Below are positions 1 through 49,260 of a DNA stretch of 49,260 bases, one piece after another. The notes beneath the pieces are model-generated. The model made no database searches and was not told where the DNA came from. It worked only from the letters and a program-made list of their open reading frames with translations. Both the position numbers and the translations under genes were made by a program. Positions within the stretch are counted from its first letter, which is position 1; each line of letters opens with the position of its first letter. This stretch comes from a virus: the IMG/VR virus record IMGVR_UViG_3300017963_000081; one strand, given 5' to 3'.

Positions 1-123
1 TCACAACGTAAGTTCGATGGAGTAAAGGTCATGTCATTTCTTGCAGGCCCTTTTGAGTTGTACCTCAGTCCGTACGCGGGCGCAACGCCGGGGCAAAGTG
101 CGGTCCCGTTGGGAAAGACGCGA
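1..123. repeat. Terminal direct repeat, left copy. Identical to 49138..49260, so the unit genome is 49137 bp.
   Basis: Bases 1-123 (tcacaacgtaagttcgatgg...gggaaagacgcga) recur exactly at the window end. The repeat spans a stop codon, an intergenic gap and the start of the next ORF. Confidence 0.97.
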
Positions 124-606
124 GACGGGATCGAGATAGAAATTGTCCGTAGTATGCAGCCGATTGCTGGCGACAACTATGGAGCCGAGACGATTCAAGA
201 TTTCATCATGCAGGGCGGGAATTGCTTTCTCAATTTTACCCTGATCGAATGGAATGCCTCCGGCATGTCAACGTTGTTGAACATGTACGGATCGTCTGGA
301 TACGTCGGCCCTTTCGGTTGCAGTGCGAAGGAAGATGCGTTGCAACTGGGGATCGGCTTAATCTCTACCGCATGTGGGACAAACATTACCCCGGACCACT
401 ATCACTTTGAAGGCGTGGTCATTCCGCCAAACTCTCCCATACGCTATGCGCTGAGCAGTCGACTCCGCGAGGTTCCGTTCCGTTTGCAAGCGTTGCCGTA
501 CGATCATAGCGGAAACGACCGTGTTAGCGGACAAGCTTTGGGCGGGTCCAATCCCGCATGGTACGTTGCAGACCCGACAACCGACCCGCGAGCCAACTGG
601 CCGTAA
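31..606 (+). CDS. Virion structural protein, 191 aa (tail tube / tubular-type candidate, function not established)
   Basis: ORF track. Follows the neck genes across the circular junction and sits 4 nt before the next ORF. No family motif recognised. Confidence 0.55.
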   Translation: MSFLAGPFELYLSPYAGATPGQSAVPLGKTRDGIEIEIVRSMQPIAGDNYGAETIQDFIMQGGNCFLNFTLIEWNASGMSTLLNMYGSSGYVGPFGCSAKEDALQLGIGLISTACGTNITPDHYHFEGVVIPPNSPIRYALSSRLREVPFRLQALPYDHSGNDRVSGQALGGSNPAWYVADPTTDPRANWP

Positions 607-609
607 ACA

Positions 610-1515
610 ATGGCAGATGATGCAACCCTTACCATCGACCTTCGCGATTTGGAGCGAAGGAGTGAAGAGGCGTTCGGTGGACCTTCTGGTCCAACAACGT
701 CGATGGGGGTTCCGCGTCTCAATCAACAGCTTCAAGAGCTGATCACTTCGGTCAACGTCTTCCGGGAGGCGGTGGTTGCTCGTCTCAGGGATCGACAAGG
801 GGAAAGAGCTTCGCAAGACGGACAAGAGCAGGACGGCGGTGGAGGCAGAGGAGCACTTCGCGGTTTTGCGATTGGTCGATTGTTTGGTTCTCTAACGGGG
901 CGTCTGACGGGACTTCTCGGAAGCGTAGGAGCCTTTGGAATTGCTCTTGGCGGCTTGACTCTTGCGGTGACCGGTGCGATTGCCGCATTCAAGACGCTGA
1001 ACAACTTCCTAAACGAACGGGCATCCCGCTTAGCTGGAGAGCTTGGCGGGTTATCCCGCGAGATCAATTTGGAGTCGGCCCTCCGTGAGATTCAAACGTT
1101 TCAATTGCAACAGCGCAGAGCACAAGCTTTAGGACCTTCGGTAGCGGAACAACTTCGCTCGGCCCGTGAGGCAGAATTTGCTTGGGAAGAATTGAAGTTT
1201 CGACTGCAAACGATTTACGAGCCACTGTTGACGAAAGCCAACACGTTTTTGAACGATATCAAGAAGGACGTTGCAGAAGGCGTTTCTGGCATTCTCGATT
1301 GGCTAAGAGTTCAAAGAGCGCCACAAGCAGCTCTGCCGCAAGGTGGATTCGGCGACTTGTTTGACTTCTTCAACTCGCTACCGCCCGCTTCAGACGTCCG
1401 TACCTTACCTGGAGATGAAAGACGAGGTCCGCGACCCGCTAACCCGCCCGCAGGTCCTATCGGCCCTCCCGGAGCCGGTCCTGCTGGTTTTGACCGTTTT
1501 GGGAATCCTTTGTAA
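610..1515 (+). CDS. Virion internal/ejection-type protein candidate, 301 aa: coiled coil, Gly-zipper hydrophobic segment and Pro/Gly-rich tail
   Basis: ORF track. Hydrophobic segment GRLFGSLTGRLTGLLGSVGAFGIALGGLTLAVTGAIAAF, with heptad-like regions on both sides. The stop overlaps the next start (TAATG). Confidence 0.55.
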   Translation: MADDATLTIDLRDLERRSEEAFGGPSGPTTSMGVPRLNQQLQELITSVNVFREAVVARLRDRQGERASQDGQEQDGGGGRGALRGFAIGRLFGSLTGRLTGLLGSVGAFGIALGGLTLAVTGAIAAFKTLNNFLNERASRLAGELGGLSREINLESALREIQTFQLQQRRAQALGPSVAEQLRSAREAEFAWEELKFRLQTIYEPLLTKANTFLNDIKKDVAEGVSGILDWLRVQRAPQAALPQGGFGDLFDFFNSLPPASDVRTLPGDERRGPRPANPPAGPIGPPGAGPAGFDRFGNPL

Positions 1516-3263
1516 TGTCCACCGTCGCATACAACGGCTACACGTTCCCTGCCTGGTCGCAAGTCCAGGTCCAGATGAACTACATCCCAACGACGGGCAA
1601 CATCCAAACGAAGTACGTCCAATACGTTGTATCGGTTTCGTCGATTATTTACGTTCCTTGCACAAGCGACAGTGCGTCGCTTGATCAAACCATGTCTCTC
1701 CTCCAAGCGCAGCTTGGCGTGGAGGGTCAAATCCTTTCTATAACCGACGCGGGTTTTGGTGCGAACTTCCGTATCGCCGCTGGAGGAAAAGCAGATGTTG
1801 CGCACGGTCCCAAACCCCGGTCATTCCAGTGGGAGCCTATCGGCACGCGAGCTGCAAGGATCACTTGGGTTGTGGAGCTGACGCTCCCGCGTTGTCCGCA
1901 GCAGCTTACGAACATCGCGGAATATGAATACTCGCTGACGTGGAACATCGCCGAGAACGGACTAACTGTACGGACGATCACCGGTCAGTTGGAAATTGCA
2001 AACAACCACACCCGTCAGGGTTGGCAAGGGTCCTTTGGAACGAAGTTTATTGACACGGCGGATGCGTACCGAAACCGGATCTCCTTCGAACCGTTGGATA
2101 ACTTTCAGCGTAGCCAATCCTTTTCTTTGTCCCCCGACAAACGTGTACTATCGTTCACTATCACCGATTCGGAGATTCCTTCGGACAATCCGTACTACCC
2201 CGGCATCGTTACTCCCCGCGTTTCTTACACTGTGCGAAGCACCGCTGAATACCTTTCCGGTAACTCCGTTTGGGCGGTCAATCTGTCGGGGTCTTTCGAG
2301 GTTGCTCCAGGCTACCACAAACGCACCGCATACCTTGCGATGTTCGAGATTATCCGAACACTTCGCAACGCATTGAAAAACTCCAAGTCTTACGCGGGAC
2401 GCGGCCCCGCGTACACGTCTCCTGGAGATGAAGAAAAGCCGGGCAGCTCGGTTATCTTGCGAAGCTTACAAATCACCGATGAGATATTTTCCCGAAACGT
2501 TTCCATCTCTCTAGAGTGGCACTTACTGTGCTCCCTTAAAGAGCTGATCTCCGCTTCCGGTTTGTGGGATCCTCTACCGAAAGAATCTACGTGGGAACGG
2601 TGGCGCGCGAGCATGGCGAACGTCCAACGTCCCCGTGGATTTGCAAACCTCTTCGACAGGAACGAAGATGTAATCATTGGCCTTTGCAGCACGCAAGGTT
2701 TTGTTTCTCCAGGAGACGACCCGGAAGTCAATCCGCCTTCGGATAAACAGGACCCAACGATTACATCAGATGCGCCACCTCCGGGTCGGAGCTGGCTTAA
2801 TTTTCAAAACGACATTTTCATCGAAGAGGATACGAACACCGCAACCCACCGTAGGCTGTCGGAGCCAAAAAGCTATTCGCAAATGCCGTCCGATCAAGCG
2901 TACCTAAACTCTCAAGTCGGAAACCTTGCGTCCTTCTCTCCGGGGTACAGCGGGGCGTCGCAGGACCGCAAGGTTTCTGTTTTACAAACGCGAGGCGAGC
3001 CGCATTACAACGTGGTTCTGGAAGGGAGAGCTGTCCGCGCCGTGTACGGAATTCCGATTCCTGCTTTGCTCCAGATTGGCGGCTTGGCCATGCAAAACCA
3101 ACGTCCGCAATCTCGAAGGTTCAAATACAAAGAGTTCCGAACAGCGGACAACCTGCCGATGTACGCGGCGGTCTGGCAGATCAAGTATTCCATCCCCGGA
3201 ATACCGGTCGGAGATTTGACACAAAACATTCAACTCGCGGGGGAGGCTTTCAACATCGGATAG
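1515..3263 (+). CDS. Large virion structural protein, 582 aa, function unassigned
   Basis: ORF track. TAATG overlap with the upstream gene and position within the structural run. Confidence 0.6.
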   Translation: MSTVAYNGYTFPAWSQVQVQMNYIPTTGNIQTKYVQYVVSVSSIIYVPCTSDSASLDQTMSLLQAQLGVEGQILSITDAGFGANFRIAAGGKADVAHGPKPRSFQWEPIGTRAARITWVVELTLPRCPQQLTNIAEYEYSLTWNIAENGLTVRTITGQLEIANNHTRQGWQGSFGTKFIDTADAYRNRISFEPLDNFQRSQSFSLSPDKRVLSFTITDSEIPSDNPYYPGIVTPRVSYTVRSTAEYLSGNSVWAVNLSGSFEVAPGYHKRTAYLAMFEIIRTLRNALKNSKSYAGRGPAYTSPGDEEKPGSSVILRSLQITDEIFSRNVSISLEWHLLCSLKELISASGLWDPLPKESTWERWRASMANVQRPRGFANLFDRNEDVIIGLCSTQGFVSPGDDPEVNPPSDKQDPTITSDAPPPGRSWLNFQNDIFIEEDTNTATHRRLSEPKSYSQMPSDQAYLNSQVGNLASFSPGYSGASQDRKVSVLQTRGEPHYNVVLEGRAVRAVYGIPIPALLQIGGLAMQNQRPQSRRFKYKEFRTADNLPMYAAVWQIKYSIPGIPVGDLTQNIQLAGEAFNIG

Positions 3264-3273
3264 GAGACGCAAC

Positions 3274-3627
3274 GTGGACGATGTGTACAAAGTTTCACTA
3301 GTAGACAACCCTACATTATCTATCCAGTTACCCGACGGGAACTCCCTGGCCGTCGACCTTTTCGAGGCTCAAGATACCGTCGAATCCCTGGAAAGGAAAG
3401 TTGTGGAATCCGAAGGGTCGGAGAAGGACCTCTACGCAGCCCTCCGAGACTGGGTTCGGGAGAAATCGGACGGGTGCGAAATCACGCTGTCACAAGCGTC
3501 GCTTCTCCACCGGGCGATTGTGTATAATTACTTGGATTTCAAAAAAAAAGTCGCGACGCGGTTTCCGTTGGATACTGGTATCGGCTCGACCCCCGAACCC
3601 TCAGCAGAGCAGACATCCGACTTTTGA
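3274..3627 (+). CDS. Hypothetical protein, 117 aa
   Basis: GTG start 7 nt after the AGGAGA RBS (ggataggagacgcaacGTG). Confidence 0.5.
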   Translation: MDDVYKVSLVDNPTLSIQLPDGNSLAVDLFEAQDTVESLERKVVESEGSEKDLYAALRDWVREKSDGCEITLSQASLLHRAIVYNYLDFKKKVATRFPLDTGIGSTPEPSAEQTSDF

Positions 3628-3812
3628 AGGACCTTTTGCCGGTCGTTCTGGCGGAACGGGAATTGCAGCAGAGACAAGCAGCGGCGCCACTTAGTCCGGA
3701 GCGGCTTCGCTACTTGCTCTACACGTCCACAGGGGACTGGAAGTATACGGACCACGAGGTAGCCCGCTACCTGCTGGATTTGGCGAAGCGGGGGGATTTC
3801 CATGATCACTAA
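3624..3812 (+). CDS. Hypothetical protein, 62 aa (TTG start)
   Basis: ORF track. 4-nt overlap with the upstream stop and 11-nt overlap with the next start. Confidence 0.4.
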   Translation: MKDLLPVVLAERELQQRQAAAPLSPERLRYLLYTSTGDWKYTDHEVARYLLDLAKRGDFHDH

Positions 3813-4947
3813 GACAAGCTTGCTCGGGCCGCCCAAAACTGCTGGATACCGTCCTGCTGTTGCGGGGTACTATGCATTGTACGTCCACCGAAAGCCGGTT
3901 TGGACGCTGGGGTACGTCGAGCTGATGCTTTCCGATCCGCGGATTCGGTTCGGTCTCCGCCTGATCAAAGGACCTCTCTTGGCGAACCTCCGGTATGAGG
4001 TGAAATGCCGCCGCCAGGACGTAGGGCAATTCATCGACGCGAACTTGACCCGATTCATCCAAAACAGTGCGATGAAAGCCCTCCGGGCAATTGAGTGGGG
4101 GTACGTGGGGCACGAGGTGCTCTATCGCGTTGACGAGCGAAACCGGATTGCGTTTGATACGCTGAAATACATCCATCCCCGCGACGTAAAGCCGCTCGTT
4201 CTGGCAGACGAGATTGCTTCCGCGTCCGTTCAAATCCACGGGGGTTCTCGCGGAAAGGTCTACTTGAACGGTCCCAAGCTGTTTTGGCACATCCACGAAC
4301 GTGAGTACGATCCCTACTTCGGTTGCTCCCGGCTCAAGGGAACCTTCGATCCCTGGTGGGACATCTACAGCGATGGCGGAGCCAAAGACGCAAGGCGTCT
4401 CTACTTCTACAAATACCTCTACTCCGGGGACGTGCTGTATTATCCTCCAGAGGATGGAACGACAAACGTAGAGGGGCAGTCGCAATCGAACCGCGAGCTG
4501 GCGCTTGAGATTGTCAACAAGCGACGGACAGGTGGAACCCTTGTTCTTCCCAACACGGTTGACCCGGATACAAATCAGCGGTTATGGGAAATTTCGGCGG
4601 GGACGTCCACAATTCCGTCGGCGGATATTCGTGAAGTCATCGCAGATTTGAAGGATGAAGAGTGGGAGGGTATGGGAATCCCTCCCGAAGTTGCACGCGC
4701 CGAAGGCACGGGGGCGTTTGCGGGTCGGCGCGTTCCGCAGCAAGCATTTTTCTCGATCTTGCAGGAGTTGGCATTTTGGTTAGTCACCGACACTGATCGC
4801 CAAATAATCAAGCCGTTGGTCAACATGAACTTTGGCAATGTTCCGTACGAAATTGAAACGTTGCCGCTACTCCGCGAGTCGGAGACGCCAGGAGAAGAAG
4901 CTGTCCCCGTGGAACCGGAAGAACACGTTCAAGTCGAAGCAACCTAG
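3802..4947 (+). CDS. Putative portal protein, 381 aa
   Basis: The C-terminal stretch EWEGMGIPPEVARAEGTGAFAGRRVPQQAFFSILQELAFWLV and the preceding RRTGGTLVLPNTVDPDTNQRLWEI resemble portal stem/wing regions. This is my recognition only, and the protein is small for a portal. Confidence 0.45.
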   Translation: MITKTSLLGPPKTAGYRPAVAGYYALYVHRKPVWTLGYVELMLSDPRIRFGLRLIKGPLLANLRYEVKCRRQDVGQFIDANLTRFIQNSAMKALRAIEWGYVGHEVLYRVDERNRIAFDTLKYIHPRDVKPLVLADEIASASVQIHGGSRGKVYLNGPKLFWHIHEREYDPYFGCSRLKGTFDPWWDIYSDGGAKDARRLYFYKYLYSGDVLYYPPEDGTTNVEGQSQSNRELALEIVNKRRTGGTLVLPNTVDPDTNQRLWEISAGTSTIPSADIREVIADLKDEEWEGMGIPPEVARAEGTGAFAGRRVPQQAFFSILQELAFWLVTDTDRQIIKPLVNMNFGNVPYEIETLPLLRESETPGEEAVPVEPEEHVQVEAT

Positions 4948-4964
4948 TTTCGCCGGGGTACATC

Positions 4965-5402
4965 ATGTGGGATGAAATTAAAGGACACCTAATACCTTGG
5001 GTGTTGGCTGTGGTCACCGCGCTGACAACTTGGCTTACACATCGAGCATGGAAACTGATTTCCTGGAAAGAAAAGATAGATAGCGACTTTGCCCGCGTCC
5101 GGGACAAAGTTTCTGTTGACCACGACCGGATCTCTGATCTGTTGAGGTGGGCGGAAGTGGCAAAACAAACCGATCAACGCCACGAAGAAGTTATCCGGCA
5201 TGTGGTTGATCTGCAATCGACACAAACCACACAACTCGTTCGGATGGAAACATCGTTGGAAGGCATTCGCGATACGCTGGAAAGGTACGTTTCAACGCAA
5301 AACGGTAGTTTGGCCTCCGTAAAGAATGAGCTGTCTGAAATTCGATCCAACTGCATGGCCCACCTGCTGAGTCTGGAAAAGAAAAGGAAAGAGTCAAGCT
5401 GA
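4965..5402 (+). CDS. Membrane-anchored coiled-coil protein, 145 aa (holin/spanin-like candidate)
   Basis: N-terminal hydrophobic helix HLIPWVLAVVTALTTWLTH followed by a long heptad-like region. Confidence 0.5.
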   Translation: MWDEIKGHLIPWVLAVVTALTTWLTHRAWKLISWKEKIDSDFARVRDKVSVDHDRISDLLRWAEVAKQTDQRHEEVIRHVVDLQSTQTTQLVRMETSLEGIRDTLERYVSTQNGSLASVKNELSEIRSNCMAHLLSLEKKRKESS

Positions 5403-5785
5403 TGCCTATTTTCTCCGCACCCACCGCGTCCATCGGACAACTAAGTCACGGCGCTCATGGGGACTTCCAACCCACGACGACCGAAGGCCGTCCCGTCCGG
5501 TGGGGTCACGTCCGAGAAATCGACCGCAGAGCACACGTCGGCACACCGGCATGGTATCGGCTCCACCAGGAGACGCGATTGCAACACCTCAGTGCGTGGC
5601 GACGGCTCCACATGCTTCGCACACATCAAGGGGTCCGCCGCGAAGCAAATCGAAGGGGCGTTTCACCATCTTCCGACACGACGGTCGAGCAGAAGGTGGA
5701 CATGGCGAAGACGTTCGAACAACGGGACGCGAAACGGTCGCCGCGTAAGCGATCCAAACGGAGTAGCAAACGGGCGAAGTCCTAG
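5402..5785 (+). CDS. Hypothetical Arg/His-rich protein with K/R-rich C-terminal tail, 127 aa
   Basis: TGATG stop/start coupling to the upstream gene, and the TAG stop abuts motif copy 1. The composition is odd and two other frames are also open, so coding is uncertain. Confidence 0.35.
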   Translation: MPIFSAPTASIGQLSHGAHGDFQPTTTEGRPVRWGHVREIDRRAHVGTPAWYRLHQETRLQHLSAWRRLHMLRTHQGVRREANRRGVSPSSDTTVEQKVDMAKTFEQRDAKRSPRKRSKRSSKRAKS

Positions 5786-5837
5786 GTTTTCTCTCCAGAG
5801 ATCCCGGCGGGAACTTCAAAAATAGACAGGTGTCACA
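5786..5837 (+). promoter_or_regulatory. Conserved intergenic module, copy 1
   Basis: gTTTTCTCTCCAGagaTCCCggcGGGAacTTCAAAAATaGACAggTGTCacaATG. Confidence 0.8.
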
Positions 5838-5972
5838 ATGCCGTTGACAAAGAAAGGACGAAAGGTCATGCGGGCGATGCGTCGTCAGTATGGCTCTTCC
5901 AAAGGAAAGCGGGTATTCTACGCTTCTGCGAACAAAGGAACCATCAAAGGCGTTCATAAGAAACGTGGTTAA
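5838..5972 (+). CDS. Small basic protein, 44 aa (MPLTKKGRKVMRAMRRQYGSSKGKRVFYASANKGTIKGVHKKRG)
   Basis: Below the ORF-track cutoff. ATG lies directly after motif copy 1, and the stop overlaps the 1035-aa gene start (TAATG). Confidence 0.55.
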   Translation: MPLTKKGRKVMRAMRRQYGSSKGKRVFYASANKGTIKGVHKKRG

Positions 5973-8900
5973 TGAGCAACGCTTTCATCACCCTCAACGA
6001 CAAGGCGGTTGTCGACCCACGGGAGTTGTACCGTGAGGCGAACCGTCTAGGTGTCGATCTTCCAAATGATGCGCTGCGCGCGAATAGCTTTACTCTTTCT
6101 AGAGGAAAGGAGCCTGCAAATGGCTGGATTCTCCTACGCAAATCGGATTTTCCTAGCACTCTCGATTCTATCTCTCTCGATCTTCGTTTTGTTGTGGACG
6201 ACAAACCCGGCAAAGGCGCAATCACCTTCCGGGATTTGTGCGTTTGGTCAGTGTATGCTGTACTCGCCGGCTCTTCCGAGGACGACAGTGTCTTCCTCCT
6301 CCAACTTTGTGATCGAAGAGTATTGGCCCACCTATCGGCGGTTAACCGTGCGTACAACCTCTGGGAACCAGACGGTACGTTATTCTACACGTCCCAGGAT
6401 TCTGGCTCGGATTGGACATGGGATTCGATCCTTGAAGATTTGTGGGATGCGCTGCCGTCGGCGGTAGGAGCGTACCCCGGAACGACCGGTTTGACGTTTC
6501 CCGAAGAAACGCCACACTATCAGTTTTGGGGTTGGAATGCGTGGGACGCGATCAATCGCGTTTTGGAAGACACTGGACATACGATCACCCGTGAGTTAGA
6601 TGAGGTCAGTGCTGGCGTCTGGCAAACGGGTGATCTTAAAATCGTCGCGAAATCGGATACGGATACCGTAATCTCGCAAGAGTTGACCAAGGCGTTGAAA
6701 GACGGTCTGGTCGAACACACGCATCCGCAGGACGTCACAAAAGCTTCGATCCCCGCGACGTTCCGAATCTTCCGGCCCAAGCGGGACTACTCTTTCCAGA
6801 ATGATCATTCCAGCGAACCTACGTGGGGCGACAAGCACAAAAACGATTGTACGTACTCGTCCGACGTAGCAACGGCTTCGCTTGACTCCAGCGTTTCCAC
6901 GGTTGCTGAAACGGTTTACCCGATTTGGGATTCATACCCCGCTGTTTACGATGAAGACGGGTCCTTGGAAAACGGAACGGAGATTTCCAACCGGGCATCC
7001 ACGCTCGCGAATCTTCACCTATCCGCTTTGCTTCTGGAGGATCGAGACAACACCTTCACCGGGCTTTGGCGTCTGTACCCTGGAAAGGTACTGTCTTCGG
7101 TTTTGTTCCACGATTTCGGAGACGGTATCTTCACTCAAATTACGGCGGAAGGTTTGACCCGCGCCCCTGCCAATACCGACCCCTACTCGCGACCTTCGAT
7201 TGTCGAACCTTCAATTCCGTACGACCGATGGTTTATTGGAGAAATCACGGGCGGAAGCATCGCCGCAGGTTCCAACGGAACGGCCAAGGTTCTCTACGGG
7301 TCCATCGGAACCTCCGGAAATATTGCGTGGTCGCAAAAGTCAACGGATACCGAGCCGGTTCATAATGCGGCATCCAGTCGCACATACAACAACGCGGAAC
7401 GAGTAGTTTGCAAGTACCATTGGCAAACGCAACGTTGGCTGATCCTCGACGAGACGGGTGATCCCGGATCGTCCCCCATGAAAATCATTAAGATATACGG
7501 GGTCAATGACGAATGCGACACGATTGCTGATGATGCCGATTGCGTTTGGGCGGGAAAGATCGTCACCGGAACAACCTCCGGTTCGATGTGCGGCTTTCCC
7601 AACACCGAAGGTGACGACGTTTGGGTCACTTGTCTGAATCAATGCCCAACTCCGCTGGTCTTGAAGATCGGCGAGTTGTACATCGGATTCAAAGTCACCG
7701 ACAGTTACACGTACAACGAACATGCTGACCGACCGCTTTATGCAATCCGAAAGCCGCCAGCGGAAACGGCGGTGGTTCGTGTTACCGGTGAATCCCCCGG
7801 ATCGTTTACATCGTGCTATCACGACGTAGACGAGATCGGCAAGTGTGCGTACCAAGGGAAGCGATTAGAACCGGACTACCAAGCAAGTGGTCAGCTTCCT
7901 TCGGATATGTGTGACGCGGACGCCTGGCAGGAAGTCGAAGACATTTGGATTGTCGGGGTTAACCAGTGTAATCACATGCGGGAGCTGCGAGTCGGCGAAC
8001 AGTACATGGGAACCTGCATGGGTTACTTGATCAACGGTGCGGTCAAGTACCCATGCTACGCCGTCCGGCATGAAGAGACTTCCGTCTATCTATTTGAGGC
8101 AAATTCGTCCGGCGTTTATTCCAACAACGTCTATGACGTCCAGACGTCCGATCTTCATTACCCCGACGGGACGGATACCCTGAAGGGTCCGAACATCGTT
8201 GACCACACAACGTGGAACACAGACACGTTGAACTTGTTTCCACGGGTGCGGAATAACAGCCGCGGCGTTTGCGTTTATGTCGGGTCAACGTCAAACGCGG
8301 TTACACCTCAAGATGAATGGCACATCGTCAACGTCCAGCAAGAAGCGATCATCGTTGAAGTCGAGTTGAATGCACATTTGACGCCCGGCGATAATACGAT
8401 TTCTACCACCTACCGAAGAACGCTTTCGCCTAGCCCGTTCAATATTGCTCCTTCTGCGGTAAACAATTGCAACAACCGTTTCAAGCTTCGCGGAACAAGC
8501 GGGACGCGGGCGCTTGCGTTTTATGACAAAGACGCAACGGGTTCGGGTGATCTCACTTATGATTGGACGATCTTTCAGGTGGAGGGAGGTTGTGGGCCGC
8601 TTCTTTGGCGTGCAAACATCACGTCCACCTCTACTGAGTATCCGCCTGATGTGTCAGCACTTCCTTGGGGTTCGGAAGTTGTCACATCTGCTAACTATCC
8701 TTTAGGATTTACACATAACACGGGAACGTATGAAACGACGTTTACCAAAGTCGGTTGGTATGACATTCGCATTTCGATAAGACTTCAAGCAGGGACAAAT
8801 TCAGGAACAGGCACAAATACGACGTTCACTTTAGAATTGGATTTTGATACTGGTGGTGGATATTCGGGCGAAACGTTGTCACAACGATCAGTTTATATCG

Positions 8901-9079
8901 GAAACGATGGCGCATCTAGTTCTTTGTTCTTAGACTATGCCGGACTTGAGATGCAGTACCTCAAACAAATTACTGTAGCTAATACGAAGATGCGCACCAA
9001 CTTTAGACGGGATGGAGGCAACCAAGCGGTCAAGGTGATTCAAGGGAGCTTATTCATCCAACCAGTGAACTATGCCTAA
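5972..9079 (+). CDS. Tail fibre/spike-like protein, 1035 aa, with an internal tandem Cys-rich domain duplication
   Basis: ORF track. Beta-rich composition, duplicated ~95-aa module at aa ~505-593 and ~601-699, followed by accessory enzymes. Confidence 0.55.
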   Translation: MSNAFITLNDKAVVDPRELYREANRLGVDLPNDALRANSFTLSRGKEPANGWILLRKSDFPSTLDSISLDLRFVVDDKPGKGAITFRDLCVWSVYAVLAGSSEDDSVFLLQLCDRRVLAHLSAVNRAYNLWEPDGTLFYTSQDSGSDWTWDSILEDLWDALPSAVGAYPGTTGLTFPEETPHYQFWGWNAWDAINRVLEDTGHTITRELDEVSAGVWQTGDLKIVAKSDTDTVISQELTKALKDGLVEHTHPQDVTKASIPATFRIFRPKRDYSFQNDHSSEPTWGDKHKNDCTYSSDVATASLDSSVSTVAETVYPIWDSYPAVYDEDGSLENGTEISNRASTLANLHLSALLLEDRDNTFTGLWRLYPGKVLSSVLFHDFGDGIFTQITAEGLTRAPANTDPYSRPSIVEPSIPYDRWFIGEITGGSIAAGSNGTAKVLYGSIGTSGNIAWSQKSTDTEPVHNAASSRTYNNAERVVCKYHWQTQRWLILDETGDPGSSPMKIIKIYGVNDECDTIADDADCVWAGKIVTGTTSGSMCGFPNTEGDDVWVTCLNQCPTPLVLKIGELYIGFKVTDSYTYNEHADRPLYAIRKPPAETAVVRVTGESPGSFTSCYHDVDEIGKCAYQGKRLEPDYQASGQLPSDMCDADAWQEVEDIWIVGVNQCNHMRELRVGEQYMGTCMGYLINGAVKYPCYAVRHEETSVYLFEANSSGVYSNNVYDVQTSDLHYPDGTDTLKGPNIVDHTTWNTDTLNLFPRVRNNSRGVCVYVGSTSNAVTPQDEWHIVNVQQEAIIVEVELNAHLTPGDNTISTTYRRTLSPSPFNIAPSAVNNCNNRFKLRGTSGTRALAFYDKDATGSGDLTYDWTIFQVEGGCGPLLWRANITSTSTEYPPDVSALPWGSEVVTSANYPLGFTHNTGTYETTFTKVGWYDIRISIRLQAGTNSGTGTNTTFTLELDFDTGGGYSGETLSQRSVYIGNDGASSSLFLDYAGLEMQYLKQITVANTKMRTNFRRDGGNQAVKVIQGSLFIQPVNYA

Positions 9080-9701
9080 AGTATCTTGGCGATATATCGA
9101 CATTCCTCGAACCGGGTCCACTTCATTTCGCGAGCTATTCGGCCCCGGAGCCGATGCGGGTGTGCGACACACCCCGTACCGTCCTGGTCACGAATCTGCG
9201 ACGCAGTTTGTCACAATCATTCGCCATCCGCTGGACCGTCTTGTCTCCATTTACGCATACGTCAAGAAGGTTCAACCGAACCATCTGGACGGTGCAACAT
9301 CCTTCGCCGAGTGGGTCAAAGACGGGATACCATACAACGGGGTCCGTCTTTCAAGTTGGAACGGGGACCATGCGGACGCTGCGAGAAAAAAGCAAGGCCC
9401 TTGGCTGACCGTTCCGCAATGGTACTGGATAGAAAAGGTTCCGACGGGAATGCTGCGCATCCTCCGTTTTGAGAATCTGGACCACGACGCGGAAGAGTTC
9501 AACCGCTGGCTCGGGCGTGCAAACAACCGATTCCCTCACATCAATCAATATCCCCATCCCCCGTGGCGTGAATTGTATGCCGACCCCGAAGTCCTTCGGA
9601 TCGCAACTGCTGTCTATGCAATTGATTTGGTCAACTTTCAGTATGAGGTGCCTTGCGGCATCGGGGATTGTCAAGGGGATATGTTGCTAAAGCATAAGTG
9701 A
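9072..9701 (+). CDS. PAPS-type sulfotransferase family protein, 209 aa
   Basis: 5'-PSB-like IPRTGSTSF and 3'-PB-like IIRHPLDRLVSIYAY, as in sulfotransferase family 2. 8-nt overlap with the fibre gene. Confidence 0.7.
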   Translation: MPKVSWRYIDIPRTGSTSFRELFGPGADAGVRHTPYRPGHESATQFVTIIRHPLDRLVSIYAYVKKVQPNHLDGATSFAEWVKDGIPYNGVRLSSWNGDHADAARKKQGPWLTVPQWYWIEKVPTGMLRILRFENLDHDAEEFNRWLGRANNRFPHINQYPHPPWRELYADPEVLRIATAVYAIDLVNFQYEVPCGIGDCQGDMLLKHK

Positions 9702-9789
9702 GGGGGTAGACTAGTCTGGAGGTGCCAGACTTGTCACCGTACCGTTCCGGTCATTCAATCGAAGCGACCCTGCCATTAGGAGACACAAG

Positions 9790-11178
9790 ATGCCGTCCCT
9801 CGAATCTGCGCTGCAATCTGCGGCGGAACAAACCACGTTTGAAAGCGTCCGTAAGGGAATCCGCGACTCGGGCGGAGCCGGTTCCGCGTTGCAAGTCTAC
9901 CAGATGGGGTTCTTCGGAGCCTTTGGTCCGACTGGTCCGGAGTGGATGAAGAAGATTTGGGAGGAAGACCAAGACTTGGTAGGGCAGTTTCGCGGTCTTG
10001 AGCACGTTGCTATTCCACGTGCAGAGTGGAGGGGGAAACGTGCGACGTTTTGGAATCATTACATGGAGCTTCAGCCGGCAGATGCGCTTCGCGGGAACCA
10101 AGACACCGGAAATTGTACATCGTGGTCAGGTAGAGCAATGCTCAATTGTTGTCTCGGCGCGGACATCAAGAAGCGGTTGGAGCGGCAAAAGTGGCCCGGT
10201 GCTCGAATCGGAACAGCGATGATGTACGCCAACCGAGGGCATAGCGGAGCTGGCATGACGTTGGCTCGGGCGATTGACGCTGTTGCGAACAAATACGGGA
10301 TCAGTATCCAAAAGTCATACTGCAACGGCCAATACGACCTGACGGCGGAAGATGCGGACGAGGGGTACGGCGTAAGCTGGTGGCGCGGCGTTCCGGATTG
10401 TGTCCTGGAAGAAACACGACAGCACAAGCTGTTAGCCTGGGACCGTGTAACGGATGAAGACAAGTCAATGTCTTACCTCCTTGACGGTCGATTTCTGTTT
10501 CACGGTTCGCAGTACACAGCCCGTCCGTCCGGAAACCTGATTTCTTCTCTCCAGAGCATCGGCGGACATGCGCAAGCCGTCCTCGGGTACGATGATACCG
10601 ACGAGTTCAAACAGTGGTACAAAGAAAATACCGGCCAGACGTTGAACGACTACGTAGTAATCCACGATCAAAGTTGGGGGAATTGGAACCAGATCCCCGG
10701 TTCGAAATGGCCAGACCATCTTTGGGGTCAGAAGCCTGAAGGGGCATGGGTTGTAACGGGTCGCGATTACATGCGAATTGTGAACCAGTGGGGGGATCAA
10801 TACGCCGCGTTGGACGTTGGTGGTTTTCCAGACGACAGTCCACCACCTCCCCCGCCTCCGCCACCTGCGACGTGGTTGGCTGTTGCTGTCTGGGATGTCA
10901 GTCCGACTACCGGCGTAGTGGGCCAGATAATCGAGTGGTTCGTGAACGGGGAAAAGAAAGCGACAGTCTCGATGAATGCTTCGCAAGAACGAACGACATC
11001 GGATGATGCGAAAATTTCGGAAAGCCTTAAAGCGGGAGATGCTGTCGAGGTTCGTATCAAAGCGATTACCGCGTCCGGCGTTACGAGCGAACCCGCAATC
11101 GCACAAGGGACGGTGGAGGAAAACGGGGAGCGTCCTTTACCTCCTCGAAATGTTCGACTGGCTTTCACCAAACGTTGA
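9790..11178 (+). CDS. Papain-like (C1-type) cysteine peptidase with a poly-Pro linker and a C-terminal Ig/FN3-like module, 462 aa
   Basis: Catalytic-type motifs NQDTGNCTSWSG (Gln/Cys), GGHAQAVLGYDD (His) and HDQSWGNWN (Asn-Ser-Trp-Gly). PPPPPPPPP linker. AGGAG RBS. Confidence 0.7.
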   Translation: MPSLESALQSAAEQTTFESVRKGIRDSGGAGSALQVYQMGFFGAFGPTGPEWMKKIWEEDQDLVGQFRGLEHVAIPRAEWRGKRATFWNHYMELQPADALRGNQDTGNCTSWSGRAMLNCCLGADIKKRLERQKWPGARIGTAMMYANRGHSGAGMTLARAIDAVANKYGISIQKSYCNGQYDLTAEDADEGYGVSWWRGVPDCVLEETRQHKLLAWDRVTDEDKSMSYLLDGRFLFHGSQYTARPSGNLISSLQSIGGHAQAVLGYDDTDEFKQWYKENTGQTLNDYVVIHDQSWGNWNQIPGSKWPDHLWGQKPEGAWVVTGRDYMRIVNQWGDQYAALDVGGFPDDSPPPPPPPPPATWLAVAVWDVSPTTGVVGQIIEWFVNGEKKATVSMNASQERTTSDDAKISESLKAGDAVEVRIKAITASGVTSEPAIAQGTVEENGERPLPPRNVRLAFTKR

Positions 11179-11213
11179 CCGTCCCGTCGGGGACCTGGAA
11201 AGGAGATGCAGAA

Positions 11214-11438
11214 ATGAGTGGTGTCTGGATTCGAGTCGTCATTGCGGCTCTCAAGATTATCTCCCGGTTCATCGAAGACCCGGAGATGAAGAAGATTCTG
11301 GAAGAGTTAATCGCCATCCTCGAAGAACTCTTCCAGAACCCCAACGCGATCAACGAAGACGATTCAAAGGCCGAACTTGTCGCCCAGTATGAAAAGTGCC
11401 TGCTTCGCTCTCGTAATCGCGACGTATCGAAGATTTGA
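11214..11438 (+). CDS. Hypothetical protein, 74 aa (N-terminal amphipathic/hydrophobic helix)
   Basis: AAAGGAG RBS 8 nt upstream of the ATG. Overlaps the convergent helicase 3' end by 75 nt, which lowers confidence. Confidence 0.35.
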   Translation: MSGVWIRVVIAALKIISRFIEDPEMKKILEELIAILEELFQNPNAINEDDSKAELVAQYEKCLLRSRNRDVSKI

Positions 11439-13706
11439 TTCCTGAACTTGTTCCCATGCAGCGGTCGCGTAAGGGTGCGGGAGCAGATCAGGGCGTAGGA
11501 TAACCACCCGGTCTGCTTCCAACCCCTTCGCGCGGTGAATTGTGCTGAGGATGTAGCCGCCTTCGGTCGCTGCTTCGTCGCTTAGAATCCCGTTGAGCTT
11601 CTTTCGGTAGTCCTTGGCGTTCTTGCAGTCCGTCACCGTCATCTTGACGCACTGTACTCTATCTTCCAGGGCGGCTATCGCCATCTGCGGAGCGTCGTTG
11701 CGGATCAGATGAGCTTCCGCGTGGGCTTGGTACTGGTCTAGCACGTTGATGTGGTTCTCCCAGCTCGTTTCCTTGCCAAAAGCCTTCTTCGCCAGACCGA
11801 CGAATTCGGGAATCATATCCCGACCCCGGACGTAGACGGGGATTTGCTGTGCGAATAGGCGGTTGAACAGCTCGAACAGCGGAGCGTTGGTCCTGCAAAG
11901 CACCATCGCCGGCGGTTCGATATCCTCAATCTCCCTGGAGGTGAAAGCAGCAATACCGTCCGGGGCGTTCGGTGCAGCTTCCAGGTCGGGGACGATAGTC
12001 TGCGCGAGACGGACGACGTTCTTCGGACACCGCCACGAAACCGTCAGCGGCAGCTCGATTAGTCCACGTTCCGTTGCGAGGAGACGTTCCCGAAACCGGG
12101 GAATGCTTTCCGCGTCTGCACCTCTGAAGCCAAAAATAGAATTGCCAGTTGCTATTTCATCTGCGATGTACAAACGTCGACCCCCTTCGGTCGGCGCGAC
12201 TTGCAAACTCCAAACTTCGCCTACATATCTTTTTCTCGTAAACTGGAGTGGTTCCCAGGAACAATCACGAGGGCCTTTGACTCGCACGACCATCATGCAG
12301 CCATTTAGCAGGTTGTACCCGCGACACATGAAAGAGTAATAGCCGACATGTTGGGCGCTTCCTTTTTCCCACATAGGATACCGTGGGTGTCGACCAAACT
12401 CTTGAAGAAGGGCACCGATCCTTTCCGGATTCTTCAAGTCTCGTTCTAGTTCTTCCTCCCAAGATCGGTTCGTCCATTCGAACATGGCCCTTTGCGGGAT
12501 TTGGTACTTCAGGGAGAGCAACCACTCCAGTTTGCGCGCTTCTTGGCGAGTAGGGAATACATCCAAAACCCAAAGACAATCCACCTTTTCTCCGCGAGCA
12601 CGGACGCCCGGTCCAAACCCACAATCCATTTGAAGTTGTGTTGTTCCGATTCGCGGAATATCGCCTGACAACATTAGGTAGACCGCGTGTAGCTTCTTCC
12701 CTTTTTTCGGATCGAAACGTACAAGCCACCGATGTTCGAGTGTTGTGCATGTTCCGTTTCCGTGAATCAAATCGCCGTTGTGTTCGTGGTGTTCGATTTT
12801 TTCTATCTTGCGTCCTTGTGTATTATGGCCCGGAGAATATGTGTCTTTGCTTTTGTAGGTCGCTAACTGGTCCCCGACTTTCAAGTCTTGAATCGGCACG
12901 TAGCCGCGCCCTGTCGCCAAAACCTTAGTCCCCCTGGGTTGGCATTGCTCCGGATCGCCGATCACAATGAACCGTTTCGAAAACTGCGATAGCAATTGAC
13001 GTTGACAGACGTTCAGGTCTTGGGTCTCATCGACGCCCATCGCTCCGAATGGTGCGGGTTTCAACTTGAGCTGGATAGGAAGCCAGCACATGTCATCGTA
13101 ATCGACGCGGTCGGTCAACCGTCGCGACTCTTCGATGCACATGGAGGCCCGCTCCGCAATCTTCTCTTCGTCTTCCAAAGCCATGCCGTAATGCTTCACT
13201 AATGCGAGAATCTCCTCCGGGGTTTCGACAAGACAGCCCTTGGCCAGGCCGACCACCTTCTCCAGGTCGTAGATTAGCTCCCAGTCTTTTATTTCCAGAG
13301 ATCCGTCGGAACGGCCAAAACACTCGCGGTATATGTCGCGGATTTTGTTGAAGTTCACACCGTCGACGGCGTATCCCTTGTCCTTCAACAGTCGAAACCC
13401 GAGAGAGTGGACCGTGCAAGCGAGGGTGGACGGCCCGACCCGGCCTTGCAGCTCGGTCGCGATGAGCTTGGAGAAAGCGACGATTGCTTTCCGGCTCGAT
13501 TTGACCTTGGAGAAACCGTCAACAATCGTGGTTGTCTTTCCAGTCCCAGCACGCGCAATCCCAAGGATATGCTGGTCGGAATTGCTCATTGCGTCCCACA
13601 AATCTTTTTGTTGCTTTGTTGGTTTGTAGGACTTGCGAACTTTCTTCGCGGCGGGGGTTGCTACTTTCGCTTTGCGTCGGATTGTCTTTCGTTTGATTGT
13701 GGCCAC
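11364..13706 (-). CDS. SF1 UvrD/PcrA-like DNA helicase, 780 aa as encoded, interrupted by an intein
   Basis: Walker A GIARAGTGKTTT and Walker B VDETQD. Motif III is split (VIGDPEQ | intein | SIFGFRGAD). Motifs V/VI are STIHRAKGLEADRVVIL and VAITRAKQALFI. Confidence 0.85.
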   Translation of the reverse strand: MATIKRKTIRRKAKVATPAAKKVRKSYKPTKQQKDLWDAMSNSDQHILGIARAGTGKTTTIVDGFSKVKSSRKAIVAFSKLIATELQGRVGPSTLACTVHSLGFRLLKDKGYAVDGVNFNKIRDIYRECFGRSDGSLEIKDWELIYDLEKVVGLAKGCLVETPEEILALVKHYGMALEDEEKIAERASMCIEESRRLTDRVDYDDMCWLPIQLKLKPAPFGAMGVDETQDLNVCQRQLLSQFSKRFIVIGDPEQCQPRGTKVLATGRGYVPIQDLKVGDQLATYKSKDTYSPGHNTQGRKIEKIEHHEHNGDLIHGNGTCTTLEHRWLVRFDPKKGKKLHAVYLMLSGDIPRIGTTQLQMDCGFGPGVRARGEKVDCLWVLDVFPTRQEARKLEWLLSLKYQIPQRAMFEWTNRSWEEELERDLKNPERIGALLQEFGRHPRYPMWEKGSAQHVGYYSFMCRGYNLLNGCMMVVRVKGPRDCSWEPLQFTRKRYVGEVWSLQVAPTEGGRRLYIADEIATGNSIFGFRGADAESIPRFRERLLATERGLIELPLTVSWRCPKNVVRLAQTIVPDLEAAPNAPDGIAAFTSREIEDIEPPAMVLCRTNAPLFELFNRLFAQQIPVYVRGRDMIPEFVGLAKKAFGKETSWENHINVLDQYQAHAEAHLIRNDAPQMAIAALEDRVQCVKMTVTDCKNAKDYRKKLNGILSDEAATEGGYILSTIHRAKGLEADRVVILRPDLLPHPYATAAWEQVQESNLRYVAITRAKQALFILGDKFGL
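12141..12944 (-). mobile_element. Intein (268 aa, residues 255-522 of the helicase precursor)
   Basis: Starts with Cys (CQPRGTKVLATGRGYVPIQDLKVGDQL, block A-like), has TTLEH (block B TxxH) and ends ...YIADEIATGN followed by Ser+1. Removing it restores GDPEQSIFGFRGA. Confidence 0.75.
13287..13325 (+). promoter_or_regulatory. Degenerate copy of the conserved module, antisense inside the helicase CDS
   Basis: TTTTATTTCCAGAGATCCGTCGGAACGGCCAAAAC versus copy 10 TTTTCTCTCCAGAGATCCCGACGGGAACCCCAAAAT, about 28 of 36 positions by eye. Confidence 0.4.
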
Positions 13707-13736
13707 GGTACGGCTCCTTTCGGTTTTTTATGGTAC

Positions 13737-13771
13737 AAAAAAAACGGGAACCGATACGGAACCGGTTCCCG
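13737..13771 (-). terminator. Rho-independent terminator (minus strand) between the small-gene operon and the helicase
   Basis: 9-bp stem cgggaaccg/cggttcccg (13745-13753 / 13763-13771) followed on the minus strand by a T8 run (13737-13744). Confidence 0.7.
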
Positions 13772-13787
13772 GTTAACTAGTAACTGA

Positions 13788-13985
13788 CTAGTCTTTTTCC
13801 TCTTCAAGTCGAAACTCACGACGGGTTAACCATTGTCCGTTGTCCAGAATGTACAACGGGGATAAGTTGAACCCGCTGGGTTCCCGGACGTCTACGATTC
13901 GTTGGTGTCGCGCGAACCCTTCATTGATTACGACAACTACCCGTCTACCGATCAGGTTTCGCGGGTCTAAAAGATTCTCAAGCAT
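13788..13985 (-). CDS. Hypothetical protein, 65 aa
   Basis: ORF track. Overlaps the upstream gene by 19 nt and is followed by a terminator. Confidence 0.5.
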   Translation of the reverse strand: MLENLLDPRNLIGRRVVVVINEGFARHQRIVDVREPSGFNLSPLYILDNGQWLTRREFRLEEEKD

Positions 13986-14173
13986 TCTGCGCTTTCCTCC
14001 GAATTACGTGGATAATCAGGATTTGGGGGAACGTAGAGATCAATATCGGTTCCCCCGCACTTCGGACACCCCTCCGTAACGGCGCGTTCTGCGCTTTGGG
14101 TTGTCCAGAATCGTTTCCCGCATTCCATGCACTGGAATGTCGGGGTCCTAGGACGTCGCTTTTTCGATGACAT
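13967..14173 (-). CDS. Zinc-ribbon protein, 68 aa, with a basic N-terminus (MSSKKRRPRTP)
   Basis: CxxC...CxxC pattern (CMECGKRF...CPKCGG). AGGGGG RBS. Confidence 0.55.
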   Translation of the reverse strand: MSSKKRRPRTPTFQCMECGKRFWTTQSAERAVTEGCPKCGGTDIDLYVPPNPDYPRNSEESAECLRIF

Positions 14174-14194
14174 TGTGAAACCCCCTAAAAGAAG

Positions 14195-14221
14195 GGGGGG
14201 TGCGGTTTCCCGTCACCCCCC
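14195..14221 (-). terminator. Possible terminator hairpin (minus strand)
   Basis: 8-bp stem ggggggtg/cacccccc, followed on the minus strand by TTCTTTT. Confidence 0.35.
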
Positions 14222-14245
14222 TGGAAAGATAACCTACCCCCTAGA

Positions 14246-14797
14246 CTAACGTCGTTTCGTCGTCTTTTTCTTGACGCTACGTTTTGCGGGGGTTTTCTTC
14301 GCAGGGGTTCCCGATTTCGTCCCTGATTTCGTCCCTCCTGAAGCTTTCGAACCCCTCACGGTCTTCCGAGTCGTCTTTCGGACAGGAACCGTCTCCGGTT
14401 CTTCTGGGGACGATTTCGAGGGGGTAGCTTTGGGGGGTTCAGGTTTGGGAGGATTGTCGAGCAGGTGGTTCCTATCCAGCGCTTTCTCCCAGGTGAGCGC
14501 CTGCTTTGCGAGACGGTCGTTCCATGTACACAATGCTGGCGCTGCTTGATCGACATTCGCGACGTCGCGCAAGTCGATTCCCTCCAAGTCGGACAGTCTA
14601 TCCATCACGTGTTTACTCGCGATAGTTAGCGCTTCCGTTCGGTCGAACCCTGGAGTAGTACAATCCGGGTTAATCTCCACCCGCACAACTAGTGGGACAA
14701 TAACGTCCCAGTTAATCCGTCCGTTGTCTTCCAGGACAATGCGGGGGTGAACCTTGGTTGTGGGTTTACGCGACGTCGACGTGTTCTTGCGTGTCAT
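14246..14797 (-). CDS. Hypothetical protein, 183 aa, with a histone H1-like Lys/Pro/Thr-rich C-terminal tail
   Basis: The C-terminal ~60 aa read KPEPPKATPSKSS...GTKSGTKSGTPAKKTPAKRSVKKKTTKRR. GGGAGA RBS. First gene downstream of the minus-strand sigma70-like promoter. Confidence 0.6.
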   Translation of the reverse strand: MTRKNTSTSRKPTTKVHPRIVLEDNGRINWDVIVPLVVRVEINPDCTTPGFDRTEALTIASKHVMDRLSDLEGIDLRDVANVDQAAPALCTWNDRLAKQALTWEKALDRNHLLDNPPKPEPPKATPSKSSPEEPETVPVRKTTRKTVRGSKASGGTKSGTKSGTPAKKTPAKRSVKKKTTKRR

Positions 14798-14929
14798 TGT
14801 GATTATCTCCCATCGTCATGACACAAGTATGTGGTCCCCCATCGACGTGATGGGGGAAGAACCCTATTTGATGTTTCCAAGTTGTCAAAGAGCGATGACG
14901 ATTCATCAAAAATCGTCGGAATACCTCCG

Positions 14930-14957
14930 ATTATAACCCCCTCTTAGAGTTTGTCAA
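14930..14957 (-). promoter_or_regulatory. Near-consensus sigma70-type promoter (minus strand): TTGACA-N16-TATAAT
   Basis: The minus strand reads ctaTTGACAaactctaagagggggtTATAATcgg. -35 is at 14952-14957 and -10 at 14930-14935. Confidence 0.6.
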
Positions 14958-14981
14958 TAGGGGGTTCCCTAGTATTTTCTT

Positions 14982-15135
14982 AGTAGATTTGTGCAAGAGA
15001 CACTTTGCGGTATCTGGACCCCTCCCGGTAGAGGGGTGATTCCGCAAGTCTAACCCGTTGCTAGACTTGCGAAAACCCCATTTAATGTACATTTGTTCAG
15101 AAATAACATGGATACAGAAAGGGTGATATATACCC
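14982..15135. repeat. Left arm of the inverted duplication (box A 14982-15007, box B 15095-15135)
   Basis: The reverse complement of 14982-15007 equals 17085-17110 (26/26). The reverse complement of 15095-15135 equals 16956-16996 (40/41). The middle ~87 nt is diverged but of equal length. Confidence 0.9.
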
Positions 15136-15755
15136 TATGACCCCCCTAGTGTGGGGTGTGGGTTTCGCATAGTTAGGACGGTGTCGGGATTCTTGGGATT
15201 GCGAAGGTATCCCTGGTCGAGGATACGGTCGAACAGGTTGCGCGTTAAACGGACGTCCTCAAGACAATAGTCAATAACCTCACCGATCCGGTTTTCTTGC
15301 CAAAGTACCGGCGCTAACTCCCCTGATCCCGTTTTCTTGTGTCCCAGATTCACCTCCGCTGTCTTGTCGAGCGAAAATCCACCGTGAGACGGACTGAATT
15401 TATCGGGGTCTAAACGCGCCGCGTTCCACATCTCGCGGAGCAGGTCATACGATGCCATGTCCGCAATCTTGATCCCATTTGCGCGGATCACTTTGTTGTC
15501 GAACCGGATGTTGTTGAATCCGACGAGTGGGATTCGATTCGCCGCTAACTCTTCGAACTCTAGGAGGTTCTCTGCGGTGAAGACGCGGAACCGATCTGTA
15601 GCGTAGTCGTAAGCGCAGAGTACGGAGATGCCCATGTTCTCGTGATCGTCCCATCCCTTGCAGTATTCAATTCCTGCTATCTGCTTTCCAGGAGGTCTTG
15701 GCGGGATCGCTCGAACGATTTCCAGGTCGTAAACCAGCGGAGCTAAGCCTTGCAT
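15135..15755 (-). CDS. DEDD-type 3'-5' exonuclease (RNase H-like fold), 206 aa
   Basis: Motifs VYDLEI (Exo I), VGFNNIRFDN (Exo II) and IDYCLEDV (Exo III). Confidence 0.65.
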   Translation of the reverse strand: MQGLAPLVYDLEIVRAIPPRPPGKQIAGIEYCKGWDDHENMGISVLCAYDYATDRFRVFTAENLLEFEELAANRIPLVGFNNIRFDNKVIRANGIKIADMASYDLLREMWNAARLDPDKFSPSHGGFSLDKTAEVNLGHKKTGSGELAPVLWQENRIGEVIDYCLEDVRLTRNLFDRILDQGYLRNPKNPDTVLTMRNPHPTLGGS

Positions 15756-15767
15756 TTGAAACGTCTC

Positions 15768-16301
15768 CTAAGAGCTTGCGATTCGTTCGATCCGGTTGAC
15801 GCCAACCTTAACGATCCGTTGAATCGCTAACGCGGTCCCCTCTTGGTTGTGGGTGAAAAGCACGGGGACGCCTGACACTATCCACCCGGAAATGGCTCCA
15901 AGAACGTGTGACGGCGTGATCTGGCGAGAGTATCTGTAGATGCTACTGAAAGGGTTCTGAATCTCTTTCCACGTAGTTTCAGCCAGAATCACCCGAATAG
16001 GAAACTCGCGCAGTCGGTAGATTTCCTTCTCGAAACGCGAACGGCCCGAGCCGACGGTCCCGATCAGGTCTCTCCCCGACTTGCGCTCAAAAGAGAATAT
16101 CTCTTCGTAACCGGCAACCGTATAGTCACCGGTTTTGAGAGTGCGTACCGTACAAGGTCCTGGAAGAAAAATCGTAATGCCGGGGAGTGGTTCTCTCCGA
16201 TCAACTACGTACTGAACCTCGTTTGCGGGTTCCGGTGCGGGTGCGCTTTTTGACGATCTTCGGCTTGTTCGTTTTGGTGGACTTCTTTTTCTTTTGGGCA
16301 C
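15768..16301 (-). CDS. ERCC4 (XPF/Mus81)-type nuclease, 177 aa, with a K/R-rich N-terminal extension
   Basis: YVVDRREP...GDYTV...FERKSGRDLIGT...RFEKEIYRL pattern. GTG start at 16301. No in-frame start lies downstream of the upstream gene's stop. Confidence 0.6.
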   Translation of the reverse strand: MPKRKRSPPKRTSRRSSKSAPAPEPANEVQYVVDRREPLPGITIFLPGPCTVRTLKTGDYTVAGYEEIFSFERKSGRDLIGTVGSGRSRFEKEIYRLREFPIRVILAETTWKEIQNPFSSIYRYSRQITPSHVLGAISGWIVSGVPVLFTHNQEGTALAIQRIVKVGVNRIERIASS

Positions 16302-16821
16302 GCTTCTTGCCTTCCTGCATGTTAGCTACGCGACCCTCCCGAAAATCAAATAAAGCTTTCACGTGATCGGGCATTTCCTCCCGAGTCATGGGTCTTCTTC
16401 CCGTACCGATGATGGGTTCCCCGTTGATGTTCCACCTGACGGATTTCTTTTTCGGCTCTACTCCGCGAGTGAATGAGCCGAGGTTGTAAGACTTTCTCAA
16501 GTAAGGAACCGAGATGCGTCCTTCCATAAGCGACTTGGTTGTCTTCGCCTCCGGAAACTCCTCGATAAGAAGTTGCATGATGGAGGGATCGGTAAGCTTC
16601 TTGCTTAGGGGAAACTCTTCGTTCGCCTCGAAGATAACCGCCATGAATCTTGTGATACCTCCTTCAAACGTCTTCCCTTTTGTACGCGGCTTGCAACCTC
16701 TTGTATAGGGGGAGTCGGGGATCCGGTCCACACTAAAGTGGTCCAGTATTTCGGACGCCGCTCCTTGATCTTTCACAACTTTGGGAGATTTCTTGTCAGG
16801 CATTCTCTCGCTCTCTTTCAC
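16201..16821 (-). CDS. Hypothetical protein, 206 aa (or 200 aa from ATG 16803), with a K/R-rich C-terminal tail
   Basis: ORF track. The tail reads EGKKRAQKKKKSTKTNKPKIVKKRTRTGTRKRGSVRS. The 3' 101 nt overlap the ERCC4 ORF in another frame. Confidence 0.55.
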   Translation of the reverse strand: MKESERMPDKKSPKVVKDQGAASEILDHFSVDRIPDSPYTRGCKPRTKGKTFEGGITRFMAVIFEANEEFPLSKKLTDPSIMQLLIEEFPEAKTTKSLMEGRISVPYLRKSYNLGSFTRGVEPKKKSVRWNINGEPIIGTGRRPMTREEMPDHVKALFDFREGRVANMQEGKKRAQKKKKSTKTNKPKIVKKRTRTGTRKRGSVRS

Positions 16822-16856
16822 TTAACTTTTGACACCTCGCTTAGACAGAACCCTCC

Positions 16857-16885
16857 CGCTCCACCCACCAGTGGAGCGTCTTTTT
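16857..16885 (+). terminator. Terminator-like hairpin in plus orientation, inside the leader region of the minus-strand cassette
   Basis: cgctccac-ccacca-gtggagcg (8-bp stem) followed by TCTTTTT on the + strand. Confidence 0.4.
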
Positions 16886-16907
16886 CGGGGTCCGTCAATA
16901 CTGTGCG

Positions 16908-16934
16908 ATTGTATACTAAAAAACACAAAGTCAA
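16908..16934 (-). promoter_or_regulatory. Candidate promoter for the exonuclease/ERCC4 cassette (minus strand): TTGACT-N15-TACAAT
   Basis: The minus strand reads ctaTTGACTttgtgttttttagtaTACAATcgc. The spacer is short. Confidence 0.35.
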
Positions 16935-16955
16935 TAGGGTTACTGTAGTATCCGG

Positions 16956-17110
16956 GGGTATATATCACCCTTTCTGTATCCATGTTACTTCTGAACACCC
17001 ATACACTTAACCCCCCGATATCTAAACTGTTGGAAAATAACGACTTACAAAATCGTCCCTTAGTTGGGGGGTGGTAGCATACCTCAAAGTGTCTCTTGCA
17101 CAAATCTACT
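16956..17110. repeat. Right arm of the inverted duplication (box B 16956-16996, box A 17085-17110)
   Basis: See the left arm. Here the same box B ... box A order points toward the + strand promoter at 17135. Confidence 0.9.
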
Positions 17111-17134
17111 TATGACGTCCCTAATAAAGACGGG

Positions 17135-17163
17135 TTGACAGAGACCCTAACAATATATAGTAT
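17135..17163 (+). promoter_or_regulatory. Near-consensus sigma70-type promoter (plus strand): TTGACA-N17-TAGTAT
   Basis: gggTTGACAgagaccctaacaatataTAGTATgt, about 25 nt downstream of box A, the same spacing as on the other arm. Confidence 0.6.
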
Positions 17164-17220
17164 GTACTTTTGGATTTCGCGGTACTAACAGATTCTCGCA
17201 AACCTTGGGAGGGCCTTGCA

Positions 17221-17625
17221 GTGCAAACATTCATACCGTATTCTAACTTCGATTGGTCCGCGTTTGTCCTGGATGACAAGCGGCTCGGTAATCAGTTCTA
17301 CAACGAGGGTCAAGTGCTACTTCGCGGAGGTTGGCCGAACCACCCCGCGAGCAAGATGTGGCGGGGGTATCACTTCGCTCTAGGATGCTACCTGTTAGCT
17401 TGTGCTAGGGAGCTTCACCGGCGTGGTCGATTCTACCCCGAACACATCAACACGACTTGGCAGGTCATGAACCTCGACCGCGAGCGGCGTATGCCCCCGT
17501 GGATCGGGGACGAGCGGGTCCATTCGTCCCACCGGGCGAATCTGCTCCGCAAGGACCCCCAGCACTATGGACAATTCAACTGGACGGAGCAACCGACCGA
17601 AGGCTACTTCTGGCCAGTACAATAG
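17221..17625 (+). CDS. Pyrimidine-dimer DNA glycosylase-like protein (tentative), 134 aa from GTG 17221; the ORF is open from TTG 17170
   Basis: GGGAGGG RBS 7 nt before GTG 17221. LDDKRLGNQ...NHPASKMW...HSSHRANLLRKDPQHY resembles bacterial DenV-like family members as I recall them. Confidence 0.45.
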   Translation: MQTFIPYSNFDWSAFVLDDKRLGNQFYNEGQVLLRGGWPNHPASKMWRGYHFALGCYLLACARELHRRGRFYPEHINTTWQVMNLDRERRMPPWIGDERVHSSHRANLLRKDPQHYGQFNWTEQPTEGYFWPVQ

Positions 17626-17711
17626 CGAGCCTCCCACCGTCGGCCCGCTGCGTGATGACACTCGTCGTGTCTAGCGTGGCGGGCTTTTTTCATCCCCCAA
17701 GGAGATTGGAC

Positions 17712-17954
17712 ATGACAAAAATTGATCTTCCATCGCGACGGCGTATAGACAAGCAGCAAGACAAAGTCGTGAAAGACCCTACCGACTGGTTCTTCTGCTC
17801 TCGTCCGTTGTCGTCCATCAACCCGCGACTCGTCCGCGCCGAGAAAGACTTTTGGGAAGGCCGACGCTGGACCTTCATAAAAGTCTCCATCAAATATGCG
17901 GACGGTTCCGTTGTTGAAGGTTCGCAGCGGTTGAAGGCGGATCGGGTGCTCTAG
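17712..17954 (+). CDS. Hypothetical protein, 80 aa
   Basis: AAGGAG RBS before ATG 17712. The ORF-track extension to 17457 overlaps the previous gene. The TAG stop abuts motif copy 2. Confidence 0.5.
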   Translation: MTKIDLPSRRRIDKQQDKVVKDPTDWFFCSRPLSSINPRLVRAEKDFWEGRRWTFIKVSIKYADGSVVEGSQRLKADRVL

Positions 17955-18017
17955 GTTTTCTCTCCAGGTTCCCGACTGGGCATCTGAAAATTGACAATTG
18001 TCTAGAAAGGTGATGAT
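17955..18017 (+). promoter_or_regulatory. Conserved intergenic module, copy 2
   Basis: gTTTTCTCTCCAGgtTCCCgactGGGcatCTGAAAATtGACAATTGTCtagaaaggtgatgatATG. Confidence 0.8.
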
Positions 18018-18212
18018 ATGAAAGAGTTACCGGCTGACAAGCTTATCATGAAGATTCGTACGATGTTGGAAAAGGAATCGTACTCGCTCGGGCAGGAGGA
18101 GAAGGAATACTGTGAGGATGCTTTAGGGATCCTTGCTGCCGTCACGGAAGGTTTAGAAATGCGTTTGAGAGAACTAGAAGCGGAGGCAGAAGACGATGGG
18201 AGAAATGGCTGA
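18018..18212 (+). CDS. Hypothetical acidic protein, 64 aa
   Basis: First ORF after motif copy 2, with an AAAGGTG RBS. Confidence 0.55.
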   Translation: MKELPADKLIMKIRTMLEKESYSLGQEEKEYCEDALGILAAVTEGLEMRLRELEAEAEDDGRNG

Positions 18213-18477
18213 TTGGTTTCTCGAACAGGTAATGGACATGGAGGAGCTGCGAGAAGATTACAGAGCTGGCTTCATGACGGACATTGAGGCGTATGAAGCT
18301 GGCATAATCGACGAACAGGGACACTACCTCGGTTACGGTGTCGGATACGACAGGACCCGGATGTGCCGTTATTGCGGAAAGCGCGGTTTGTTGTGGGGGA
18401 GGGATGGTAAGAGGTGGCGACTATTTGAGGTTTGTGATCATTCTTACCACGTCCACACTTGCTTGAAAAGGAGATAA
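18196..18477 (+). CDS. Hypothetical protein with a C-terminal Cys/His zinc-binding-like motif, 93 aa (alternative ATG 18205)
   Basis: CRYCGKRGLLWGRDGKRWRLFEVCDHSYHVHTC. Start overlaps the upstream stop. Confidence 0.5.
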   Translation: MGEMADWFLEQVMDMEELREDYRAGFMTDIEAYEAGIIDEQGHYLGYGVGYDRTRMCRYCGKRGLLWGRDGKRWRLFEVCDHSYHVHTCLKRR

Positions 18478-18479
18478 CT

Positions 18480-18671
18480 GTGCCTGACCCGAAAACAGGA
18501 CGATACGTCGATACGGATCGGATGCCGTTCGGCCTGCACAAAGGGAAGTACCTTTACGATATTTCCGATGCATATTGGAGATGGTTTCTCAAACAAGACT
18601 GGAGCAAACGTTGGCCAAAGCTGGTCGAGTATGCGAAGGTCGCAGAGGGGGAGGACTTCGACGATGTTTGA
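18480..18671 (+). CDS. DUF3820-like small protein, 63 aa (GTG start)
   Basis: AAGGAG RBS 6 nt before the GTG. MPFGLHKGKYLYDISDAYWRWF matches the MPFGKYKG...YL.W pattern I associate with DUF3820. Confidence 0.5.
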   Translation: MPDPKTGRYVDTDRMPFGLHKGKYLYDISDAYWRWFLKQDWSKRWPKLVEYAKVAEGEDFDDV

Positions 18672-18888
18672 CCAGAAGCTGAAGAAGACGCCGATCACGG
18701 TCGAAACCGCGGAGGCGGTGTTGTTGATCTATCGGAAGATGGCTCAAGCGTTGGAAACTATTCGACCGGAAGACCCTCTAGCCCGTGCTCTTGTGCGGGC
18801 AGAAGCACAACGTTTTCGTAAGCTGTCGCAACGATGGAAAGCGCAGCGGAAAGACTCCGAGAACCCCGACATAAAGGGCGTTGTATGA
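18664..18888 (+). CDS. Hypothetical protein, 74 aa
   Basis: ATG 18664 overlaps the upstream TGA (ATGTTTGA). Confidence 0.45.
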   Translation: MFDQKLKKTPITVETAEAVLLIYRKMAQALETIRPEDPLARALVRAEAQRFRKLSQRWKAQRKDSENPDIKGVV

Positions 18889-19214
18889 ACTATTTCAAAT
18901 TTAAAGAGGCGATGGAGCAAGCAAAAGCTGCTGAACGCGATATGTTGGCTTGTGTAAACTCGTCCGACAACGTTTACCTCGGAGCAAGTTCTGAAGTGCG
19001 GGCAATTTTGGCGCGTTATGCGGCTTACGTCGCGTCAATACTCGGTTCCAATCAGAAAGAGGATTCCGAAGGCGCAACAGAAGCTTGTGTGATAGCTTTC
19101 TCTATTGTTGCTCGATATGCGTATATCAAAGGATATGAACAAGGGCGAAAAAAGATGACCGACGAACTTGCTTTCCTTCGGACAAAAGAAAAAGAGGGAA
19201 AAGATGTCGATTGA
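18885..19214 (+). CDS. Hypothetical protein, 109 aa
   Basis: ATGA overlap with the upstream stop. Confidence 0.45.
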   Translation: MNYFKFKEAMEQAKAAERDMLACVNSSDNVYLGASSEVRAILARYAAYVASILGSNQKEDSEGATEACVIAFSIVARYAYIKGYEQGRKKMTDELAFLRTKEKEGKDVD

Positions 19215-19776
19215 AGACTTTGAAGCGAAATGGCTGCGGTGCAAGCGTTGCCCCAACCTGCTCGAAGAACGTCACAACGTCGTTCTTTATCGCGGACATA
19301 CAAACTGTCCCGACGTGCTGTTTCTCGGGGAGGCTCCCGGAAAGGTCGAAGACGCATTTGGCGTTCCGTTCAAGGGACCGGCAGGCCGGTTGCTGAACAA
19401 GCTGATTTTGGAGACCCTCCCCGAAGATCGAACAATGACTTATGTCATCACCAACATTGTTTGCTGCCTACCGCTGGACGCGGACGGAAAGATTCGCCAG
19501 CCAACATCGGAGGAGGCTGAAAATTGTTCGGATCGTCTTTTCGAATTCTACGAACGTTGTCTCCCGTCTTCGGTTGTTCTGCTGGGCGAGGTTGCCAAGA
19601 AGTATTGGAATGCACACCTCGCAAAACGGGTAGGCTTCCCATTGCCTATCATCCATGTCTACCACCCCGCTTACCTCTTGCGGCAAGGGGAATCCGCAGG
19701 AACCGTCGGTTTCCACACGTTGGCCGGCAAGGCCACTGTCCTCAAACTCCGTCGTTTTTTCAAGGAGAACTTTTGA
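19204..19776 (+). CDS. Uracil-DNA glycosylase superfamily protein (family 4-like), 190 aa
   Basis: LFLGEAPGKVEDAFGVPFKGPAGRLL (motif A GEAPG) and VYHPAYLLRQG (motif B HPxxLLR). Confidence 0.75.
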   Translation: MSIEDFEAKWLRCKRCPNLLEERHNVVLYRGHTNCPDVLFLGEAPGKVEDAFGVPFKGPAGRLLNKLILETLPEDRTMTYVITNIVCCLPLDADGKIRQPTSEEAENCSDRLFEFYERCLPSSVVLLGEVAKKYWNAHLAKRVGFPLPIIHVYHPAYLLRQGESAGTVGFHTLAGKATVLKLRRFFKENF

Positions 19777-20849
19777 TGCAAGTCTACAAGCTATTTGATC
19801 GCGGCATTAGCAAGAGCTTCCTGGAGACGTTTTCTGCTTGCCGAGAGGCGTGTCGGCTCCAGTACCTCAAAGGGTACTACCCGGTCAAGGAGGGCTTCGC
19901 TCTAGACTTCGGGACTGCGTTCCATGCGTGCAACGCTCACCTTCAAACCATCGCAGATCAGACATGGGAAGGGGTCCAGCACGTATGCACCAAGTACGCC
20001 CGAGAGTACATCGCAAAGCGAAAGAAGTACATGGACAAGCCTTCTATCGAAGAGTTTCAAGAGATGATGGAACGGGTTGCAGTAACCCTCGACGAGTACC
20101 GAAAGCGGTGGGCCAAAGACGATGCGAAGGTCGAGTGGGTTGAGCGTGAGAAAGAGTTCGCGTTGTGGCTTGAATACGAATACGCCGACGACACGATGTT
20201 TCTTGTTCCATTCAAAGGTTACCGGGATGGCGTTTTTTATCGCAAAGATCGCAAGGGCGGGATGCAGAACCTCTACCTCTTTGAGACGAAAACGAAAACA
20301 AAATGGGACCAGGCGGACATCCGCGACCTGCTGGAGCACGACCTGCAAACCATGCTCTACCTCTTCTCTATGCAATCTGAATACGGCAGGCTCCCTAAGG
20401 GTGTCCGTTACGATCTGGTCAAACGTCCCAGCACGCTGATCAAGGGCGGCGCAGAGCGGGTCCGTACTTTCATTCAAAAATCCCCAAAAGGTTACTTCTG
20501 GCGGCACGACTGGAACACCGTTCGTCAACGTCACCTCACTTCGTGGCGGGTTAAGTTCTTGGACGGGCTGATCCGCCAAGTCGTGGATTGGGTCCTTGGG
20601 TTCTATCCGGATTGGCGAGACACCGCAGGACGGCGGGAGATCAATGACCCCTACGACAATCCCCATCACTTCGCGAACTCCGCAAACCTCGTTACCTTTT
20701 GGGGACGGGATCCCATGTTCGACGCGGTGACGCGGGGGAAACTGGACGGACTAGTCCACGCGCCGGAGTCTGCGCGAAAGTGCATCATCCCCATAGAGAA
20801 CGTGGAAGATTCAAAACACGCGAAAAAAACGCGGAAAAAGCGGGGTTGA
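19776..20849 (+). CDS. PD-(D/E)XK family nuclease (recombination exonuclease candidate), 357 aa
   Basis: TGATG coupling to the UDG gene. YLFETKTKTKW...DLQTMLY core. Located directly upstream of the ERF annealase. Confidence 0.55.
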   Translation: MQVYKLFDRGISKSFLETFSACREACRLQYLKGYYPVKEGFALDFGTAFHACNAHLQTIADQTWEGVQHVCTKYAREYIAKRKKYMDKPSIEEFQEMMERVAVTLDEYRKRWAKDDAKVEWVEREKEFALWLEYEYADDTMFLVPFKGYRDGVFYRKDRKGGMQNLYLFETKTKTKWDQADIRDLLEHDLQTMLYLFSMQSEYGRLPKGVRYDLVKRPSTLIKGGAERVRTFIQKSPKGYFWRHDWNTVRQRHLTSWRVKFLDGLIRQVVDWVLGFYPDWRDTAGRREINDPYDNPHHFANSANLVTFWGRDPMFDAVTRGKLDGLVHAPESARKCIIPIENVEDSKHAKKTRKKRG

Positions 20850-20925
20850 CAAATACTCGCATTTGTGCGAGACTCGATAGTTGTGTTTTTTAACCCCTCA
20901 TTTCACCCCTAAAGGAGACGTACCG

Positions 20926-21468
20926 ATGGCAAAGAAAAAACCACCGGCCCTATCGCGGAGAACGAAACCGACATTGTCGGAACCTCCGCGACCGACCCCG
21001 ACGGTCGAGAGTGTCGGAGACCCGATCCTCAGCAAGATGGAAGTTCTCATGTCCTCCTCTGTGGGAAAGCTTGCGGAGGCGATCTACAAGGTGCAGCGAA
21101 GCATCGGACTTATCGGAAAGGATTCCGAAGGGTTCAAATATGCTTACACTTCCCTTGGAGCAATCCGCGACGCTATCGAAGGACCCCTCGCGGAAGCGAA
21201 GCTAGTCCTATCCCAATTCCCTTGCAGCGTGGGCGGGCGTGTCGGGGCAACCACCGTCCTAATCCATGCGGGTTCTGGCGAGTGGATGCAGCTCGGCTTT
21301 ACACTCCCCGTGGTCCAGATGCGTTCCCGCGAGGGTCGGGACACTGCAACCCTGACCCAATGTGCAGGCGCAGCAATCACCTACGCAAAGCGTTACGCTA
21401 TTTGCTCCGTGTTGGGCATTGTGGCGACAGACGACGCGGACGTGGACGACTTTGGTCCGGGCGACTAG
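20926..21468 (+). CDS. ERF-family single-strand annealing protein, 180 aa, with a basic N-terminal extension
   Basis: AAAGGAG RBS. The core GKDSEGFKYAYTSLGAIRDAIEGPLAEAKLVLSQ...AITYAKRYAICSVLGI is typical of ERF proteins. Confidence 0.65.
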   Translation: MAKKKPPALSRRTKPTLSEPPRPTPTVESVGDPILSKMEVLMSSSVGKLAEAIYKVQRSIGLIGKDSEGFKYAYTSLGAIRDAIEGPLAEAKLVLSQFPCSVGGRVGATTVLIHAGSGEWMQLGFTLPVVQMRSREGRDTATLTQCAGAAITYAKRYAICSVLGIVATDDADVDDFGPGD

Positions 21469-21536
21469 TCTGTTTTCTCTCCAGTAGTCCCGGTGGGACA
21501 CTCAAAATTCTACAACTGTATAGAAAGGGTTCGACA
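21469..21536 (+). promoter_or_regulatory. Conserved intergenic module, copy 3
   Basis: tctgTTTTCTCTCCAGtaGTCCCggtGGGACacTCAAAATtcTACAacTGTAtagaaagggttcgacaATG. Confidence 0.8.
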
Positions 21537-22127
21537 ATGGCAAAGAAGAAAGCTTCAGGCCGTGCAGCAAGTACCGCTCGCGCTTCCCGCAAGACTGCGA
21601 AGGGTGTCGCAGCGAAGAAAGCCCCCGTCAAGAAGAAGGCGTCTTCAGGTGGCAAGACGGAGGGGACCTTGTCCTGGAAACAATACAAGGAGAACACCAA
21701 GGTTGATTGGGGCGTGACGACACGGCGTGCCAAGAGTATGGCGGGACAAACCAGTCTCGTCGAGGGGACCTATCCCGCGAAGTTGATTGATGCGAAGCTG
21801 CGCAACAGCTTTCGGACGAAAGGCGTCCTTGCTCTGGAAATGACCTTTGCGGTGACGGATGGGGAGTACGAGGGCGAGGTGGTCAGCACAGTTGACGACA
21901 TTGACCCTACCCGTACGCTTAGCGCGAATACCGACGCTACCCCTTATGACATTCTGATCCAACACATCGGCCAATTGGGGTACGAAGTTTCTGAAGATCC
22001 CGACTTTGATGAAGTCATTGGGATGTTGAAGGCGGACCAGCCCGAAGCTGAGATCGACATCGTGATTGGTGACACGGGACGTGCTTACGTTCGGCGCATA
22101 CGTGGCGTGGAGGAAGAGGAAGAGTAG
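21537..22127 (+). CDS. DUF669-like protein (ssDNA-binding candidate), 196 aa, with an H1-like basic N-tail and an acidic C-terminus (EEEEE)
   Basis: Starts right after motif copy 3. The ORF-track extension to 21222 was rejected because it runs through the ERF 3' end and the motif. The acidic tail is typical of phage SSBs. Confidence 0.5.
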   Translation: MAKKKASGRAASTARASRKTAKGVAAKKAPVKKKASSGGKTEGTLSWKQYKENTKVDWGVTTRRAKSMAGQTSLVEGTYPAKLIDAKLRNSFRTKGVLALEMTFAVTDGEYEGEVVSTVDDIDPTRTLSANTDATPYDILIQHIGQLGYEVSEDPDFDEVIGMLKADQPEAEIDIVIGDTGRAYVRRIRGVEEEEE

Positions 22128-22149
22128 CGGCTTGTCTCTGCGGGGGTCG

Positions 22150-22187
22150 GGAGGGGGTTCGGAGAAATCCGCCCCCTCCTGTTTTTT
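22150..22187 (+). terminator. Rho-independent terminator
   Basis: ggaggggg..cgga-gaaa-tccg..ccccctcc, followed by tgTTTTTT. Confidence 0.8.
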
Positions 22188-22200
22188 GGGAGGATTCCAA

Positions 22201-24054
22201 ATGGTCAGAAAACTCGAAACGAAGCTAGATGAGACGATCCGCCGACAGCGTCCGTTGCTCCCTCCATACTCGGAACCATACGTTGCGGTGGATACGGAGA
22301 CGACGGGTTTGGACGTGTCGCACAAAGACGTCGCTTTCGCAGTGTCGGCGTGTACGCACAACGGGGAACGCTACTTTTGGCAATGGGATATAGACCCGAA
22401 TACTCGTCAGGCGTCGATTTCGTCGCAAATGCGAAGTGAGATTAAAGGGTTGATTGATGCGTATCCTGATATCGTGTTCCACAACGCTAAGTTCGACTTG
22501 CAGGCGTTAGCGACAATTGACCTCATTGTTCCGAATCGCGTGATTATCCATGACACCGTGGTTGCGGCGCATGTTTTGGGGGAAGAGACGAAGGGGTTGA
22601 AAGATCTGGCGTTGCTCTACCTCAACATCCCTGCGGATGATGAATCGGAGCTACGCACTGCGGTGGTCAAAGCGCGGGCGTTGCTCAAGAACGCGGGTTA
22701 TCCTCGCGGGGAGAAAGTCCAATATGACTACTGGGCACCGTTTTTCTTCCGTGACAAAGTTCCCGAATTTCGGGAAGTGTTGAAACGCTACGCAATCCGC
22801 GACGCGGAGCGAACCGCTTTGCTCTGGCGTGGTCTAGGCCCCTTGCTGGACAAAGAAGGTTTAGTCTTCCAGTACCATCGCGAGATGGCGGTCGTCCCGA
22901 TGATCGACTTCATGGAACGTGAGGGGGTTCCGTTTAAATCAAAGCTGGCGCATAAACGACACGGCGAGCTGCGTCACCGCTGCAATGTTCTTTGTGACCA
23001 GATGAGTGTCTTTGCAGGCTTCGACGTGAACCCCCGCTCCCCCGATCACTTGGCGAAGATGCTTCACGACGTAGCAGGGCTTCCCGTAATCTCCAAAACT
23101 CCGACCGGAAAACCTGCAACGGATGCAGCAACGATTCAAGACCTGTCGGATCGGTATTCCTGCGAAGCGTTGCAGGACCTTCAGGAATTCAAACAGTGCA
23201 ACAAGGCGGTGACGGACATTGAACAATACTTAGGCAAACAGCACTGGACAAAAGTTCACTTCCATTACAACACGGTCGGCACGAAGACGACTCGATTTTC
23301 TTCTACCAACCCCAACGGTCAAAACATCGCAAAGAGCGCAGCGGTTCCCCTGCGGGATTTGTTTGGTCCTCCGATGGGCTGGCGTTGGCTCGACGTGGAT
23401 TATGATCAATTGGAGCTGCGCATCTTTGCGGAGCTATCGCAAGAACGCGTGATGATGGAGGCATTTTCCAGAGGTAAAGACCTGCATCAAATCACCGCAG
23501 ACGGTATCTCGAAAATTGCAGGTAGGGAGGTTGACCGTGCCCTCGGCAAGCGGGTCAATTTCGCGTGGATTTATGGAGCGCGTCCTAAGAAGCTTGGCAT
23601 TCTGATCGGCGTAGAAGCAGACGCTCTTGATCTTGCAATGCGGACAACCTACCCCCGCGCGGTCGAATGGTTCAACGAAGTGCAATCACGCGGGCGTCGC
23701 GAAGGATTTGTCTACAGCGGTTTCGGGTTTCGAATACCCGTTCCTCCGCAGGAAGCGTATAAAGGAGTCAATTACATCATCCAATCGACGGCGGGCGACG
23801 TGCTCAAGAATGCAATCATCCGAATCCACGATTATCTGACCCGACGAAAACTGTATGACAGTATTCGGCCATTGCTGACAATCCATGACGAACTGGTTTT
23901 CCAGATTCACAAAAGTGTGTCCGAAAGTCACCTGCGGGAGCTTTGCATCATCATGGAAATGAGCGGTCGTGATGTGGGCGTGCATACCCCGGTCGGTGCA
24001 AAAATCATTTCTGGCGGTCGAGGTTGGTCCAAAGGGCGTACCTGGAAACCATGA
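22201..24054 (+). CDS. Family A DNA polymerase with 3'-5' exonuclease domain, 617 aa
   Basis: Exo motifs VAVDTETTGL, FHNAKFDLQAL and YAIRDAERT. Pol motifs DYDQLELRIFA (A), RALGKRVNFAWIYG (B) and LTIHDELVF (C). GGAGG RBS. Confidence 0.9.
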   Translation: MVRKLETKLDETIRRQRPLLPPYSEPYVAVDTETTGLDVSHKDVAFAVSACTHNGERYFWQWDIDPNTRQASISSQMRSEIKGLIDAYPDIVFHNAKFDLQALATIDLIVPNRVIIHDTVVAAHVLGEETKGLKDLALLYLNIPADDESELRTAVVKARALLKNAGYPRGEKVQYDYWAPFFFRDKVPEFREVLKRYAIRDAERTALLWRGLGPLLDKEGLVFQYHREMAVVPMIDFMEREGVPFKSKLAHKRHGELRHRCNVLCDQMSVFAGFDVNPRSPDHLAKMLHDVAGLPVISKTPTGKPATDAATIQDLSDRYSCEALQDLQEFKQCNKAVTDIEQYLGKQHWTKVHFHYNTVGTKTTRFSSTNPNGQNIAKSAAVPLRDLFGPPMGWRWLDVDYDQLELRIFAELSQERVMMEAFSRGKDLHQITADGISKIAGREVDRALGKRVNFAWIYGARPKKLGILIGVEADALDLAMRTTYPRAVEWFNEVQSRGRREGFVYSGFGFRIPVPPQEAYKGVNYIIQSTAGDVLKNAIIRIHDYLTRRKLYDSIRPLLTIHDELVFQIHKSVSESHLRELCIIMEMSGRDVGVHTPVGAKIISGGRGWSKGRTWKP

Positions 24055-24080
24055 CCGCAATTTTCAAGGGAGGTGTTACG

Positions 24081-24857
24081 ATGCTAAACGTATGTTCAGC
24101 TAGGTACTCTGTGATGGAACGCGGCGATTTGCGGGAGGTTCCGCTACCGTCTGCTGGTGATCGGAGTCGCTGGAAGGGAATCCAACACGGTGAACTCATG
24201 GACACTATTGAAGGCGTCCTGAAGGATGATTACAAAATGGGGATGGTGGATGAACGCTACGCGGTGTCTCCCAATCAAGCGAAGCTGGTCGGCGGGTTCA
24301 AGCTTCGTGAGCTAAAGCGGAAGCAACCCAAGCAGGTCATGGGTCTTCCACACAAGACGGAGCTTTGTATGGGCATCCGTCATGGGAACGATTCGACGTT
24401 TGCGTTGACGTGTTCTCTCGGCGCGTCTGTTCTTGTGTGTGAGAACGGTCTGATCATCGGAGAGTACACGGCCAAACACCGTCACTCTTCCAAGCTGAAG
24501 CTTGAAGATTACATTCGCGAAACGTTCGAAGGGTACTTTGAAAATCTCGGCGTCCTTGGCGATACGCTGTCTGGTTTGGCGGAGCGAAACGTCACTCCCG
24601 CTGACCACGACGCGGGGATTTTGCAACTAGCACGGACGGGATGTTTGCCTTGGAGACTGGCCGGCGATGTGGACAAGCTTTGGAGAAAGACCCTGGAGGG
24701 AAAGGGTCCCCACAACGGAGCATTCGATGGGCGGACGGCGTGGGATTGGTACAACCACGTCAATGACGTTATTAAGCGCACCCCGCCTATTGGCCAGCTT
24801 CGGCGTCTCCATCAGGCGTACCGAATTAGCTCTGGTCCATTTGCAACCGCTACGTGA
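24081..24857 (+). CDS. DUF932-like phage/plasmid protein (tentative), 258 aa
   Basis: GGGAGG RBS before ATG 24081 (alternative ATG 24051). The family call rests on general resemblance only. Confidence 0.4.
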   Translation: MLNVCSARYSVMERGDLREVPLPSAGDRSRWKGIQHGELMDTIEGVLKDDYKMGMVDERYAVSPNQAKLVGGFKLRELKRKQPKQVMGLPHKTELCMGIRHGNDSTFALTCSLGASVLVCENGLIIGEYTAKHRHSSKLKLEDYIRETFEGYFENLGVLGDTLSGLAERNVTPADHDAGILQLARTGCLPWRLAGDVDKLWRKTLEGKGPHNGAFDGRTAWDWYNHVNDVIKRTPPIGQLRRLHQAYRISSGPFATAT

Positions 24858-24870
24858 TAACACACCTTTC

Positions 24871-24944
24871 GGTTTTCTGTCCAGTGGCCCTCCGGAGAAA
24901 TCCCCGGAGGGTCCATCTCTTTCTGAACCTTTAGGGAGGCGACG
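24871..24944 (+). promoter_or_regulatory. Conserved intergenic module, copy 4 (variant with an 8-bp hairpin)
   Basis: gTTTTCTGTCCAGtggCCCTCCGGagaaatccCCGGAGGGtccatctctttctgaacctttagggaggcgacgATG. Confidence 0.7.
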
Positions 24945-27026
24945 ATGGTTCAAATCGTTTCACAACGCACACTTAGAGATACGCCGGAACCGCTCCGACC
25001 CTACGTGTTCCACGGTGCGGATTTCGAAAAAACGACAACGAAGGAAGTGAACGGTTTTTGTCCGATCTGCAAAGCGGAGACGAAACGAAAGCGAATGGGA
25101 GGCTTGTATGTCAATACCGAGAAAGGAGTTTGGAAATGCGTGCATTGTGAAAAAGGCGGCAATATCTCCGACTTCCAAAGAAACCTCTATCAGAGCTACA
25201 AACCCCTCACCGAGGCTACGCATTACGAGAAGCTTTCCGAACTCAAACCCCCTTGCACCCCCGACGCTTTGAAAGCCGCTGGTCTTGTTTGGGATAACTT
25301 TCTAGACCGGTGGCTTATCCCCTATTATGATGGTGACGGACGCTTCAAATCGGTCCGCGCATGGAAACCTCCCACCGGGAAAATCTACACAACCCCCGGC
25401 GACAAGCAGACTCTTTGGAATGTTCAAGCCCTAACAGGCAAGGATACACTGTACCTAACAGAAGGGGAGTGGGACGCTATCGCATTGGCCCCTCTACTTG
25501 AACGAAATGAGGGGGTCATTTCTTCTCCAGGAGCACACTTCCAACCTCGCTGGTCGCCCTACTTCAGCGACCGAAAAGTCTACCTGCTATACGACAACGA
25601 CAAGGCAGGAGAGACGGCGGCCAAGAACGCTGCATTTGTTCTCCAGGGATCCGCACGGTCGGTCCACGTTATCAAGTGGCCGCCCGATTGGAAAACAGGA
25701 TACGACGTTCGCGACTACGTCAAAGAGAACCTTGAGCTGGACGTCGAACCCAAACAGATTCTGGAAGGCTTACGCTTTCTCAGCGTCGTTCCGGAAACCG
25801 GATACAGTCCGCTCAGCAACGGGAAGCTTGAAAAGCCCCTCTACAAACCGCTTCCGGATAAGCGACCGACTTACAGTCAGATCCTCAAAGAGGTTCAAGA
25901 AACCTATGCGTTCGGCGACCCTCAAGTCTACGACACCCTTGCGGTGATCTACGGAACCATTTGGAGCAACTACATCTCCGGTGATCCAGTCTGGATGTTT
26001 ATTGTCGGCCCTTCGGGCTGTGGAAAAACCACCTTCGTTGCAACTGCAAGTAGAGCACACGTAGTGAAGTTTCAAAGTTCGCTCTCCCCCGGCGGCCTGG
26101 TCTCCGGTTTCAAACCGAAGGACGGGAGCGACCCTTCCCTCATTGCACAAATCTTGGGCAAGACCTTGATCGTCAAAGACTTCACCGAAGTGTTGGACGA
26201 ACCGGAACAAGTTCGCGACCGAATCATCGCAATCCTTCGAGGCGGTTTCGACGGACGCATCGACCGCGACTACGGAAACGGGGTGTCCCGAAAGTACGAA
26301 GGATTCTTCAGCGTCGTGGCGGCGGTTACGGACAAAATCCACTCAATCCAACGCGCCGATCTAGGGGAACGGTTCCTGAAATATCAGATGCTCTCAACGA
26401 GGCGACAACAATTCGCATTCCGCGAACAAATTCTAGCCGCAGTCCGCGCAACCACCTCCCAACACGACGTGGATCATTACATCCGCGAAATGGTCCGCGA
26501 GCATTTCAACCATCTGCCCGATGCAATCCCCGAAGTTCCTACGTGGCTCATAGACAAAGTCAGCCCCCTGGCCGATCTCGTCGAAGCAATGCGTGGAAAA
26601 GTCGTCCGCTCTGGGGCGTTAGTTTCCCATCCGCCATCCGGCGGGGTAGGAACCCGCGTCGCAAAGCAACTCGTCAAGCTTGCACAAGGAATATCACTTG
26701 CATGGGGAAAGCGGGCTATTCCCCGATCCGTCTATCCAATCCTTCGCAAGTGTGCTCTCGATACCGCCTTCGGCTGGCAGTCAGAAATCATCACGCATCT
26801 CCTAAGTCATGGTGTGCAAACGATTACCGAAGTCAGGAAGGCCCTCGGGATGCCCCGCTCGACCTGCGAAGTCCGCTTGAAAGACCTTCGGTATTTGGGC
26901 ATAGTCAGCGAGATCGAACTCCCCCCGGAGGATCGCGGCAGCGGTGGCCGTGCTCGCCAATCGCAGATCGCGTACGATATTGTCCCGGAGGTTCGAAAGC
27001 TTTGGAAGGAAATCGCGGACAAGTGA
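24945..27026 (+). CDS. Bifunctional DNA primase / P-loop helicase, 693 aa
   Basis: Zn finger CPICKAE...CVHCEKGG. TOPRIM motifs LTEGEWDAIAL and LLYDNDKAGE. Walker A FIVGPSGCGKTTF. C-terminal winged-helix-like region. Confidence 0.8.
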   Translation: MVQIVSQRTLRDTPEPLRPYVFHGADFEKTTTKEVNGFCPICKAETKRKRMGGLYVNTEKGVWKCVHCEKGGNISDFQRNLYQSYKPLTEATHYEKLSELKPPCTPDALKAAGLVWDNFLDRWLIPYYDGDGRFKSVRAWKPPTGKIYTTPGDKQTLWNVQALTGKDTLYLTEGEWDAIALAPLLERNEGVISSPGAHFQPRWSPYFSDRKVYLLYDNDKAGETAAKNAAFVLQGSARSVHVIKWPPDWKTGYDVRDYVKENLELDVEPKQILEGLRFLSVVPETGYSPLSNGKLEKPLYKPLPDKRPTYSQILKEVQETYAFGDPQVYDTLAVIYGTIWSNYISGDPVWMFIVGPSGCGKTTFVATASRAHVVKFQSSLSPGGLVSGFKPKDGSDPSLIAQILGKTLIVKDFTEVLDEPEQVRDRIIAILRGGFDGRIDRDYGNGVSRKYEGFFSVVAAVTDKIHSIQRADLGERFLKYQMLSTRRQQFAFREQILAAVRATTSQHDVDHYIREMVREHFNHLPDAIPEVPTWLIDKVSPLADLVEAMRGKVVRSGALVSHPPSGGVGTRVAKQLVKLAQGISLAWGKRAIPRSVYPILRKCALDTAFGWQSEIITHLLSHGVQTITEVRKALGMPRSTCEVRLKDLRYLGIVSEIELPPEDRGSGGRARQSQIAYDIVPEVRKLWKEIADK

Positions 27027-27048
27027 CCTGTTGACCCCCTCCGCATGG

Positions 27049-27129
27049 CGTGGTATTATCTCTCCAGTAGTCCTTGACGGGACATTCGAAATTTTGAATT
27101 GTCCGCATCAAATACGGAGGGAGTTAATC
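27049..27129 (+). promoter_or_regulatory. Conserved intergenic module, copy 5
   Basis: CGTGGTATTATCTCTCCAGTAGTCCttgacGGGACatTCGAAATTttGAATTGTCcgcatcaaatacggagggagttaatcATG. The first 25 nt are identical to copy 9. Confidence 0.8.
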
Positions 27130-27309
27130 ATGGGACGTGTAACAGGAGCGGCAAGAGGCGGCAGGGCAGCTCCGACTGCTCGACAACTTCGAGCGCAGCA
27201 AGCGGTGACGCGACGGATGAACCGGGGAGCCCTCGGAGCCGCCGAAAATGCGGCAGCGGTAACACGCGCTCCGAGACGTACACCGCGAGCGCGAGGTGGC
27301 CGCCGATAG
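27130..27309 (+). CDS. Small arginine-rich protein, 59 aa
   Basis: GGAGGGAG RBS and an ATG immediately after motif copy 5. Sequence MGRVTGAARGGRAAPTARQLRAQQAVTRRMNRG...RAPRRTPRARGGRR. Confidence 0.5.
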   Translation: MGRVTGAARGGRAAPTARQLRAQQAVTRRMNRGALGAAENAAAVTRAPRRTPRARGGRR

Positions 27310-27322
27310 TCGAAGGTAGACT

Positions 27323-28708
27323 ATGGCGAAGAAAAAAGCAGCAACCACAAGGCGACGCAAACCCACGGTCCTTCGCACGGTAGATCAGGACGCTCCGCTC
27401 CCTCCGGGCGTCCGAGAACTCGTATGGGTTAAAGCAAAGGACCTCCCTTCGAACCCGTTGAATTGGAGGAAGCACCCGCCCAGACAGATCAACCGTCTCA
27501 AAGCTTCTCTAGCTTCCAATGGGTGGGCGGGTGCCCTTCTTTTCAATCGCACCTCCGGTCGTCTAATCGACGGTCATGCTCGAAAGCAGCTATCGCCCGA
27601 AGCTGTGGTGCCGGTTCTCGTCGGTGAGTTCACTCTCGAACAAGAGCGGAGTATTCTCTCCAGTCTCGACCCCATTTCTGCGATGGCGGAAACCGACGCG
27701 ACCATGCTTCGCAAGTTGACGCAGCAGGTCGACACCGATCTAAAGAAGCTTGACGAGCTAGACGCGGAAGACCTCGCGGAGTTGAACAAAGAGCTTCAAA
27801 GCGAAGCCGAAGCTGTCCGCAAGGGAGCATCTGCATCGTTCTTTCCCGCCCCCAACGACAACGTCCAGCTCACATCCGCGTCTGAACTTGCAGAACAATC
27901 TGAAGCGAAGGGCCAACTGGAGATCAACCCCCGCGAGCTTCCCGACGGGATCAACATTCCCAAACATCCCGACAACATTGAAACGCTTCGTGAGCTGACG
28001 CCGCTGACTCAGTACCAAGTCCCAAAGCTTCTCGCGAAACACCTCGCAGACCCTCCCGAACCGGACGTGGTCACATGGGCCGGCCAAGAAACGCCGAAAC
28101 GCTCCGCGTACTTCGCGGTATGGGGCTTCAAAGCGATACCTCCGGAAAACGCTTCGCAATACACTATCGGTTTTTACAAAGACGATTCCAAGTTCGAATC
28201 CGCCTGGACGGTCCCGGTTCAATTTGTCACCCGCTTACTCAAACTCCAACCCCGCGCGGTGGTCACTCCCAATTTTTCGATCTTCCCAGGCGATCCGTTC
28301 CCTATCCGCTTGCACCAAAACTACAAGTCCTACTGGACCGGTAGATGGTGGGGCGAACTCGGTTTGAAAATTATCCCCGACGTTCTGCTCCCCGCTGACT
28401 TCCCCGCCGATCTGTCGTGGCGTTTCGAAGCGGTCCCGAAAAACGCTCCCTGCATTGCAGTCGAGTTACAAAGTATCGGCCAAGGTGCTCGGGACAACTA
28501 CGTCCAAGCAGGTCAAAAATCGCTTCTCGAAGTCGTGAAGCTTCTGAAACCCCAAACTCTCTTGGCCTACACAACCGACGGCCTGCCGGAAAACTTCTTC
28601 CGCGCGTTCCCCAAACAACTTGCTATAATCCAGACGTACTCTTATATGGGCACCCGGCGAGCGATCATGCCGTCCCTCAAGAAGAAACGAAAACGCTCGA
28701 CGGAGTAG
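27323..28708 (+). CDS. ParB-like nuclease domain / DUF4417 fusion protein, 461 aa
   Basis: N-terminal NPLNWRKHPPRQINRLKASLASNGWAGALLFNRTSGRLIDGHARKQ is ParB/Srx-like. The C-terminal FYKDDSKFESAW...PNFSIFPGDP...NYKSYWTGRWWGELGLKIIPDV resembles DUF4417. Confidence 0.6.
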   Translation: MAKKKAATTRRRKPTVLRTVDQDAPLPPGVRELVWVKAKDLPSNPLNWRKHPPRQINRLKASLASNGWAGALLFNRTSGRLIDGHARKQLSPEAVVPVLVGEFTLEQERSILSSLDPISAMAETDATMLRKLTQQVDTDLKKLDELDAEDLAELNKELQSEAEAVRKGASASFFPAPNDNVQLTSASELAEQSEAKGQLEINPRELPDGINIPKHPDNIETLRELTPLTQYQVPKLLAKHLADPPEPDVVTWAGQETPKRSAYFAVWGFKAIPPENASQYTIGFYKDDSKFESAWTVPVQFVTRLLKLQPRAVVTPNFSIFPGDPFPIRLHQNYKSYWTGRWWGELGLKIIPDVLLPADFPADLSWRFEAVPKNAPCIAVELQSIGQGARDNYVQAGQKSLLEVVKLLKPQTLLAYTTDGLPENFFRAFPKQLAIIQTYSYMGTRRAIMPSLKKKRKRSTE

Positions 28709-28738
28709 TCCGCGTTTCGTTTTCCGGGAGGTTGTCCG

Positions 28739-29377
28739 ATGGCAGACGCGAATCTCGAACGTCTTGGCAAACCGTTGTCCACTAAAAAACGCCGGGGCCG
28801 CCAACCCAAACTCGAATGGTTCCGACGGTACGACCCCGAAGGATATGCCGCCGCGTTGAAGTTCATCGAACTCGGTGCGTACGACTACGTCGTCTTCGAA
28901 GCGATGGGAGTAACCGCCGCGACATTCTACCGCTGGCTAGAGCGCGGAGAAGAGGATAACTGTCCATCTGTATACCGCGAATTCCTTGAAGACGTGATGC
29001 GGGCAAGAGCACGCGCCCGCGTTCTTGTCGAGATAGACGTGCGTAGAGATAAACCCGATTTCTGGCTCCGCTGCGGCCCCGGTCGTTCCCGTCCCGGTCG
29101 CGAAGGTTGGACCGAAACCCGCGAGATGGACATCCGCGTCAATGGGCAATCCGCAGCAACCGTTGTTGTCGAAGACCAGGTCTCCCAAGAGGAGCTGGCA
29201 GAAACGCTCCGCGTGGTCCAGACCCTTGGTTTCGTCTCCAGTGACCCCGACGGGAATTCCGAAGAATTAGGGGATGAAACAGGGGTTGACAGCACCCCTA
29301 ATTTAACCGATAATGGAAAGAATGGGGATCCTTCGGATAACAACGGAAAACGAAAAGGGAGGAAACGCGATGCGTAG
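28739..29377 (+). CDS. terS: Terminase small subunit candidate, 212 aa
   Basis: HTH-like GVTAATFYRWLERGEE, position directly upstream of terL, GGGAGG RBS. Confidence 0.6.
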   Translation: MADANLERLGKPLSTKKRRGRQPKLEWFRRYDPEGYAAALKFIELGAYDYVVFEAMGVTAATFYRWLERGEEDNCPSVYREFLEDVMRARARARVLVEIDVRRDKPDFWLRCGPGRSRPGREGWTETREMDIRVNGQSAATVVVEDQVSQEELAETLRVVQTLGFVSSDPDGNSEELGDETGVDSTPNLTDNGKNGDPSDNNGKRKGRKRDA

Positions 29378-29594
29378 TACAACTTACCGGCCCGACCAGG
29401 AGGAACTAGCGAAGCTTGCAAAGCTTCTTACGCTCCCGCGACGTCAACGGTCCAGGACGACAGAACGGACACCACTTTGGTTCTGGACGCAATGGCTCGC
29501 GGGGGCGCTTTTGAGCATCCCGCTTTCCGCTTGGATTGTGGGATTGATCAGTCCTGGACATCCGTACACTGAGATGATTTTTGGGTGGCTCTAA
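29370..29594 (+). CDS. Small membrane protein, 74 aa
   Basis: GGGAGG RBS before ATG 29370. Hydrophobic segment WFWTQWLAGALLSIPLSAWIVGLI. Confidence 0.45.
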   Translation: MRSTTYRPDQEELAKLAKLLTLPRRQRSRTTERTPLWFWTQWLAGALLSIPLSAWIVGLISPGHPYTEMIFGWL

Positions 29595-31030
29595 CGATGG
29601 TCGCAATCACCGAAGCAATCCGAAAAGCTTTCACCCTTCGGCTGACGAAGTACATCGCACATCAACCCACAATCAAGCAACGAGTTTTCCTCGCACTGAC
29701 CCCGTATGAAGAAGTCCTGTTCGGCGGCGCTGCAGGTCCTGGAAAGTCGGACGCTCTCCTGATGGCGGCTTTGCAATTTGTCGACGTCGCGGGTTATCAC
29801 GCATTGATCTTGCGACGCACGTATGCGCAGCTCTCCAAATCCGACGGTCTCATCCCCCGCTCCCACGAATGGTTGCACGACACCGATGCACGTTGGAACG
29901 GCGGCGGAAAGGTTTGGTCCTTCCCGTCCGGAGCTACGCTATCCTTCGGACATGTTCAGTATGAAGACAACAAGTATGACTATCAATCAGCGGCTTACAC
30001 CTTCATCGGTTTTGACGAGCTGACGCAATTCACCGAATCACAATACCTCTACATTGGGTTTTCCCGACGTCGTCGTCTCCGCGATATGTCGGTCCCGCTC
30101 CGCGTTCGGTCAGCAACTAATCCGCCGCCAGACCAGCGGGGTCGTTGGGTCCGGGATCGCTTCGCGATTCACAAGGACGAGCGGTCGGGGGAGTTCATCG
30201 GACACGAGCCGAACCGTCCGTTTGTCCCTGCCAAAATCTCCGACAATCCGTATCTGGATCAGGAGGAATACGAGACGGCCCTTGCCGAGCTGGACCCGGT
30301 CACCCGCGAGCAATTGCTTTCCGGAGACTGGGAGATTATGCAAGTCGGTCGGATGCGAAAGTCGTGGGCACGCTACTACAACATCACCTCTGACGCATAC
30401 CAACTACTGGACCCCGTCACCGGTCGTGGTTTTCGCAATGTGAAAAAGCGAGACTGCCATCACTTCCAAATCTGCGATCCCGCAGCGTCTGCCCGCGAAG
30501 GTCCTGGAGACGAACAGATCTGGGAGCGGAAGATGCCGTCCCACACGGTGATCGGGACGTTCGCAATGACCCCGGACGCGGACCTGCTTTGGATCGACAA
30601 CCGCAGGTTTCAAGGCGAAGTCCCAGAGGTTCAAGACGCTTTGCTGGAGGAGTATTCCAAATGGCAGCAATGCACCCACGTCGGGATTGAAAAGAGCGGT
30701 CTTGGCATCGGTGTCTTCCAATGGGCGAAGCGCAGCGGTCTTCCCGTCCGCGCGTTGTCCCCACAGTCGCAAGACAAACTAGTCCGGGCAACCGACTTCA
30801 TCAACAGACTGTACGAGGGGATGGTTTATTTCCCGAACGCTCCCTCGGATTGGCGTAGGGAACTATTCGACGAGCTTTTCGCGTGGACCGGTCACCCGCA
30901 CGAACAAGACGATCAGATTGATGTGGCCGGTTATGCGGGACGTGAGGTGACCCGGTTGCGAGGACCGATTCCGATCCGTAGACGGATTCGACAGATCGAG
31001 CGACCCGTCGTCGCGGGCGGACTGCGTTAG
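29585..31030 (+). CDS. terL: Terminase large subunit, 481 aa (alternative ATG 29597)
   Basis: Walker A GGAAGPGKSDALL and Walker B FIGFDELTQF. C-terminal RNase H-like nuclease region. The TAG stop abuts motif copy 6. Confidence 0.8.
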   Translation: MALTMVAITEAIRKAFTLRLTKYIAHQPTIKQRVFLALTPYEEVLFGGAAGPGKSDALLMAALQFVDVAGYHALILRRTYAQLSKSDGLIPRSHEWLHDTDARWNGGGKVWSFPSGATLSFGHVQYEDNKYDYQSAAYTFIGFDELTQFTESQYLYIGFSRRRRLRDMSVPLRVRSATNPPPDQRGRWVRDRFAIHKDERSGEFIGHEPNRPFVPAKISDNPYLDQEEYETALAELDPVTREQLLSGDWEIMQVGRMRKSWARYYNITSDAYQLLDPVTGRGFRNVKKRDCHHFQICDPAASAREGPGDEQIWERKMPSHTVIGTFAMTPDADLLWIDNRRFQGEVPEVQDALLEEYSKWQQCTHVGIEKSGLGIGVFQWAKRSGLPVRALSPQSQDKLVRATDFINRLYEGMVYFPNAPSDWRRELFDELFAWTGHPHEQDDQIDVAGYAGREVTRLRGPIPIRRRIRQIERPVVAGGLR

Positions 31031-31088
31031 TTTTCTGTCCAGGGTTCCTACGGGACATTCCAAAAAAGACAATTGTCTAGGAGAAAAA
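31031..31088 (+). promoter_or_regulatory. Conserved intergenic module, copy 6
   Basis: TTTTCTGTCCAGgGTTCCtacGGGACatTCCAAAAAAGACAATTGTCTaggagaaaaagtgATG. AGACAATTGTCT is a perfect 12-bp palindrome. Confidence 0.8.
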
Positions 31089-31937
31089 GTGATGCGACAT
31101 ACGAGCCTGTTTGTTTTTGCGTTTCTTGCAACGATGTTGCTTTCGATGATTTGTCGCGGACAAACGACGTTGATTATGAATGCCAACCGTCAGACGGTGA
31201 TTCGACCGTCGGACCCCAATGGAACGTACGGCGGTTTAGATGAGCTACCGGTTGATGCTGGAGACCAGATGCTGGTGCAATACTGGCTCCCATTTACCCA
31301 GCTTCCGGACGATTCGTTCGTCTTTTCCGTCCATGCGATTTTCTATCTTCAGGACTACGTAGATTCGCCGCGTCCGATGGCGTCTCGGATGCTTCTCATT
31401 TGGGATAGTGCCGTCACGTGGTCGGAGACTGGAAGTGGTGGAGGTGGATGGAATACAACCCCTGGTATTCAATGGGGTGAGCGGGCAGTGCCGATAGCGC
31501 CTTATCGAGGGCTGACCTACGACATTGATAACAATCCGACGCCGCCGCCAGTTGCGCAGATGTGGATGGACATTACCGCAATTTGGAGAGAGTGGGAAAA
31601 TGGCCAACCAAACCGTGGAATCGTAGTGGATGTAAGTCAGGGAGATATGGTGGTCTACGGAACAGGAACACCGTATCGCAGCGAGCTTTGGGTTTCCTAT
31701 GCAATGCCTGGCGATGCCAACTTTGACGGTGTGTTCAATCAGTTGGACATTGTGCAGGTATTGCAGGAGGGCAAGTACAACACCGGTCAATACGCGACTT
31801 GGAGACAAGGCGATTGGGACCGCGATGGTGTGTTCGGGCCGTTAGACATCGTGCTCGCATTGCAACAGACCGGTGACTATGCGTACCAAACATCCAGCAA
31901 TCCGGCGGTCACCGCGTTCGGTGAGGAGTGGGAATGA
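31089..31937 (+). CDS. Secreted protein with a C-terminal dockerin-type double Ca-binding repeat, 282 aa (GTG 31089 or ATG 31092)
   Basis: Signal-peptide-like MRHTSLFVFAFLATMLLSMICRGQ. Two repeats, GDANFDGVFNQLDIVQVLQ and GDWDRDGVFGPLDIVLALQ. The N-terminal domain may be DNRLRE/CBM-like (weak). Confidence 0.65.
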   Translation: MMRHTSLFVFAFLATMLLSMICRGQTTLIMNANRQTVIRPSDPNGTYGGLDELPVDAGDQMLVQYWLPFTQLPDDSFVFSVHAIFYLQDYVDSPRPMASRMLLIWDSAVTWSETGSGGGGWNTTPGIQWGERAVPIAPYRGLTYDIDNNPTPPPVAQMWMDITAIWREWENGQPNRGIVVDVSQGDMVVYGTGTPYRSELWVSYAMPGDANFDGVFNQLDIVQVLQEGKYNTGQYATWRQGDWDRDGVFGPLDIVLALQQTGDYAYQTSSNPAVTAFGEEWE

Positions 31938-31940
31938 GCG

Positions 31941-32372
31941 ATGGGTAAAGCAAAGGTGGCAAACAGTCGCTATTACCGGATCGAGATTGATCGGCTGCGT
32001 GAGGAACTGAGTGAATGCCGCCAGGCATTGGGACTAATGACTACAGCAAAGCCGTCGATGGAGATGGACGTGGCGAAACCTGTTGCAATGGCCGCGGAGG
32101 TGGTAGCCGAGATCGAGCGGCTGCGGTCAGACAACGAAAATCTAAAAACCGTTCTACGGAGAGACGAAGAGCAGCTGAGCCAGTGGGAGGAGCGAGCACG
32201 TGAGGCACACAACGACATGATGCGAGTCGTACAGGAACGCGACAACTTGAAGGCCGAGATTGAGCGGGTGCGGGCGGAGCTACACCGGTGGTGTACGGCG
32301 AGGTGTGAATGTATCACGTCCCAGGTGCAGGCAATGGAGGTGAACGATGAAAACGATGCACTACAAAGATGA
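31941..32372 (+). CDS. Coiled-coil protein, 143 aa
   Basis: ORF track. Heptad-rich sequence with many E/R/L residues. Confidence 0.5.
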   Translation: MGKAKVANSRYYRIEIDRLREELSECRQALGLMTTAKPSMEMDVAKPVAMAAEVVAEIERLRSDNENLKTVLRRDEEQLSQWEERAREAHNDMMRVVQERDNLKAEIERVRAELHRWCTARCECITSQVQAMEVNDENDALQR

Positions 32373-33165
32373 AGTTTTTAAAGACAAGGAACGTGGGATT
32401 GACTTGTCAACTGGCGAAGACATTGAAGAGTTGATCGTCGAAGATTGCACGTTTGAAAACTGCGTTCGCGGAATCAACGGTTGGCATAAAGGGCCGCACA
32501 TCAAACGAGCGGTCATCAGAAACTGCTTTTTCACCGGAGGTCAATTCGGCGTACTATTCCGAAACGACTTCGACGAGTTAGCTGTGCGTCACAATCTGTT
32601 TCGCGGGATCGGTACGTTTGAGTCTCGCGGAACAGCAATTCATTTAGGGTCGACCGCTCCCGACGCAAGACTGAACGCCGACGCAGTTGCGGTTAACAAC
32701 ACAATTGAAGACATTCGTGGAGAATCCCTCGCTTTCGGGATCTACGCTCGCGGCGAACGGTTTCTAATTCGCGACAATTTGATCACAAACGTCCAAATCG
32801 CAGCGGTAAACCCGGAGGAGGATGAAGACGCTTCCGGCATTTATACGAAGCTGAAGAATTCTCAAGTGCTGTCGAACACGTTGATCGACGCCGGAGGGTA
32901 CGAAGGTTGCATCTCCGTCAAAGGGGAATGGGGGAGCAACGAAATTCGAAACAATGACATTTTCGTGACGGACCCCGCCCCTTACGAAGACCCGCGATGG
33001 AACCGTGCGATTTGTGTCATTCGCAGCACGCAAAACGTGATCAAGAACAACCGGATCGGAAGCCCGCTCCGCATTGTGCTGTCGCCTTCAGCGCTTGGAA
33101 ACATCGTCGAGGGGGCGTACCGCGTTTCCGTCGACCCATCCGCGATCAGCTTTTATCCGCTTTGA
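32347..33165 (+). CDS. Right-handed beta-helix repeat protein, 272 aa
   Basis: GGAGGTG RBS. Repeated I/V-x-N-N/C motifs (VIRNCFF, AVNNTIEDI, LIRDNLITNV, VLSNTLIDA, EIRNNDIFV, VIKNNRIG). Confidence 0.55.
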   Translation: MKTMHYKDEVFKDKERGIDLSTGEDIEELIVEDCTFENCVRGINGWHKGPHIKRAVIRNCFFTGGQFGVLFRNDFDELAVRHNLFRGIGTFESRGTAIHLGSTAPDARLNADAVAVNNTIEDIRGESLAFGIYARGERFLIRDNLITNVQIAAVNPEEDEDASGIYTKLKNSQVLSNTLIDAGGYEGCISVKGEWGSNEIRNNDIFVTDPAPYEDPRWNRAICVIRSTQNVIKNNRIGSPLRIVLSPSALGNIVEGAYRVSVDPSAISFYPL

Positions 33166-33709
33166 GGATGGTGATCGAGGACGGCTCATGCTTTTTCTTC
33201 CAGTGATTATGACGGTAATGGTCGACGATCCCGCATTCTCGAATGTCAATGCCGGGGCAGTGCTCGCGGAGCTTGGTCCAAAACCAGTAGTCGCTTCCCG
33301 AGAAGTCGCCGCCCCAAGGCTGGAATAGTTTTCGCTGTCCATACGAAACAATGACCGACAATGCAATCTTGACGAAAACGGTTCCTGTGAAATAAAGGCC
33401 GTACCTGCGATGTTGAGCATTCAAAGCACCAGGACTGACGTATGCGTGACAGACTGCGACCTGCGGAGCCTCCATCATTTCGGACCACTGCTTGTCCGTT
33501 GCGACGAAGTCGTCTTCGCAGAGCAAAAGGTCGCGATGTTGAGCCCGTGCGATTTCGACTGCTTCATTTTGAGCGTCGGGTATGGTCTTGCCGGTGATGA
33601 GGACATAAGGTAGCTCTCGCAACGCAGCGGTCTGTGCTACGTGTGCGATGCACTCAGCAGGGGCAACGCCTCGTGAATACTGTACCACTACGTGATTGGA
33701 ATTTCCCAT
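33146..33709 (-). CDS. GT-A-like glycosyltransferase candidate, 187 aa from ATG 33709
   Basis: LLLCEDDFV (DxD-like) after a Rossmann-like N-terminus. Weak call. Its start codon overlaps the divergent methyltransferase start. Confidence 0.4.
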   Translation of the reverse strand: MGNSNHVVVQYSRGVAPAECIAHVAQTAALRELPYVLITGKTIPDAQNEAVEIARAQHRDLLLCEDDFVATDKQWSEMMEAPQVAVCHAYVSPGALNAQHRRYGLYFTGTVFVKIALSVIVSYGQRKLFQPWGGDFSGSDYWFWTKLREHCPGIDIRECGIVDHYRHNHWKKKHEPSSITILKADKS

Positions 33710-34184
33710 GAACCTCGCCCTCAAGTTGAATTTAGGATGCAGCTTTCGCCACCTTCCCGGTTACGTCAACATCGACATCCGCGAAGATGTTGGCGCGGAC
33801 ATGGTCCATGATATAGAAACCGGCATCCCCTACAAGACCGACACGGTTGATGAAGTCCGCGCGTACGACTTTCTCGAACACGTCCGGCCCGAACGCACCC
33901 TTTTTGTCATGCGGGAGATTTGGCGGGTCCTTCGACCGGGCGGCATTCTCGATCACCTCACCCCATCCACCGACGGGCGCGGAGCATTCCAAGACCCGAC
34001 CCATCGGTCGTTCTGGAATATCAATAGCTGGCTTTACTACACAGACGACCGATACCGGAGGTTGATCAACACGCCGGTCAAGTACAAAGTCCTGGAGTTG
34101 AAAGACATCATGACCGGAGACATGGTTATTCACACCCGTGGAAGATTAGAGGCGATCAAAGATGAAGTTTCACCTAACAGCTAG
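33708..34184 (+). CDS. Class I SAM-dependent methyltransferase, 158 aa
   Basis: LNLGCSFRHLPGYVNIDI (motif I-like), VDEVRAYDFLEHV and RVLRPGGIL. Confidence 0.7.
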   Translation: MNLALKLNLGCSFRHLPGYVNIDIREDVGADMVHDIETGIPYKTDTVDEVRAYDFLEHVRPERTLFVMREIWRVLRPGGILDHLTPSTDGRGAFQDPTHRSFWNINSWLYYTDDRYRRLINTPVKYKVLELKDIMTGDMVIHTRGRLEAIKDEVSPNS

Positions 34185-34995
34185 GATGTGGCGACGGTCC
34201 CGCCGTCAATGGTACGCGGAGATCATCGACGCGATGTATGCTTGTCTGCAAGAGTTGGGCCATGAAGTTTCCGAAGGGGATCACCTCCGCGACGACGCGA
34301 TCAACGTCGTATTCTGTTGGCAGATGTGGGAACGGATGCCGGCCCTGGAACTTTCCCGCTACCGACTCGTCGCGTTCCAATCGGAACAACTTCCGCCCGG
34401 CGGCTACCTCGAAAAAGCTCCGCCTTGGTACTTGGAGTCGTTACGCCAAGCCGAAGCGGTTTGGGACTACAGCTCGTCCAACGTTTCCGTGTTGGCTGCT
34501 CACGGAATCGCGGCGAGCTGGGTCCCTTTTTACTACCATCCTTCTCTCCAGTTTGTCCCGACCGGCAATATTAAACAGGACATTCCTATCCTGTTTTACG
34601 GGTGGAGGAGCGACAGGAGAGATAACATGATAGAGCGGCTTCGCCCGCTCAGTATCGAATACTTCCCCGCAGGGTTGTGGGGGGACTATCGAAACGCCGT
34701 CATACAACGATCAAAGATCGTATTGAACGTGCACTGGTACGAATCCGCGTTGACGCCGCACCTTCGCTTTGCTCCGCTGTTAGCAAATCGCGTCGCGATA
34801 GTGTCCGAACGATGCGTTGACAATCCCTACGGGGATGCAATCGCGGAGGCAGACTACGACGAACTCCCCGACCTGCTCCGGTATTACCTGGAGGATGAGC
34901 ACGAACGGCTTGCTCTCGCGGTGCGTGGACACTCCCGGTTCAAGAACATGAAGTTTCACCATGCTTTGCAAGAGGCGATTAAGAAGCTCCCTTAG
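34162..34995 (+). CDS. Glycosyltransferase (CgeB-like / GT1 C-terminal domain type), 277 aa
   Basis: ILFYGWRSDRRDNMIERL...SKIVLNVHWYE...LRFAPLLANRVAIVSE...YDELPDLLRYYLEDEHERLALAVRG, the pattern of Glyco_trans_1_2-type domains. Confidence 0.5.
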   Translation: MKFHLTARMWRRSRRQWYAEIIDAMYACLQELGHEVSEGDHLRDDAINVVFCWQMWERMPALELSRYRLVAFQSEQLPPGGYLEKAPPWYLESLRQAEAVWDYSSSNVSVLAAHGIAASWVPFYYHPSLQFVPTGNIKQDIPILFYGWRSDRRDNMIERLRPLSIEYFPAGLWGDYRNAVIQRSKIVLNVHWYESALTPHLRFAPLLANRVAIVSERCVDNPYGDAIAEADYDELPDLLRYYLEDEHERLALAVRGHSRFKNMKFHHALQEAIKKLP

Positions 34996-36278
34996 TCGGT
35001 CAGCGTAATCAGACGCGCGTCGGGGAGACTTGCGTTGCTGATCTTCTTGTGCGGGTCGATGATTGTGCCCAACACGACGCCGGAGGCGGTTGTAATCGTG
35101 ACGGCATCGACCGCCTGCGAAGCATCGAAGGTTGCTTCTTCGTTGCTCATAACGAGTGTTCCAATGTCGGGAGAACTGCCGCCGCTCTGGCACTCTACCG
35201 TTCCGGGTCCGCTGATGGTGATGGTTCCCGCGACGGTGCAGCCCTTCAACATACGGAACGTCCCGGATTGGACGGTGATGGTGGTGCTTGCGTGTGCCAC
35301 CGCAGGTTCGATGATCAACGTTCCTCCGAGAACTTGAATCGTTGCCGCTGTACTTCCGATGGTTGTGGGGTTCCAGATAGTCAACGTCCCACCACTGACT
35401 TCAATCTCCGAACCATCGAGCGTGCTTGCCGCTCCACCTTCTTTACTAATCTCAACCGTCCCGCCGCGGACTTCAATATCGGTACCGCCCGTCGTTCCGA
35501 TCAATTGCAACGCGGCGCGGTTGGTATCCAAAGCTCCACCAGTGTTGTGAACCACAATCGCCATCGCACTGGTGAGCGATTTGATTCGCATCCGACCGGA
35601 GCCGCTCCCATCACCGCGACCGATAGTCAACGCGGTTGCGTCCAGCTCTAGATGCCGATCCAAAAACTCCGCATACCCGTTGGGGTTGTCATCTGGGAGA
35701 CCGATAGTGGACGGCCCGAAGCTCTGGTCGATGTACACGTGCGCGAGCGGTGTGGTCAGTCCGTTCAACGCATCAAGGTCATAAAGAATGGGCGGCCCGC
35801 CTTGGATGTACAACGTATCTCCATCCGACGGTGCAGCGGGGGAACCTCCCGCGTTGTCTTCGTAATTGGCCGCCGCTCCCCAAACGTTCGGTCCCGCGTT
35901 CGCGGTGACGCTACCCTTGGTGATTGTGCCCGAGCCGGTCTTGGCTACGCCAAGCTGCGACGCTCCCGCGACATCTTCGTCAAACGGTGTGCCGGGCGTG
36001 TCCGCTGTCAGGTACACAAGACCGCTCCCTTCATCCGACGCGGTAATTCCGACCGCTCGCGGAGTGGTGCTCGCGTTGAATGCCGCGACTAGCCCCGCCG
36101 CAACATCGCTGACCGTGGGCGAAGCGGCTGTTTCCTGGTACGTCACCCGTCCCACCTCGACGCTGTCGTGATAGAAAACGATGGAGTACGTATCGTTCTG
36201 TGCGGGGGAGCCGCCAATTGTAACGCTGATGACTTGTGCGACGGGTTCGGCCCGTCCGGTCCAACGAAGCGTGGCCAT
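34992..36278 (-). CDS. Beta-helical repeat protein (fibre/adhesin-like), 428 aa
   Basis: ORF track. The C-terminal two thirds are G/T/A-rich with repeats such as GGTLTIWNP, GGTLIIEP and SGTFRMLKG. Confidence 0.5.
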   Translation of the reverse strand: MATLRWTGRAEPVAQVISVTIGGSPAQNDTYSIVFYHDSVEVGRVTYQETAASPTVSDVAAGLVAAFNASTTPRAVGITASDEGSGLVYLTADTPGTPFDEDVAGASQLGVAKTGSGTITKGSVTANAGPNVWGAAANYEDNAGGSPAAPSDGDTLYIQGGPPILYDLDALNGLTTPLAHVYIDQSFGPSTIGLPDDNPNGYAEFLDRHLELDATALTIGRGDGSGSGRMRIKSLTSAMAIVVHNTGGALDTNRAALQLIGTTGGTDIEVRGGTVEISKEGGAASTLDGSEIEVSGGTLTIWNPTTIGSTAATIQVLGGTLIIEPAVAHASTTITVQSGTFRMLKGCTVAGTITISGPGTVECQSGGSSPDIGTLVMSNEEATFDASQAVDAVTITTASGVVLGTIIDPHKKISNASLPDARLITLTD

Positions 36279-36308
36279 TGAAAAATTCCTTATGGGGTTT
36301 GTGACGCT

Positions 36309-36518
36309 TTAACCGCGCGGAGGTACTTTTCCCAGGTCCAAACCGTAAGGCCCTTTTAACCGCCGCGCCTGTCTTTGGTATCGTATCGACTTTGCCATTT
36401 GTTTTCGGACGTCAGAGCCTCGTTGGAATACACTTGGGTGCGTTCGTTTTGACGTCCCGTGTCGCGAAAACCTCTGGACAGTTTTGACAACGCTCCGACG
36501 TTTCAGTTTCTTGGCCAT
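36309..36518 (-). CDS. Small basic protein, 69 aa (MAKKLKRRS...)
   Basis: ORF track. Its SD (GGAGAG) is the reverse complement of the CTCTCC core of motif copy 7. Confidence 0.5.
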   Translation of the reverse strand: MAKKLKRRSVVKTVQRFSRHGTSKRTHPSVFQRGSDVRKQMAKSIRYQRQARRLKGPYGLDLGKVPPRG

Positions 36519-36572
36519 AGTTATCTCTCCAGTAGTCCTGACGGGACGTTCAAAAATAGACTAGTGTCTAAT
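36519..36572 (+). promoter_or_regulatory. Conserved intergenic module, copy 7. Orphan copy lying between two minus-strand genes.
   Basis: TTATCTCTCCAGtaGTCCTgacGGGACgTTCAAAAATAGACtagtGTCTaat. Confidence 0.75.
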
Positions 36573-36723
36573 AATTTTTCTTGTGGCGTCGCAGCGTTTC
36601 AGCAGCCCACTTCCGGAGCTTCTTCCCTTGCGGGGTTGTCTTGCTTGCTTTGCGCGCTTTCTTGACTTGGGTTTGAGAGTAGGCCGGAAGCCACTTCATG
36701 ATCTTGCGAAGTTTCTTTGCCAT
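36568..36723 (-). CDS. Small basic protein, 51 aa (MAKKLRKIMKWLPAYSQTQVKKARKASKTTPQGKKLRKWAAETLRRHKKNY)
   Basis: Below the ORF-track cutoff. ATG is 3 nt downstream of the DUF1580 gene stop. Shares the MAKKL(K/R) N-terminus with 36309..36518. Confidence 0.45.
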   Translation of the reverse strand: MAKKLRKIMKWLPAYSQTQVKKARKASKTTPQGKKLRKWAAETLRRHKKNY

Positions 36724-36726
36724 CGC

Positions 36727-36987
36727 TCAACTCCGTAACTGATCCTCTTGGTTCAACTTCAGGATGAACCGACCTATCGCCTCCTCCGACGTGTAGATCG
36801 TTCCTCCAACCCTTGCGGTTTCCAACCGGACGCCCCGGATGCCGCGTTTGGCCCATTTCCGGATGGTGTCAACGCTATGCGGTCCCCCCGGAATCTTTGC
36901 GTTAGCGTACCGCAATCGCACAAGCCGTTCTCTATTTGCGTCTAGCATTTTGTCCACTCCGTACCAGGTTTGTCCACTTTTATCCAT
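36727..36987 (-). CDS. DUF1580-type helix-turn-helix DNA-binding protein, 86 aa
   Basis: SVDTIRKWAKRGIRGVRLETARVGGTIYTSEEAIGRFI matches the G.RLE...VGG...TS.EA..RF signature I associate with planctomycete DUF1580 proteins. Confidence 0.6.
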   Translation of the reverse strand: MDKSGQTWYGVDKMLDANRERLVRLRYANAKIPGGPHSVDTIRKWAKRGIRGVRLETARVGGTIYTSEEAIGRFILKLNQEDQLRS

Positions 36988-37075
36988 TTTATCCTACTTT
37001 TTCCGCCCGTCCTAGACGTTGTAAAGGGGGATTGCCGAGGGGATTTCTGGTAGGATTCGGGCGGAGGCCGAGATC

Positions 37076-37207
37076 ATGATGGGAAAAACGATGCGTCGTC
37101 GGATGCGGAAACGGGTTCGAATGACGCCGAAATTCAAGCCGCCCGCTGGCGGCAGCGCTCTTCAGCGACCGGTATCGACCCGTCGCCAAATCGGTCGGAG
37201 GATGTGA
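37076..37207 (+). CDS. Small Arg/Lys-rich protein 1 of a tandem trio, 43 aa (MMGKTMRRRMRKRVRMTPKFKPPAGGSALQRPVSTRRQIGRRM)
   Basis: Below the ORF-track cutoff. GGAGG RBS. The stop overlaps the next start (TGATG). Confidence 0.45.
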   Translation: MMGKTMRRRMRKRVRMTPKFKPPAGGSALQRPVSTRRQIGRRM

Positions 37208-37359
37208 TGTTGCGTGGAAGACCTGTCTCGATGAAAACTGCTAAGAAGTTAGCTCGTCGAATGCCTGGTGGCGTTTCGGCAGTAACGCTTCGAAAGCGAC
37301 TCAATGCAAAGCCGAAGAATACGCGGAGAGCTGCAGCGCTTAAAGCGATGAAGGGTTAG
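37207..37359 (+). CDS. Small Arg/Lys-rich protein 2, 50 aa (MLRGRPVSMKTAKKLARRMPGGVSAVTLRKRLNAKPKNTRRAAALKAMKG)
   Basis: Preceded by TCGGAGGATGTGATG, the same 15-mer that precedes protein 3. Confidence 0.45.
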   Translation: MLRGRPVSMKTAKKLARRMPGGVSAVTLRKRLNAKPKNTRRAAALKAMKG

Positions 37360-37375
37360 TTGATCGGAGGATGTG

Positions 37376-37513
37376 ATGGGCGGAATGGCGATGAAACCGA
37401 AGACGAAGACCTTGCTCCGTCACGGTCAGCGTCGCAAGAAGTTCAGCCGAACGACTCGGGGTCAAATCGCCAGACTTCTCAAAGAATCGCGGAGACGCCA
37501 GAAGGGTTATTAA
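37376..37513 (+). CDS. Small Arg/Lys-rich protein 3, 45 aa (MGGMAMKPKTKTLLRHGQRRKKFSRTTRGQIARLLKESRRRQKGY)
   Basis: Preceded by TCGGAGGATGTGATG. Stop lies 1 nt before the GTG start of the scaffold/protease gene. Confidence 0.45.
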   Translation: MGGMAMKPKTKTLLRHGQRRKKFSRTTRGQIARLLKESRRRQKGY

Positions 37514-37514
37514 C

Positions 37515-38846
37515 GTGCCGTTCTTCGACAAGCAAATCTTGAAGCCTGGAACCTACAACGTCCCCGCCCCTGATGGGACGATGCAAAAGGTCCACCTCAG
37601 CGCGGAACGGTTCAAGCGGTGGGTTGACAACTTCAAGAAAATGGCCGCCGCAGGTCTAAACATCCCCGCCCCGTGGCGACACGACGAGAAAGCGATTCCT
37701 CTCCGGTTGTCGGCAGACCAGGGCGATACCGACGCTTTCCAGAACGGTGGTTTCTGGCGAGACCTTTGGGTGGACAACAACGGAACCCTTCACGGTCGCG
37801 TGGAGGTTCCGGATGAAGAGACCGCGAAGCAGAAGATCGGCAAGACCGTCCGCGAGGTCTCTCCGCTGGTCAAAGGGAAGTGGGCCGACGGAGCGGGGAA
37901 CGAATACGAGGATGCGATCACGCACATCGCGTTGGTCACGCATCCGGTGGCACAAGCTCAGGAGAACTTCACGCCTATCGCTGCGTCGCTTGCTTTCTCC
38001 CACTCGCAACTGCTGGTAGCAGACGAGGAGTTGGTGCCGCCCGAGTTGCAATTTCAAGTCGTGCAGGAACCCGCAACAGAAATGCCGGAGCCGACATCCG
38101 CATCCAACGCAACTGTCCAGGATGCGGTTGGGGTGCTCCGCGAGCTGGGGCTTAACCTGCCGGACGATACTACCCCGGAGAACATTCTGGAAAGGATAGT
38201 CACTGCGGGTCTTGCCCTTCGAAGTGAACGGGAACGATCACCCGATACGAACGCACCCCCAGTGGGCGCGACAGAGCCGAGAGGTCCAATCACGATGAGT
38301 CAACAGAATCAGACCGTACCATCCCCATCGTCGTCGGCGGGGCCGAACGCGCAGGCGGCCCCTCCGACTTCACCTCCCGCAACGGTCGCGTTGTCGCAAG
38401 AGCATCAAGCCGCTCTGAACTTCGCGAGCAAGGTAGGTCGACAGATGTACATTGACCGGATTGACAAGCTGGTCAATTCGGGACGGATCACGCCGGACTA
38501 CGCCAACAAGACGTTGTCCCCCTACCTGAGCGACTTGCGGCTGTCGTTTGACGCGGATGGCAACCCAATGTCCGGCGAGCTGGACAAGCTATTGCTTGCC
38601 CTGGAAGCATTGCCGCAGAACCAAGTGATCGGTGGATCGGTTGTCTCCGGGATCCGCAGCAACGGTCAGCAGATGTTTTCGTTGGCAACGCAACCGACCG
38701 AAGTTCCCAACGAACACTTGTGGCGGGACAACACGGCGGAGCCGTCCGAAGACGAAGCGATTGACATTGTCAATCAGCAGTTTCAGAACACCGGTCGCAG
38801 CCACTTTATCCGGGGTCCGCAACGCATGACCGGACGTCCGGTTTAA
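37515..38846 (+). CDS. Head maturation protease / scaffolding protein candidate, 443 aa
   Basis: The N-terminus FFDKQILKPGTYNVPAPDGTMQKVHLSAERFKRWVDNFKKM...IPAPWRHD resembles Mu gpI/DUF2213-type proteins. The Pro/Ala/Ser-rich middle, helical C-terminus and position upstream of the decoration and capsid genes fit. Confidence 0.45.
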   Translation: MPFFDKQILKPGTYNVPAPDGTMQKVHLSAERFKRWVDNFKKMAAAGLNIPAPWRHDEKAIPLRLSADQGDTDAFQNGGFWRDLWVDNNGTLHGRVEVPDEETAKQKIGKTVREVSPLVKGKWADGAGNEYEDAITHIALVTHPVAQAQENFTPIAASLAFSHSQLLVADEELVPPELQFQVVQEPATEMPEPTSASNATVQDAVGVLRELGLNLPDDTTPENILERIVTAGLALRSERERSPDTNAPPVGATEPRGPITMSQQNQTVPSPSSSAGPNAQAAPPTSPPATVALSQEHQAALNFASKVGRQMYIDRIDKLVNSGRITPDYANKTLSPYLSDLRLSFDADGNPMSGELDKLLLALEALPQNQVIGGSVVSGIRSNGQQMFSLATQPTEVPNEHLWRDNTAEPSEDEAIDIVNQQFQNTGRSHFIRGPQRMTGRPV

Positions 38847-38858
38847 CACGACGAATCA

Positions 38859-38917
38859 GTTTTCTTTCCAGGTAACAAACGGAAGGCCGCCGAGCGGCCC
38901 TGCAAGAGGGAAGTCCG
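38859..38917 (+). promoter_or_regulatory. Conserved intergenic module, copy 8 (diverged; hairpin sequence replaced)
   Basis: gTTTTCTTTCCAGgtaacaaacggaaGGCCGCcgaGCGGCCctgcaagagggaagtccgATG. Confidence 0.6.
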
Positions 38918-39769
38918 ATGGGTTTCGACTACACAGCATTCGCCTCCATTCCCGGAATCGAGGACGTCCGACAGACCGTCGAGTCTGAAATCTTCTGGGG
39001 CCCGTTCGAGTACAACCGTGCGTTCATCGTCCCCTGCTTCATTGACGCAAGCGGGACGCGGGACACCGGCGGCAGCCCGACCACCTTGATCCGCGCCGGA
39101 ATGCTAATGGGTCAAATCCGGTCCAGCAAACTGCTGGTCGAGTGGAACCCTGCGGGGACCGATGGGTCGGAAGAAATTTACGGCCCGCTTCTCTACTCCC
39201 AGCAAACGCAACTCCAAGGAACCGACAAAGACCGTTGGTTTGGATTCTGCGCGGTGGGTGGAAATGTCAAAGCTGCCAAGCTGCTTGTTCCTGGCGCTAG
39301 CTCCGCAGGGATCGACGGGTCCGCGTACGAGTACGAAGTGGTTCGCCAGATGGCCGGTCGATTCAACTTCGACGGTCTCTACAACGTGTACAAAACGTCA
39401 GCACTGTACGGTGGCTGGCGAAAAGTCGTTGCGAAGACCGCTGACTACACGTTGACGGTTGACGACACCGGGTGCATTTTCACCAACACCGGCGAAACCG
39501 ATCTGCTGACATTGACTCTGCCTGCGGTTGCCAACAACCGAGGTCTTCGGTACGGCGTCTACGTCACCAACGATGCTGGAATCTCCATCGCGTCTGCTGC
39601 GGGGGACGACATCGTATGCGACAACGATGCCGCCGCAGATTCGGTTACGGTTAGCACGACCGGGAAGTGTATCGGAACGTTCATCGAAATCCTCGGAGTT
39701 GGCGGCTCCGCTTGGTACACGATTACGCATCTCGCCGCCAGTGATCATGTGATTACCATCGCGACGTAA
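38918..39769 (+). CDS. Head decoration-like protein, 283 aa
   Basis: The N-terminal part (TLIRAGMLMGQIRSSKLLVEWNPAGTDGSEEIYGPLLY) resembles gpD-type decoration proteins. Gene lies immediately upstream of the gpE-like capsid gene. Confidence 0.5.
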   Translation: MGFDYTAFASIPGIEDVRQTVESEIFWGPFEYNRAFIVPCFIDASGTRDTGGSPTTLIRAGMLMGQIRSSKLLVEWNPAGTDGSEEIYGPLLYSQQTQLQGTDKDRWFGFCAVGGNVKAAKLLVPGASSAGIDGSAYEYEVVRQMAGRFNFDGLYNVYKTSALYGGWRKVVAKTADYTLTVDDTGCIFTNTGETDLLTLTLPAVANNRGLRYGVYVTNDAGISIASAAGDDIVCDNDAAADSVTVSTTGKCIGTFIEILGVGGSAWYTITHLAASDHVITIAT

Positions 39770-39817
39770 TTCGAAAACGGTTTTCAACAAAAGCTCCGCG
39801 TTTAGGAAACGGTAAAA

Positions 39818-40969
39818 ATGGCCACGAATGTAGCACTCCACCAGCTTCTGGGGTCGACCACGGTTACCCGTGCGATTAGCCAGATCAAGACGCCCATGTC
39901 GCGTCTTCAGGATTTCTTCGGCGCGGGGCCGGGCGGACCCAATACCAATCAAGTCGGCGGGAAGAACTTCGGTTGGGACATCTTCGACCGGACGCGGAGC
40001 ATTGCCACGGGACGCCCGCCAGGGACCGGACCCGCAACCATCGCACCGCAAGTGGTCGGTCACGTCTCCGCCGCCGCTTACCGCGCTCACGAGAAGATCA
40101 CCCTGCTGGAGGAAAGAATCTTCCGAACCCGCCCGATTGGAGGTCAGTGGGGTGAAGTGGACGTCCGGGGTCAAGCGTACGTCACCCGTCAAGAGCAGTA
40201 CATCGCGCAGCGATTTCGCAACAGTCGTGAGTTGATGTTGGCCGCCATGCTTCGCGGTCAGCTCTATCTTACGATCAACGGTGACGATCTTGTCCCGACG
40301 CTCGCAAGTGGCGACGTTACGATTGACTTCAAAATCCCTGCCGGTAACAAGAGCCAGCTCGACCTTACCGGGGCGGGGAGCATTATCGGGACGTCGTGGG
40401 ACACCGACGCCGACACTGACGGGACGTACGAAGGAACCATCGTTGACGACTGTCTCGATATCAACAGCGCGTTCGAGCAGCTCCACGGTTATCCCCTCCG
40501 CCACGTCTGGGTCAACAGTACCCTCATGAAATACGTGATGAACACCGCCCAACTTCAGAACGTGGCAGGGACCGCGAACCGGGTATTCACGTTGTTTCAG
40601 CCGACGGGGTTGACAAACGACGACGGCGTTGAGGACACCGGTTTCAACGTCGTTTTCGAAGCGATGCCGTGGCTGACGTGGCACGTCTACGACGGCGGCT
40701 TGGACGTCAATGGAACGTTCACCAAACTGATCGCAGATAGCACTGCGATTTTCATGCCTGACCCCGATCCTAACTGGTTCGAAATGCTGGAAGGGTCGGA
40801 AGTGGTCGCGGAAAACGTCATGGATGCGGGGAACGAACGGTTCGGCTTGCAAGCTTGGACGACGCGGGTGATCGACCCCGCGGGGTTCGACCTGAAAGCG
40901 TTGGACGTCTGCTTGCCGGCCCTTTACATTCCGAAGTGCATCGCGTATGGGACGGTGATTTTTACGTAA
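39818..40969 (+). CDS. Major capsid protein, lambda gpE-like family, 383 aa
   Basis: Length, position, and N- and C-terminal patterns (...ELMLAAMLRGQLYL..., ...VYDGGLDVNGTF...FMPDPDP..., ...LPALYIPKCIAYGTV) are typical of Phage_cap_E proteins. Confidence 0.75.
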   Translation: MATNVALHQLLGSTTVTRAISQIKTPMSRLQDFFGAGPGGPNTNQVGGKNFGWDIFDRTRSIATGRPPGTGPATIAPQVVGHVSAAAYRAHEKITLLEERIFRTRPIGGQWGEVDVRGQAYVTRQEQYIAQRFRNSRELMLAAMLRGQLYLTINGDDLVPTLASGDVTIDFKIPAGNKSQLDLTGAGSIIGTSWDTDADTDGTYEGTIVDDCLDINSAFEQLHGYPLRHVWVNSTLMKYVMNTAQLQNVAGTANRVFTLFQPTGLTNDDGVEDTGFNVVFEAMPWLTWHVYDGGLDVNGTFTKLIADSTAIFMPDPDPNWFEMLEGSEVVAENVMDAGNERFGLQAWTTRVIDPAGFDLKALDVCLPALYIPKCIAYGTVIFT

Positions 40970-41004
40970 TCGCAAGAGCATCGGAAGGCGTCTCCTTTTT
41001 CGGT

Positions 41005-41040
41005 GGGCGGGTGAGGCGAGGGACCTTGCCCGCCCTTTTT
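41005..41040 (+). terminator. Rho-independent terminator after the capsid gene
   Basis: gggcggg(tgagg)...(ccttg)cccgccc stem followed by TTTTT. Confidence 0.8.
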
Positions 41041-41103
41041 CGTGGTATTATCTCTCCAGTAGTCCCCGACGGGACGTCCGAAAACTAGTGAACAGGTGTA
41101 CAG
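41041..41103 (+). promoter_or_regulatory. Conserved intergenic module, copy 9. Starts 1 nt after the capsid terminator.
   Basis: CGTGGTATTATCTCTCCAGTAGTCCCcgacGGGACgTCCGAAAACtagtgaACAggTGTacagATG. Confidence 0.8.
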
Positions 41104-43980
41104 ATGCCGAGACGTCCTTATTACATTCTTGCTGGATACAGAAGACGTCGCGTAACGGGGTTCTCTTGGACCAAGGTCACCAACCAGGTCATTCGCTACA
41201 ACCCATCGGACACGGACAATCCACCGGTAACGCGGACCAGTGCCAGTTTCGATGGGACGAACTGGTTGGCAGCGACTACGGCCAACTTTCGGTCAGCCGA
41301 TTCTAGTGGATCGATCTTCGGATGGGTGTACATTCCCGCAACGACGGCAACCCAGACCATCTTTTCAACCGCTGATACGGCCACAGCCAATTACTACCTG
41401 GCACTGAGTATCCTCGGGACCGGTGCGTTTCAGATCGACCAGAAGAACAATGACACTGCTGATCAAGTCGCAACGACCGACACGGGATACGATGATGGTG
41501 CATGGCACTTTGTTGAACTACGGTCGAGTGGTACGGCGTGGTCCATTCGCGTTGACAAGACGGATTTGACACTTGACACACCAGCCAGTGGGACCAACAG
41601 TGGCGATTGGTTTGCGGATACCACGGCGCGGGACAACGTAGTTCTCGGTGCGTTGGTTACAAGCTCTACCAGCCAAAACATGATTGGCCGGCTGGACCAC
41701 TTCTACATCACCAACACACCTCTGACGGACACCGAGCACGATTATCTAGCGGACAACAAATTAGGTTTTGACGACGCCGAAGCCTACCTTGGCTCTGGCC
41801 GAATCGTTTTCGCCCCGCCCCTGAACAACACGTCCCCTGGCGTCTGGCCGGACCTGTCCGCCAGCGAGTTACACCTGACCGAGTACGGGACTGCTAAGGG
41901 GGTGACGTTTGCTAGTGCGAGTAGTCAGTATGCTAGTAGTGACGCAACGCCGACTGGTGCTTATCCGATAGCAATGGGATGCAGTTTTAAAACTACGTCC
42001 TCACCAGATACTAGTACGCAAGGCTTGATATGGTTTGGCGACAAAGACTCAAGTGACGACTTTCAGGCTTTATTTCTTTTGGGTGGTACCGATGTGGTAG
42101 CACGATCCATTAGCAACTCTGATGCGGCCCGTGATGCCAGAAGTACAGGAATCAACCCTGATGATGGCGCGTGGCATGCCATTGGTGGGATTTTCACTAG
42201 CTCCAGTAGGACTGTTGTGGTTGAAGGGGATAGCGTTACCGAATCAACAGCACAAGCAATAGGTGTGACGTATGATAGATTATCCATTGCTATGTTCCGG
42301 GACGCAAGTCCGAACAATCCGTTCAATGGCACGTTAGATAATTGTTGGTTATATCAAGGTGGTACAGCGCTAACTGTGGCGCAGGTAAATTGGCTCCGCA
42401 CCGGCGGCCCCTCTGGCGGCCCTGCCACTTACCGCGATGTACAGACTTCCAACCACCCCGATAATCCGGGCATCTCCAATCTGCGGGCCTGGTACAAACT
42501 GAACGAATCAAGTGGAACCACGCTGGTCAACGTCCACAACCCAGGAACGTATGACCTAACCACTCAGAACAGCCCGACACTCGGTGCCACCGGCCACGTG
42601 ATCGACTACCCTGGCTGGGCAGACGGGACGGTGGAAGCGGATACGGAAGTGGAAGATCGGGCACTGAGGTTCAATGGGACGAATCAGTATGCTTCCAGAG
42701 CGGTAACCGGGTTTCGCAGCACGGATACAACGGGTTCATGGTCGTTTTGGTTTCAAGAGTCTAAAATTGGTACTGCAAACATTGCTTTGATCGGGTCCAG
42801 TGATGGCGGTACGGGAAACAACACAGTTGAAATATATCTTACTACTACGTCCAAATTGCAACTACTGTTGCGTACGGGTGGGGCGAATTTATCAGGAATT
42901 ATTTCCGACGCGACGTTCGTAAATAACACCCTACATCATGTAGTCGTTGTATCTAACGGCACGGACTACGACCTATACGTGAATGGGTCTCCAAGCACGT
43001 TCGCGGTAAACGTCGCTGACGACGGCAAATGGTATGCAGCCGTTGGTTCAAGGACCAATTTGACGTTTGCCTCAAGGGTGCGTTCATCGGCTCAAGATTA
43101 CATGACGGGTGTAATTGACGAGCCGATGTATTTTAATTCAGCGCTAAACACGGACGACGCATCAGAACTTTACAACGGCGGCGCTGGCGTTTTAGCCGCC
43201 GACCTGATCAGCGGTGCCGTATCACTCACCAGTGGCAAGAAACCCATCCACGCATGGCCTCTCAATTCCCGTAGTGCCGCAGGGGCTACCGCAGACATCG
43301 GCACCACAGGCGGTCTGACCCTAACGCTCAACAATTCCCCCACCGACGCCGCAGGCATCCCAGCGGGGCGAGTGATCGGGGGAAGCGTGTACAAACTGCC
43401 GGACCTGTCGGGCAACTCACGCAACGCATTGCAAACGGACATCACTAAGCGGCGGTGGCTGTCCTCGGAATCTGTGGGAACCGTGTTGTCCGGGGATACG
43501 GTTAGCAAGTATCTACAGACAGCATCGTTTACGGCAGTATCTCAGCCGACGACCGTAGTACTCGTGACCAAGGTAACAGCACCCACAACGGCCCAATCTA
43601 TGTTTGACGGAATTGCAGCGGCCAATGAGCACGGCGTGAGAACAAAAGTCACGACGGGGGTCATCCAAATTGACGGCGGAACCGAGGTAGACGGTACCGC
43701 AACCGTCGATGCGGCCACATGGACCATCTGGACGATCATCTTCAACGGTGCATCCAGTAAAATCTATAAGAACGGCGGGACACCGCAGACGGTCAACGCC
43801 GGGTCCGAGGGTATCACCGGTGCGACCATCGGGGCCTTGTACGATGGCACGCTGGCAATGGGCGGCAGCCACGGCGACATCATGGTCAAGGAAGGTGCGA
43901 TCAGTGTAGCCAATCACAATGCGATGGGACGGTATCTGGCCACCATCTACGGAATTACATGGAACACAGTGTCGGCATGA
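41104..43980 (+). CDS. Tail fibre protein with four LamG/concanavalin A-like lectin domains, 958 aa
   Basis: Four repeats of the pattern F(D/N)GTN.. / ...DDGAWH.. / ...L(Y)VNG (e.g. SFDGTNWLA...DDGAWHFVEL, RFNGTNQYAS...LHHVVVVSNGTDYDLYVNG). Confidence 0.7.
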   Translation: MPRRPYYILAGYRRRRVTGFSWTKVTNQVIRYNPSDTDNPPVTRTSASFDGTNWLAATTANFRSADSSGSIFGWVYIPATTATQTIFSTADTATANYYLALSILGTGAFQIDQKNNDTADQVATTDTGYDDGAWHFVELRSSGTAWSIRVDKTDLTLDTPASGTNSGDWFADTTARDNVVLGALVTSSTSQNMIGRLDHFYITNTPLTDTEHDYLADNKLGFDDAEAYLGSGRIVFAPPLNNTSPGVWPDLSASELHLTEYGTAKGVTFASASSQYASSDATPTGAYPIAMGCSFKTTSSPDTSTQGLIWFGDKDSSDDFQALFLLGGTDVVARSISNSDAARDARSTGINPDDGAWHAIGGIFTSSSRTVVVEGDSVTESTAQAIGVTYDRLSIAMFRDASPNNPFNGTLDNCWLYQGGTALTVAQVNWLRTGGPSGGPATYRDVQTSNHPDNPGISNLRAWYKLNESSGTTLVNVHNPGTYDLTTQNSPTLGATGHVIDYPGWADGTVEADTEVEDRALRFNGTNQYASRAVTGFRSTDTTGSWSFWFQESKIGTANIALIGSSDGGTGNNTVEIYLTTTSKLQLLLRTGGANLSGIISDATFVNNTLHHVVVVSNGTDYDLYVNGSPSTFAVNVADDGKWYAAVGSRTNLTFASRVRSSAQDYMTGVIDEPMYFNSALNTDDASELYNGGAGVLAADLISGAVSLTSGKKPIHAWPLNSRSAAGATADIGTTGGLTLTLNNSPTDAAGIPAGRVIGGSVYKLPDLSGNSRNALQTDITKRRWLSSESVGTVLSGDTVSKYLQTASFTAVSQPTTVVLVTKVTAPTTAQSMFDGIAAANEHGVRTKVTTGVIQIDGGTEVDGTATVDAATWTIWTIIFNGASSKIYKNGGTPQTVNAGSEGITGATIGALYDGTLAMGGSHGDIMVKEGAISVANHNAMGRYLATIYGITWNTVSA

Positions 43981-44723
43981 GTGTAAAACAGCAATACGTA
44001 GCGGCAGTCAGTAACGCAGACGTTGACGACCTACGCACCGCACTGGCAGCAGTCAGCGGCGATTGGGCCGCGTATCTATTCCGCGAGGCAGTGATCCGGG
44101 ACGACGATCCGGATGACCTGGACCCGCCGCGAGGTTGGGCTGTGGTAACGCCGAGGACGTGGCAGCAGCGAGAGCTAGAGCTGTTCAAGCAAACCGTTCA
44201 GGCGGTCAATCCTGGCTCGCTACAGTACCGGCAAGTACCGGCCAAACTATTTGACGAGGACTTGGCCGAGGATCAGACACTAGACGCATGGTTTGCGACG
44301 AACGGTTTTCGGCGGCGTGGCGTGGTCATGGTGTCGGTAGGGCACGCATCGGCAGATGGCACTGAGGATGCTCAGGACACGACCACCAGCTACATTTTGG
44401 TCAACCAGTGGACGACACTGGACCGCATGGTGCAGATGAGTCGCAGCGGGCAACGCTTTGAGTTAAACCTCGGCGGAACGTACCGGTTGTCGGTATCCCT
44501 GGAATTCGAAGCGGTACAGGGGACGCTGTTTGGTTTCAGGGCGGTGCGGAATGCGGGTGTGGTAGGTGATGAATTGGTCAGCGGTGACGGTGAAGCGGTG
44601 GGCAGCATCGAAGGTACTCTGTCTGCAGGTGATCTCATCGGGTTGGCTGTACGAAGCAGTCAGGCGGCATCCTTCAAATTGCTGGCCGGATCGGAAATAC
44701 GATTGAAGAGGATTGCGTCATGA
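43977..44723 (+). CDS. Fibre-associated protein with a possible C1q/TNF-like jelly-roll C-terminus, 248 aa
   Basis: ATGA overlap with the fibre gene. C-terminus GTYRLSVSLEFEAVQGTLFGFRAVRNAGVVGDELV...LSAGDLIGLAVRSS...GSEIRLKRI. Confidence 0.45.
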   Translation: MSVKQQYVAAVSNADVDDLRTALAAVSGDWAAYLFREAVIRDDDPDDLDPPRGWAVVTPRTWQQRELELFKQTVQAVNPGSLQYRQVPAKLFDEDLAEDQTLDAWFATNGFRRRGVVMVSVGHASADGTEDAQDTTTSYILVNQWTTLDRMVQMSRSGQRFELNLGGTYRLSVSLEFEAVQGTLFGFRAVRNAGVVGDELVSGDGEAVGSIEGTLSAGDLIGLAVRSSQAASFKLLAGSEIRLKRIAS

Positions 44724-46540
44724 CAACATATCGCCTCAATTCTGGTCAGCCGTTGCAACCGATGCTGGACAACCTGCGAGGTGGTGACGTTCTTGAGCTT
44801 GAGGCCGGGGCGGTGTGGTCTGGCGGATTCCTGTTACCGCAGAACCGCACCACACAGCCGATCACGATTCGCACCACGTACACCGGATGGGAATCCAGCG
44901 TGCGTGTCGGGCCGGCAGACGCACCGAAAATGGCAACGCTGGAAGTACCTGGTTCGTCACCAGTTCTGCGAGCGCAGGCAAACTCTCACGGTTTTGTTCT
45001 GGAAGGGCTGGAACTTCGAGTAGCTGCGGACTACACGAACATGCAGTACAACCTGCTATCGTGGGGTTATCACCGAGACGCCAATACACAGATCAGTGTT
45101 CTTGAAGAACTGCCAGCCAATATCATCATCAAGCATTGCTATGTACACGGGCACGCGACCAGTAGCAGTCGAAGAGGTACGGTATTGAACTGCAACGGCG
45201 CGACGGTCGAAGACTGTTACTTCGCGGACTTCCATCAAGCTGGATTCGACTCGCAAGCTATCGGCTGCTGGAATAGTCCAGGAAACCTTGTCATCCGCAA
45301 CTGCTACTTGGAAGGTGCTGGAGAGAATGTATTGTTCGGTGGTGGTGGTGCTGGACTCGGCGCTGAAGGCAATCCGGACGGTATTCTGATCGAACGGTGC
45401 CACTTCCGAAAACCCTTGCACTGGTTCAAGTGCGAGGCTGAATGGGACGGACGCGAGCCTCTATGGACGATCAAGAACCTACTAGAATTCAAAGTAGGGT
45501 CGAATATCGTTGTGCGCAGTAACGTGCTGGAAAACAACTGGGCACACGCGCAGCATGGGCAGGCTATTGTCATCACGCCGCGAGAAGGACCAATAGGCGA
45601 CATTTTGATCGAGGACAACATCATCCTACACAGCGCAGCCGTTGCAGCGATTGCAGACACGGGTCCTGGCATCGGTAATGTCACTTGGCGAAACAACTTG
45701 GTGTATGACATCCGACGAGGACAAACAAACAATGGTACGAGCCGAGGACAAAACTACAGTTTCAATATAGCTGGACGAAGAGACGGGACTCGGATACCGT
45801 CCGTGGCGATGGTCGGCAACACGTTTGCCCACGGTTGGGAAAACGCAAATCTTATGGGCACAAACCCATCGGAAAATCACTCACAAGGCTTTATTAACTT
45901 CACTCGCAATTCGGTTGCGCAGTTTACATGTCGGGATAACATTATCGCGTTGGGAAACTACGGCCTGATGCTGGATGCTGGCGGTGGTGGCGTAGCGGCG
46001 TTGGACGGGGGATGTGACGAGTACAACTACGGCCACAACGTGACAATCGCGGAAAATCCGCAGTCATCGTACCCGGCAATCAACGATGACATTGCACTAC
46101 CGATAACGACACCGTTGGCGGAAGTGTTTCAGGAACCCGAAGTGTGGAACATGCGACCCGTGCAGCAGTACGCCGGATACGGATGCAATGCGGATCGGCT
46201 CTACAATCTTGCAGAACAAGTCAGACTAGGAAAATTCGACATGCCACAAGCGACATACAGGTGCACCGCGACTTGGACACCAGGCACCGGCGCGGACGCT
46301 CAGTTGATTCAATGGTTTATAGATTCTGTCATGATCCACAATATGAGTTTGGATGCCGGTGCAACTCAAGACATTCGGCAAATCCCGGCAGATCCGGGAC
46401 AGGTGATCCGAGTTCAAGTCGCCGGCGAAAACCAGCACGGGGCGGCAGAGTGGCGGACTGTATCCGTTACTGTGCCCAACAACGGAACGCCGCCGACGCC
46501 AGTCAGCGGTTTAACATTATCTATCGAGAAGATCACCTAA
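44720..46540 (+). CDS. Right-handed beta-helix (pectate-lyase-fold) depolymerase candidate with a C-terminal Ig/FN3-like module, 606 aa
   Basis: NLVIRNCYLEGAGENVLFGGGG, ILIERCHF, IVVRSNVLENN, ILIEDNIILH and VTWRNNLVYD repeats. C-terminal 96 aa are homologous to the peptidase C-terminus. Confidence 0.65.
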   Translation: MTTYRLNSGQPLQPMLDNLRGGDVLELEAGAVWSGGFLLPQNRTTQPITIRTTYTGWESSVRVGPADAPKMATLEVPGSSPVLRAQANSHGFVLEGLELRVAADYTNMQYNLLSWGYHRDANTQISVLEELPANIIIKHCYVHGHATSSSRRGTVLNCNGATVEDCYFADFHQAGFDSQAIGCWNSPGNLVIRNCYLEGAGENVLFGGGGAGLGAEGNPDGILIERCHFRKPLHWFKCEAEWDGREPLWTIKNLLEFKVGSNIVVRSNVLENNWAHAQHGQAIVITPREGPIGDILIEDNIILHSAAVAAIADTGPGIGNVTWRNNLVYDIRRGQTNNGTSRGQNYSFNIAGRRDGTRIPSVAMVGNTFAHGWENANLMGTNPSENHSQGFINFTRNSVAQFTCRDNIIALGNYGLMLDAGGGGVAALDGGCDEYNYGHNVTIAENPQSSYPAINDDIALPITTPLAEVFQEPEVWNMRPVQQYAGYGCNADRLYNLAEQVRLGKFDMPQATYRCTATWTPGTGADAQLIQWFIDSVMIHNMSLDAGATQDIRQIPADPGQVIRVQVAGENQHGAAEWRTVSVTVPNNGTPPTPVSGLTLSIEKIT

Positions 46541-46550
46541 AGGACGAACC

Positions 46551-46955
46551 ATGCAAACCGTCAAGGCACGATTTCGGGGCCAAAACCCAGACGACCGATC
46601 CCTTACCATTCCTGCCGGCGAGCCGGTTCGGATTGAACTGTGGTCCGAGGCACACTATTACGGGCCGAAGATTGACTCGTACGACGGATTGTTACCAGAC
46701 GCGGAGGATCCCCACGCCGGCCCACAACCCAACAAGGATCGACCTGGTACGCTGAAGATTACGGAACACGGATTGCTTGGTGATGGGGACGGTGTATGGC
46801 TGGTCGCGCAGATGGATGAGCCAGACGCCGTGGCCATTTTGCAGGTCTACTGTCATTCCATTTACCCGCACCCGTTTGCCGACGATCAAACAAAGTACAT
46901 GCAAGCCAAGTTGGCGTTGCTTGTTTCAACGAGAACCGATTTTGAATTGCTTTAA
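46551..46955 (+). CDS. Hypothetical protein, 134 aa
   Basis: ORF track; tight spacing in the structural run. Confidence 0.5.
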   Translation: MQTVKARFRGQNPDDRSLTIPAGEPVRIELWSEAHYYGPKIDSYDGLLPDAEDPHAGPQPNKDRPGTLKITEHGLLGDGDGVWLVAQMDEPDAVAILQVYCHSIYPHPFADDQTKYMQAKLALLVSTRTDFELL

Positions 46956-46966
46956 GAGAGCTTGCT

Positions 46967-47323
46967 ATGGGCCACTTACTCGGCGAGCTTCGCGTCAACG
47001 ATGACAACCTTCTTCACAAAGGAGAAGACAACGCGGTCCAACTGCGCGGGCTTCGCAACACTGACGACCCCGCAACGTTCGTTGACGACGGGACGTTAAC
47101 GTTCACATTGAAGGACATGGACGGCGATGCTGTCTCGGGAGCTGAAAACATCAGCATGACATACGAGACAGACTCCGATGGAGTATACGTTGGCCTTGTT
47201 CAGCAAAGCGTCAGCTTGACAATACACACTCACTATTTCTTGGAGGTTTCTATGTCGGACGGGACCGATACCGGTTTCCGCCGACGACGACTTTGGTGTA
47301 ATTATCACCGGTCCCGCCCCTAG
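46967..47323 (+). CDS. Hypothetical protein, 118 aa
   Basis: ORF track. The TAG stop abuts motif copy 10. Confidence 0.5.
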   Translation: MGHLLGELRVNDDNLLHKGEDNAVQLRGLRNTDDPATFVDDGTLTFTLKDMDGDAVSGAENISMTYETDSDGVYVGLVQQSVSLTIHTHYFLEVSMSDGTDTGFRRRRLWCNYHRSRP

Positions 47324-47389
47324 ATTTTCTCTCCAGAGATCCCGACGGGAACCCCAAAATTTAGTGTACGTTTGTATACTGGAGAAAAG
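47324..47389 (+). promoter_or_regulatory. Conserved intergenic module, copy 10
   Basis: aTTTTCTCTCCAGagaTCCCgacGGGAacCCCAAAATttagtgtacgtttgtatactggagaaaagATG. Confidence 0.8.
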
Positions 47390-47866
47390 ATGGTAGAGTC
47401 ACTTTCCTATACGTACACGTCGCAGTCGGAGATGGAATCCATCTTCTCCGCCGTTGCTGTCATGCTTCGTTCCGACGATCCGAACGACGCGGAGTCTGAT
47501 CCTACGGATATTTTGACGGACGTTGTAGAAGAGGCAACCGACATCTGCAACGAGTATCTTCTCCCTCGATACGAAGCGTCGATTTTGAATGAGAGTAAGT
47601 GGGTTCGCCGTCGTTGTTCGTACATTGCGTGCAAACTGCTTTCGGAGCGGCGCGGAAACGCTGGACAGTTCACCAGCCGATACGAGGAAATCATCCGATC
47701 TTTCGAGCGGGTCCGAAAGGGTCAGATGCAAATCCCACGACAAGCGACGCGAAGCAATTACCAGCCGAAGCATTCCAACATTGTTGTTGACGACCGGGTC
47801 TACCCAACAGAGGACAAGTTGCAAGACGTCGAAGACTTGGAAACAAGATATCGTTGGCCTTACTAA
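47390..47866 (+). CDS. Head-tail connector/adaptor candidate (gp6-like), 158 aa
   Basis: ATG 47390 follows a GGAGAA RBS. Helical, acidic N-terminus (DILTDVVEEATDICNEYLLPRY). First gene of the neck run. Confidence 0.45.
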   Translation: MVESLSYTYTSQSEMESIFSAVAVMLRSDDPNDAESDPTDILTDVVEEATDICNEYLLPRYEASILNESKWVRRRCSYIACKLLSERRGNAGQFTSRYEEIIRSFERVRKGQMQIPRQATRSNYQPKHSNIVVDDRVYPTEDKLQDVEDLETRYRWPY

Positions 47867-48594
47867 TGCCCGATTACACAGTAACCGCGAGAAATCCAAA
47901 CTTCCGAAGGTTGCTTCGCAGTCTGCCGGCGATTTTGTCGGGTGATGCTCCCGATCCGAAGGGGCTTCGCCGGTCCTTTCTCGCTGCGCTGTTATACAAT
48001 GCGTTCAAACGGACGCATGAAGCGTATTTGACGAAAGCGGACGGTGGAGCCGACGAGTACGGTGAATCGTGGGATCCGCTATCCCCGAAAACCATCGCAT
48101 CCCGTCCGATCACTCAGCAAGATCAAAGACAGTACGGAGTACGGAAGGGTCAGCGAGGGCTACTAACCGCGGAACAAAACCGTAGGTGGAAAGGTATCTT
48201 TGCATCTGTCTATTTTCGAGAGCTTACGTCAGGGACTCTGGAGAAAGAAGCTAAAGCCGTCGCGGGTCGCATAGCGTGGGCAATCCTCAAATCGCAGGGT
48301 GCGAAAACCCGGATCGGAACCCTATCGAAACGCGACGTCCCGATTATGATCGACAAGGGACGGTTGGAAAGGTCCTTCCGACCCGGAGCGTTGACGAAGA
48401 ACGCCTACCGCCGATACAACCGGGACCAGGTTGCAGAGATTCGCGAGCGCAGCATCCGTTTCGGTTCCAGCGTCCCGTATGCAAAGCGAGCCGCCAAGAA
48501 GCGTCCTGTCATCCCAACTGCGAAGCAGTTTCGGGTTGATATTTTGCGAGACGCTCGTGACAGGTTGATTGACCGACTTCGCGAAGAGGTGTGA
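47866..48594 (+). CDS. Virion morphogenesis / head-tail joining candidate, 242 aa
   Basis: TAATG overlap with the upstream gene. C-terminal FGSSVPYAKRAAKKRPVIP resembles the HK97 gp10 / Mu gpG-type ending. Confidence 0.45.
   Translation: MPDYTVTARNPNFRRLLRSLPAILSGDAPDPKGLRRSFLAALLYNAFKRTHEAYLTKADGGADEYGESWDPLSPKTIASRPITQQDQRQYGVRKGQRGLLTAEQNRRWKGIFASVYFRELTSGTLEKEAKAVAGRIAWAILKSQGAKTRIGTLSKRDVPIMIDKGRLERSFRPGALTKNAYRRYNRDQVAEIRERSIRFGSSVPYAKRAAKKRPVIPTAKQFRVDILRDARDRLIDRLREEV
48193..48252 (-). promoter_or_regulatory. Degenerate but long copy of the conserved module on the minus strand, antisense inside CDS 47866..48594
   Basis: The minus strand reads TAGcTTCTTTCTCCAGAGTCCCtGACGtaagctcTCGAAAATAGACAGaTGcaaag. 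By eye about 45 of 58 positions match copy 1. Confidence 0.55.
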
Positions 48595-48595
48595 C

Positions 48596-49162
48596 ATGTT
48601 CTCCGCTTTCCTATCCGCCGTCCGCAATCGTCTGTTGGAAGAGGTCGGAGATTTGAATGAAGACAACTGCGAGCTGCGGATTCGCGGGATGCCGCCGCCG
48701 TGGGCTGGAGAAGAATACGTCGGGTTGTACGCTACGGGCTGGGAGCCGGGCGAGCTGTCGCGAATCTCTGATAGGGCAATTGATGAGATTTACAGCTTTG
48801 CTGTTACGATTACCCGGCGTATCGGTTTTTCTCCAGGGGACCGACGGAGCGGCGAAATTTACTACATCGTCTCCGATGGGATGGAAGCTCGCGCGAGACA
48901 AATCACTGCCGCAATCCTGAAAAAGCGGCTCGAAATATGCGGCGACGCAAACACACGACTTCAGCAAATCACCGAACGGGGTACAATAACCAACGGGCTA
49001 TTTGTTGAACCCCTCCGCTGGCAGGGAACGGACGCGGAACCCCGCGAGGTGGGTCCGGAGTGGTTTTCCGCAAACCCCGACGATAACAGGGCTTACGGCT
49101 TTGCTCTTGATATTCGATTCGGAGACATCCGTAGGATTCACAACGTAAGTTCGATGGAGTAA
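48596..49162 (+). CDS. Neck/tail completion candidate, 188 aa
   Basis: ATG 48596 lies 2 nt after the upstream TGA. Last gene before the circular junction. Confidence 0.45.
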   Translation: MFSAFLSAVRNRLLEEVGDLNEDNCELRIRGMPPPWAGEEYVGLYATGWEPGELSRISDRAIDEIYSFAVTITRRIGFSPGDRRSGEIYYIVSDGMEARARQITAAILKKRLEICGDANTRLQQITERGTITNGLFVEPLRWQGTDAEPREVGPEWFSANPDDNRAYGFALDIRFGDIRRIHNVSSME

Positions 49163-49260
49163 AGGTCATGTCATTTCTTGCAGGCCCTTTTGAGTTGTAC
49201 CTCAGTCCGTACGCGGGCGCAACGCCGGGGCAAAGTGCGGTCCCGTTGGGAAAGACGCGA
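49138..49260. repeat. Terminal direct repeat, right copy. Includes a truncated duplicate (49168..49260) of the CDS starting at 31.
   Basis: Exact 123-nt identity to 1..123, read directly. Confidence 0.97.

Follow-up and report, generated by a model that had tools for sequence, protein, structure and literature searches.

Promoter-early stem-loop (PeSL) cassettes of T4-type phages (PMC2839356, PMC4122927) are short conserved intergenic elements that join a promoter to a stem-loop; they occur in multiple copies, their positions are lineage-specific and they flank variable gene blocks. Here we analysed a module alike in these respects in a window (the whole stretch of DNA, 49,260 nt) that is a complete circular genome of 49 kb from an uncultured phage family, with a host probably belonging to the Planctomycetota; two of its copies, c9 and c10, lie on either side of a 6.2-kb fibre block that relatives lack. 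An earlier note had favoured a promoter role for this module, which is still the best single reading, although the reasons given for it need correction. Judging from sequence, we tentatively propose that the module is the phage's own, lineage-specific promoter/5′-leader cassette at the starts of expression units, which would lie on the strand carrying the replication and virion genes. As a promoter-plus-leader cassette, it would belong to a well-known class of element while having a sequence of a new form.

A repeated intergenic module precedes gene blocks

The module comprises approximately 55 bases with a pyrimidine-rich 12-mer, two small hairpins and an A-run, and about a dozen copies stand before gene blocks (Table 1). 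The 10-mer TTCTCTCCAG occurs 20 times at ≤1 mismatch (2.9 expected), the 12-mer 31 times at ≤2 mismatches (4.4 expected) and the joint pattern TCCAG-N2-3-NYCY-N3-5-GGGR 12 times (0.27 expected). All ten copies of the earlier note were recovered in place on the + strand, as was its 25-nt identity between copies 5 and 9. The common architecture that it ascribed to all ten holds for eight full copies but not for copies 4 (24871) and 8 (38859), which keep the 12-mer, carry a different, unrelated hairpin and lack both the A-run and the GACA/TGTC palindrome. By a covariance model built from the eight copies other than 4 and 8, the full copies, which all lie on the + strand, scored 55–70 bits; copy 4 reached only 14 bits and copy 8 only 12, and no site beyond the eight exceeded 25 bits. 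Three extra partial copies consist of a 12-mer variant and the first hairpin only.

Table 1 Copies of the module, with covariance model scores and neighbouring features
Copy	Type and composition	Coordinates	Strand	Bits	Context
c12	Partial: ATTATCTATCCAG + TT + ACCCGACGGGAAC; no A-run, no second hairpin	3312–3349	+	22.4	Within ORF 3274–3627, translated QLPDGNS
c1	Full: TAG stop, 12-mer, hairpin 1, A-run, palindrome	5783–5837	+	66	Followed by 44-aa Lys/Arg-rich ORF (5838–5972), then 1035-aa structural ORF
c13	Partial: TCTCCTTTCCAG + GT + CCCCGACGGGAC	11180–11213	−	16.3	Convergent junction behind helicase gene
c2	Full	17952–18005	+	63.4	Heads block of small genes reaching Erf; ~800 nt 3′ of sigma70-like promoter 17135
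c3	Full	21469–21523	+	67.2	Before 196-aa gene and PolA
c4	Core-only: 12-mer TTTTCTGTCCAG (24873–24884) + unrelated strong hairpin (24886–24913, −22.7 kcal/mol)	24873–24913	+	14.1	Before primase gene
c5	Full, overlapping sigma70-type promoter (TTGACC, 17 bp, TG-n-TATTAT; −10 is 5′ half of motif)	27031–27106	+	54.8	59-aa Arg-rich ORF (27130–27309) 3′ of copy
c11	Partial: TTTCGTCTCCAG + TGA + CCCCGACGGGAA	29226–29270	+	25	Within 3′ end of ORF 28739–29377, translated SDPDGNS; followed by TTGACA-17-GATAAT promoter (29286–29314), then small ORF and TerL
c6	Full	31027–31080	+	61.8	Immediately behind TerL stop codon (TAG)
c7	Full, top-scoring	36517–36571	+	70.4	Exactly fills gap between minus-strand small basic ORFs 36568–36723 and 36309–36518, locally antisense; then ~500 nt without + strand gene
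c8	Core-only: 12-mer TTTTCTTTCCAG (38860–38871), 13-nt spacer, unrelated hairpin GGCCGC-CGA-GCGGCC (38885–38899)	38860–38899	+	11.6	Before decoration and major capsid genes
c9	Intrinsic terminator (41005–41035) plus T-run, then full copy (41044–41099) with extended −10 TGgTATTAT	41005–41099	+	61.6	958-aa LamG fibre gene 3′ of copy
c10	Full	47321–47379	+	63.6	Before Mu gp36-like head-tail adaptor gene

Two features of this distribution count for the promoter-leader reading: 12 of 13 copies are oriented with local gene transcription, and 9 of the approximately 11 sizeable gaps between + strand genes are essentially one module. Full copies lie 40–75 nt before a start codon in 9 cases, and sites before late as well as replication genes bear out the view that the module is not tied to one temporal class. 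The previously described TAG stop adjoining the motif was seen in five copies; as TAG provides only 20 of the 63 stops genome-wide, the motif itself seems to include TA(G). Copy 7 is antisense to its neighbours with no start codon behind it, which argues that the element is autonomous and directional, and not part of a ribosome-binding site. The partial copy c13 aims into the 3′ end of a convergent gene with no obvious promoter use, and counts against a promoter-leader.

Hairpin variation fits a + sense fold

Module folds have energies of −8 to −10 kcal/mol; their z-scores, −0.8 to −2, are individually not significant, and copy 4 alone is strong by this measure (z = −4.2). The reality of the hairpins rests on their recurrence across copies, not on stability, and their marginal thermodynamics count against the promoter-leader reading. 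Hairpin 1 has a GAC triloop on a stem of 4–6 bp (5 bp in canonical copies), and all five one-sided changes in it yield U·G and none C·A, a pattern that fits an RNA fold in the + sense, assigns the hairpin to the non-template strand and was counted for the promoter-leader reading. In copies 2, 6 and 7 the second element forms a perfect palindrome of 12–14 bp, and in copy 3 both arms have changed, giving TACA/TGTA for GACA/TGTC. Retention of a hairpin of different sequence at that place in copies 4 and 8 was counted for the promoter-leader reading, as was the spacing from CCAG to hairpin 1, which is 2–3 nt in all 11 copies bearing this hairpin; the unrelated hairpin of copy 4 likewise lies 2–3 nt from CCAG.

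These properties would also suit an intercistronic RNA processing or stability element, in which polycistronic + strand RNA would be cut in the U-rich 12-mer or the A-rich linker by a host RNase E/G-type enzyme or a phage endonuclease, the flanking hairpins would protect the new ends, and initiation would instead make the same 5′ end in copies 5 and 9. The U·G-only changes in hairpin 1 and the both-arm changes in hairpin 2 point to a + sense single-strand fold, a single-stranded U/A-rich segment adjoins the small stem-loops, copies 4 and 8 retain hairpins of other sequence, and most copies lie between co-directional genes without a terminator, beginning at the upstream stop codon. We nevertheless consider processing unlikely, given that + strand RNA at copy 7 would be antisense and non-coding, that cleavage at c11 and c12 inside ORFs would destroy the message, and that the 12-mer is conserved more strictly than known RNase E sites require; no phage endoribonuclease was recognized in the genome and no Rfam family matched.

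The same single-strand signature speaks against dsDNA sites for a phage regulator, composed of the asymmetric 12-mer and the palindromes GTCCC-N3-GGGAC and AGACA-N2-TGTCT; at promoters these sites would serve as operators, and between genes as orientation-dependent roadblocks, in the manner of L5 stoperators. The published stoperator description (PMC9283540) is matched in that more than 10 asymmetric sites occupy short intergenic gaps, some overlap stop codons and 12 of 13 follow the direction of transcription; the position of copy 5 across the start region of a sigma70 promoter would suit an operator, and the palindrome that is perfect in copies 2, 6 and 7 makes a poor RNA hairpin because its loop has only 2 nt. 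A DUF1580 helix-turn-helix gene, lineage-specific and missing from relatives without the module, adjoins copy 7. However, in copies 4, 8 and 10 unrelated hairpins stand in place of the palindromes, a replacement incompatible with a sequence-specific protein, the early promoters 14957 and 17135 carry no site, and no integrase, recombinase or recognizable repressor was found in the phage genome, so that a temperate lifestyle is not indicated; this regulator model appears decidedly unlikely.

Promoter and terminator context

Both sigma70-like promoters of the earlier note were confirmed, one on the minus strand (TTGACA-16-TATAAT, 14957–14930, 12/12 match) and one on the + strand (17135–17163, 10/12 match), and the promoter at 29286 is a third strong one, 45 nt from c11. 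Counted for the promoter-leader reading were the minus-strand early block, which has the perfect promoter and no full module, and the contact of two of the four strong promoters in the genome with a module. Immediately 5′ of CTCTCCAG, copies 5 and 9 carry the extended −10 TGgTATTAT; with TTGACC at a spacing of 17 bp, copy 5 is a good sigma70 promoter. The objection of a geometry unlike sigma70 is wrong for these two, in which the predicted start, 6–7 nt past the −10, falls on CCAG, and which count for the promoter-leader reading. In the remaining copies TAnnnT lies 1–2 nt farther from CCAG or is missing. The restriction of a convincing −10 to copies 5 and 9 and the lack of conservation across copies upstream of position −16 both count against the promoter-leader reading. 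So does the coincidence of the most conserved bases, TTCTCTCCAG, with the least conserved part of sigma70 promoters, which means that an extra recognition factor must be assumed.

The only strong + strand terminator is the one described directly 5′ of copy 9. The argument that the fibre gene behind it needs a new start signal is weak: in the relatives L085 and L120 only 10–25 nt separate the post-capsid terminator from the start of the next gene, too little to hold a promoter, so that read-through is normal in the phage family.

That this terminator lies before copy 9, not behind it, counts against a nut/put-like processive antitermination site, in which the 12-mer would serve as boxA and hairpin 1 as boxB, a small Arg/Lys-rich protein would bind and polymerase would take up the factor anew every few kb. 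The earlier suggestion of a nut-type site fails on sequence, as the 12-mer is unlike boxA (CGCTCTTTA) and the loop has 3 nt instead of a GNRA-like 5, but stands with respect to small basic ORFs: seven ORFs of 43–69 aa contain 25–40% Lys+Arg and almost no acidic residues, two of them directly 3′ of copies 1 and 5 and two flanking copy 7. The order of a pyrimidine-rich box, a short spacer and a 5-bp stem-loop with a conserved loop, folding in the + sense, agrees with such a site, as does the position of copy 2 approximately 800 nt 3′ of an early promoter. Translation inactivates nut sites, as established for lambda, and c11 and c12 are translated; moreover, there are 10–13 sites here against one or two per genome in known systems, and no phage protein matched the N, Q or Nun families. 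Antitermination is thus a very unlikely function.

Still less probable are strand-specific DNA sites apart from expression, such as the single-strand nicks of T5 and phiKMV-like phages or priming signals. GTC, the minus-strand reading of the hairpin 1 loop, is the T7-type primase trinucleotide, and the phage has a gene for a Toprim primase-helicase (24945–27026); a conserved asymmetric sequence adjoins a small hairpin, and copy 7 stays + oriented amid minus-strand genes. Yet the T·G pattern implies folding of the + strand, not the minus strand, the partial copy c13 is on the opposite strand, the minus-strand early block (11.3–17.1 kb) has several intergenic gaps and no full copy, the distance of full copies from start codons is narrow (40–75 nt, 9 cases), and no nickase or HNH gene was recognized in the genome.

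Gene content and distribution in relatives

In agreement with the earlier note, no virion or T7-like single-subunit RNA polymerase and no sigma factor was detected in the phage genome, nor an N/Q-type antiterminator; host polymerase must therefore be used. The only candidates for a recognition factor are an early Zn-ribbon protein, the DUF1580 protein and the small basic proteins. An N4-type hairpin promoter, one of the options raised initially, is unsupported, with no virion or T7-like polymerase, a hairpin on the non-template strand and sites beyond the early genes.

The module was not found in Rfam, any of the fetched relatives, IMG/VR or 185,000 genomes, and is lineage-specific and recently amplified. 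Lack of conservation in relatives was part of what the earlier note held would speak against its proposal: the module is absent from all those fetched, but a weaker pyrimidine-tract-CAG motif recurs in some. That relatives do without the module counts against the promoter-leader reading.

The ribosome-binding site of the orthologous adaptor gene is immediately preceded by a similar tract in relatives L086, L087 and L088, as might be expected of a cis anti-Shine–Dalgarno element, in which the 12-mer would pair with the downstream ribosome-binding site across both hairpins and the helix would be opened only by a ribosome terminating at the adjacent stop (translational coupling). RNAfold pairs the 12-mer with the Shine–Dalgarno region in copies 2, 5, 6 and 10, the flanks of copy 10 form an 11-nt inverted repeat and in five copies the motif directly adjoins the stop codon of the gene before it. 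When tested, duplexes with module-gene sites averaged −8.2 kcal/mol against −7.5 kcal/mol for 55 other genes, which is not better (one-sided Mann–Whitney, p = 0.27). With weak pairing in copies 1 and 9 (−1.7 and −3.4 kcal/mol), no gene behind copy 7 and a 12-mer conserved far beyond the needs of pairing, we give this mechanism hardly any credence.

A proposed promoter-plus-leader mechanism

According to the promoter-plus-leader proposal, host RNA polymerase would open DNA at TA(G)nTTTTCTCTCCAG, a core rich in T and in pyrimidines, probably assisted by a putative early phage factor, which is proposed because no −35 element is conserved. RNA would start at the first purines past the pyrimidine run, the A/G of CCAG, so that the GAC-triloop stem 2–3 nt 3′ of the start, the first hairpin, would become the 5′-terminal stem-loop of the mRNA, followed by the A-rich linker, the second small hairpin and the ribosome-binding site. 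Copies may have spread and decayed within one lineage, like PeSL-type regulatory cassettes, which would account for the core-only, the partial and the one reversed copy.

Comparison with known systems

Lambdoid nut sites (boxA-boxB) share with the module a short pyrimidine-rich box, a small stem-loop and Arg-rich small proteins encoded nearby; here the box is not boxA, a triloop replaces the GNRA-like pentaloop, there are 10–13 copies instead of 2 and some are translated. The hairpin promoters of N4 virion RNA polymerase likewise have a stem of approximately 5 bp, a 3-nt loop with a central purine and a conserved flank, whereas the present genome has no virion RNA polymerase, its sites precede late and replication genes and the fold is on the non-template strand. 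In cluster K mycobacteriophages, the start-associated sequences (SAS/ESAS; PMC3203893) pair an inverted repeat with a motif that recurs in one orientation ahead of start codons and in some cases overlaps the upstream stop. The SAS, however, lies 3–8 bp from the start, contains the Shine–Dalgarno core and has its inverted repeat upstream, whereas the present motif is pyrimidine-rich, lies 40–75 nt upstream and has its hairpins downstream.

The stoperators of cluster A mycobacteriophages (L5; PMC9283540) are also asymmetric sites of approximately 13 bp; more than 10 copies, found across all gene classes, follow the direction of transcription in short intergenic spaces. They are plain binding sites of the prophage repressor without hairpins, whereas the present genome yielded neither a repressor nor an integrase, and its sites come with hairpins that have + strand wobble pairs. 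T7-group promoters with 5′ stem-loop leaders and T7 RNase III sites resemble the module as some ten or more oriented intergenic signals that partition a one-strand genome, whatever the class of its genes, into units, with a conserved core of 16–17 nt followed by a leader hairpin. In contrast, no single-subunit RNA polymerase gene was found here, there is no sequence similarity and the hairpins are far too short for RNase III. PeSLs differ in having full sigma70 −35/−10 boxes with AT-rich upstream sequence, where sigma70 features are confined here to copies 5 and 9, and in stem-loops that are terminators, where the present hairpins are weak and lack a U-run; the conserved core of the present module is instead the pyrimidine-rich 12-mer.

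Copies and anatomy of the module

The module comprises a 12-mer next to a TAG, a first hairpin with a GAC-type triloop, an A-run and a second hairpin or palindrome (GACA/TGTC), followed by a ribosome-binding site. All ten copies reported in the earlier note were recovered at their positions (copies 1–10, table). Their description as one module holds for eight canonical copies, all on the + strand, which score 55–70 bits with a covariance model built from these same eight. Copies 4 and 8, at 14 and 12 bits, keep the 12-mer but continue into unrelated hairpins and lack both the A-run and the palindrome, and three partial copies had been overlooked (c11–c13), each consisting of a 12-mer variant and the first hairpin only. 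The counts exceed chance expectation for the 12-mer TTTTCTCTCCAG at up to two mismatches (31 observed versus 4.4 expected), for TTCTCTCCAG at up to one mismatch (20 versus 2.9) and for the pattern TCCAG-N2-3-NYCY-N3-5-GGGR (12 versus 0.27). All three partial copies lie within ORFs that read through the hairpin in the same frame (CCC GAC GGG, Pro-Asp-Gly); either these reading frames have expanded across modules in decay, or the 50-aa ORF 11165-11317(-) is spurious.

Module copies and candidate regulatory features in the window (first nucleotide only for copies 1–10)
Feature	Coordinates	Strand	Remarks
Copies 1–10	5786, 17955, 21469, 24871, 27049, 31031, 36519, 38859, 41041, 47324	+	
Partial copy c11	29226-29270	+	inside ORF, translated SDPDGNS
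Partial copy c12	3312-3349	+	inside ORF, translated QLPDGNS
Partial copy c13	11180-11213	-	convergent junction after helicase gene; translated QVPDGTV
Early operon, four small ORFs (47, 183, 68, 65 aa)	13745-14957	-	perfect TTGACA-16-TATAAT promoter at 14957-14930; three of the ORFs at 14246-14797, 13967-14173 and 13788-13985
Early operon terminator	13771-13745	-	11-bp stem and T8
Small basic ORF	5838-5972		
Small basic ORF	27130-27309		
Small basic ORF	36309-36518	-	
Small basic ORF	36568-36723	-	
Small basic ORF	37076-37207		
Small basic ORF	37204-37359		
Small basic ORF	37373-37513		
DUF1580 protein, 86 aa	36727-36987	-	E = 4e-9

TAG accounts for only 20 of the 63 stop codons in the genome, yet each of the five that adjoin a module is TAG. 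TA also occupies the stop position in the stop-less copies 7, c12 and 5/9, and the motif is therefore about 16 nt long, TA(G)nTTTTCTCTCCAG; upstream of -16, comparison of 12 + strand copies revealed no conservation. The distance from CCAG to hairpin 1 is constant at 2–3 nt in all 11 copies that have this hairpin, which combines a (C/T)CC...GGG core with a GAC-type triloop (stem of 4–6 bp, canonically 5 bp; loops GAC, GGC, GGT, TAC and a few 4-nt variants). One-sided changes in its stem give U.G in five of five cases and C.A in none, which speaks for a fold in the + strand, whether RNA or single-stranded DNA; because the copies are few and related, the pattern is no more than suggestive. The second element takes the form of a perfect palindrome of 12–14 bp in three copies (2, 6 and 7); copy 3 has both of its arms altered, and copies 9 and 10 carry other hairpins in its place. 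Both hairpins are weak, with whole-module folds of -8 to -10 kcal/mol and z-scores of -0.8 to -2, and a search of both strands of the whole window with Rfam covariance models gave no match at E ≤ 1. A terminator function was rejected on inspection, as neither hairpin is followed by a U-run on either strand.

The phage, its family and its host

The window begins and ends with an exact 123-nt direct repeat (1–123 and 49138–49260), an assembly overlap that identifies a circular or terminally redundant genome with a unique length of 49,137 bp. Two ENA metagenome assemblies, ERZ27256783 and ERZ27256798, carry the same phage, 100% identical over the approximately 21 kb retrieved, and therefore provide no covariation data. 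The identified replication and repair genes encode a UvrD-type helicase, an exonuclease, an ERCC4 nuclease, a PD-(D/E)XK nuclease, Erf, a family A DNA polymerase, a Toprim primase-helicase and a ParB-like/DUF4417 protein; the virion genes encode a large terminase, a decoration protein, a lambda E-type major capsid protein, a LamG fibre, a Mu gp36-like adaptor and a Mu-portal-like protein. Among 50,697 deposited phages, neither the genome (megablast) nor the capsid protein (tblastn) found a match. Capsid homologues of 45–68% identity are encoded on many metagenomic contigs of marine, freshwater and other origin, about 30 of which are 45–57 kb long. The phage belongs to a large uncultured family with genomes of roughly 45–57 kb.

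The host probably belongs to the Planctomycetota, given that one of the capsid-homologue contigs is labelled as a Thermoguttaceae MAG and that the phage encodes a DUF1580 protein, a family first described from Rhodopirellula. The DUF1580 gene, for which tblastn found no match among 36 loci of related phages, adjoins the best-scoring copy 7 and is a candidate regulator. Separately, a surface- or sugar-modifying cluster at 31089-34995 encodes a signal-peptide protein, a beta-helix/NosD-like protein, a methyltransferase and a glycosyltransferase-like protein, and ORF 9072-9701 is probably sulfotransferase-like, being the likely source of a Sulfotransfer_2 match from a pooled scan. For a phage of 49 kb, this gene content is unusual.

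Placement and direction

Nine of the roughly 11 true gaps of at least 45 nt between + strand genes are made up of a module, and sites also precede the capsid, fibre and adaptor genes. Twelve of the 13 copies are oriented with the local genes. The minus-strand early block (11.3–17.1 kb) contains no full copy despite several gaps, and has a perfect TTGACA-16-TATAAT promoter and a strong terminator. The exception in orientation is copy 7, the top-scoring one, which occupies precisely the 49 nt that separate two small basic ORFs of the minus strand, beside the DUF1580 gene, antisense to its neighbours and with no + strand start codon within about 500 nt downstream. The module is therefore an autonomous, directional unit rather than a component of ribosome-binding sites. 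An anti-Shine-Dalgarno role is extremely improbable: the motif pairs with its own ribosome-binding sites no better than with those of 55 other genes (p = 0.27), and on this test a closing helix of that kind was rejected as the main function. A site of RNA processing or stability would account for the position between cistrons and for the pair of hairpins, and less well for copy 7 and the intragenic copies; we consider it unlikely. Nick sites of the T5/phiKMV type, defined by physical single-strand interruptions of virion DNA at a consensus, or priming sites are a highly improbable explanation.

Relatives and turnover

The earlier note had proposed that related phages be searched with a covariance model of the module; this search returned no match in 42 loci of relatives, and exact-pattern scans of IMG/VR did not find the module. 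Across 185,579 genomes the pattern was matched 46 times, always as scattered single occurrences, against roughly 70 expected by our own estimate from the information content of the pattern, which makes these matches no more frequent than chance on that estimate; all 46 score 15–25 bits and lack the A-run and the second hairpin. Comparison with deposited phages by blastn gave only chance 18-mers. K-mer enrichment computed over the pooled intergenic regions of relatives was dominated by base composition and proved uninformative.

The closest relative (L120, 86% capsid identity) has only a terminator at the site of copy 9, with the next gene 13 nt later, and a second relative, L085, resembles it at the post-capsid terminator. 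Read-through of this terminator is thus normal in the family, which weakens the earlier argument that the fibre gene behind the terminator needs a new promoter. Several relatives have repeated pyrimidine-tract-CAG motifs of their own directly before ribosome-binding sites: CCTTCAGAGAG in L085, CTTCTCTTTCAGAA in L087 and TTCTCTTTCAGGAA in L086 and L088. Such a motif precedes the orthologue of the Mu gp36-like head-tail adaptor gene, the gene behind copy 10, in L086/L088 and L087, and is absent there in L085 and more distant relatives.

Between copies 9 and 10 (41104-47323) lie five genes, encoding the 958-aa LamG fibre and proteins of 254, 606, 134 and 118 aa, to which nothing corresponds between the capsid and adaptor genes of the relatives; there, the slot holds unrelated genes of 105–788 aa. 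This region is a hypervariable host-recognition slot with repeats on both sides. On these comparisons, the full module is lineage-specific and recently amplified, and brackets at least one variable block.

A different site is conserved in four relatives, a promoter-like TTGAC(A/G)-N17/18-TAAACT located at about 7540–7570 in L085, 4065–4095 in L086 and 7455–7485 in L087, and present also in L088, within the divergent region that precedes the orthologue of the window gene 37515-38846. Region 36988-37075 of the window contains no such site; what the window has there instead is copy 7, together with the DUF1580 gene and small basic ORFs.

A possible promoter-plus-leader cassette

The earlier note held that the geometry of the module does not fit sigma70. 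Copies 5 and 9 speak against this, as they have in common CGTGGTATTATCTCTCCAGTAGTCC, containing an extended -10 (TG-n-TATTAT), with TTGACC 17 bp upstream of it in copy 5 only. The expected start in both is the A/G of CCAG, 6–7 nt past the -10 and the first purine after the pyrimidine run, and copy 9 lies directly behind the sole strong + strand terminator. A TTGACA-17-GATAAT promoter at 29286 is situated 45 nt behind partial copy c11, so that two of the four strong sigma70-like promoters of the genome touch a module. In phages, repeated oriented intergenic motifs are usually promoters, which we count in favour of such a function here. Guided by how the copies are oriented, by copy 7 as an autonomous unit, by the sigma70 features seen in copies 5 and 9 and by the short fixed distance to a + sense hairpin, we tentatively favour reading the module as a promoter-plus-leader cassette in which transcription would start at CCAG.

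This reading is weakened in that most copies have no convincing -10 and none has a conserved -35. A TAnnnT at 6–8 nt from the start site is clear only in copies 5 and 9; it is displaced 1–2 nt further away in copies 1, 2, 6, 10 and c12 and absent from the range in copies 3, 4, 8 and c11, and no conserved -35 hexamer (TTGACA-like, 16–18 bp upstream of the -10) was found in the 12 + strand copies. Because the most strongly conserved bases fall where sigma70 promoters vary most, an extra recognition factor must be assumed. An arrangement with hairpin 1 as the sigma70 spacer and CAAAAT as the -10 was rejected, its implied -35 (TCCAGA) being poor and the last-position T of the -10 missing in copies 6 and 9. 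Inspection by eye gave no consistent boxes for sigma54 or ECF-type promoters.

A factor of a known type was sought among the about 60 ORFs with Pfam, PHROGs and NCBIfam; none matched an RNA polymerase, sigma factor, N or Q family, in line with the earlier failure to recognize a phage RNA polymerase or sigma factor. Motif regexes detected no polymerase catalytic motifs in the large unknown ORFs, and sequence search found no PDB match for those of 1035, 606 and 462 aa. The products of the large ORFs are rich in Ser, Thr, Gly and Asn and look like tail proteins, and the ORFs lie in synteny with tail genes of relatives. Integrase, recombinase and repressor families likewise had no match, and only a DUF1580 helix-turn-helix protein was found. 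Candidates for the factor are the DUF1580 protein, seven small basic ORFs and the early operon, which is driven by a consensus promoter, looks like a host-takeover or regulatory unit, and includes one ORF for an FmdB-type Zn-ribbon protein and another with a histone-H1-like Lys/Thr/Pro-rich tail. The basic ORFs (43–69 aa, 25–40% Lys+Arg, acidic residues almost absent, a MAKKL start in two of the seven) may encode packaged DNA-condensing proteins or nucleic-acid binders; in relatives L085–L087, the long 'intergenic' regions behind the capsid gene are filled with similar tiny basic ORFs.

The 12-mer and triloop hairpin could instead constitute a new promoter class, needing a reprogrammed host RNA polymerase or an unrecognizably divergent phage polymerase, which we regard as distinctly improbable. 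Under this scheme a small early phage protein, for which the early Zn-ribbon protein and an Arg/Lys-rich mini-protein are candidates, would reprogram the host enzyme, and with either polymerase recognition would involve a single-stranded non-template-strand hairpin or a nascent 5′ stem-loop. If true, it would represent a hairpin-dependent promoter system in a Planctomycetota phage family without a cultured member.

Significance and comparison with known systems

Repeated oriented intergenic signals organize gene expression in many phages, and the category is familiar; within it, the module is a genuine and clean cassette with an unusual structure, from an unexplored phage family. To our knowledge, transcription signals of Planctomycetota are barely known. 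The cassette offers a handle for mapping the transcription units of such phages from metatranscriptomes and, whether as promoter or leader, a compact candidate part for Planctomycetota genetics. Its turnover, judged rapid from its absence in L120, the decayed copies inside ORFs and the two copies that bracket the lineage-specific fibre block, makes it a clean case in which to study the spread of regulatory cassettes and how they drive the exchange of modules.

The module falls under the full definition of none of the systems compared. In N4-type promoters, a virion RNA polymerase reads a template-strand hairpin with a 5–7 bp stem and a 3-nt loop with a purine centre, ahead of early genes. The module agrees in stem and 3-nt loop, as the earlier note had suggested, and in the central purine; however, every one-sided change in its stem gives T.G on the + strand, the non-template one, and would give C.A on the template, no polymerase was found and the sites are not confined to early genes, so that an N4-type hairpin promoter is not supported. 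Lambdoid nut sites (lambda, P22, phage 21) pair a boxA of consensus CGCTCTTTA with a boxB stem-loop whose 5-nt loop is GNRA-like. The nut-type alternative of the earlier note is very unlikely: the 12-mer TTTTCTCTCCAG is not boxA, the loop has 3 nt and the copy number does not fit. As candidates for an N-type Arg-rich RNA-binding antiterminator the phage has seven small Lys/Arg-rich ORFs, none of which matches an N family.

Mycobacteriophage stoperators of the L5 type (PMC9283540) and SAS/ESAS motifs (PMC3203893) are formal analogues. An operator or roadblock site resembling stoperators would fit the number of copies, their asymmetry, their location in short intergenic spaces and their orientation with transcription (12/13), but no cognate immunity repressor, integrase or recombinase was recognized among the ORFs searched, a temperate lifestyle is not indicated, and the replacement of the palindrome in some copies contradicts it, which leaves this explanation quite unlikely. 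In function, the module comes closest to T7-group promoters with leader hairpins and to the PeSL promoter/stem-loop cassettes of T4-type phages (PMC2839356, PMC4122927). The latter join a consensus sigma70 promoter to an adjacent stem-loop in one repeated intergenic unit, as do copies 5 and 9 only; the other copies lack consensus boxes. PeSL copies also flank variable or orphan genes and mediate their shuffling, and here copies 9 and 10 bracket five genes missing from between the capsid and adaptor genes of the relatives.

Follow-up and report, generated by a model that had tools for sequence, protein, structure and literature searches.

Two inverted copies of a non-coding module of 154/155 nt surround a three-gene nuclease cassette, as found by a repeat search of the window (the whole 49,260-nt stretch of viral DNA that was analysed). 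These copies, here called arms, are a pair of ~155-bp modules located where the complete 49.1-kb phage genome has its major strand switch, and two blocks within them, box A and box B, are almost unchanged from one arm to the other. The boxes are tentatively interpreted as paired cis-regulatory sites for a phage-specific factor, placed where an old inversion of a gene block has its borders, an interpretation that is given somewhat less than an even chance of being correct. The position of the arms at the borders of an evolutionary inversion is a comparative result that was absent from an earlier description based on the letters of this DNA (the sequence-only reading). The phage represents a lineage without cultured relatives and, judging from its DUF1580 gene, is possibly a Planctomycetes phage.

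Architecture of the arms

The positions of all elements are given in Table 1. Two inverted boxes with 26 of 26 and 40 of 41 matching bases had been described in the sequence-only reading, and a pattern search reproduced every coordinate and count; the diverged spacers of near-equal length reported between them (87 and 88 nt) were also recovered and are 45% identical. The sole mismatch between the two copies of box B is a transition at 15103, and the exonuclease stop codon begins with the 3'-terminal base of the left box B. Box A has only two matches in the window with three mismatches allowed (0 expected), and box B likewise has two (0 expected). A search for further copies or half-sites across the genome returned only 12-mers at chance level.

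Table 1. Elements of the two arms, the flanking promoters and the enclosed cassette, in the order of their positions in the window
Element	Position	Strand	Description
P_left	14930-14957	-	TTGACA-N16-TATAAT; 12/12 consensus
Left linker	14958-14981		24 nt, -35 to box A; A/T-rich stretch, small G5/C3 hairpin
Box A, left	14982-15007	+	AGTAGATTTGTGCAAGAGACACTTTG; 26/26 against right copy
Left spacer	15008-15094		87 nt; two strong hairpins
Box B, left	15095-15135	+	40/41 against right copy
Cassette gene 3, DEDD / RNase H-like 3'-5' exonuclease	15135-15755	-	206 aa
Cassette gene 2, ERCC4-type nuclease	15768-16301	-	177-aa ORF; Pfam ERCC4 2.3e-10; PHROG 3490
Cassette gene 1, p200	16201-16803	-	200 aa; uncharacterised family
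Terminator-like hairpin	16857-16878	+	G+C stem followed by T-run; antisense to cassette 5' UTR
P_cas2	16898..16870	-	TTGACG-N17-TCCACT
P_cas1	16934..16908	-	TTGACT-N15-TACAAT; 21 nt from box B
Box B, right	16956-16996	-	40/41 against left copy
Right spacer	16997-17084		88 nt; weakly structured
Box A, right	17085-17110	-	26/26 against left copy
P_right	17135-17163	+	TTGACA-N17-TAGTAT; 10/12 consensus

Conservation between the arms is mosaic, with match runs of 32 and 26. Two runs of at least 26 were obtained in 0 of 100,000 column shuffles, and the unevenness of conservation is therefore far beyond chance. Box A has a composition of 62% A+T and no dyad symmetry was found in it, and the symmetry of box B is limited to a 4-bp GGGT/ACCC clamp around ATATAT; both boxes are non-palindromic, and neither has convincing repeats inside it. 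The inverted-arm structure is not an assembly artefact, as a separate assembly from ENA agrees without a difference across 20.6 kb. A small ORF starting from an ATG inside box B was considered and rejected, as it has no Shine-Dalgarno sequence and is not conserved in locus L013, the relative described below.

Promoters and their spacing to the boxes

The two outward promoters are the best sigma70 matches of the genome, and in the promoter scan P_left was the only 12/12 match in the whole window. P_left is predicted to serve an operon encoding a 183-aa protein, a Zn-ribbon protein and a UvrD helicase (ATG at 14797), and P_right is predicted to serve the operon that runs from Pyr_excise to UDG-PDDEXK-ERF-PolA-primase (GTG at 17221). 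The -35 context of P_left, CCCTATTGACA, is common to promoters of relatives. A near-consensus outward promoter had been placed about 25 nt beyond each box A, and this proved correct for matches of 12/12 and 10/12, with a distance from the -35 element to box A of exactly 24 nt in both arms. Only seven of the 24 bases of the two equally long linkers are alike, and the similarity of P_left to P_right is at chance level (p ~0.5). The identical distance in spite of unrelated linkers is an argument for the boxes being cis elements that are under selection and coupled to the promoters. Of the earlier description of an inverted duplication that carries promoters, the arms thus stand, whereas the promoters are not demonstrably included in the duplication.

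Relative to the predicted starts, box A is located at about -59 to -85, centred near -72; the corresponding range for box B, some 140 nt further out, is about -172 to -214. A UP element would be A/T-rich at -40 to -60 and contiguous with the -35 element; the boxes lie further upstream, and the linkers that separate box A from the -35 elements contain A/T-rich stretches of their own, so that the boxes are not UP elements. Nor are they classical operators, since neither box overlaps a promoter or forms a palindromic array. The proposal that matched elements co-regulate two divergent operons therefore keeps its real arms, best promoters, mosaic conservation and 24-nt spacing, and loses the identification of these elements as UP elements or operators.

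The cassette had been suspected to have its own promoter beside box B, and P_cas1 is present there as a consensus match. The -35 region of the second candidate, P_cas2 (TATTGAC), aligns with TATTGACA-N17/18-TACACT in L013. P_left resembles P_cas1 (p ~0.005), largely through the generic CTATTGAC -35 context of the phage group; this resemblance is not relied on here.

Genes of the cassette

The first gene encodes p200, for which a full HMMER search gave 207 homologues, and no Pfam or PDB match was found. An AF2 prediction from the single sequence reached a pLDDT of 41 and was discarded; the AF2 model that was retained (pLDDT 84.8) has a helical core, a beta-hairpin, a long helix and a K/R tail. 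A Foldseek search with this model found nothing significant, and a helix-turn-helix (HTH) motif was looked for and was not detectable. The family has a confident model and no known structural neighbour. The p200-family gene sits among early replication and recombination genes: in loci L016 and L017 it is 3' of a long divergent intergenic gap, in L036 it is divergent from a helicase gene and in L037 it follows a 474-nt gap.

The 5' end of the ERCC4 ORF overlaps the p200 gene by about 100 nt, as it does in L013 and L014. The exonuclease has weak Pfam matches to RNase_H_2 / DNA_pol_B_exo2 (E ~0.004), a PHROG match to DNA polymerase exonuclease (6e-06) and 457 homologues, which occur in non-syntenic phage contexts. 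PADLOC gave no match for the cassette as a defence system.

Relatives and the history of the cassette

L013 is the one true relative and holds the orthologous right-arm region. It keeps P_right as the orthologous GGGTTGACAG...TAAATT (TTGACA-N17-TAAATT), a C/G hairpin and both ends of box B (GTGTTCA and GGTG-ATATATACCC), and it lacks box A and the 22-nt centre of box B. Box A is 35% identical to the orthologous position in L013 (100% between the arms), and the left and right spacers are each 55% identical to L013. The boxes are lineage-specific and not broadly conserved. Their identity between the arms together with their difference from L013 amounts to concerted evolution within the genome; with the single arm of one close relative compared, such evolution would be compatible with co-evolution and with recent gene conversion. 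The right junction is kept in a relative that shares about 47% protein identity.

Exact and gapped patterns of the boxes gave no match in IMG/VR, JGI metagenomes or GTDB genomes, and blastn gave none in the INPHARED phages. Protein searches through ERCC4, the helicase and a p200 alignment found no arm-bearing relatives. Homologues of the exonuclease and of Pyr_excise are plentiful, yet they are non-syntenic and without the repeat; a genome-contig search with Pyr_excise found nothing, and the 183-aa protein of the P_left operon has no indexed homologue.

L013 shares the inverted layout, with Pyr_excise/UDG and p200, ERCC4 pointing away from each other. In three more distant, syntenic loci (L035, L036 and L037), p200 is co-directional with UDG/PDDEXK(/ERF/PolA/primase) and is located at or near the head of the UDG-PDDEXK(-ERF-PolA) block, and no inverted repeat was found. 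The co-directional p200 and the absence of the repeat in these loci argue that an old inversion has its borders at the arms. The p200-ERCC4(-exonuclease) block would then have been inverted in this phage and in its one close relative, a polarity that is suggested by parsimony over five loci. Each arm coincides exactly with one border of the inverted block, which suggests that the duplication was made with the inversion, for example by a staggered break, or mediated it.

Hairpins and RNA structure

The left spacer contains the hairpins CCCCTC/GAGGGG and GCAAGTCTA/TAGACTTGC. The minus strand of the left arm folds with -53.5 kcal/mol (z = -4.9), and the right spacer gives z-scores of -0.55 and -1.9. 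The left spacer probably acts as a terminator or insulator 3' of the cassette. The terminator-like hairpin at the other end of the cassette (Table 1) has no conserved terminator counterpart in L013. Rfam gave no match in the arms, whether the gathering threshold or a cut-off of E <= 10 was applied, no tRNA or structured RNA was found in them, and RNAalifold with both arms and L013 gave weak structures with one or two compensatory pairs and no conserved structure. A structured RNA or antitermination element (nut, put) was rejected, as there is neither an Rfam match nor a conserved structure and the boxes are upstream of the predicted promoters.

Comparison with known systems

In the immunity region of phage lambda, the order is PL/OL - rexB - rexA - cI - PRM/OR/PR, and CI mediates a loop between OL and OR. 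The present locus is similar in having two strong outward promoters about 2 kb apart, related inverted cis elements beside each of them, and a three-gene leftward operon in between, whose promoter is divergent from the right-hand one and whose end abuts the left element. Unlike the lambda operators, the boxes are upstream of the promoters, do not overlap the -35 or -10 elements and are not arrays of 17-bp pseudo-palindromes. Furthermore, p200 is not a recognisable CI/HTH repressor, though it occupies the position of the repressor gene, the other two genes encode nucleases, and no integrase or lysogeny module was found.

Invertible phage segments are known from the Mu G and P1 C regions, with Gin and Cin, and from other site-specific inversion switches. 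Segments of the Gin/Cin/Hin/Fim type share with this locus inverted repeats placed right at the ends of a kilobase-sized gene block; here, in contrast, the repeats are longer and mosaic, the assemblies hold a single orientation and the block has its own promoter. The sequence-only reading had seen no invertase, which was confirmed when about 55 ORFs were scanned against Pfam and PHROGs: no resolvase, invertase or tyrosine recombinase was found in the cassette, in its neighbours or among the other ORFs scanned. The staggered-break model, in which inverted duplications form at inversion breakpoints, has been described for Drosophila inversions. It fits a block whose orientation is reversed with respect to outgroups and that is flanked by an inverted duplication of the sequence of one breakpoint; however, it explains the origin of the arms and not why two sub-blocks stayed identical while the rest decayed.

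Promoter-early stem-loop (PeSL) cassettes of T4-type phages consist of a repeated intergenic sigma70 promoter, an A/T-rich tract and a G/C stem-loop terminator, are located between the stop codon of one gene and the gene that follows, and are tied to cassette rearrangement by recombination; they are short, a genome has about 50 of them, and most are direct repeats located in hyperplastic regions (PMC2839356, PMC4122927). The left arm with P_left has the same make-up (stop codon at 15135, strong hairpins, 12/12 promoter), and the right arm has it in part, with a promoter and weak structure. Unlike PeSLs, the arms are present in exactly two copies, are inverted and are about 155 nt long, and their conserved parts are the two upstream boxes and not the promoter or the stem-loop. 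Terminal repeats of a transposon or MITE were rejected, with no transposase in the Pfam and PHROGs scans and no direct repeat at the flanks ...TATTTTCTT and TATGACGTC.

Proposed mechanism and alternatives

Since the inversion, the spacers have diverged almost to saturation, the left one gaining its strong hairpins, which probably end cassette transcripts, while the 26 nt of box A and the 41 nt of box B have stayed identical between the arms and differ from the relative. In the proposed regulatory reading, a phage-specific DNA-binding factor would recognise both boxes and act at a constant distance on the two outward promoters, with box A centred as class-I activator sites are. In the right arm, the same factor would also act on the nearby cassette promoter, and it may bridge the arms across 1.8 kb, in the manner of lambda CI with OL and OR. 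By position only, beside the right arm, p200 is the leading candidate for this factor and a more natural candidate binder than the DUF1580 HTH protein that had been suggested; nothing links the latter (36727-36987, 20 kb away) to the boxes. The specific proposal that p200 binds boxes A and B as co-evolving long sites, loops its own operon and co-ordinates both outward early promoters is quite improbable.

The regulatory reading is favoured by the exact repeat, the non-random mosaic, the fixed 24 nt and a spacer length that was kept at 45% identity. It is further favoured by P_left as the sole 12/12 match and the retention of P_right in L013, by the strong folding of the left spacer (z = -4.9) and not of the right, and by the position of p200 after a divergent gap (L016 and L017) or divergent from the helicase (L036). 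The concerted evolution of the boxes, the inverted layout of L013 and the co-directional, repeat-free loci L035-L037 point the same way. It is weakened by the lack of a detectable HTH or structural neighbour for p200, by non-palindromic boxes with no further genomic sites, and by identity blocks of 26 and 41 nt, which exceed ordinary transcription-factor sites. In addition, box B is upstream of these outward promoters by about 170-210 nt, and the transcription starts are predictions.

The arms may instead be a functionless scar of the inversion, in which the boxes are recent short patches of gene conversion by the ERF/PDDEXK system; this is considered unlikely. The phage does encode ERF and a PD-(D/E)XK exonuclease, the 35% identity of box A to L013 is at the level of random sequence, as expected of a stretch unconstrained between phages, and the searches turned up neither a binding protein nor a further site or a structure. 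However, two separate and very recent tracts, with zero and one differences, would be needed around 87 nt left at 45% identity, and one tract would have to stop exactly where homology ends. The exact 24-nt linker to two non-homologous promoters and the conserved spacer length would also be left unexplained.

A bipartite replication origin, for which ori/crr of the satellite phage P4 offers a comparison, would make the boxes sites for an initiator (the primase-helicase or another protein) on either side of the strand-switch point, activated by the adjacent strong promoters. Origin-initiator pairs typically combine identity within the replicon and divergence between relatives, and the site is where the early and replication operons diverge. 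A conserved GC-clamped ATATATA element is present at the end of box B; yet this AT-rich element measures merely 7-8 bp, and in place of an iteron array there is a weak CAGAAA motif, occurring twice, 17 nt apart, in box B. The cumulative GC skew has a local minimum at 17-18 kb, but this coincides with the change of gene strand and is hence uninformative, and the winged-helix matches of the C terminus of the primase-helicase (24945-27026) are weak and fall below the Pfam cut-offs. An origin is judged distinctly unlikely.

Exact inverted repeats of 32-41 bp could also allow the 1.8-kb cassette to flip within the population, by homologous recombination or through an unrecognised site-specific recombinase, and the symmetric arms would let the cassette read into the same arm sequence either way. 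Across lineages, p200 is found in either orientation with respect to the replication operon, the arms lie exactly at the cassette borders, and ERF and an exonuclease are encoded. A Logan k=31 contig (15106-16985) ends inside box B on both sides, as it would at any inverted repeat of at least k. Such flipping is nevertheless very unlikely: the ORF scans gave no invertase or integrase, and the window, the ENA assembly and L013 all hold one orientation. Furthermore, the outward promoters face away and the cassette has its own promoter, so that a flip would not switch expression, and the L013 contig is unbroken through the equivalent of box B, which indicates that no exact repeat of at least 31 nt is present there.

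Little probability is given to a promoter or RNA role of the boxes, taking its two versions together. In the first, box B would be an inward promoter (ATAACA-N18-TGaTATATA), giving sense cassette RNA from the right arm and, from the left arm, an antisense RNA that ends at 16857-16878. Its 41 nt have the size of a full promoter and end 4-7 nt before the expected start, and the plus-strand terminator-like hairpin lies at the far end of the cassette; however, the -35 element is poor, the -10 element lacks the invariant final T and the terminator is not conserved in L013. In the second, the boxes would pair in a long minus-strand precursor as a processing stem of 26 + 41 bp, as in rRNA operons. 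The single mismatch of box B, a transition, would give a G.U pair on the minus strand, but there is no evident minus-strand promoter upstream of 17110 for a precursor spanning both arms, and RNAalifold and Rfam gave neither a conserved structure nor a match.

Biological significance

If the boxes are gene-conversion patches only, the arms would be a clean marker of an old inversion in an otherwise ordinary locus. If the boxes are functional, this phage would show how the inversion of a gene block was made viable by duplication of a control region to both breakpoints, and how paired cis sites co-evolve within a genome while diverging between relatives. They would, in that case, also provide the first functional handle on a widespread early-gene family that has neither annotation nor a structural neighbour. 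Should p200 bridge the arms, the result would be a long-range switch resembling lambda OL-OR, built from unrelated parts.

Structure of the inverted repeat

Boxes A and B lie in inverted orientation around a three-gene nuclease cassette, and a renewed search of the window confirmed the coordinates and counts given for them by the sequence-only reading, including the spacers of 87 and 88 nt between the boxes. Each box is present in two copies with up to three mismatches allowed, against a chance expectation of 0, and 12-mers from the boxes recur elsewhere in the genome at chance level only. Conservation between the arms, i.e. the two inverted copies of box A, spacer and box B, is mosaic: their alignment, including the promoter side, gives 66% identity overall, with the matches clustering in runs of 32 and 26 nt, and the spacers are 45% identical to each other. 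Two runs of at least 26 nt arose in 0 of 100,000 trials in which the alignment columns were shuffled. No target-site duplication was found outside the arms and no tRNAs were detected; Rfam gave no match anywhere in the window at the gathering threshold, nor any inside the arms at E <= 10. On the minus strand the left arm has a strong fold (-53.5 kcal/mol, z = -4.9) because of two hairpins in its spacer, the right arm has no strong fold (z -0.55 and -1.9), and RNAalifold analysis of both arms with the region of a close relative (contig L013) gave weak consensus structures with almost no covariation.

An exact 123-nt direct repeat at both window ends (1-123 and 49138-49260) leaves a unique length of 49,137 bp and identifies the window as a complete phage genome, circularly assembled or terminally redundant. 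Over the 20.6 kb compared, an independent ENA assembly matches it exactly.

Features of the repeat locus and of the second minus-strand block
Feature	Position	Strand	Remarks
Box A, left	14982-15007	+	AGTAGATTTGTGCAAGAGACACTTTG
Box A, right	17085-17110	-	26/26 versus left copy
Box B, left	15095-15135	+	1-base overlap with exonuclease stop codon
Box B, right	16956-16996	-	40/41 versus left copy
P_left	14957..14930	-	TTGACA-N16-TATAAT; sole 12/12 match in genome (promoter scan)
P_right	17135..17163	+	TTGACA-N17-TAGTAT (promoter scan)
P_cas, first site	16934..16908	-	TTGACT-N15-TACAAT; 21 nt past right box B
P_cas, second promoter-like site upstream of p200	16898..16870	-	TTGACG-N17-TCCACT
p200, cassette	16803-16201	-	Family without annotation
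ERCC4 nuclease, cassette	16301-15768	-	Pfam 2.3e-10
DEDD/RNase H-like exonuclease, cassette	15755-15135	-
Second minus-strand block	34992-37531	-	Within otherwise rightward genome
428-aa protein	In 34992-37531 block	-	No Pfam, PHROG or PADLOC match
69-aa protein	In 34992-37531 block	-	Weak Gam-like match
DUF1580 protein	36727-36987	-	4e-09; in 34992-37531 block
Three small ORFs	In 34992-37531 block	-

Promoters and spacing

The scan found both outward-facing consensus promoters that had been proposed beyond box A (P_left and P_right), as well as the cassette promoter (P_cas) proposed beside box B. The further proposal that the duplication carried the outward promoters did not hold: they align no better than shuffled sequence (p about 0.5), and the linkers between -35 and box A, exactly 24 nt in both arms, have 7/24 bases in common. 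Within the genome itself, the case for the boxes as positioned functional elements rests mainly on this equal spacing to non-homologous promoters and on spacers of near-constant length and low identity. If transcription begins 7 nt downstream of each -10, as predicted, the centre of box A falls at -71.5 and -72.5, an arrangement that would match a class-I activator site.

Five predicted promoters of the window phage group have an extended -35 context, C-CTATTGAC(A/T), in common, with sites in the window at 14953-14962 (-), 16930-16939 (-) and 16893-16900 (-), and in relatives at about 3013-3022 in L013, about 335-345 (-) in L016 and about 5960-5972 (-) in L036. At P_right, the window and L013 orthologues share GGGTTGACAG rather than this context; the difference may point to two classes of promoter or to what the host RNA polymerase prefers. 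A canonical-looking intrinsic terminator at 16857-16885 (+), consisting of a hairpin (16857-16878) with an 8-bp G+C stem followed by TCTTTTTCGG, runs antisense to the 5' UTR of the cassette and has no plus-strand gene upstream of it; it would suit an antisense transcript spanning the cassette, but L013 does not conserve it.

Neighbouring genes and the p200 family

The predicted P_left operon encodes a 183-aa protein, a zinc-ribbon protein, a 65-aa protein and a UvrD-type helicase. The predicted P_right operon encodes a pyrimidine-dimer glycosylase homologue, small genes, UDG, a PD-(D/E)XK nuclease, ERF, PolA and a primase-helicase, beyond which it runs into packaging and structural genes. The helicase (11364-13706, minus strand, 780 aa) has an insertion of ~250 aa at residues about 256-509, which begins CQPRGTKVLATG... 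and finishes ...ATGNS; the homologues in L035 and L036, 494-510 aa long, lack it, and tblastn alignments to them split at residues 255/510. The insert looks intein-like; the sole profile match supporting this is weak (Hint_2, E 0.052), and no PDB match was found. The ERCC4 ORF, the start of which is predicted, overlaps the 3' end of p200 by ~100-130 nt in another frame, K/R-rich in both frames (window 16201-16301, minus strand; L013 3563-3696; L014 519-652), and the ENA gene caller annotates only a 74-aa product.

A full HMMER search returned 207 homologues of p200, the 200-aa product of the first cassette gene, with a strongly conserved core (LFEANE..LP..KKLTD..I....EFP...G..TVN..R..YN.G..T.G..P...S.RYN..G). 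A confident AF2 model from a 40-sequence alignment (pLDDT 84.8) comprises four helices, a beta-hairpin, a 30-residue helix and a K/R tail; no match was found in Pfam, PDB or Foldseek. Genes of this family sit among early replication and recombination genes (UvrD helicase, UDG and PD-(D/E)XK neighbours). In L016 and L017 they follow a gap of 300-440 nt with a divergent gene upstream, and in L036 p200 is divergent from the helicase gene. Its gene position beside the right arm makes p200 a candidate box-binding factor. The sequence-only reading had named as a candidate the DUF1580 HTH protein, which nothing ties to the arms. The DUF1580 family was described from Planctomycetes, and the gene hints at such a host.

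GC-clamped ATATAT palindromes occur 140-190 nt upstream of p200-family genes in relatives, namely CCACAATATATTGTGG (L017, about 363-378, a perfect 16-mer palindrome) and GGTGTATATATACCCC (L013, 2951-2966, 7/8 pairs); the less symmetric window counterpart, GGGTGATATATACCC, is at the inner end of box B.

Comparison with relatives

The phage is isolated: searches of INPHARED, IMG/VR, JGI metagenomes and GTDB genomes gave no close match to the boxes, the region or most neighbouring proteins; homologues of the exonuclease and glycosylase are common, yet non-syntenic. The best p200 homologue (47% identity) is on the 3.9-kb Logan contig L013, arranged UDG <- Pyr_excise <- 415-nt intergenic region -> p200 -> ERCC4. 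This intergenic region is the orthologue of the window's right-arm region. It retains the P_right -35 with a TAAATT -10, a C-run/G-run hairpin, CGCAA(A/G)TCGTTA, TAGTGTAC..GTGTTCA, GGTG(T)ATATATACCCC and the TATTGAC -35 of the cassette promoter, and lacks box A (9/26 identical) and the 22-nt centre of box B. Since the contig is unbroken through the box-B equivalent, the L013 phage has no exact repeat of at least 31 nt there.

Each arm's spacer is 55% identical to L013, and exclusively shared sites number 7 for left and right, 16 for left and L013, and 15 for right and L013; the three sequences are thus equidistant within noise. This makes the duplication about as old as the split between the two phages, the proteins of which are 46-64% identical. 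The boxes, though lineage-specific, are nevertheless identical within the window genome, a pattern of concerted evolution.

Three more p200 homologues were found on longer contigs (L035, L036 and L037), in none of which is p200 flanked by an inverted repeat. Synteny with the window is clear in L036 (portal 44%, helicase 35%, p200 34%, UDG 37%, PD-(D/E)XK 30%, ERF 37%, PolA 34% and primase 30% identity), which reads helicase <- | -> p200, 107-aa gene, UDG, PD-(D/E)XK, ERF, PolA, primase; in L035 and L037 p200 is co-directional with UDG and/or PD-(D/E)XK. The window and L013 carry p200 in the opposite orientation, so the most parsimonious reading places the inversion of the p200-ERCC4(-exonuclease) block in their common ancestor. 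The arms sit precisely at the borders of this block. A staggered-break inversion, copying the sequence of one breakpoint to both block ends, would reproduce their anatomy: the 3' end of the last cassette gene joined to the left box B, the cassette's own promoter adjoining the right one, and box A outward on both sides. Duplication followed by repeat-mediated inversion would give an equal outcome. The comparison thus adds evidence for an old inversion and for concerted box evolution.

Proposed mechanism and alternatives

A phage-specific factor would bind the boxes and act on P_left and P_right, and in the right arm on P_cas too; it may also bridge the arms. The left spacer may have become a terminator or insulator that separates the cassette from P_left. 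Neutral gene conversion could also keep the boxes identical, and the phage has ERF and an exonuclease; however, two recent short tracts would have to flank 87 nt that escaped conversion, and the spacings would be left unexplained, making this unlikely. A bipartite replication origin would fit the intra-replicon identity and the location, but the locus has neither iterons nor a real unwinding region, and we regard this as quite improbable. Flip-flop inversion of the cassette, which the border position of the arms would fit, is very unlikely: the window, the ENA assembly and L013 all show a single orientation, flipping would leave expression unchanged and no recombinase was found. As the sequence-only reading had stated, no invertase is visible; Pfam and PHROGs scans of ~55 ORFs gave no integrase, invertase, transposase, sigma factor or RNA polymerase. 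The Logan k=31 contig L002 (SRR6963591; window 15106-16985) does end 30 nt inside box B on both sides, but a k=31 graph breaks at any inverted repeat, and these ends are not evidence of flipping. Box B as a promoter or RNA-level element would suit its size and the terminator-like hairpin, but is scarcely probable given its poor hexamers and a non-conserved terminator.

Among known systems, the locus mirrors the topology of the lambda immunity region (PL/OL - rexB - rexA - cI - PRM/OR/PR) but fails its defining operator features. The left arm and P_left together contain the elements of a T4-type PeSL cassette (stop codon, A/T tract, consensus promoter and G/C stem-loop; PMC2839356), but the arms depart from it in how many copies there are, how they are oriented and which parts are conserved. 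The locus is not a member of the Gin/Hin-type invertible segments.

The observation made in the sequence-only reading is real and was well described, and its interpretation was partly right. The locus is classed as paired promoter-associated regulatory repeats at a phage rearrangement border; no result demands a new kind of mechanism, and it offers a testable locus in an unexplored phage lineage.

Follow-up and report, generated by a model that had tools for sequence, protein, structure and literature searches.

The hairpin at 24886-24914 of this uncultured phage genome is real and non-random, and the 12 nt box that precedes it belongs to a real and non-random family of repeats. At most copies the box is followed by a stem-loop of conserved sequence, while here, at 38885-38899, and at 14195-14221 on the minus strand unrelated hairpins stand in its place. 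These three are independent replacements and not the outcome of compensatory evolution of the common hairpin. The repeated cassette most likely serves as a phage-specific start of transcription that has a stem-loop at its 5' end.

The sequence analysed, referred to here as the window, is a whole metagenomic phage contig of 49,260 bases. The two ends share an overlap of 123 bases, which makes the genome, 49,137 bp long, either circular or terminally redundant. There are no tRNAs in the window and no Rfam 15 matches at gathering score across its whole length. The genes that bear on the repeat family are as follows.

Encoded in the window: family A DNA polymerase (PolA), from Pfam and PHROGs
24945-27026, plus strand: Toprim primase-helicase of the T7 type, with a Shine-Dalgarno (SD) site GGGAGG and ATG at 24934-24947
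27323-28708: DUF4417 protein, a DNA-binding candidate
36727-36987, minus strand: DUF1580 protein, a DNA-binding candidate
37076-37513: three small arginine-rich ORFs
13967-14173, minus strand: zinc-ribbon ORF of 68 aa, downstream of the box at 14221-14232
Encoded in the window: UvrD-like helicase, with a degenerate cassette copy (13283) antisense within its gene
Encoded in the window: PD-(D/E)XK nuclease
Encoded in the window: Erf-like annealing protein
Encoded in the window: large terminase subunit, its stop codon directly before the box of the 31027 cassette
Encoded in the window: portal-like protein, major head protein and tail proteins

No RNA polymerase or sigma factor was found in the window with Pfam, PHROGs, a solved-structure search or a motif search, and a 1035-aa ORF has neither a match among solved structures nor a DxDGD-type motif. 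The phage lineage has no close relative and no isolated one. With 12 kb as the megablast query there is no nucleotide match in isolated phages, where the best primase-helicase match covers about one third of the protein at 26-28% identity. Among 5.8 billion proteins a search returned the contig itself and then a primase-helicase 34% identical, with none above this. DUF1580 is a family described from Rhodopirellula, and the presence of such a domain hints at a possible host among the Planctomycetes.

The box has the consensus TT[TA]TCTNTCCAG and precedes most of the gene clusters. Allowing up to one mismatch, TTTTCTNTCCAG has 19 matches where 0.69 are expected, a number reached in none of 100 shuffles. 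Exact matches number 11 on the plus strand and 3 on the minus strand, and the 8-mers TCTCTCCA and CTCTCCAG, which rank among the commonest of the genome, are similarly distributed (10 and 2). Minus-strand copies number four to six. The copies are spaced roughly 2-5 kb apart and, for most of those on the sense strand, the box lies 1-30 nt past the upstream stop codon. The box at 41048 is 79 nt past the upstream stop, with a terminator standing between them. Sense-strand copies are positioned 50-80 nt ahead of an SD site and ATG, and nothing is conserved upstream of the box beyond 4 nt. In two places the box, read as its reverse complement, provides the ribosome-binding site for an oppositely oriented gene, with the minus-strand ATG 36518 in one case and the plus-strand ATG 11214 in the other. 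Copies aimed antisense into genes are found on the minus strand at 11158-11210, 48203-48253, 5063 and 9425, the last with its hairpin upstream of the box.

A covariance model made from six copies and scanned unfiltered across the window identifies eight strong cassettes (32-70 bits) and five degenerate copies. The canonical order is (TAG)G, the box, 1-3 nt, hairpin 1 (GTCCC-GAC-GGGAC), the ACTTCAAAAA A-rich spacer, hairpin 2 (TAGACA-NN-TGTCTA and variants), the SD site and ATG. Hairpin 1 has 4-5 pairs and a loop of GAC, GGC, GGT or TAC, with a 4 nt loop in four copies. The boxes at 24873, 38860 and 14221-14232 (minus strand) align to the model through the box alone. The last of these, a third replacement hairpin, and the five degenerate copies are additions to the ten copies described in an earlier note on this sequence.

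5783-5834, plus strand: canonical cassette, 70.4 bits; box 5787-5798, hairpin 1 5802-5812, A-rich spacer, hairpin 2 5825-5834
17952-18004, plus strand: canonical cassette, 65.9 bits
21469-21522, plus strand: canonical cassette, 68.6 bits
27052-27112, plus strand: canonical cassette of the TTATCT subclass with a 4 nt loop, 31.9 bits; overlaps a sigma-70-like site at 27031-27059
31027-31077, plus strand: canonical cassette, 62.8 bits; box directly past the terminase stop codon
36517-36570, plus strand: canonical cassette, antisense between two minus-strand ORFs, 68.8 bits; the reverse complement of the box gives GGAGAG for the minus-strand ATG 36518, and no SD site or ATG lies downstream on the plus strand
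41044-41098, plus strand: canonical cassette of the TTATCT subclass with a 4 nt loop, 32.5 bits; TGgTATTAT overlaps the box start
47321-47374, plus strand: canonical cassette, 61.8 bits
24873-24884, plus strand: box TTTTCTGTCCAG, 16 nt past the stop of ORF 24024-24857
24886-24914, plus strand: hairpin GGCCCTCCGG / CCGGAGGG(T)CC with an 8 nt loop, about -21 to -22 kcal/mol
38860-38899, plus strand: box (38860-38871) and unrelated hairpin GGCCGC-CGA-GCGGCC (38885-38899)
14195-14232, minus strand: box TTATCTTTCCAG (14221-14232) and unrelated strong hairpin GGGGGGTG..CACCCCCC (stem 14195-14221)
29226-29268, plus strand: degenerate copy, TTTCGTCTCCAG and CCCC-GAC-GGG, 25.7 bits; newly found, within the end of ORF 28739-29377
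3312-3346, plus strand: degenerate copy, box TTATCTATCCAG and CCC-GAC-GGG, 17.2 bits
11158-11210, minus strand: degenerate copy ..TTTCCAG-G-GTCCCCGACGGGAC, 17.1 bits; its reverse complement gives AAGGAG for the plus-strand ATG 11214
13283-13339, plus strand: degenerate copy, antisense in the UvrD-like helicase gene, 10.3 bits; one hairpin 1 base pair deleted from both arms
48203-48253, minus strand: decayed copy, antisense in a plus-strand ORF, 16.8 bits; box, broken hairpin 1, TCGAAAATAGACA kept
41005-41035, plus strand: strong intrinsic terminator, a stem then TTTTT, after the major head protein gene and 13 nt upstream of the box at 41048

The hairpin at 24886-24914 begins one base past its box and reads GGCCCTCCGG-AGAAATCC-CCGGAGGG(T)CC. 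Its stem pairs G24886-G24895 with C24904-C24914, leaving T24912 bulged, and 8 of the 10 pairs are G-C. The core CCCTCCGG-N8-CCGGAGGG occupies 24888-24911, and the pyrimidine-rich tail ATCTCTTTCT follows the hairpin. For each box the 32 nt that follow were folded and set against a background of 14,066 windows taken on both strands; this site gave -21.2 kcal/mol, and none of the background windows was as low. The minus-strand hairpin at 14195-14221, of about -24 kcal/mol, gave a 32 nt fold of -20.5 kcal/mol, again under all 14,066 windows, and is followed by CTTCTTTT, an SD site and the ATG of the zinc-ribbon ORF. These two replacement hairpins are among the most stable local hairpins in a genome-wide scan. 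The hairpin at 38885-38899 starts 13 nt past its box where 1-3 nt is usual, and at -12.2 kcal/mol is in the lowest 2% of the background. Copies of hairpin 1 are ordinary at -3 to -8 kcal/mol (background median -4.9), leaving only the three replacement hairpins to stand out, and hairpin 2 has 0 to -7.6 kcal/mol.

The earlier note had interpreted the different sequences following the box as compensatory changes, by which the hairpin is kept while its sequence changes. The sequences it listed are present as given in 10 out of 10 copies, including those at 24873 and 38860. Its statement that stem identity is not conserved goes too far: apart from these two, the remaining eight share a TCCC/GGGA stem. 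The two are not variants of that stem and cannot be aligned with it; they differ in stem length, loop size and stability and, at 38860, also in offset. Three unrelated self-complementary sequences follow the same box, two of them with a stem beginning 0-1 nt past CCAG. Different hairpins at the same place show that a stem is wanted beside the box; they do not show covariation. The argument for compensatory change in the hairpin is not established. The further claim, that pairing is maintained in a structure read as single-stranded nucleic acid, stands in part: the unrelated stems after the same box, the 3-4 nt loops and the C-to-T wobbles agree with it, while the single compensated change in hairpin 1, the equal energies of the two strands and the ordinary stability of hairpin 1 do not.

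Within the alignable copies, all three single-base changes in the 5' arm of hairpin 1 are C-to-T, keeping a G.U pair on the plus strand (27052, 31027 and 36517). In two strong copies, 5783 and 47321, the outer G-C pair has become A.A, a two-sided change that breaks pairing. The sole compensated double change in hairpin 1 is at the outermost pair, T-A, of the degenerate 3312 copy (17 bits). Tested for the strand of folding from the G.U pairs, the summed energies of hairpin 1 show no asymmetry (-63.0 versus -62.3 kcal/mol). MAFFT placed the extra base of hairpin 1 outside the loop, so pairs were counted in the covariance-model alignment and in folds of each copy. In this alignment 85.4% of cells are paired compared to 71.8% when shuffled, a difference to be read with the alignment being fitted by a model, leaning to structure and including weak hits. 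The covariation score from the same model-fitted alignment, with its weak hits, is 0.139 versus 0.074 in shuffles, with 0 of 500 reaching it, and slid controls are far below the observed values. The signal comes mainly from hairpin 2, which has two-sided changes of G-C to T-A in the 21469 and 47321 copies and ATTCGA/TTGAAT in the 27052 copy. Hairpin 1 is mostly invariant or changed on one side, and pair 22-39 is invariant. That the alignable copies act as folded RNA is not yet proven. Homologues of the cassette were sought with the covariance model in 16 related loci, where there are none, and DNA pattern scans of IMG/VR and 185,579 reference genomes gave lone chance-level matches, with the full motif in none.

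Two syntenic contigs, L093 and L095, share the gene order PolA, DUF932-like protein, primase-helicase and DUF4417, and L093 also has a terminase within the fetched stretch. Neither contains the cassette. Both of these contigs, and likewise L014, L015 and L114, carry a pyrimidine run, CAG and then purines (YnTTCAGAGA / YnCCAGAAAAA), nearly all on the plus strand. Pooled across these relatives, the motif is present at 33 of 278 pyrimidine runs on the plus strand and at 4 of 503 on the minus strand, in spacers and also inside ORFs in differing reading frames. Three intergenic copies in L093 come after terminator-like hairpins. The hairpin was also considered as a family-wide companion of the motif, and was rejected on finding no enrichment in the relatives. 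The box of the window resembles the motif (TTTTCTCTCCAGAGA versus TTTTCCTTCAGAGAG); as the generic motif is unbiased by strand in the window (15 versus 17), homology between the two is only possible. An unlikely but broader proposal is that the box is this phage's form of a motif common to uncultured phages that have PolA and primase-helicase and are without a recognisable RNA polymerase. It would then represent a new compact promoter class, or a signal for priming or nicking of single-stranded DNA, served by unrecognised machinery and with an obligatory downstream stem-loop acquired in this phage.

The preferred interpretation, held tentatively and at somewhat less than even confidence, is that the box marks where phage-specific transcription begins, at the AG of CCAG, with the hairpin as a 5'-proximal stem-loop of the mRNA. 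Box and hairpin together would form a repeated start-of-message cassette. The box TT[TA]TCTNTCCAG would be the core of a phage-specific middle or late promoter, a single compact block without a -35, read either by host RNA polymerase redirected by a phage factor or by an unrecognised polymerase. Transcription would start at the A or G of CCAG, and the hairpin 0-4 nt further on may guard the transcript from decay that depends on its 5' end. In the canonical copies hairpin 1 may work with hairpin 2 to present the SD site. If any stable stem at this position serves, the presence of unrelated hairpins at three sites is accounted for. In the primase-helicase mRNA the 24886-24914 hairpin would form the 5' leader; together with the pyrimidine-rich tail it may, in addition, attenuate transcription reading through from the polymerase operon.

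Several features of the sequence bear on this promoter interpretation. Most copies (TAGGTTTTCT..) have no convincing -10 element. The copies at 27056 and 41048 have an extended -10, TGgTATTAT, overlapping the box start, and 27056 also has TTGACC at a 17 nt spacing (TTGACC-17-TATTAT with TG), making it the only copy with a sigma-70 hexamer pair (-35/-10 at 16-18 nt). The remaining copies have no conserved upstream hexamer, and the box thus does not qualify as a sigma-70 promoter. The usual 7 nt distance from these two -10 elements (27054-27059 and 41046-41051) predicts a start at the A of CCAG (27066 and 41058), so that the hairpin would start 1-4 nt inside the transcript. Between 31 and 49 kb, in the late region, there are 5 sigma-70-like sites compared to 8.9 in shuffled sequence, none of them strong, and the single strong terminator is 41005-41035. 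Consensus sigma-70 promoters are found around 14.9-17.2 kb, the presumed early region, for example at 14957-14930 on the minus strand with 12 out of 12 matches. Early sigma-70 promoters beside a separate phage-specific class are a pattern that fits, and the lack of a detected RNA polymerase or sigma factor is consistent with a reprogrammed host polymerase. The intact antisense copy at 36517, having no ORF start after it, speaks against an element that works only within sense mRNA. Like the predicted start and the terminator 13 nt ahead of the 41048 box, the abundance and strand bias of the box, its regular placing between a stop codon and an SD site, and the start of two replacement hairpins 0-1 nt past CCAG count in favour of a promoter. 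Other points count against a promoter: the shortage of -10 elements, the copies pointing antisense, the two boxes whose reverse complement forms a ribosome-binding site, and the absence of conservation upstream of the box, which is unlike ordinary host promoters. At 14221 (minus strand) and 24873 a terminator-like hairpin with a T-rich tail right past the presumed start could abort transcripts. Canonical copies of hairpins 1 and 2, at 0 to -8 kcal/mol, are too weak to be expected to protect a transcript much. The conservation of hairpin 1 suggests, from sequence comparison, possible recognition by a protein rather than structure alone. For the Planctomycetes promoter consensus and for pyrimidine-rich phage promoters, the literature provided nothing usable.

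The strongest two replacement hairpins, 24886-24914 and 14195-14221 on the minus strand, might be plain intrinsic terminators or attenuators between operons, chance neighbours of the box and not equivalent to hairpin 1. Like Rho-independent terminators they have G+C-rich stems and pyrimidine-rich tails, CTTCTTTT serving as such after the minus-strand hairpin. The 24886-24914 stem-loop lies 29 nt downstream of the stop at 24857, as a terminator would, and a consensus scan flags it as terminator-like with the tail CATCTCTTTC. Both hairpins are 3-5 times more stable than hairpin 1 and have larger loops, and both sites are without the A-rich spacer and hairpin 2. The tail CATCTCTTTCT passes a loose scan (5 T in 8), yet its T tract is interrupted and has no run of four or more T, unlike the T5-T8 of the clear terminators in the genome (41005, 13771 on the minus strand, and 17661). 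It is also unlike such terminators to have the box directly before and a ribosome-binding site after, the SD site and ATG coming within 10-20 nt downstream, and hairpin 1 has no T tail. Coincidence is an unlikely reason for two of the stablest hairpins of the genome to stand 0-1 nt past the same 12 nt box, and the terminator explanation is on balance rather unlikely. Quite unlikely too is an RNA cis element in read-through polycistronic transcripts, in which the box and UCCC-GAC-GGGA would be bound by protein as a nut-like antitermination site or as a processing site. In the processing variant, cleavage within the pyrimidine box would leave a hairpin-protected 5' end on the downstream message. 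A linear 12 nt element, a 1-3 nt spacer and a 5 bp stem-loop of conserved sequence with 3-4 nt in its loop suit such an element, as do the conservation of hairpin 1 beyond pairing, the G.U pairs retained on the sense strand by the C-to-T changes and the three small arginine-rich ORFs. The perfect copy at 36517 and others are antisense to local genes, however, and the 41048 copy is past a terminator, a place that few read-through transcripts would reach. Few plus-strand terminators need suppression, there are at least 13 copies where lambda has 2 nut sites, and there is no Rfam match. A role for the box as an anti-Shine-Dalgarno sequence was considered and set aside as uninformative: several folds pair it with the ribosome-binding site, but the starts of genes without a box pair equally well (mean box to start-region pairing -6.5 versus -5.5 kcal/mol, with 4 box-linked genes in the comparison). 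This equal complementarity counts against the RNA element.

A strand-specific signal in single-stranded DNA would explain why strong copies stay on the plus strand even in minus-strand gene blocks (13283 and 36517). The hairpin would be extruded from the plus strand and would mark, for example, a nicking site or a place on the lagging-strand template preferred by the primase-helicase for priming. The spacing of roughly 2-5 kb, the T7-type primase-helicase encoded by the phage and the plus-strand-specific pyrimidine-CAG-purine motif of distant syntenic relatives, present also within their ORFs, are in keeping with this. The signal nonetheless appears improbable: the SD site and ATG stand in a fixed relation to the canonical copies, an arrangement pointing to gene expression; four to six copies are on the minus strand; hairpin energies lack strand asymmetry; and the generic motif has no strand bias in the window. 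In addition, the relatives show no hairpins after their motif (median percentile 0.47 over 33 sites). No more probable is that hairpins 1 and 2 remain unfolded and, as palindromes in duplex DNA (GTCCCG-N-CGGGAC and TAGACA-N2-TGTCTA), serve as operators at which dimeric phage regulators control a neighbouring promoter. Both are near-perfect palindromes of conserved sequence, their predicted stabilities are ordinary and their energies are equal on both strands, and the phage encodes the DNA-binding candidates DUF1580 and DUF4417. DUF4417 is often fused to ParB-type folds in phages (bioRxiv 10.1101/2025.10.10.680097). Against operators, the half-sites of hairpin 1 are separated by either 3 or 4 nt, a variation that a dimeric duplex-binding protein would tolerate poorly, hairpin 2 keeps its pairing through two-sided changes (21469, 47321 and 27052), and unrelated inverted repeats stand in for the palindromes at three sites.

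Comparison with known systems also bears on a phage-specific start with a 5' stem-loop. A T7-type late promoter is followed by a 5' stem-loop leader, such as the phi10 leader, and ompA is an example of a 5'-terminal stabilising stem-loop. The cassette is similar in being a compact block that returns at intervals of 2-5 kb, usually with the same orientation and in many cases right past the upstream gene, with a hairpin a few nt from the presumed start and then SD and ATG. It differs in that the phage has no T7-like RNA polymerase, the box sequence is unrelated, the start is predicted and the canonical hairpins are much weaker. The late promoters of T4 have TATAAATA at -10 and no -35, and use host polymerase with phage gp55/gp33. 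They share with the box a short single block with nothing conserved upstream, association with middle and late genes in a phage without its own polymerase, and separate sigma-70 consensus promoters for the early genes. They differ from the box, which is rich in pyrimidines and not in A+T and has a putative promoter role, and no counterpart of gp55 was found in the phage.

The nut sites of lambda, of which there are 2, consist of boxA and the boxB hairpin. Here too a pyrimidine-rich linear element and a short spacer precede a 5 bp stem-loop of conserved sequence in operon leaders. The sequences are unrelated, though, the copies number at least 13, some are antisense and one is directly downstream of a terminator, and any N-like protein is putative. 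The N4 virion-polymerase hairpin promoter has a 5-7 bp stem and a 3 nt loop with a purine at its centre. Hairpin 1 is comparable, with a 5 bp stem, a 3 nt loop whose central base is usually a purine, and adjoining conserved sequence. It is unlike N4 in that no giant virion RNA polymerase is found in Pfam or PHROGs searches, the copies precede late as well as early genes, and the conserved block is upstream of the hairpin. The PeSL cassettes of T4-type phages are composite repeats of terminator and early promoter (PMC2839356, PMC4122927). As in PeSL, the cassette is intergenic and multi-copy, combining a promoter-type motif with a stem-loop in 8 strong and 5 degenerate copies, which are paralogous and could promote recombination. 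PeSL, however, is a sigma-70 early promoter with a terminator stem-loop, whereas here the stem-loop follows a box that is not sigma-70 and hairpin 1 has no T tract.

For the narrower claim of compensatory change the lesson is caution, as differing hairpins at one position are not covariation. The interest of the cassette rests mainly on the unrecognised machinery that would recognise it. Should the box prove to be a promoter, the transcription programme of an uncultured phage lineage would become approachable for the first time, and the box itself would serve as a compact, portable regulatory cassette.

The reverse complement of the box, the 12 nt repeated element ending CCAG, is also the Shine-Dalgarno sequence of an opposite-strand gene in two copies of the cassette (in its full form, box, hairpin 1, A-rich spacer, hairpin 2, Shine-Dalgarno site and ATG). 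In the plus-strand cassette at 36517–36570 this is CTGGAGAGATAA, belonging to a minus-strand gene with its ATG at 36518, and in the minus-strand cassette at 11158–11210 it is CTGGAAAGGAGA, belonging to a plus-strand gene with its ATG at 11214. At these sites a single piece of DNA thus seems to function on both strands. Three further sites lie within coding sequence; the two degenerate antisense cassettes among them could either act as antisense promoters or be relics in decay:

13283–13339, plus strand, degenerate cassette copy antisense within the UvrD-like helicase gene coding sequence
48203–48253, minus strand, degenerate cassette copy antisense within ORF 47854–48594
9425–9449, minus strand, exact box inside ORF 9072–9701 with the hairpin-like TCCCGTCGGA upstream, not downstream

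Hairpin 2, the second inverted repeat of the cassette, has the sequence TAGACA-NN-TGTCTA, an almost perfect palindrome whose stability is predicted to be very low; the Shine-Dalgarno site adjoins it or falls within it. It could be a duplex operator instead of an RNA hairpin. Examples from cassettes of the window are:

31067–31078, hairpin 2
17993–18002, hairpin 2
36558–36571, hairpin 2

Three near-perfect matches to the σ70 consensus promoter are probably an early promoter class:

14930–14957, minus strand, TTGACA-16-TATAAT, 12/12 matches
17135–17163, plus strand, TTGACA-17-TAGTAT
29286–29314, plus strand, TTGACA-17-GATAAT

By 8-mer counts, the box is outnumbered on the plus strand of the window by GACGCGGA (13 on the plus strand vs 5 on the minus) and CGACGCGG (11 vs 1), the commonest plus-strand 8-mers of the whole window. 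Codon usage may be behind these high counts.

Just 5' of the structural gene block, three small arginine/lysine-rich ORFs of 43–51 aa lie in tandem (37076–37513, plus strand), with GGAGGATGTGATG upstream of each of the last two; a family match was not found for any of the three. In the UvrD-like helicase (11364–13706, minus strand), approximately 460 residues are unaccounted for between the N- and C-terminal helicase domains. A weak Hint_2 match (E = 0.14) starts at residue 255, so the protein may contain an intein. Window positions 1–123 recur exactly at 49138–49260, at the other end of the contig, which makes the phage genome 49,137 bp long and either circular or terminally redundant.

The related contigs carry repeats of their own. 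The syntenic contigs L093 and L095, which lack the cassette, share a second intergenic repeat, AATA..CCAC..CCCCCTAT(A/G)ATAT, ending a few bases 5' of an ATG, and one copy precedes the polymerase gene. This repeat could represent a further class of promoter, perhaps one whose transcripts are leaderless. Contig L094 has an intergenic tandem array that may be iteron or origin-like.

L093 3407–3448, 6533–6574, 16888–16929, second intergenic repeat
L095 7052–7108, 20123–20179, second intergenic repeat
L094 20479–20753, approximately 30 units of 9 nt (YACCTA/GCCCA type)

In the distant relatives L095, L093, L014, L015 and L114, a pyrimidine run is followed by CAG and then by A-rich sequence, nearly always on the plus strand; pooled over the relatives, 33 of 278 runs on this strand have the motif vs 4 of 503 on the minus strand. 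It is present within ORFs too, and there it falls in differing reading frames.

L095 1711, 2673, 3909, 7019, 8003, 10404, 13308, 16217, 17098, 20419, 21362, pyrimidine-CAG motif
L093 1826, 7310, 14762, 16415, 18690, 21647, pyrimidine-CAG motif

The pyrimidine-CAG motif of these relatives may represent the ancestor from which the box found in the window derives.

What the first reader, a model, noticed from the sequence alone, without database searches (positions are those of the whole stretch)
37076..37513. Tandem trio of protamine-like (Arg/Lys-rich) mini-genes at the head of the capsid operon
Three back-to-back ORFs of 43, 50 and 45 codons, all below the ORF-track cutoff, encode peptides with roughly one third K+R. 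Examples are MMGKTMRRRMRKRVRM..., ...KTAKKLARRM...RKRLNAKPKNTRR... and ...KPKTKTLLRHGQRRKKFSR...RRRQKGY.

Genes 2 and 3 are each preceded by the identical 15-mer TCGGAGGATGTGATG. In gene 3 the ATG-TGA inside that 15-mer forms a start-stop mini-ORF overlapping the real start. This suggests duplication and termination-reinitiation coupling.

The trio ends 1 nt before the protease/scaffold gene, so it belongs to the head morphogenesis unit. That makes packaged, DNA-condensing internal head peptides a reasonable guess. RNA-binding arginine-rich motifs (lambda N or Tat type) acting on the conserved hairpin module are the competing idea.
Basis: partly seen in the sequence, partly recalled or inferred. 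Interest (0 to 1): 0.62.

Follow-up and report, generated by a model that had tools for sequence, protein, structure and literature searches.

The report
Small basic proteins in phage head operon
Three tiny, strongly positively charged genes sit just before the capsid protease-scaffold gene of an uncultured 49-kb phage; at least the third belongs to a previously undescribed, fast-changing family that related phages carry in tandem sets inside their head-assembly genes, probably as nucleic-acid-binding, possibly packaged, proteins.

Summary
Three tiled ORFs (43, 50 and 45 aa; K+R 32-36%, one acidic residue in 138) fill the gap before the gene at 37515. Each has GGAGG 5-8 nt before its ATG, and an exact 15-mer is repeated at the starts of ORF2 and ORF3.

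Their combined charge (+46) exceeds every one of 2000 dinucleotide shuffles, and the region has no unusual RNA fold.

ORF3 is a real gene. It has homologues in related phages (L009, L006). A profile built only from relatives' small ORFs picks it, and the minus-strand 51-aa ORF, out of 994 six-frame segments.

ORF1 and ORF2 have no detectable homologues. They rest on ribosome-binding sites, coupling and charge only.

About 9 of 15 lineages sharing the neighbouring gene carry sets of up to seven such ORFs next to scaffold or capsid genes. Copies vary even between strains that are over 99.9% identical. Many share an N-terminal MKxxT(K/R)xL motif kept through synonymous codon changes.

The neighbour is an assemblin-type protease-scaffold fusion.

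The family matches nothing in Pfam, PHROGs, NCBIfam, PDB or 1.84 billion proteins.

Function is inferred: charge-driven nucleic-acid binding, most likely T4-internal-protein-like packaged cargo (about 0.4). No expression or virion data were available.

The parts
37063..37067 (+). GGAGG ribosome-binding site of ORF1, 8 nt before the ATG
37076..37207 (+). ORF1, 43 aa, K+R 0.35, no acidic residue. No homologue was detected. Its stop overlaps ORF2's ATG (TGATG).
37195..37209 (+). 15-mer copy 1: GGAGG, ORF1's last codon plus stop, and ORF2's ATG
37207..37359 (+). ORF2, 50 aa (51 aa from GTG 37204), K+R 0.32, no acidic residue. No homologue was detected.
37364..37378 (+). 15-mer copy 2: GGAGG, relic ATG-TGA, and ORF3's ATG
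37376..37513 (+). ORF3, 45 aa. It is a member of an orphan family of small basic helical-hairpin proteins with the motif MKPKTKTLL. It is already called as a gene in the public collection (P0020).
37515..38846 (+). Assemblin-fold prohead protease (about residues 1-155; H56, S116, H137 and H143 invariant) fused to a helical scaffolding region
38918..39769 (+). Head-decoration-like protein (weak HDPD match)
39818..40969 (+). Major capsid protein (Phage_cap_E)
36568..36723 (-). 51-aa basic ORF (MAKKLRK...) of the same family as ORF3
36309..36518 (-). 69-aa basic ORF (MAKKLKR...), paralogue of the 51-aa ORF
36727..36987 (-). DUF1580 gene, divergent from the trio
36523..36539 (+). Nearest copy of the phage's repeated CTCTCCAG leader box, 550 nt upstream of ORF1 and antisense to the two minus-strand genes

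Best explanation
Shown:
- The trio opens the plus-strand head-assembly block of an uncultured phage.
- The three ORFs are tiled, each has a strong ribosome-binding site, and they carry far more positive charge than the DNA composition explains.
- ORF3 belongs to an orphan family of proteins of about 45-80 aa. AlphaFold predicts a helix-turn-helix hairpin for it.
- Related phages carry this family, and unrelated but equally basic mini-proteins, in tandem sets beside their protease-scaffold, decoration and capsid genes.
- The sets turn over quickly. Many members keep an N-terminal MKxxT(K/R)xL motif at protein level.

Inferred:
- All three ORFs are translated from the late head transcript. ORF1 to ORF2 is coupled through the TGATG overlap, and ORF3 to the protease-scaffold gene through a 1-nt gap.
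- They bind nucleic acid through charge.
- Most likely they are loaded into the procapsid, with the conserved N-terminus as the loading or docking element, and end up with the packaged DNA. There they would act as counter-ions and/or be ejected with it. This is how T4 internal proteins work, and it resembles the phiX174 J and adenovirus VII/mu core proteins.
- Tandem copies in the most strongly expressed operon would supply the hundreds of molecules such a role needs.
For: - Gene anatomy and ribosome-binding sites.
- Frame-specific charge: +46, against a shuffle maximum of 39.
- No special RNA fold (z = -0.40) and no Rfam match.
- ORF3 against the L009 48-aa ORF: 39% identity, pairwise E = 5e-7, shuffle z about 8.
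- A profile built from 30 non-window ORFs ranks ORF3 (E = 7.7e-5) and the 51-aa ORF (E = 1.2e-4) first among 994 window segments.
- Sets beside head genes occur in L004, L006, L009, L012, L019, L029 and L030.
- In the complete 53-kb relative, six of the eight small basic ORFs counted lie directly after the capsid gene.
- Turnover: a 238-bp cassette difference and an in-frame 48-nt change between strains over 99.9% identical. L006 and L030 are 72-76% identical in head genes but show no similarity in the small-ORF regions.
- The N-terminal motif is in 9 of 40 ORFs, against 0.13 expected. It is encoded by different synonymous codons.
- Hairpin model of ORF3: pLDDT 77.
- The neighbour's best fold matches are T4 gp21 and the herpesvirus proteases.
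- For T4, about 1000 internal protein molecules, highly diverse apart from a conserved capsid-targeting sequence, are reported in PMC3012670.
Against: - There are no expression, proteome or virion data.
- ORF1 and ORF2 have no homologue, and gene callers did not call them on the identical contig.
- Codon statistics are neutral.
- There is no acidic cleavage-type motif after the N-terminal tag, unlike the T4 targeting sequence.
- Family members also lie outside the head operon: two on the minus strand beside DUF1580, and other basic mini-ORFs before a 1035-aa gene and a ParB-like gene.
- Five informative relatives show no such ORFs near their head genes.
- Rapid turnover fits a conflict or accessory role as well as it fits a structural one.
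Confidence: 0.4

Rival explanations
1. The genes are real, but their products are not packaged. They are late-expressed intracellular accessory proteins that bind host or phage nucleic acid or ribosomes: RNA chaperones, nucleoid or translation modifiers, or anti-defence factors. They sit in variable slots of the head operon the way morons do.
For: - Very fast gain, loss and replacement between close relatives.
- Members lie outside the head operon in the window.
- The sets are absent from several relatives.
- The basic helical hairpin is a generic nucleic-acid binder.
Against: - The sets are strongly concentrated beside scaffold and capsid genes in at least seven lineages.
- A conserved N-terminal tag on otherwise divergent bodies is the pattern of cargo targeting.
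- There is no match to any ribosomal or known regulator family.
Confidence: 0.3
2. Only ORF3 is a functional gene. ORF1 and ORF2 are chance or decaying ORFs, or mere upstream reading frames whose translation only delivers ribosomes to the downstream genes.
For: - No homologues were found for ORF1 or ORF2.
- They were not called on the identical contig.
- Codon scores are -5.7 and -1.2 bits, against 10 +/- 5 for true genes.
- ORFs of this size are common in the region.
Against: - Each has GGAGG at 5-8 nt and a stop-start overlap.
- Each ORF's charge is reached by only about 1% of shuffles.
- There are no acidic residues in 93 codons.
- Relatives' sets also hold many members without homologues among those compared.
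Confidence: 0.18
3. The peptides are arginine-rich-motif RNA binders of the lambda N or Tat type. They would act on the phage's repeated box-plus-hairpin leader module to control transcription or translation.
For: - ORF1's N-terminus (MMGKTMRRRMRKRVRM) looks like an arginine-rich motif.
- In the window, three other small basic ORFs lie directly behind module copies, at 5789, 21475 and 27058.
Against: - No module copy lies next to the trio; the nearest is 550 nt upstream.
- The exact 12-mer box is absent from every relative locus that carries the protein family.
- Sets of up to seven different copies are hard to explain for one RNA target.
- The region itself is not unusually structured.
Confidence: 0.07

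Closest known systems
Bacteriophage T4 internal proteins IPI, IPII and IPIII with their capsid-targeting sequence
   Same: - Small basic proteins in highly diverse, polymorphic sets that share only a short conserved N-terminal leader.
- An assemblin-fold prohead protease is present.
- The proposed role is co-packaging with DNA, charge balance and ejection (PMC3012670).
   Different: - No sequence homology.
- No Leu/Ile-x-Glu type cleavage site after the leader; the trio has almost no acidic residues.
- The proteins are much smaller (43-80 aa).
- They are arranged in tandem inside the scaffold-capsid operon of a 49-kb phage.
- Packaging is untested.
phiX174 protein J, adenovirus core proteins VII and mu, and baculovirus P6.9 (protamine-like packaged DNA binders)
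   Same: Very small, strongly basic virus-encoded peptides that neutralise packaged DNA.
   Different: - Different virus realms and no homology.
- The trio is mixed Lys/Arg (R 16-26%), not protamine-level Arg.
- To my knowledge (not searched systematically) no tailed phage is known to use such peptides. One paper search for 'protamine-like' with phage terms returned only eukaryotic viruses.
Lambda N-type arginine-rich-motif antiterminators
   Same: A short basic N-terminal helix, and a phage genome with repeated leader hairpins.
   Different: - No adjacent hairpin site.
- The family occurs in phages that lack the module.
- It occurs in multi-copy sets.
Small basic ribosomal proteins (bL34, bL35, bS21), some of which phages encode
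   Same: Similar size and charge, and a superficial resemblance in motifs by eye.
   Different: No Pfam or NCBIfam match even at E = 10.

Membership tests
T4 internal protein / capsid-targeting-sequence system | Diverse small basic proteins sharing a conserved N-terminal leader | tested here: met
   MKxxT(K/R)xL is in 9 of 40 small ORFs from six lineages, including ORF3, against 0.13 expected. It is kept through synonymous changes. It is not seen in ORF1 or ORF2.
T4 internal protein / capsid-targeting-sequence system | The leader ends at a prohead-protease cleavage site (Leu/Ile-x-Glu in T4; from my own knowledge) | tested here: not met
   ORF1 and ORF2 have no Asp or Glu at all. ORF3 has only E37.
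T4 internal protein / capsid-targeting-sequence system | An assemblin-fold prohead protease encoded by the phage | tested here: met
   The top six Foldseek matches of the 443-aa neighbour are T4 gp21 (probability 0.93-0.98) and herpesvirus proteases. H56, S116 and H137 are invariant. E-values are weak (6e-3).
T4 internal protein / capsid-targeting-sequence system | Sequence homology to IPI, IPII or IPIII | tested here: not met
   PHROGs was searched with the trio and the 69-aa ORF, Pfam with 36 small ORFs and NCBIfam with the window's small ORFs. None gave a match.
T4 internal protein / capsid-targeting-sequence system | Physically present in the capsid and ejected with the DNA | not testable with these tools
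   The phage is uncultured and there is no proteome.
Protamine-like viral core proteins (adenovirus VII/mu, baculovirus P6.9, phiX174 J) | Homology or protamine-level arginine content | tested here: not met
   No family match. Arg is 16-26% and Lys 9-16%.
Lambda N-type arginine-rich-motif regulators | A cognate RNA hairpin site in the transcript next to, or regulated by, the gene | tested here: inconclusive
   The nearest module copy is at 36523, 550 nt upstream. The box is absent from relatives' loci. The trio region is not structured. Binding was not tested.
Ribosomal proteins bL34, bL35, bS21 | Match to the family profile | tested here: not met
   None of the 36 small ORFs hits a ribosomal family at E <= 10. 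NCBIfam gave nothing.

The most novel reading that the evidence does not exclude
A clade of uncultured tailed phages uses hypervariable tandem sets of 40-80-aa helical-hairpin proteins, each carrying +12 to +20 charge. An N-terminal MKxxT(K/R)xL tag would direct them into the procapsid built by an assemblin-type protease-scaffold fusion. There they would serve as protein counter-ions for the packaged genome and be injected with it. That would be a protamine-like, T4-internal-protein-like cargo system that arose independently in small phages.
Probability: 0.25. Interest if true: 0.72.

Novelty: new variant of a known kind. Interest (0 to 1): 0.5.

Why it matters
If the peptides are packaged, they would show that small tailed phages can balance genome charge with dedicated protein counter-ions. 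They would also give a second, independent example of a short N-terminal tag that loads diverse cargo into capsids, which would be useful for capsid-loading engineering and for reading phage 'dark matter'.

Even without a function, the result gives a recognisable signature for a class of very small genes that gene callers often miss. The signature is tiled, SD-led, acid-free basic ORFs next to head genes, many with an MKxxT(K/R)xL start. Here two of the three were not called on the identical contig.

Tried and rejected
- Whole-genome search: no genome is held for this window.
- INPHARED phage DNA search: no match.
- GTDB genomes searched for prophage relatives: none, so the host stays unknown. 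The DUF1580 gene is only a hint of Planctomycetota, from my own knowledge.
- Word-index protein searches: ORF3 found only itself and ORF2 found nothing.
- A profile of the ORF3 family against 1.84 billion proteins returned only the input members.
- IMG/VR scans: ORF2 found no relative.
- Pfam, PHROGs, NCBIfam and PDB sequence searches of the small ORFs: nothing.
- Foldseek of the ORF3 hairpin: nothing below E = 1.
- Codon-usage and synonymous-codon scores: uninformative, because codon bias is weak in this phage and the amino-acid composition is unusual.
- Structured-RNA reading: rejected.
- A resemblance to bL34 noticed by eye: rejected by profile search.
- An identical second contig (L024) offered no variation for dN/dS.

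Full report
**1. Observation**

The window is a complete contig of an uncultured phage. An identical 49.1-kb contig exists in another circular permutation, and no host genome is held.

Between the minus-strand DUF1580 gene (36727-36987) and the plus-strand gene at 37515 lies a 527-nt gap. Three ORFs tile it:
- ORF1, 37076-37207, 43 aa.
- ORF2, 37207-37359, 50 aa.
- ORF3, 37376-37513, 45 aa.

GGAGG lies 8, 5 and 5 nt before the three ATGs. The same motif precedes many large genes of this phage.

The 15-mer TCGGAGGATGTGATG occurs exactly twice in the window, at the starts of ORF2 and ORF3. In the first copy the ATG-TGA is ORF1's final Met codon plus its stop, and the stop overlaps ORF2's ATG. 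In the second copy it is a leftover start-stop pair with no spacer after GGAGG. I read it as a copied junction, not as a working mini-ORF.

ORF3's stop lies 1 nt before GTG 37515. The product read from that GTG has the conserved N-terminus of its homologues.

**2. Chance or genes?**

- ORFs of about 45 codons are common here; four others overlap the gap.
- Codon statistics cannot decide. The trio scores -5.7, -1.2 and +0.8 bits, against 10 +/- 5 for true 47-codon windows and -17 +/- 12 for off-frame windows. Synonymous bias in this phage is too weak to help.
- Charge is decisive at region level. The three frames carry +46 net charge over 138 residues with a single acidic residue. The best of six frames in 2000 dinucleotide-preserving shuffles averaged 23 and never exceeded 39. 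Each ORF alone is reached by about 1% of shuffles.
- The RNA fold of the region is ordinary (z = -0.40), and Rfam finds nothing.

**3. Relatives**

The 443-aa neighbour has 18 homologues at 31-44% identity, all from metagenomes. I fetched their contigs. The gene order protease-scaffold, decoration-like, Phage_cap_E capsid is conserved.

Small basic ORFs (K+R 0.25-0.38, D+E below 0.09) recur around these genes:

| Lineage | Small basic ORFs seen |
|---|---|
| L004 group | Six to seven upstream of the scaffold gene, one between scaffold and decoration |
| L006 | One or two upstream, six after the capsid gene |
| L030 | One upstream, two after the capsid gene |
| L009 | One upstream, one after the scaffold gene |
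| L012 | Three after the capsid gene |
| L019 | Six after the capsid gene |
| L029 | One after the scaffold gene |
| L022, L002 | Near a 471-aa gene (L022) and the terminase gene (L002) |

Five informative relatives (L001, L007, L008, L010, L028) show none in the stretch fetched. So roughly 9 of 15 informative lineages have them.

In the complete 53-kb relative, six of the eight small basic ORFs counted lie directly after the capsid gene.

**4. Homology**

- ORF3 aligns with the L009 48-aa ORF at 39% identity, pairwise E = 5e-7.
- Composition-preserving shuffles give z about 8 for that pair and 5-6 for ORF3 against L006:4390.
- At z >= 4 two clusters appear. Cluster A holds ORF3, the two minus-strand ORFs at 36568-36723 and 36309-36518, L006:4390, L009:3543 and two L019 ORFs. 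Cluster B holds L004/L003 paralogues, L019:7869 and L002:1220.
- A profile made only from the 30 non-window ORFs, searched against all 994 six-frame segments of the window, ranks ORF3 (E = 7.7e-5) and the 51-aa minus-strand ORF (E = 1.2e-4) first. ORF1 and ORF2 are not among the top 25.
- ORF1 and ORF2 have no partner above z = 2.9 and 2.2 and no hit elsewhere.

So ORF3 is a bona fide gene. It is also already called in the public protein collection. ORF1 and ORF2 are supported only by signals and composition.

**5. A shared N-terminal motif**

Both clusters share M-K-x-x-T-(K/R)-x-L at the N-terminus. It is present in 9 of 40 small ORFs from six lineages, against 0.13 expected from shuffles. 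The pattern was chosen after looking at the data.

The conserved residues are encoded by different synonymous codons. In L030, two paralogues sit at different places in the genome. Their sequences MKAGTKRLMRGL and MKPTTQRLMRGL differ by four synonymous changes and no replacement across RLMRGL, while the rest of the two proteins has diverged. The motif is therefore kept at protein level.

**6. Turnover**

- Strains over 99.9% identical differ by a 238-bp cassette that adds one ORF. They also differ by an in-frame 48-nt replacement that keeps the C-terminus of another ORF.
- L019 has a 67-nt repeat spanning an ORF end and the next start.
- L006 and L030 are 72-76% identical in the scaffold, decoration and capsid genes. 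They show no detectable similarity where the small ORFs lie.
- The window's 15-mer fits this pattern of junction-mediated duplication.

**7. Structure and the neighbouring gene**

AlphaFold2 with the cluster A alignment predicts that ORF3 forms helix 8-20, a turn, then helix 25-43 (mean pLDDT 77). Foldseek finds nothing meaningful for it.

The 443-aa neighbour has a confident beta-rich N-terminal domain of about 155 residues followed by helical segments. Its six best PDB fold matches are T4 gp21 and the HSV-1, pseudorabies and EBV proteases. E-values are weak (from 6e-3) but probabilities reach 0.93-0.98. H56, S116, H137 and H143 are invariant in 19 homologues. I read it as a protease-scaffold fusion. 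The catalytic residues were not checked by superposition.

**8. Known families**

The small ORFs match nothing in PHROGs, Pfam (at E <= 10), NCBIfam or PDB sequences. A profile of cluster A against 1.84 billion representative proteins returns only its own members. A resemblance to bL34 that I noticed by eye is therefore rejected.

**9. Mechanism**

Shown:
- Tiled, SD-led, acid-free basic ORFs at the head of the capsid operon.
- Family membership of ORF3.
- Recurrent, fast-changing sets beside head genes.
- A protein-level N-terminal tag.
- An adjacent assemblin-type protease-scaffold gene.

Inferred:
- Translation of all three ORFs.
- Charge-driven nucleic-acid binding.
- Most likely, loading into procapsids and residence with the packaged DNA. 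This would resemble the T4 internal proteins, which are reported as about 1000 molecules per head and highly diverse apart from a conserved capsid-targeting sequence (PMC3012670).

Against this reading:
- No cleavage-type acidic motif follows the tag.
- Family members lie outside the head operon in this very window: two on the minus strand, plus other basic mini-ORFs at 5838-5972 and 27130-27309.
- Several relatives lack the sets.
- No expression data could be obtained.

I put the packaged-cargo reading at about 0.4. A non-packaged nucleic-acid-binding accessory role gets about 0.3. 'Only ORF3 is functional' gets about 0.18. Arginine-rich-motif regulators of the leader module get about 0.07; the module is 550 nt away and its box is absent from relatives.

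**10. Verdict**

This is an undescribed orphan family and an undescribed gene arrangement. It works, at best guess, like a known kind of system, but it fails sequence and cleavage-site membership tests for that system. Interest is moderate (0.5), limited by the lack of any functional data and by the unproven status of ORF1 and ORF2.

Earlier notes of this scan on the same window mentioned the minus-strand MAKKL pair, the leader module and other Arg-rich mini-ORFs. I used them as leads and checked them in part.

Noticed in passing
window 36523-36539 (+): This is a plus-strand copy of the repeated CTCTCCAG leader box. It lies between the two minus-strand basic ORFs, 550 nt upstream of the trio. 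If it starts the head transcript, that RNA would run antisense through the 51-aa ORF and the DUF1580 gene before reaching ORF1. That would be a possible early/late switch.
   Followed up: partly
window 5838-5972 (+): A 44-aa basic ORF (MPLTKKGRKVMRAMRRQYGSSKGKRVFYASANKG...) lies directly behind a module copy (5789). Its stop overlaps the ATG of the 1035-aa gene. It has no family match and scores only weakly with the small-ORF profile (E = 0.29).
   Followed up: partly
window 37515-38846 (+): The 'scaffold' gene is an assemblin-fold protease domain fused to a helical scaffolding region, with H56, S116, H137 and H143 invariant. It has no Pfam, PHROG or PDB sequence match, so the family appears not to be catalogued.
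   Followed up: partly
L003 1995-2204 versus L004; L013 3137-3171 versus L004 4367-4449: Near-identical strains differ by one whole small-ORF cassette. They also differ by an in-frame 48-nt replacement inside the 64-aa ORF that lies between the scaffold and decoration genes.
   Followed up: partly
L019 7437-7503 and 7806-7872: A 67-nt direct repeat (84% identical) covers the end of one small ORF and the TAATG junction to the next. In the second copy the repeated part is read in a different frame, which suggests a frameshifted duplicate.
   Followed up: no
G001 (L025) 4862-4969 (-): A 35-aa Lys/Ala-rich, histone-H1-like ORF (MAKKKAAAKAKKSAKKGTKKKK...) with an AGGAG site lies in the complete 53-kb relative, far from its head genes.
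   Followed up: no
window 21493-21717 (+) and 27130-27309 (+): Two more Arg-rich ORFs (74 and 59 aa) lie directly behind module copies at 21475 and 27058. Neither is significantly similar to the ORF3 family.
   Followed up: partly
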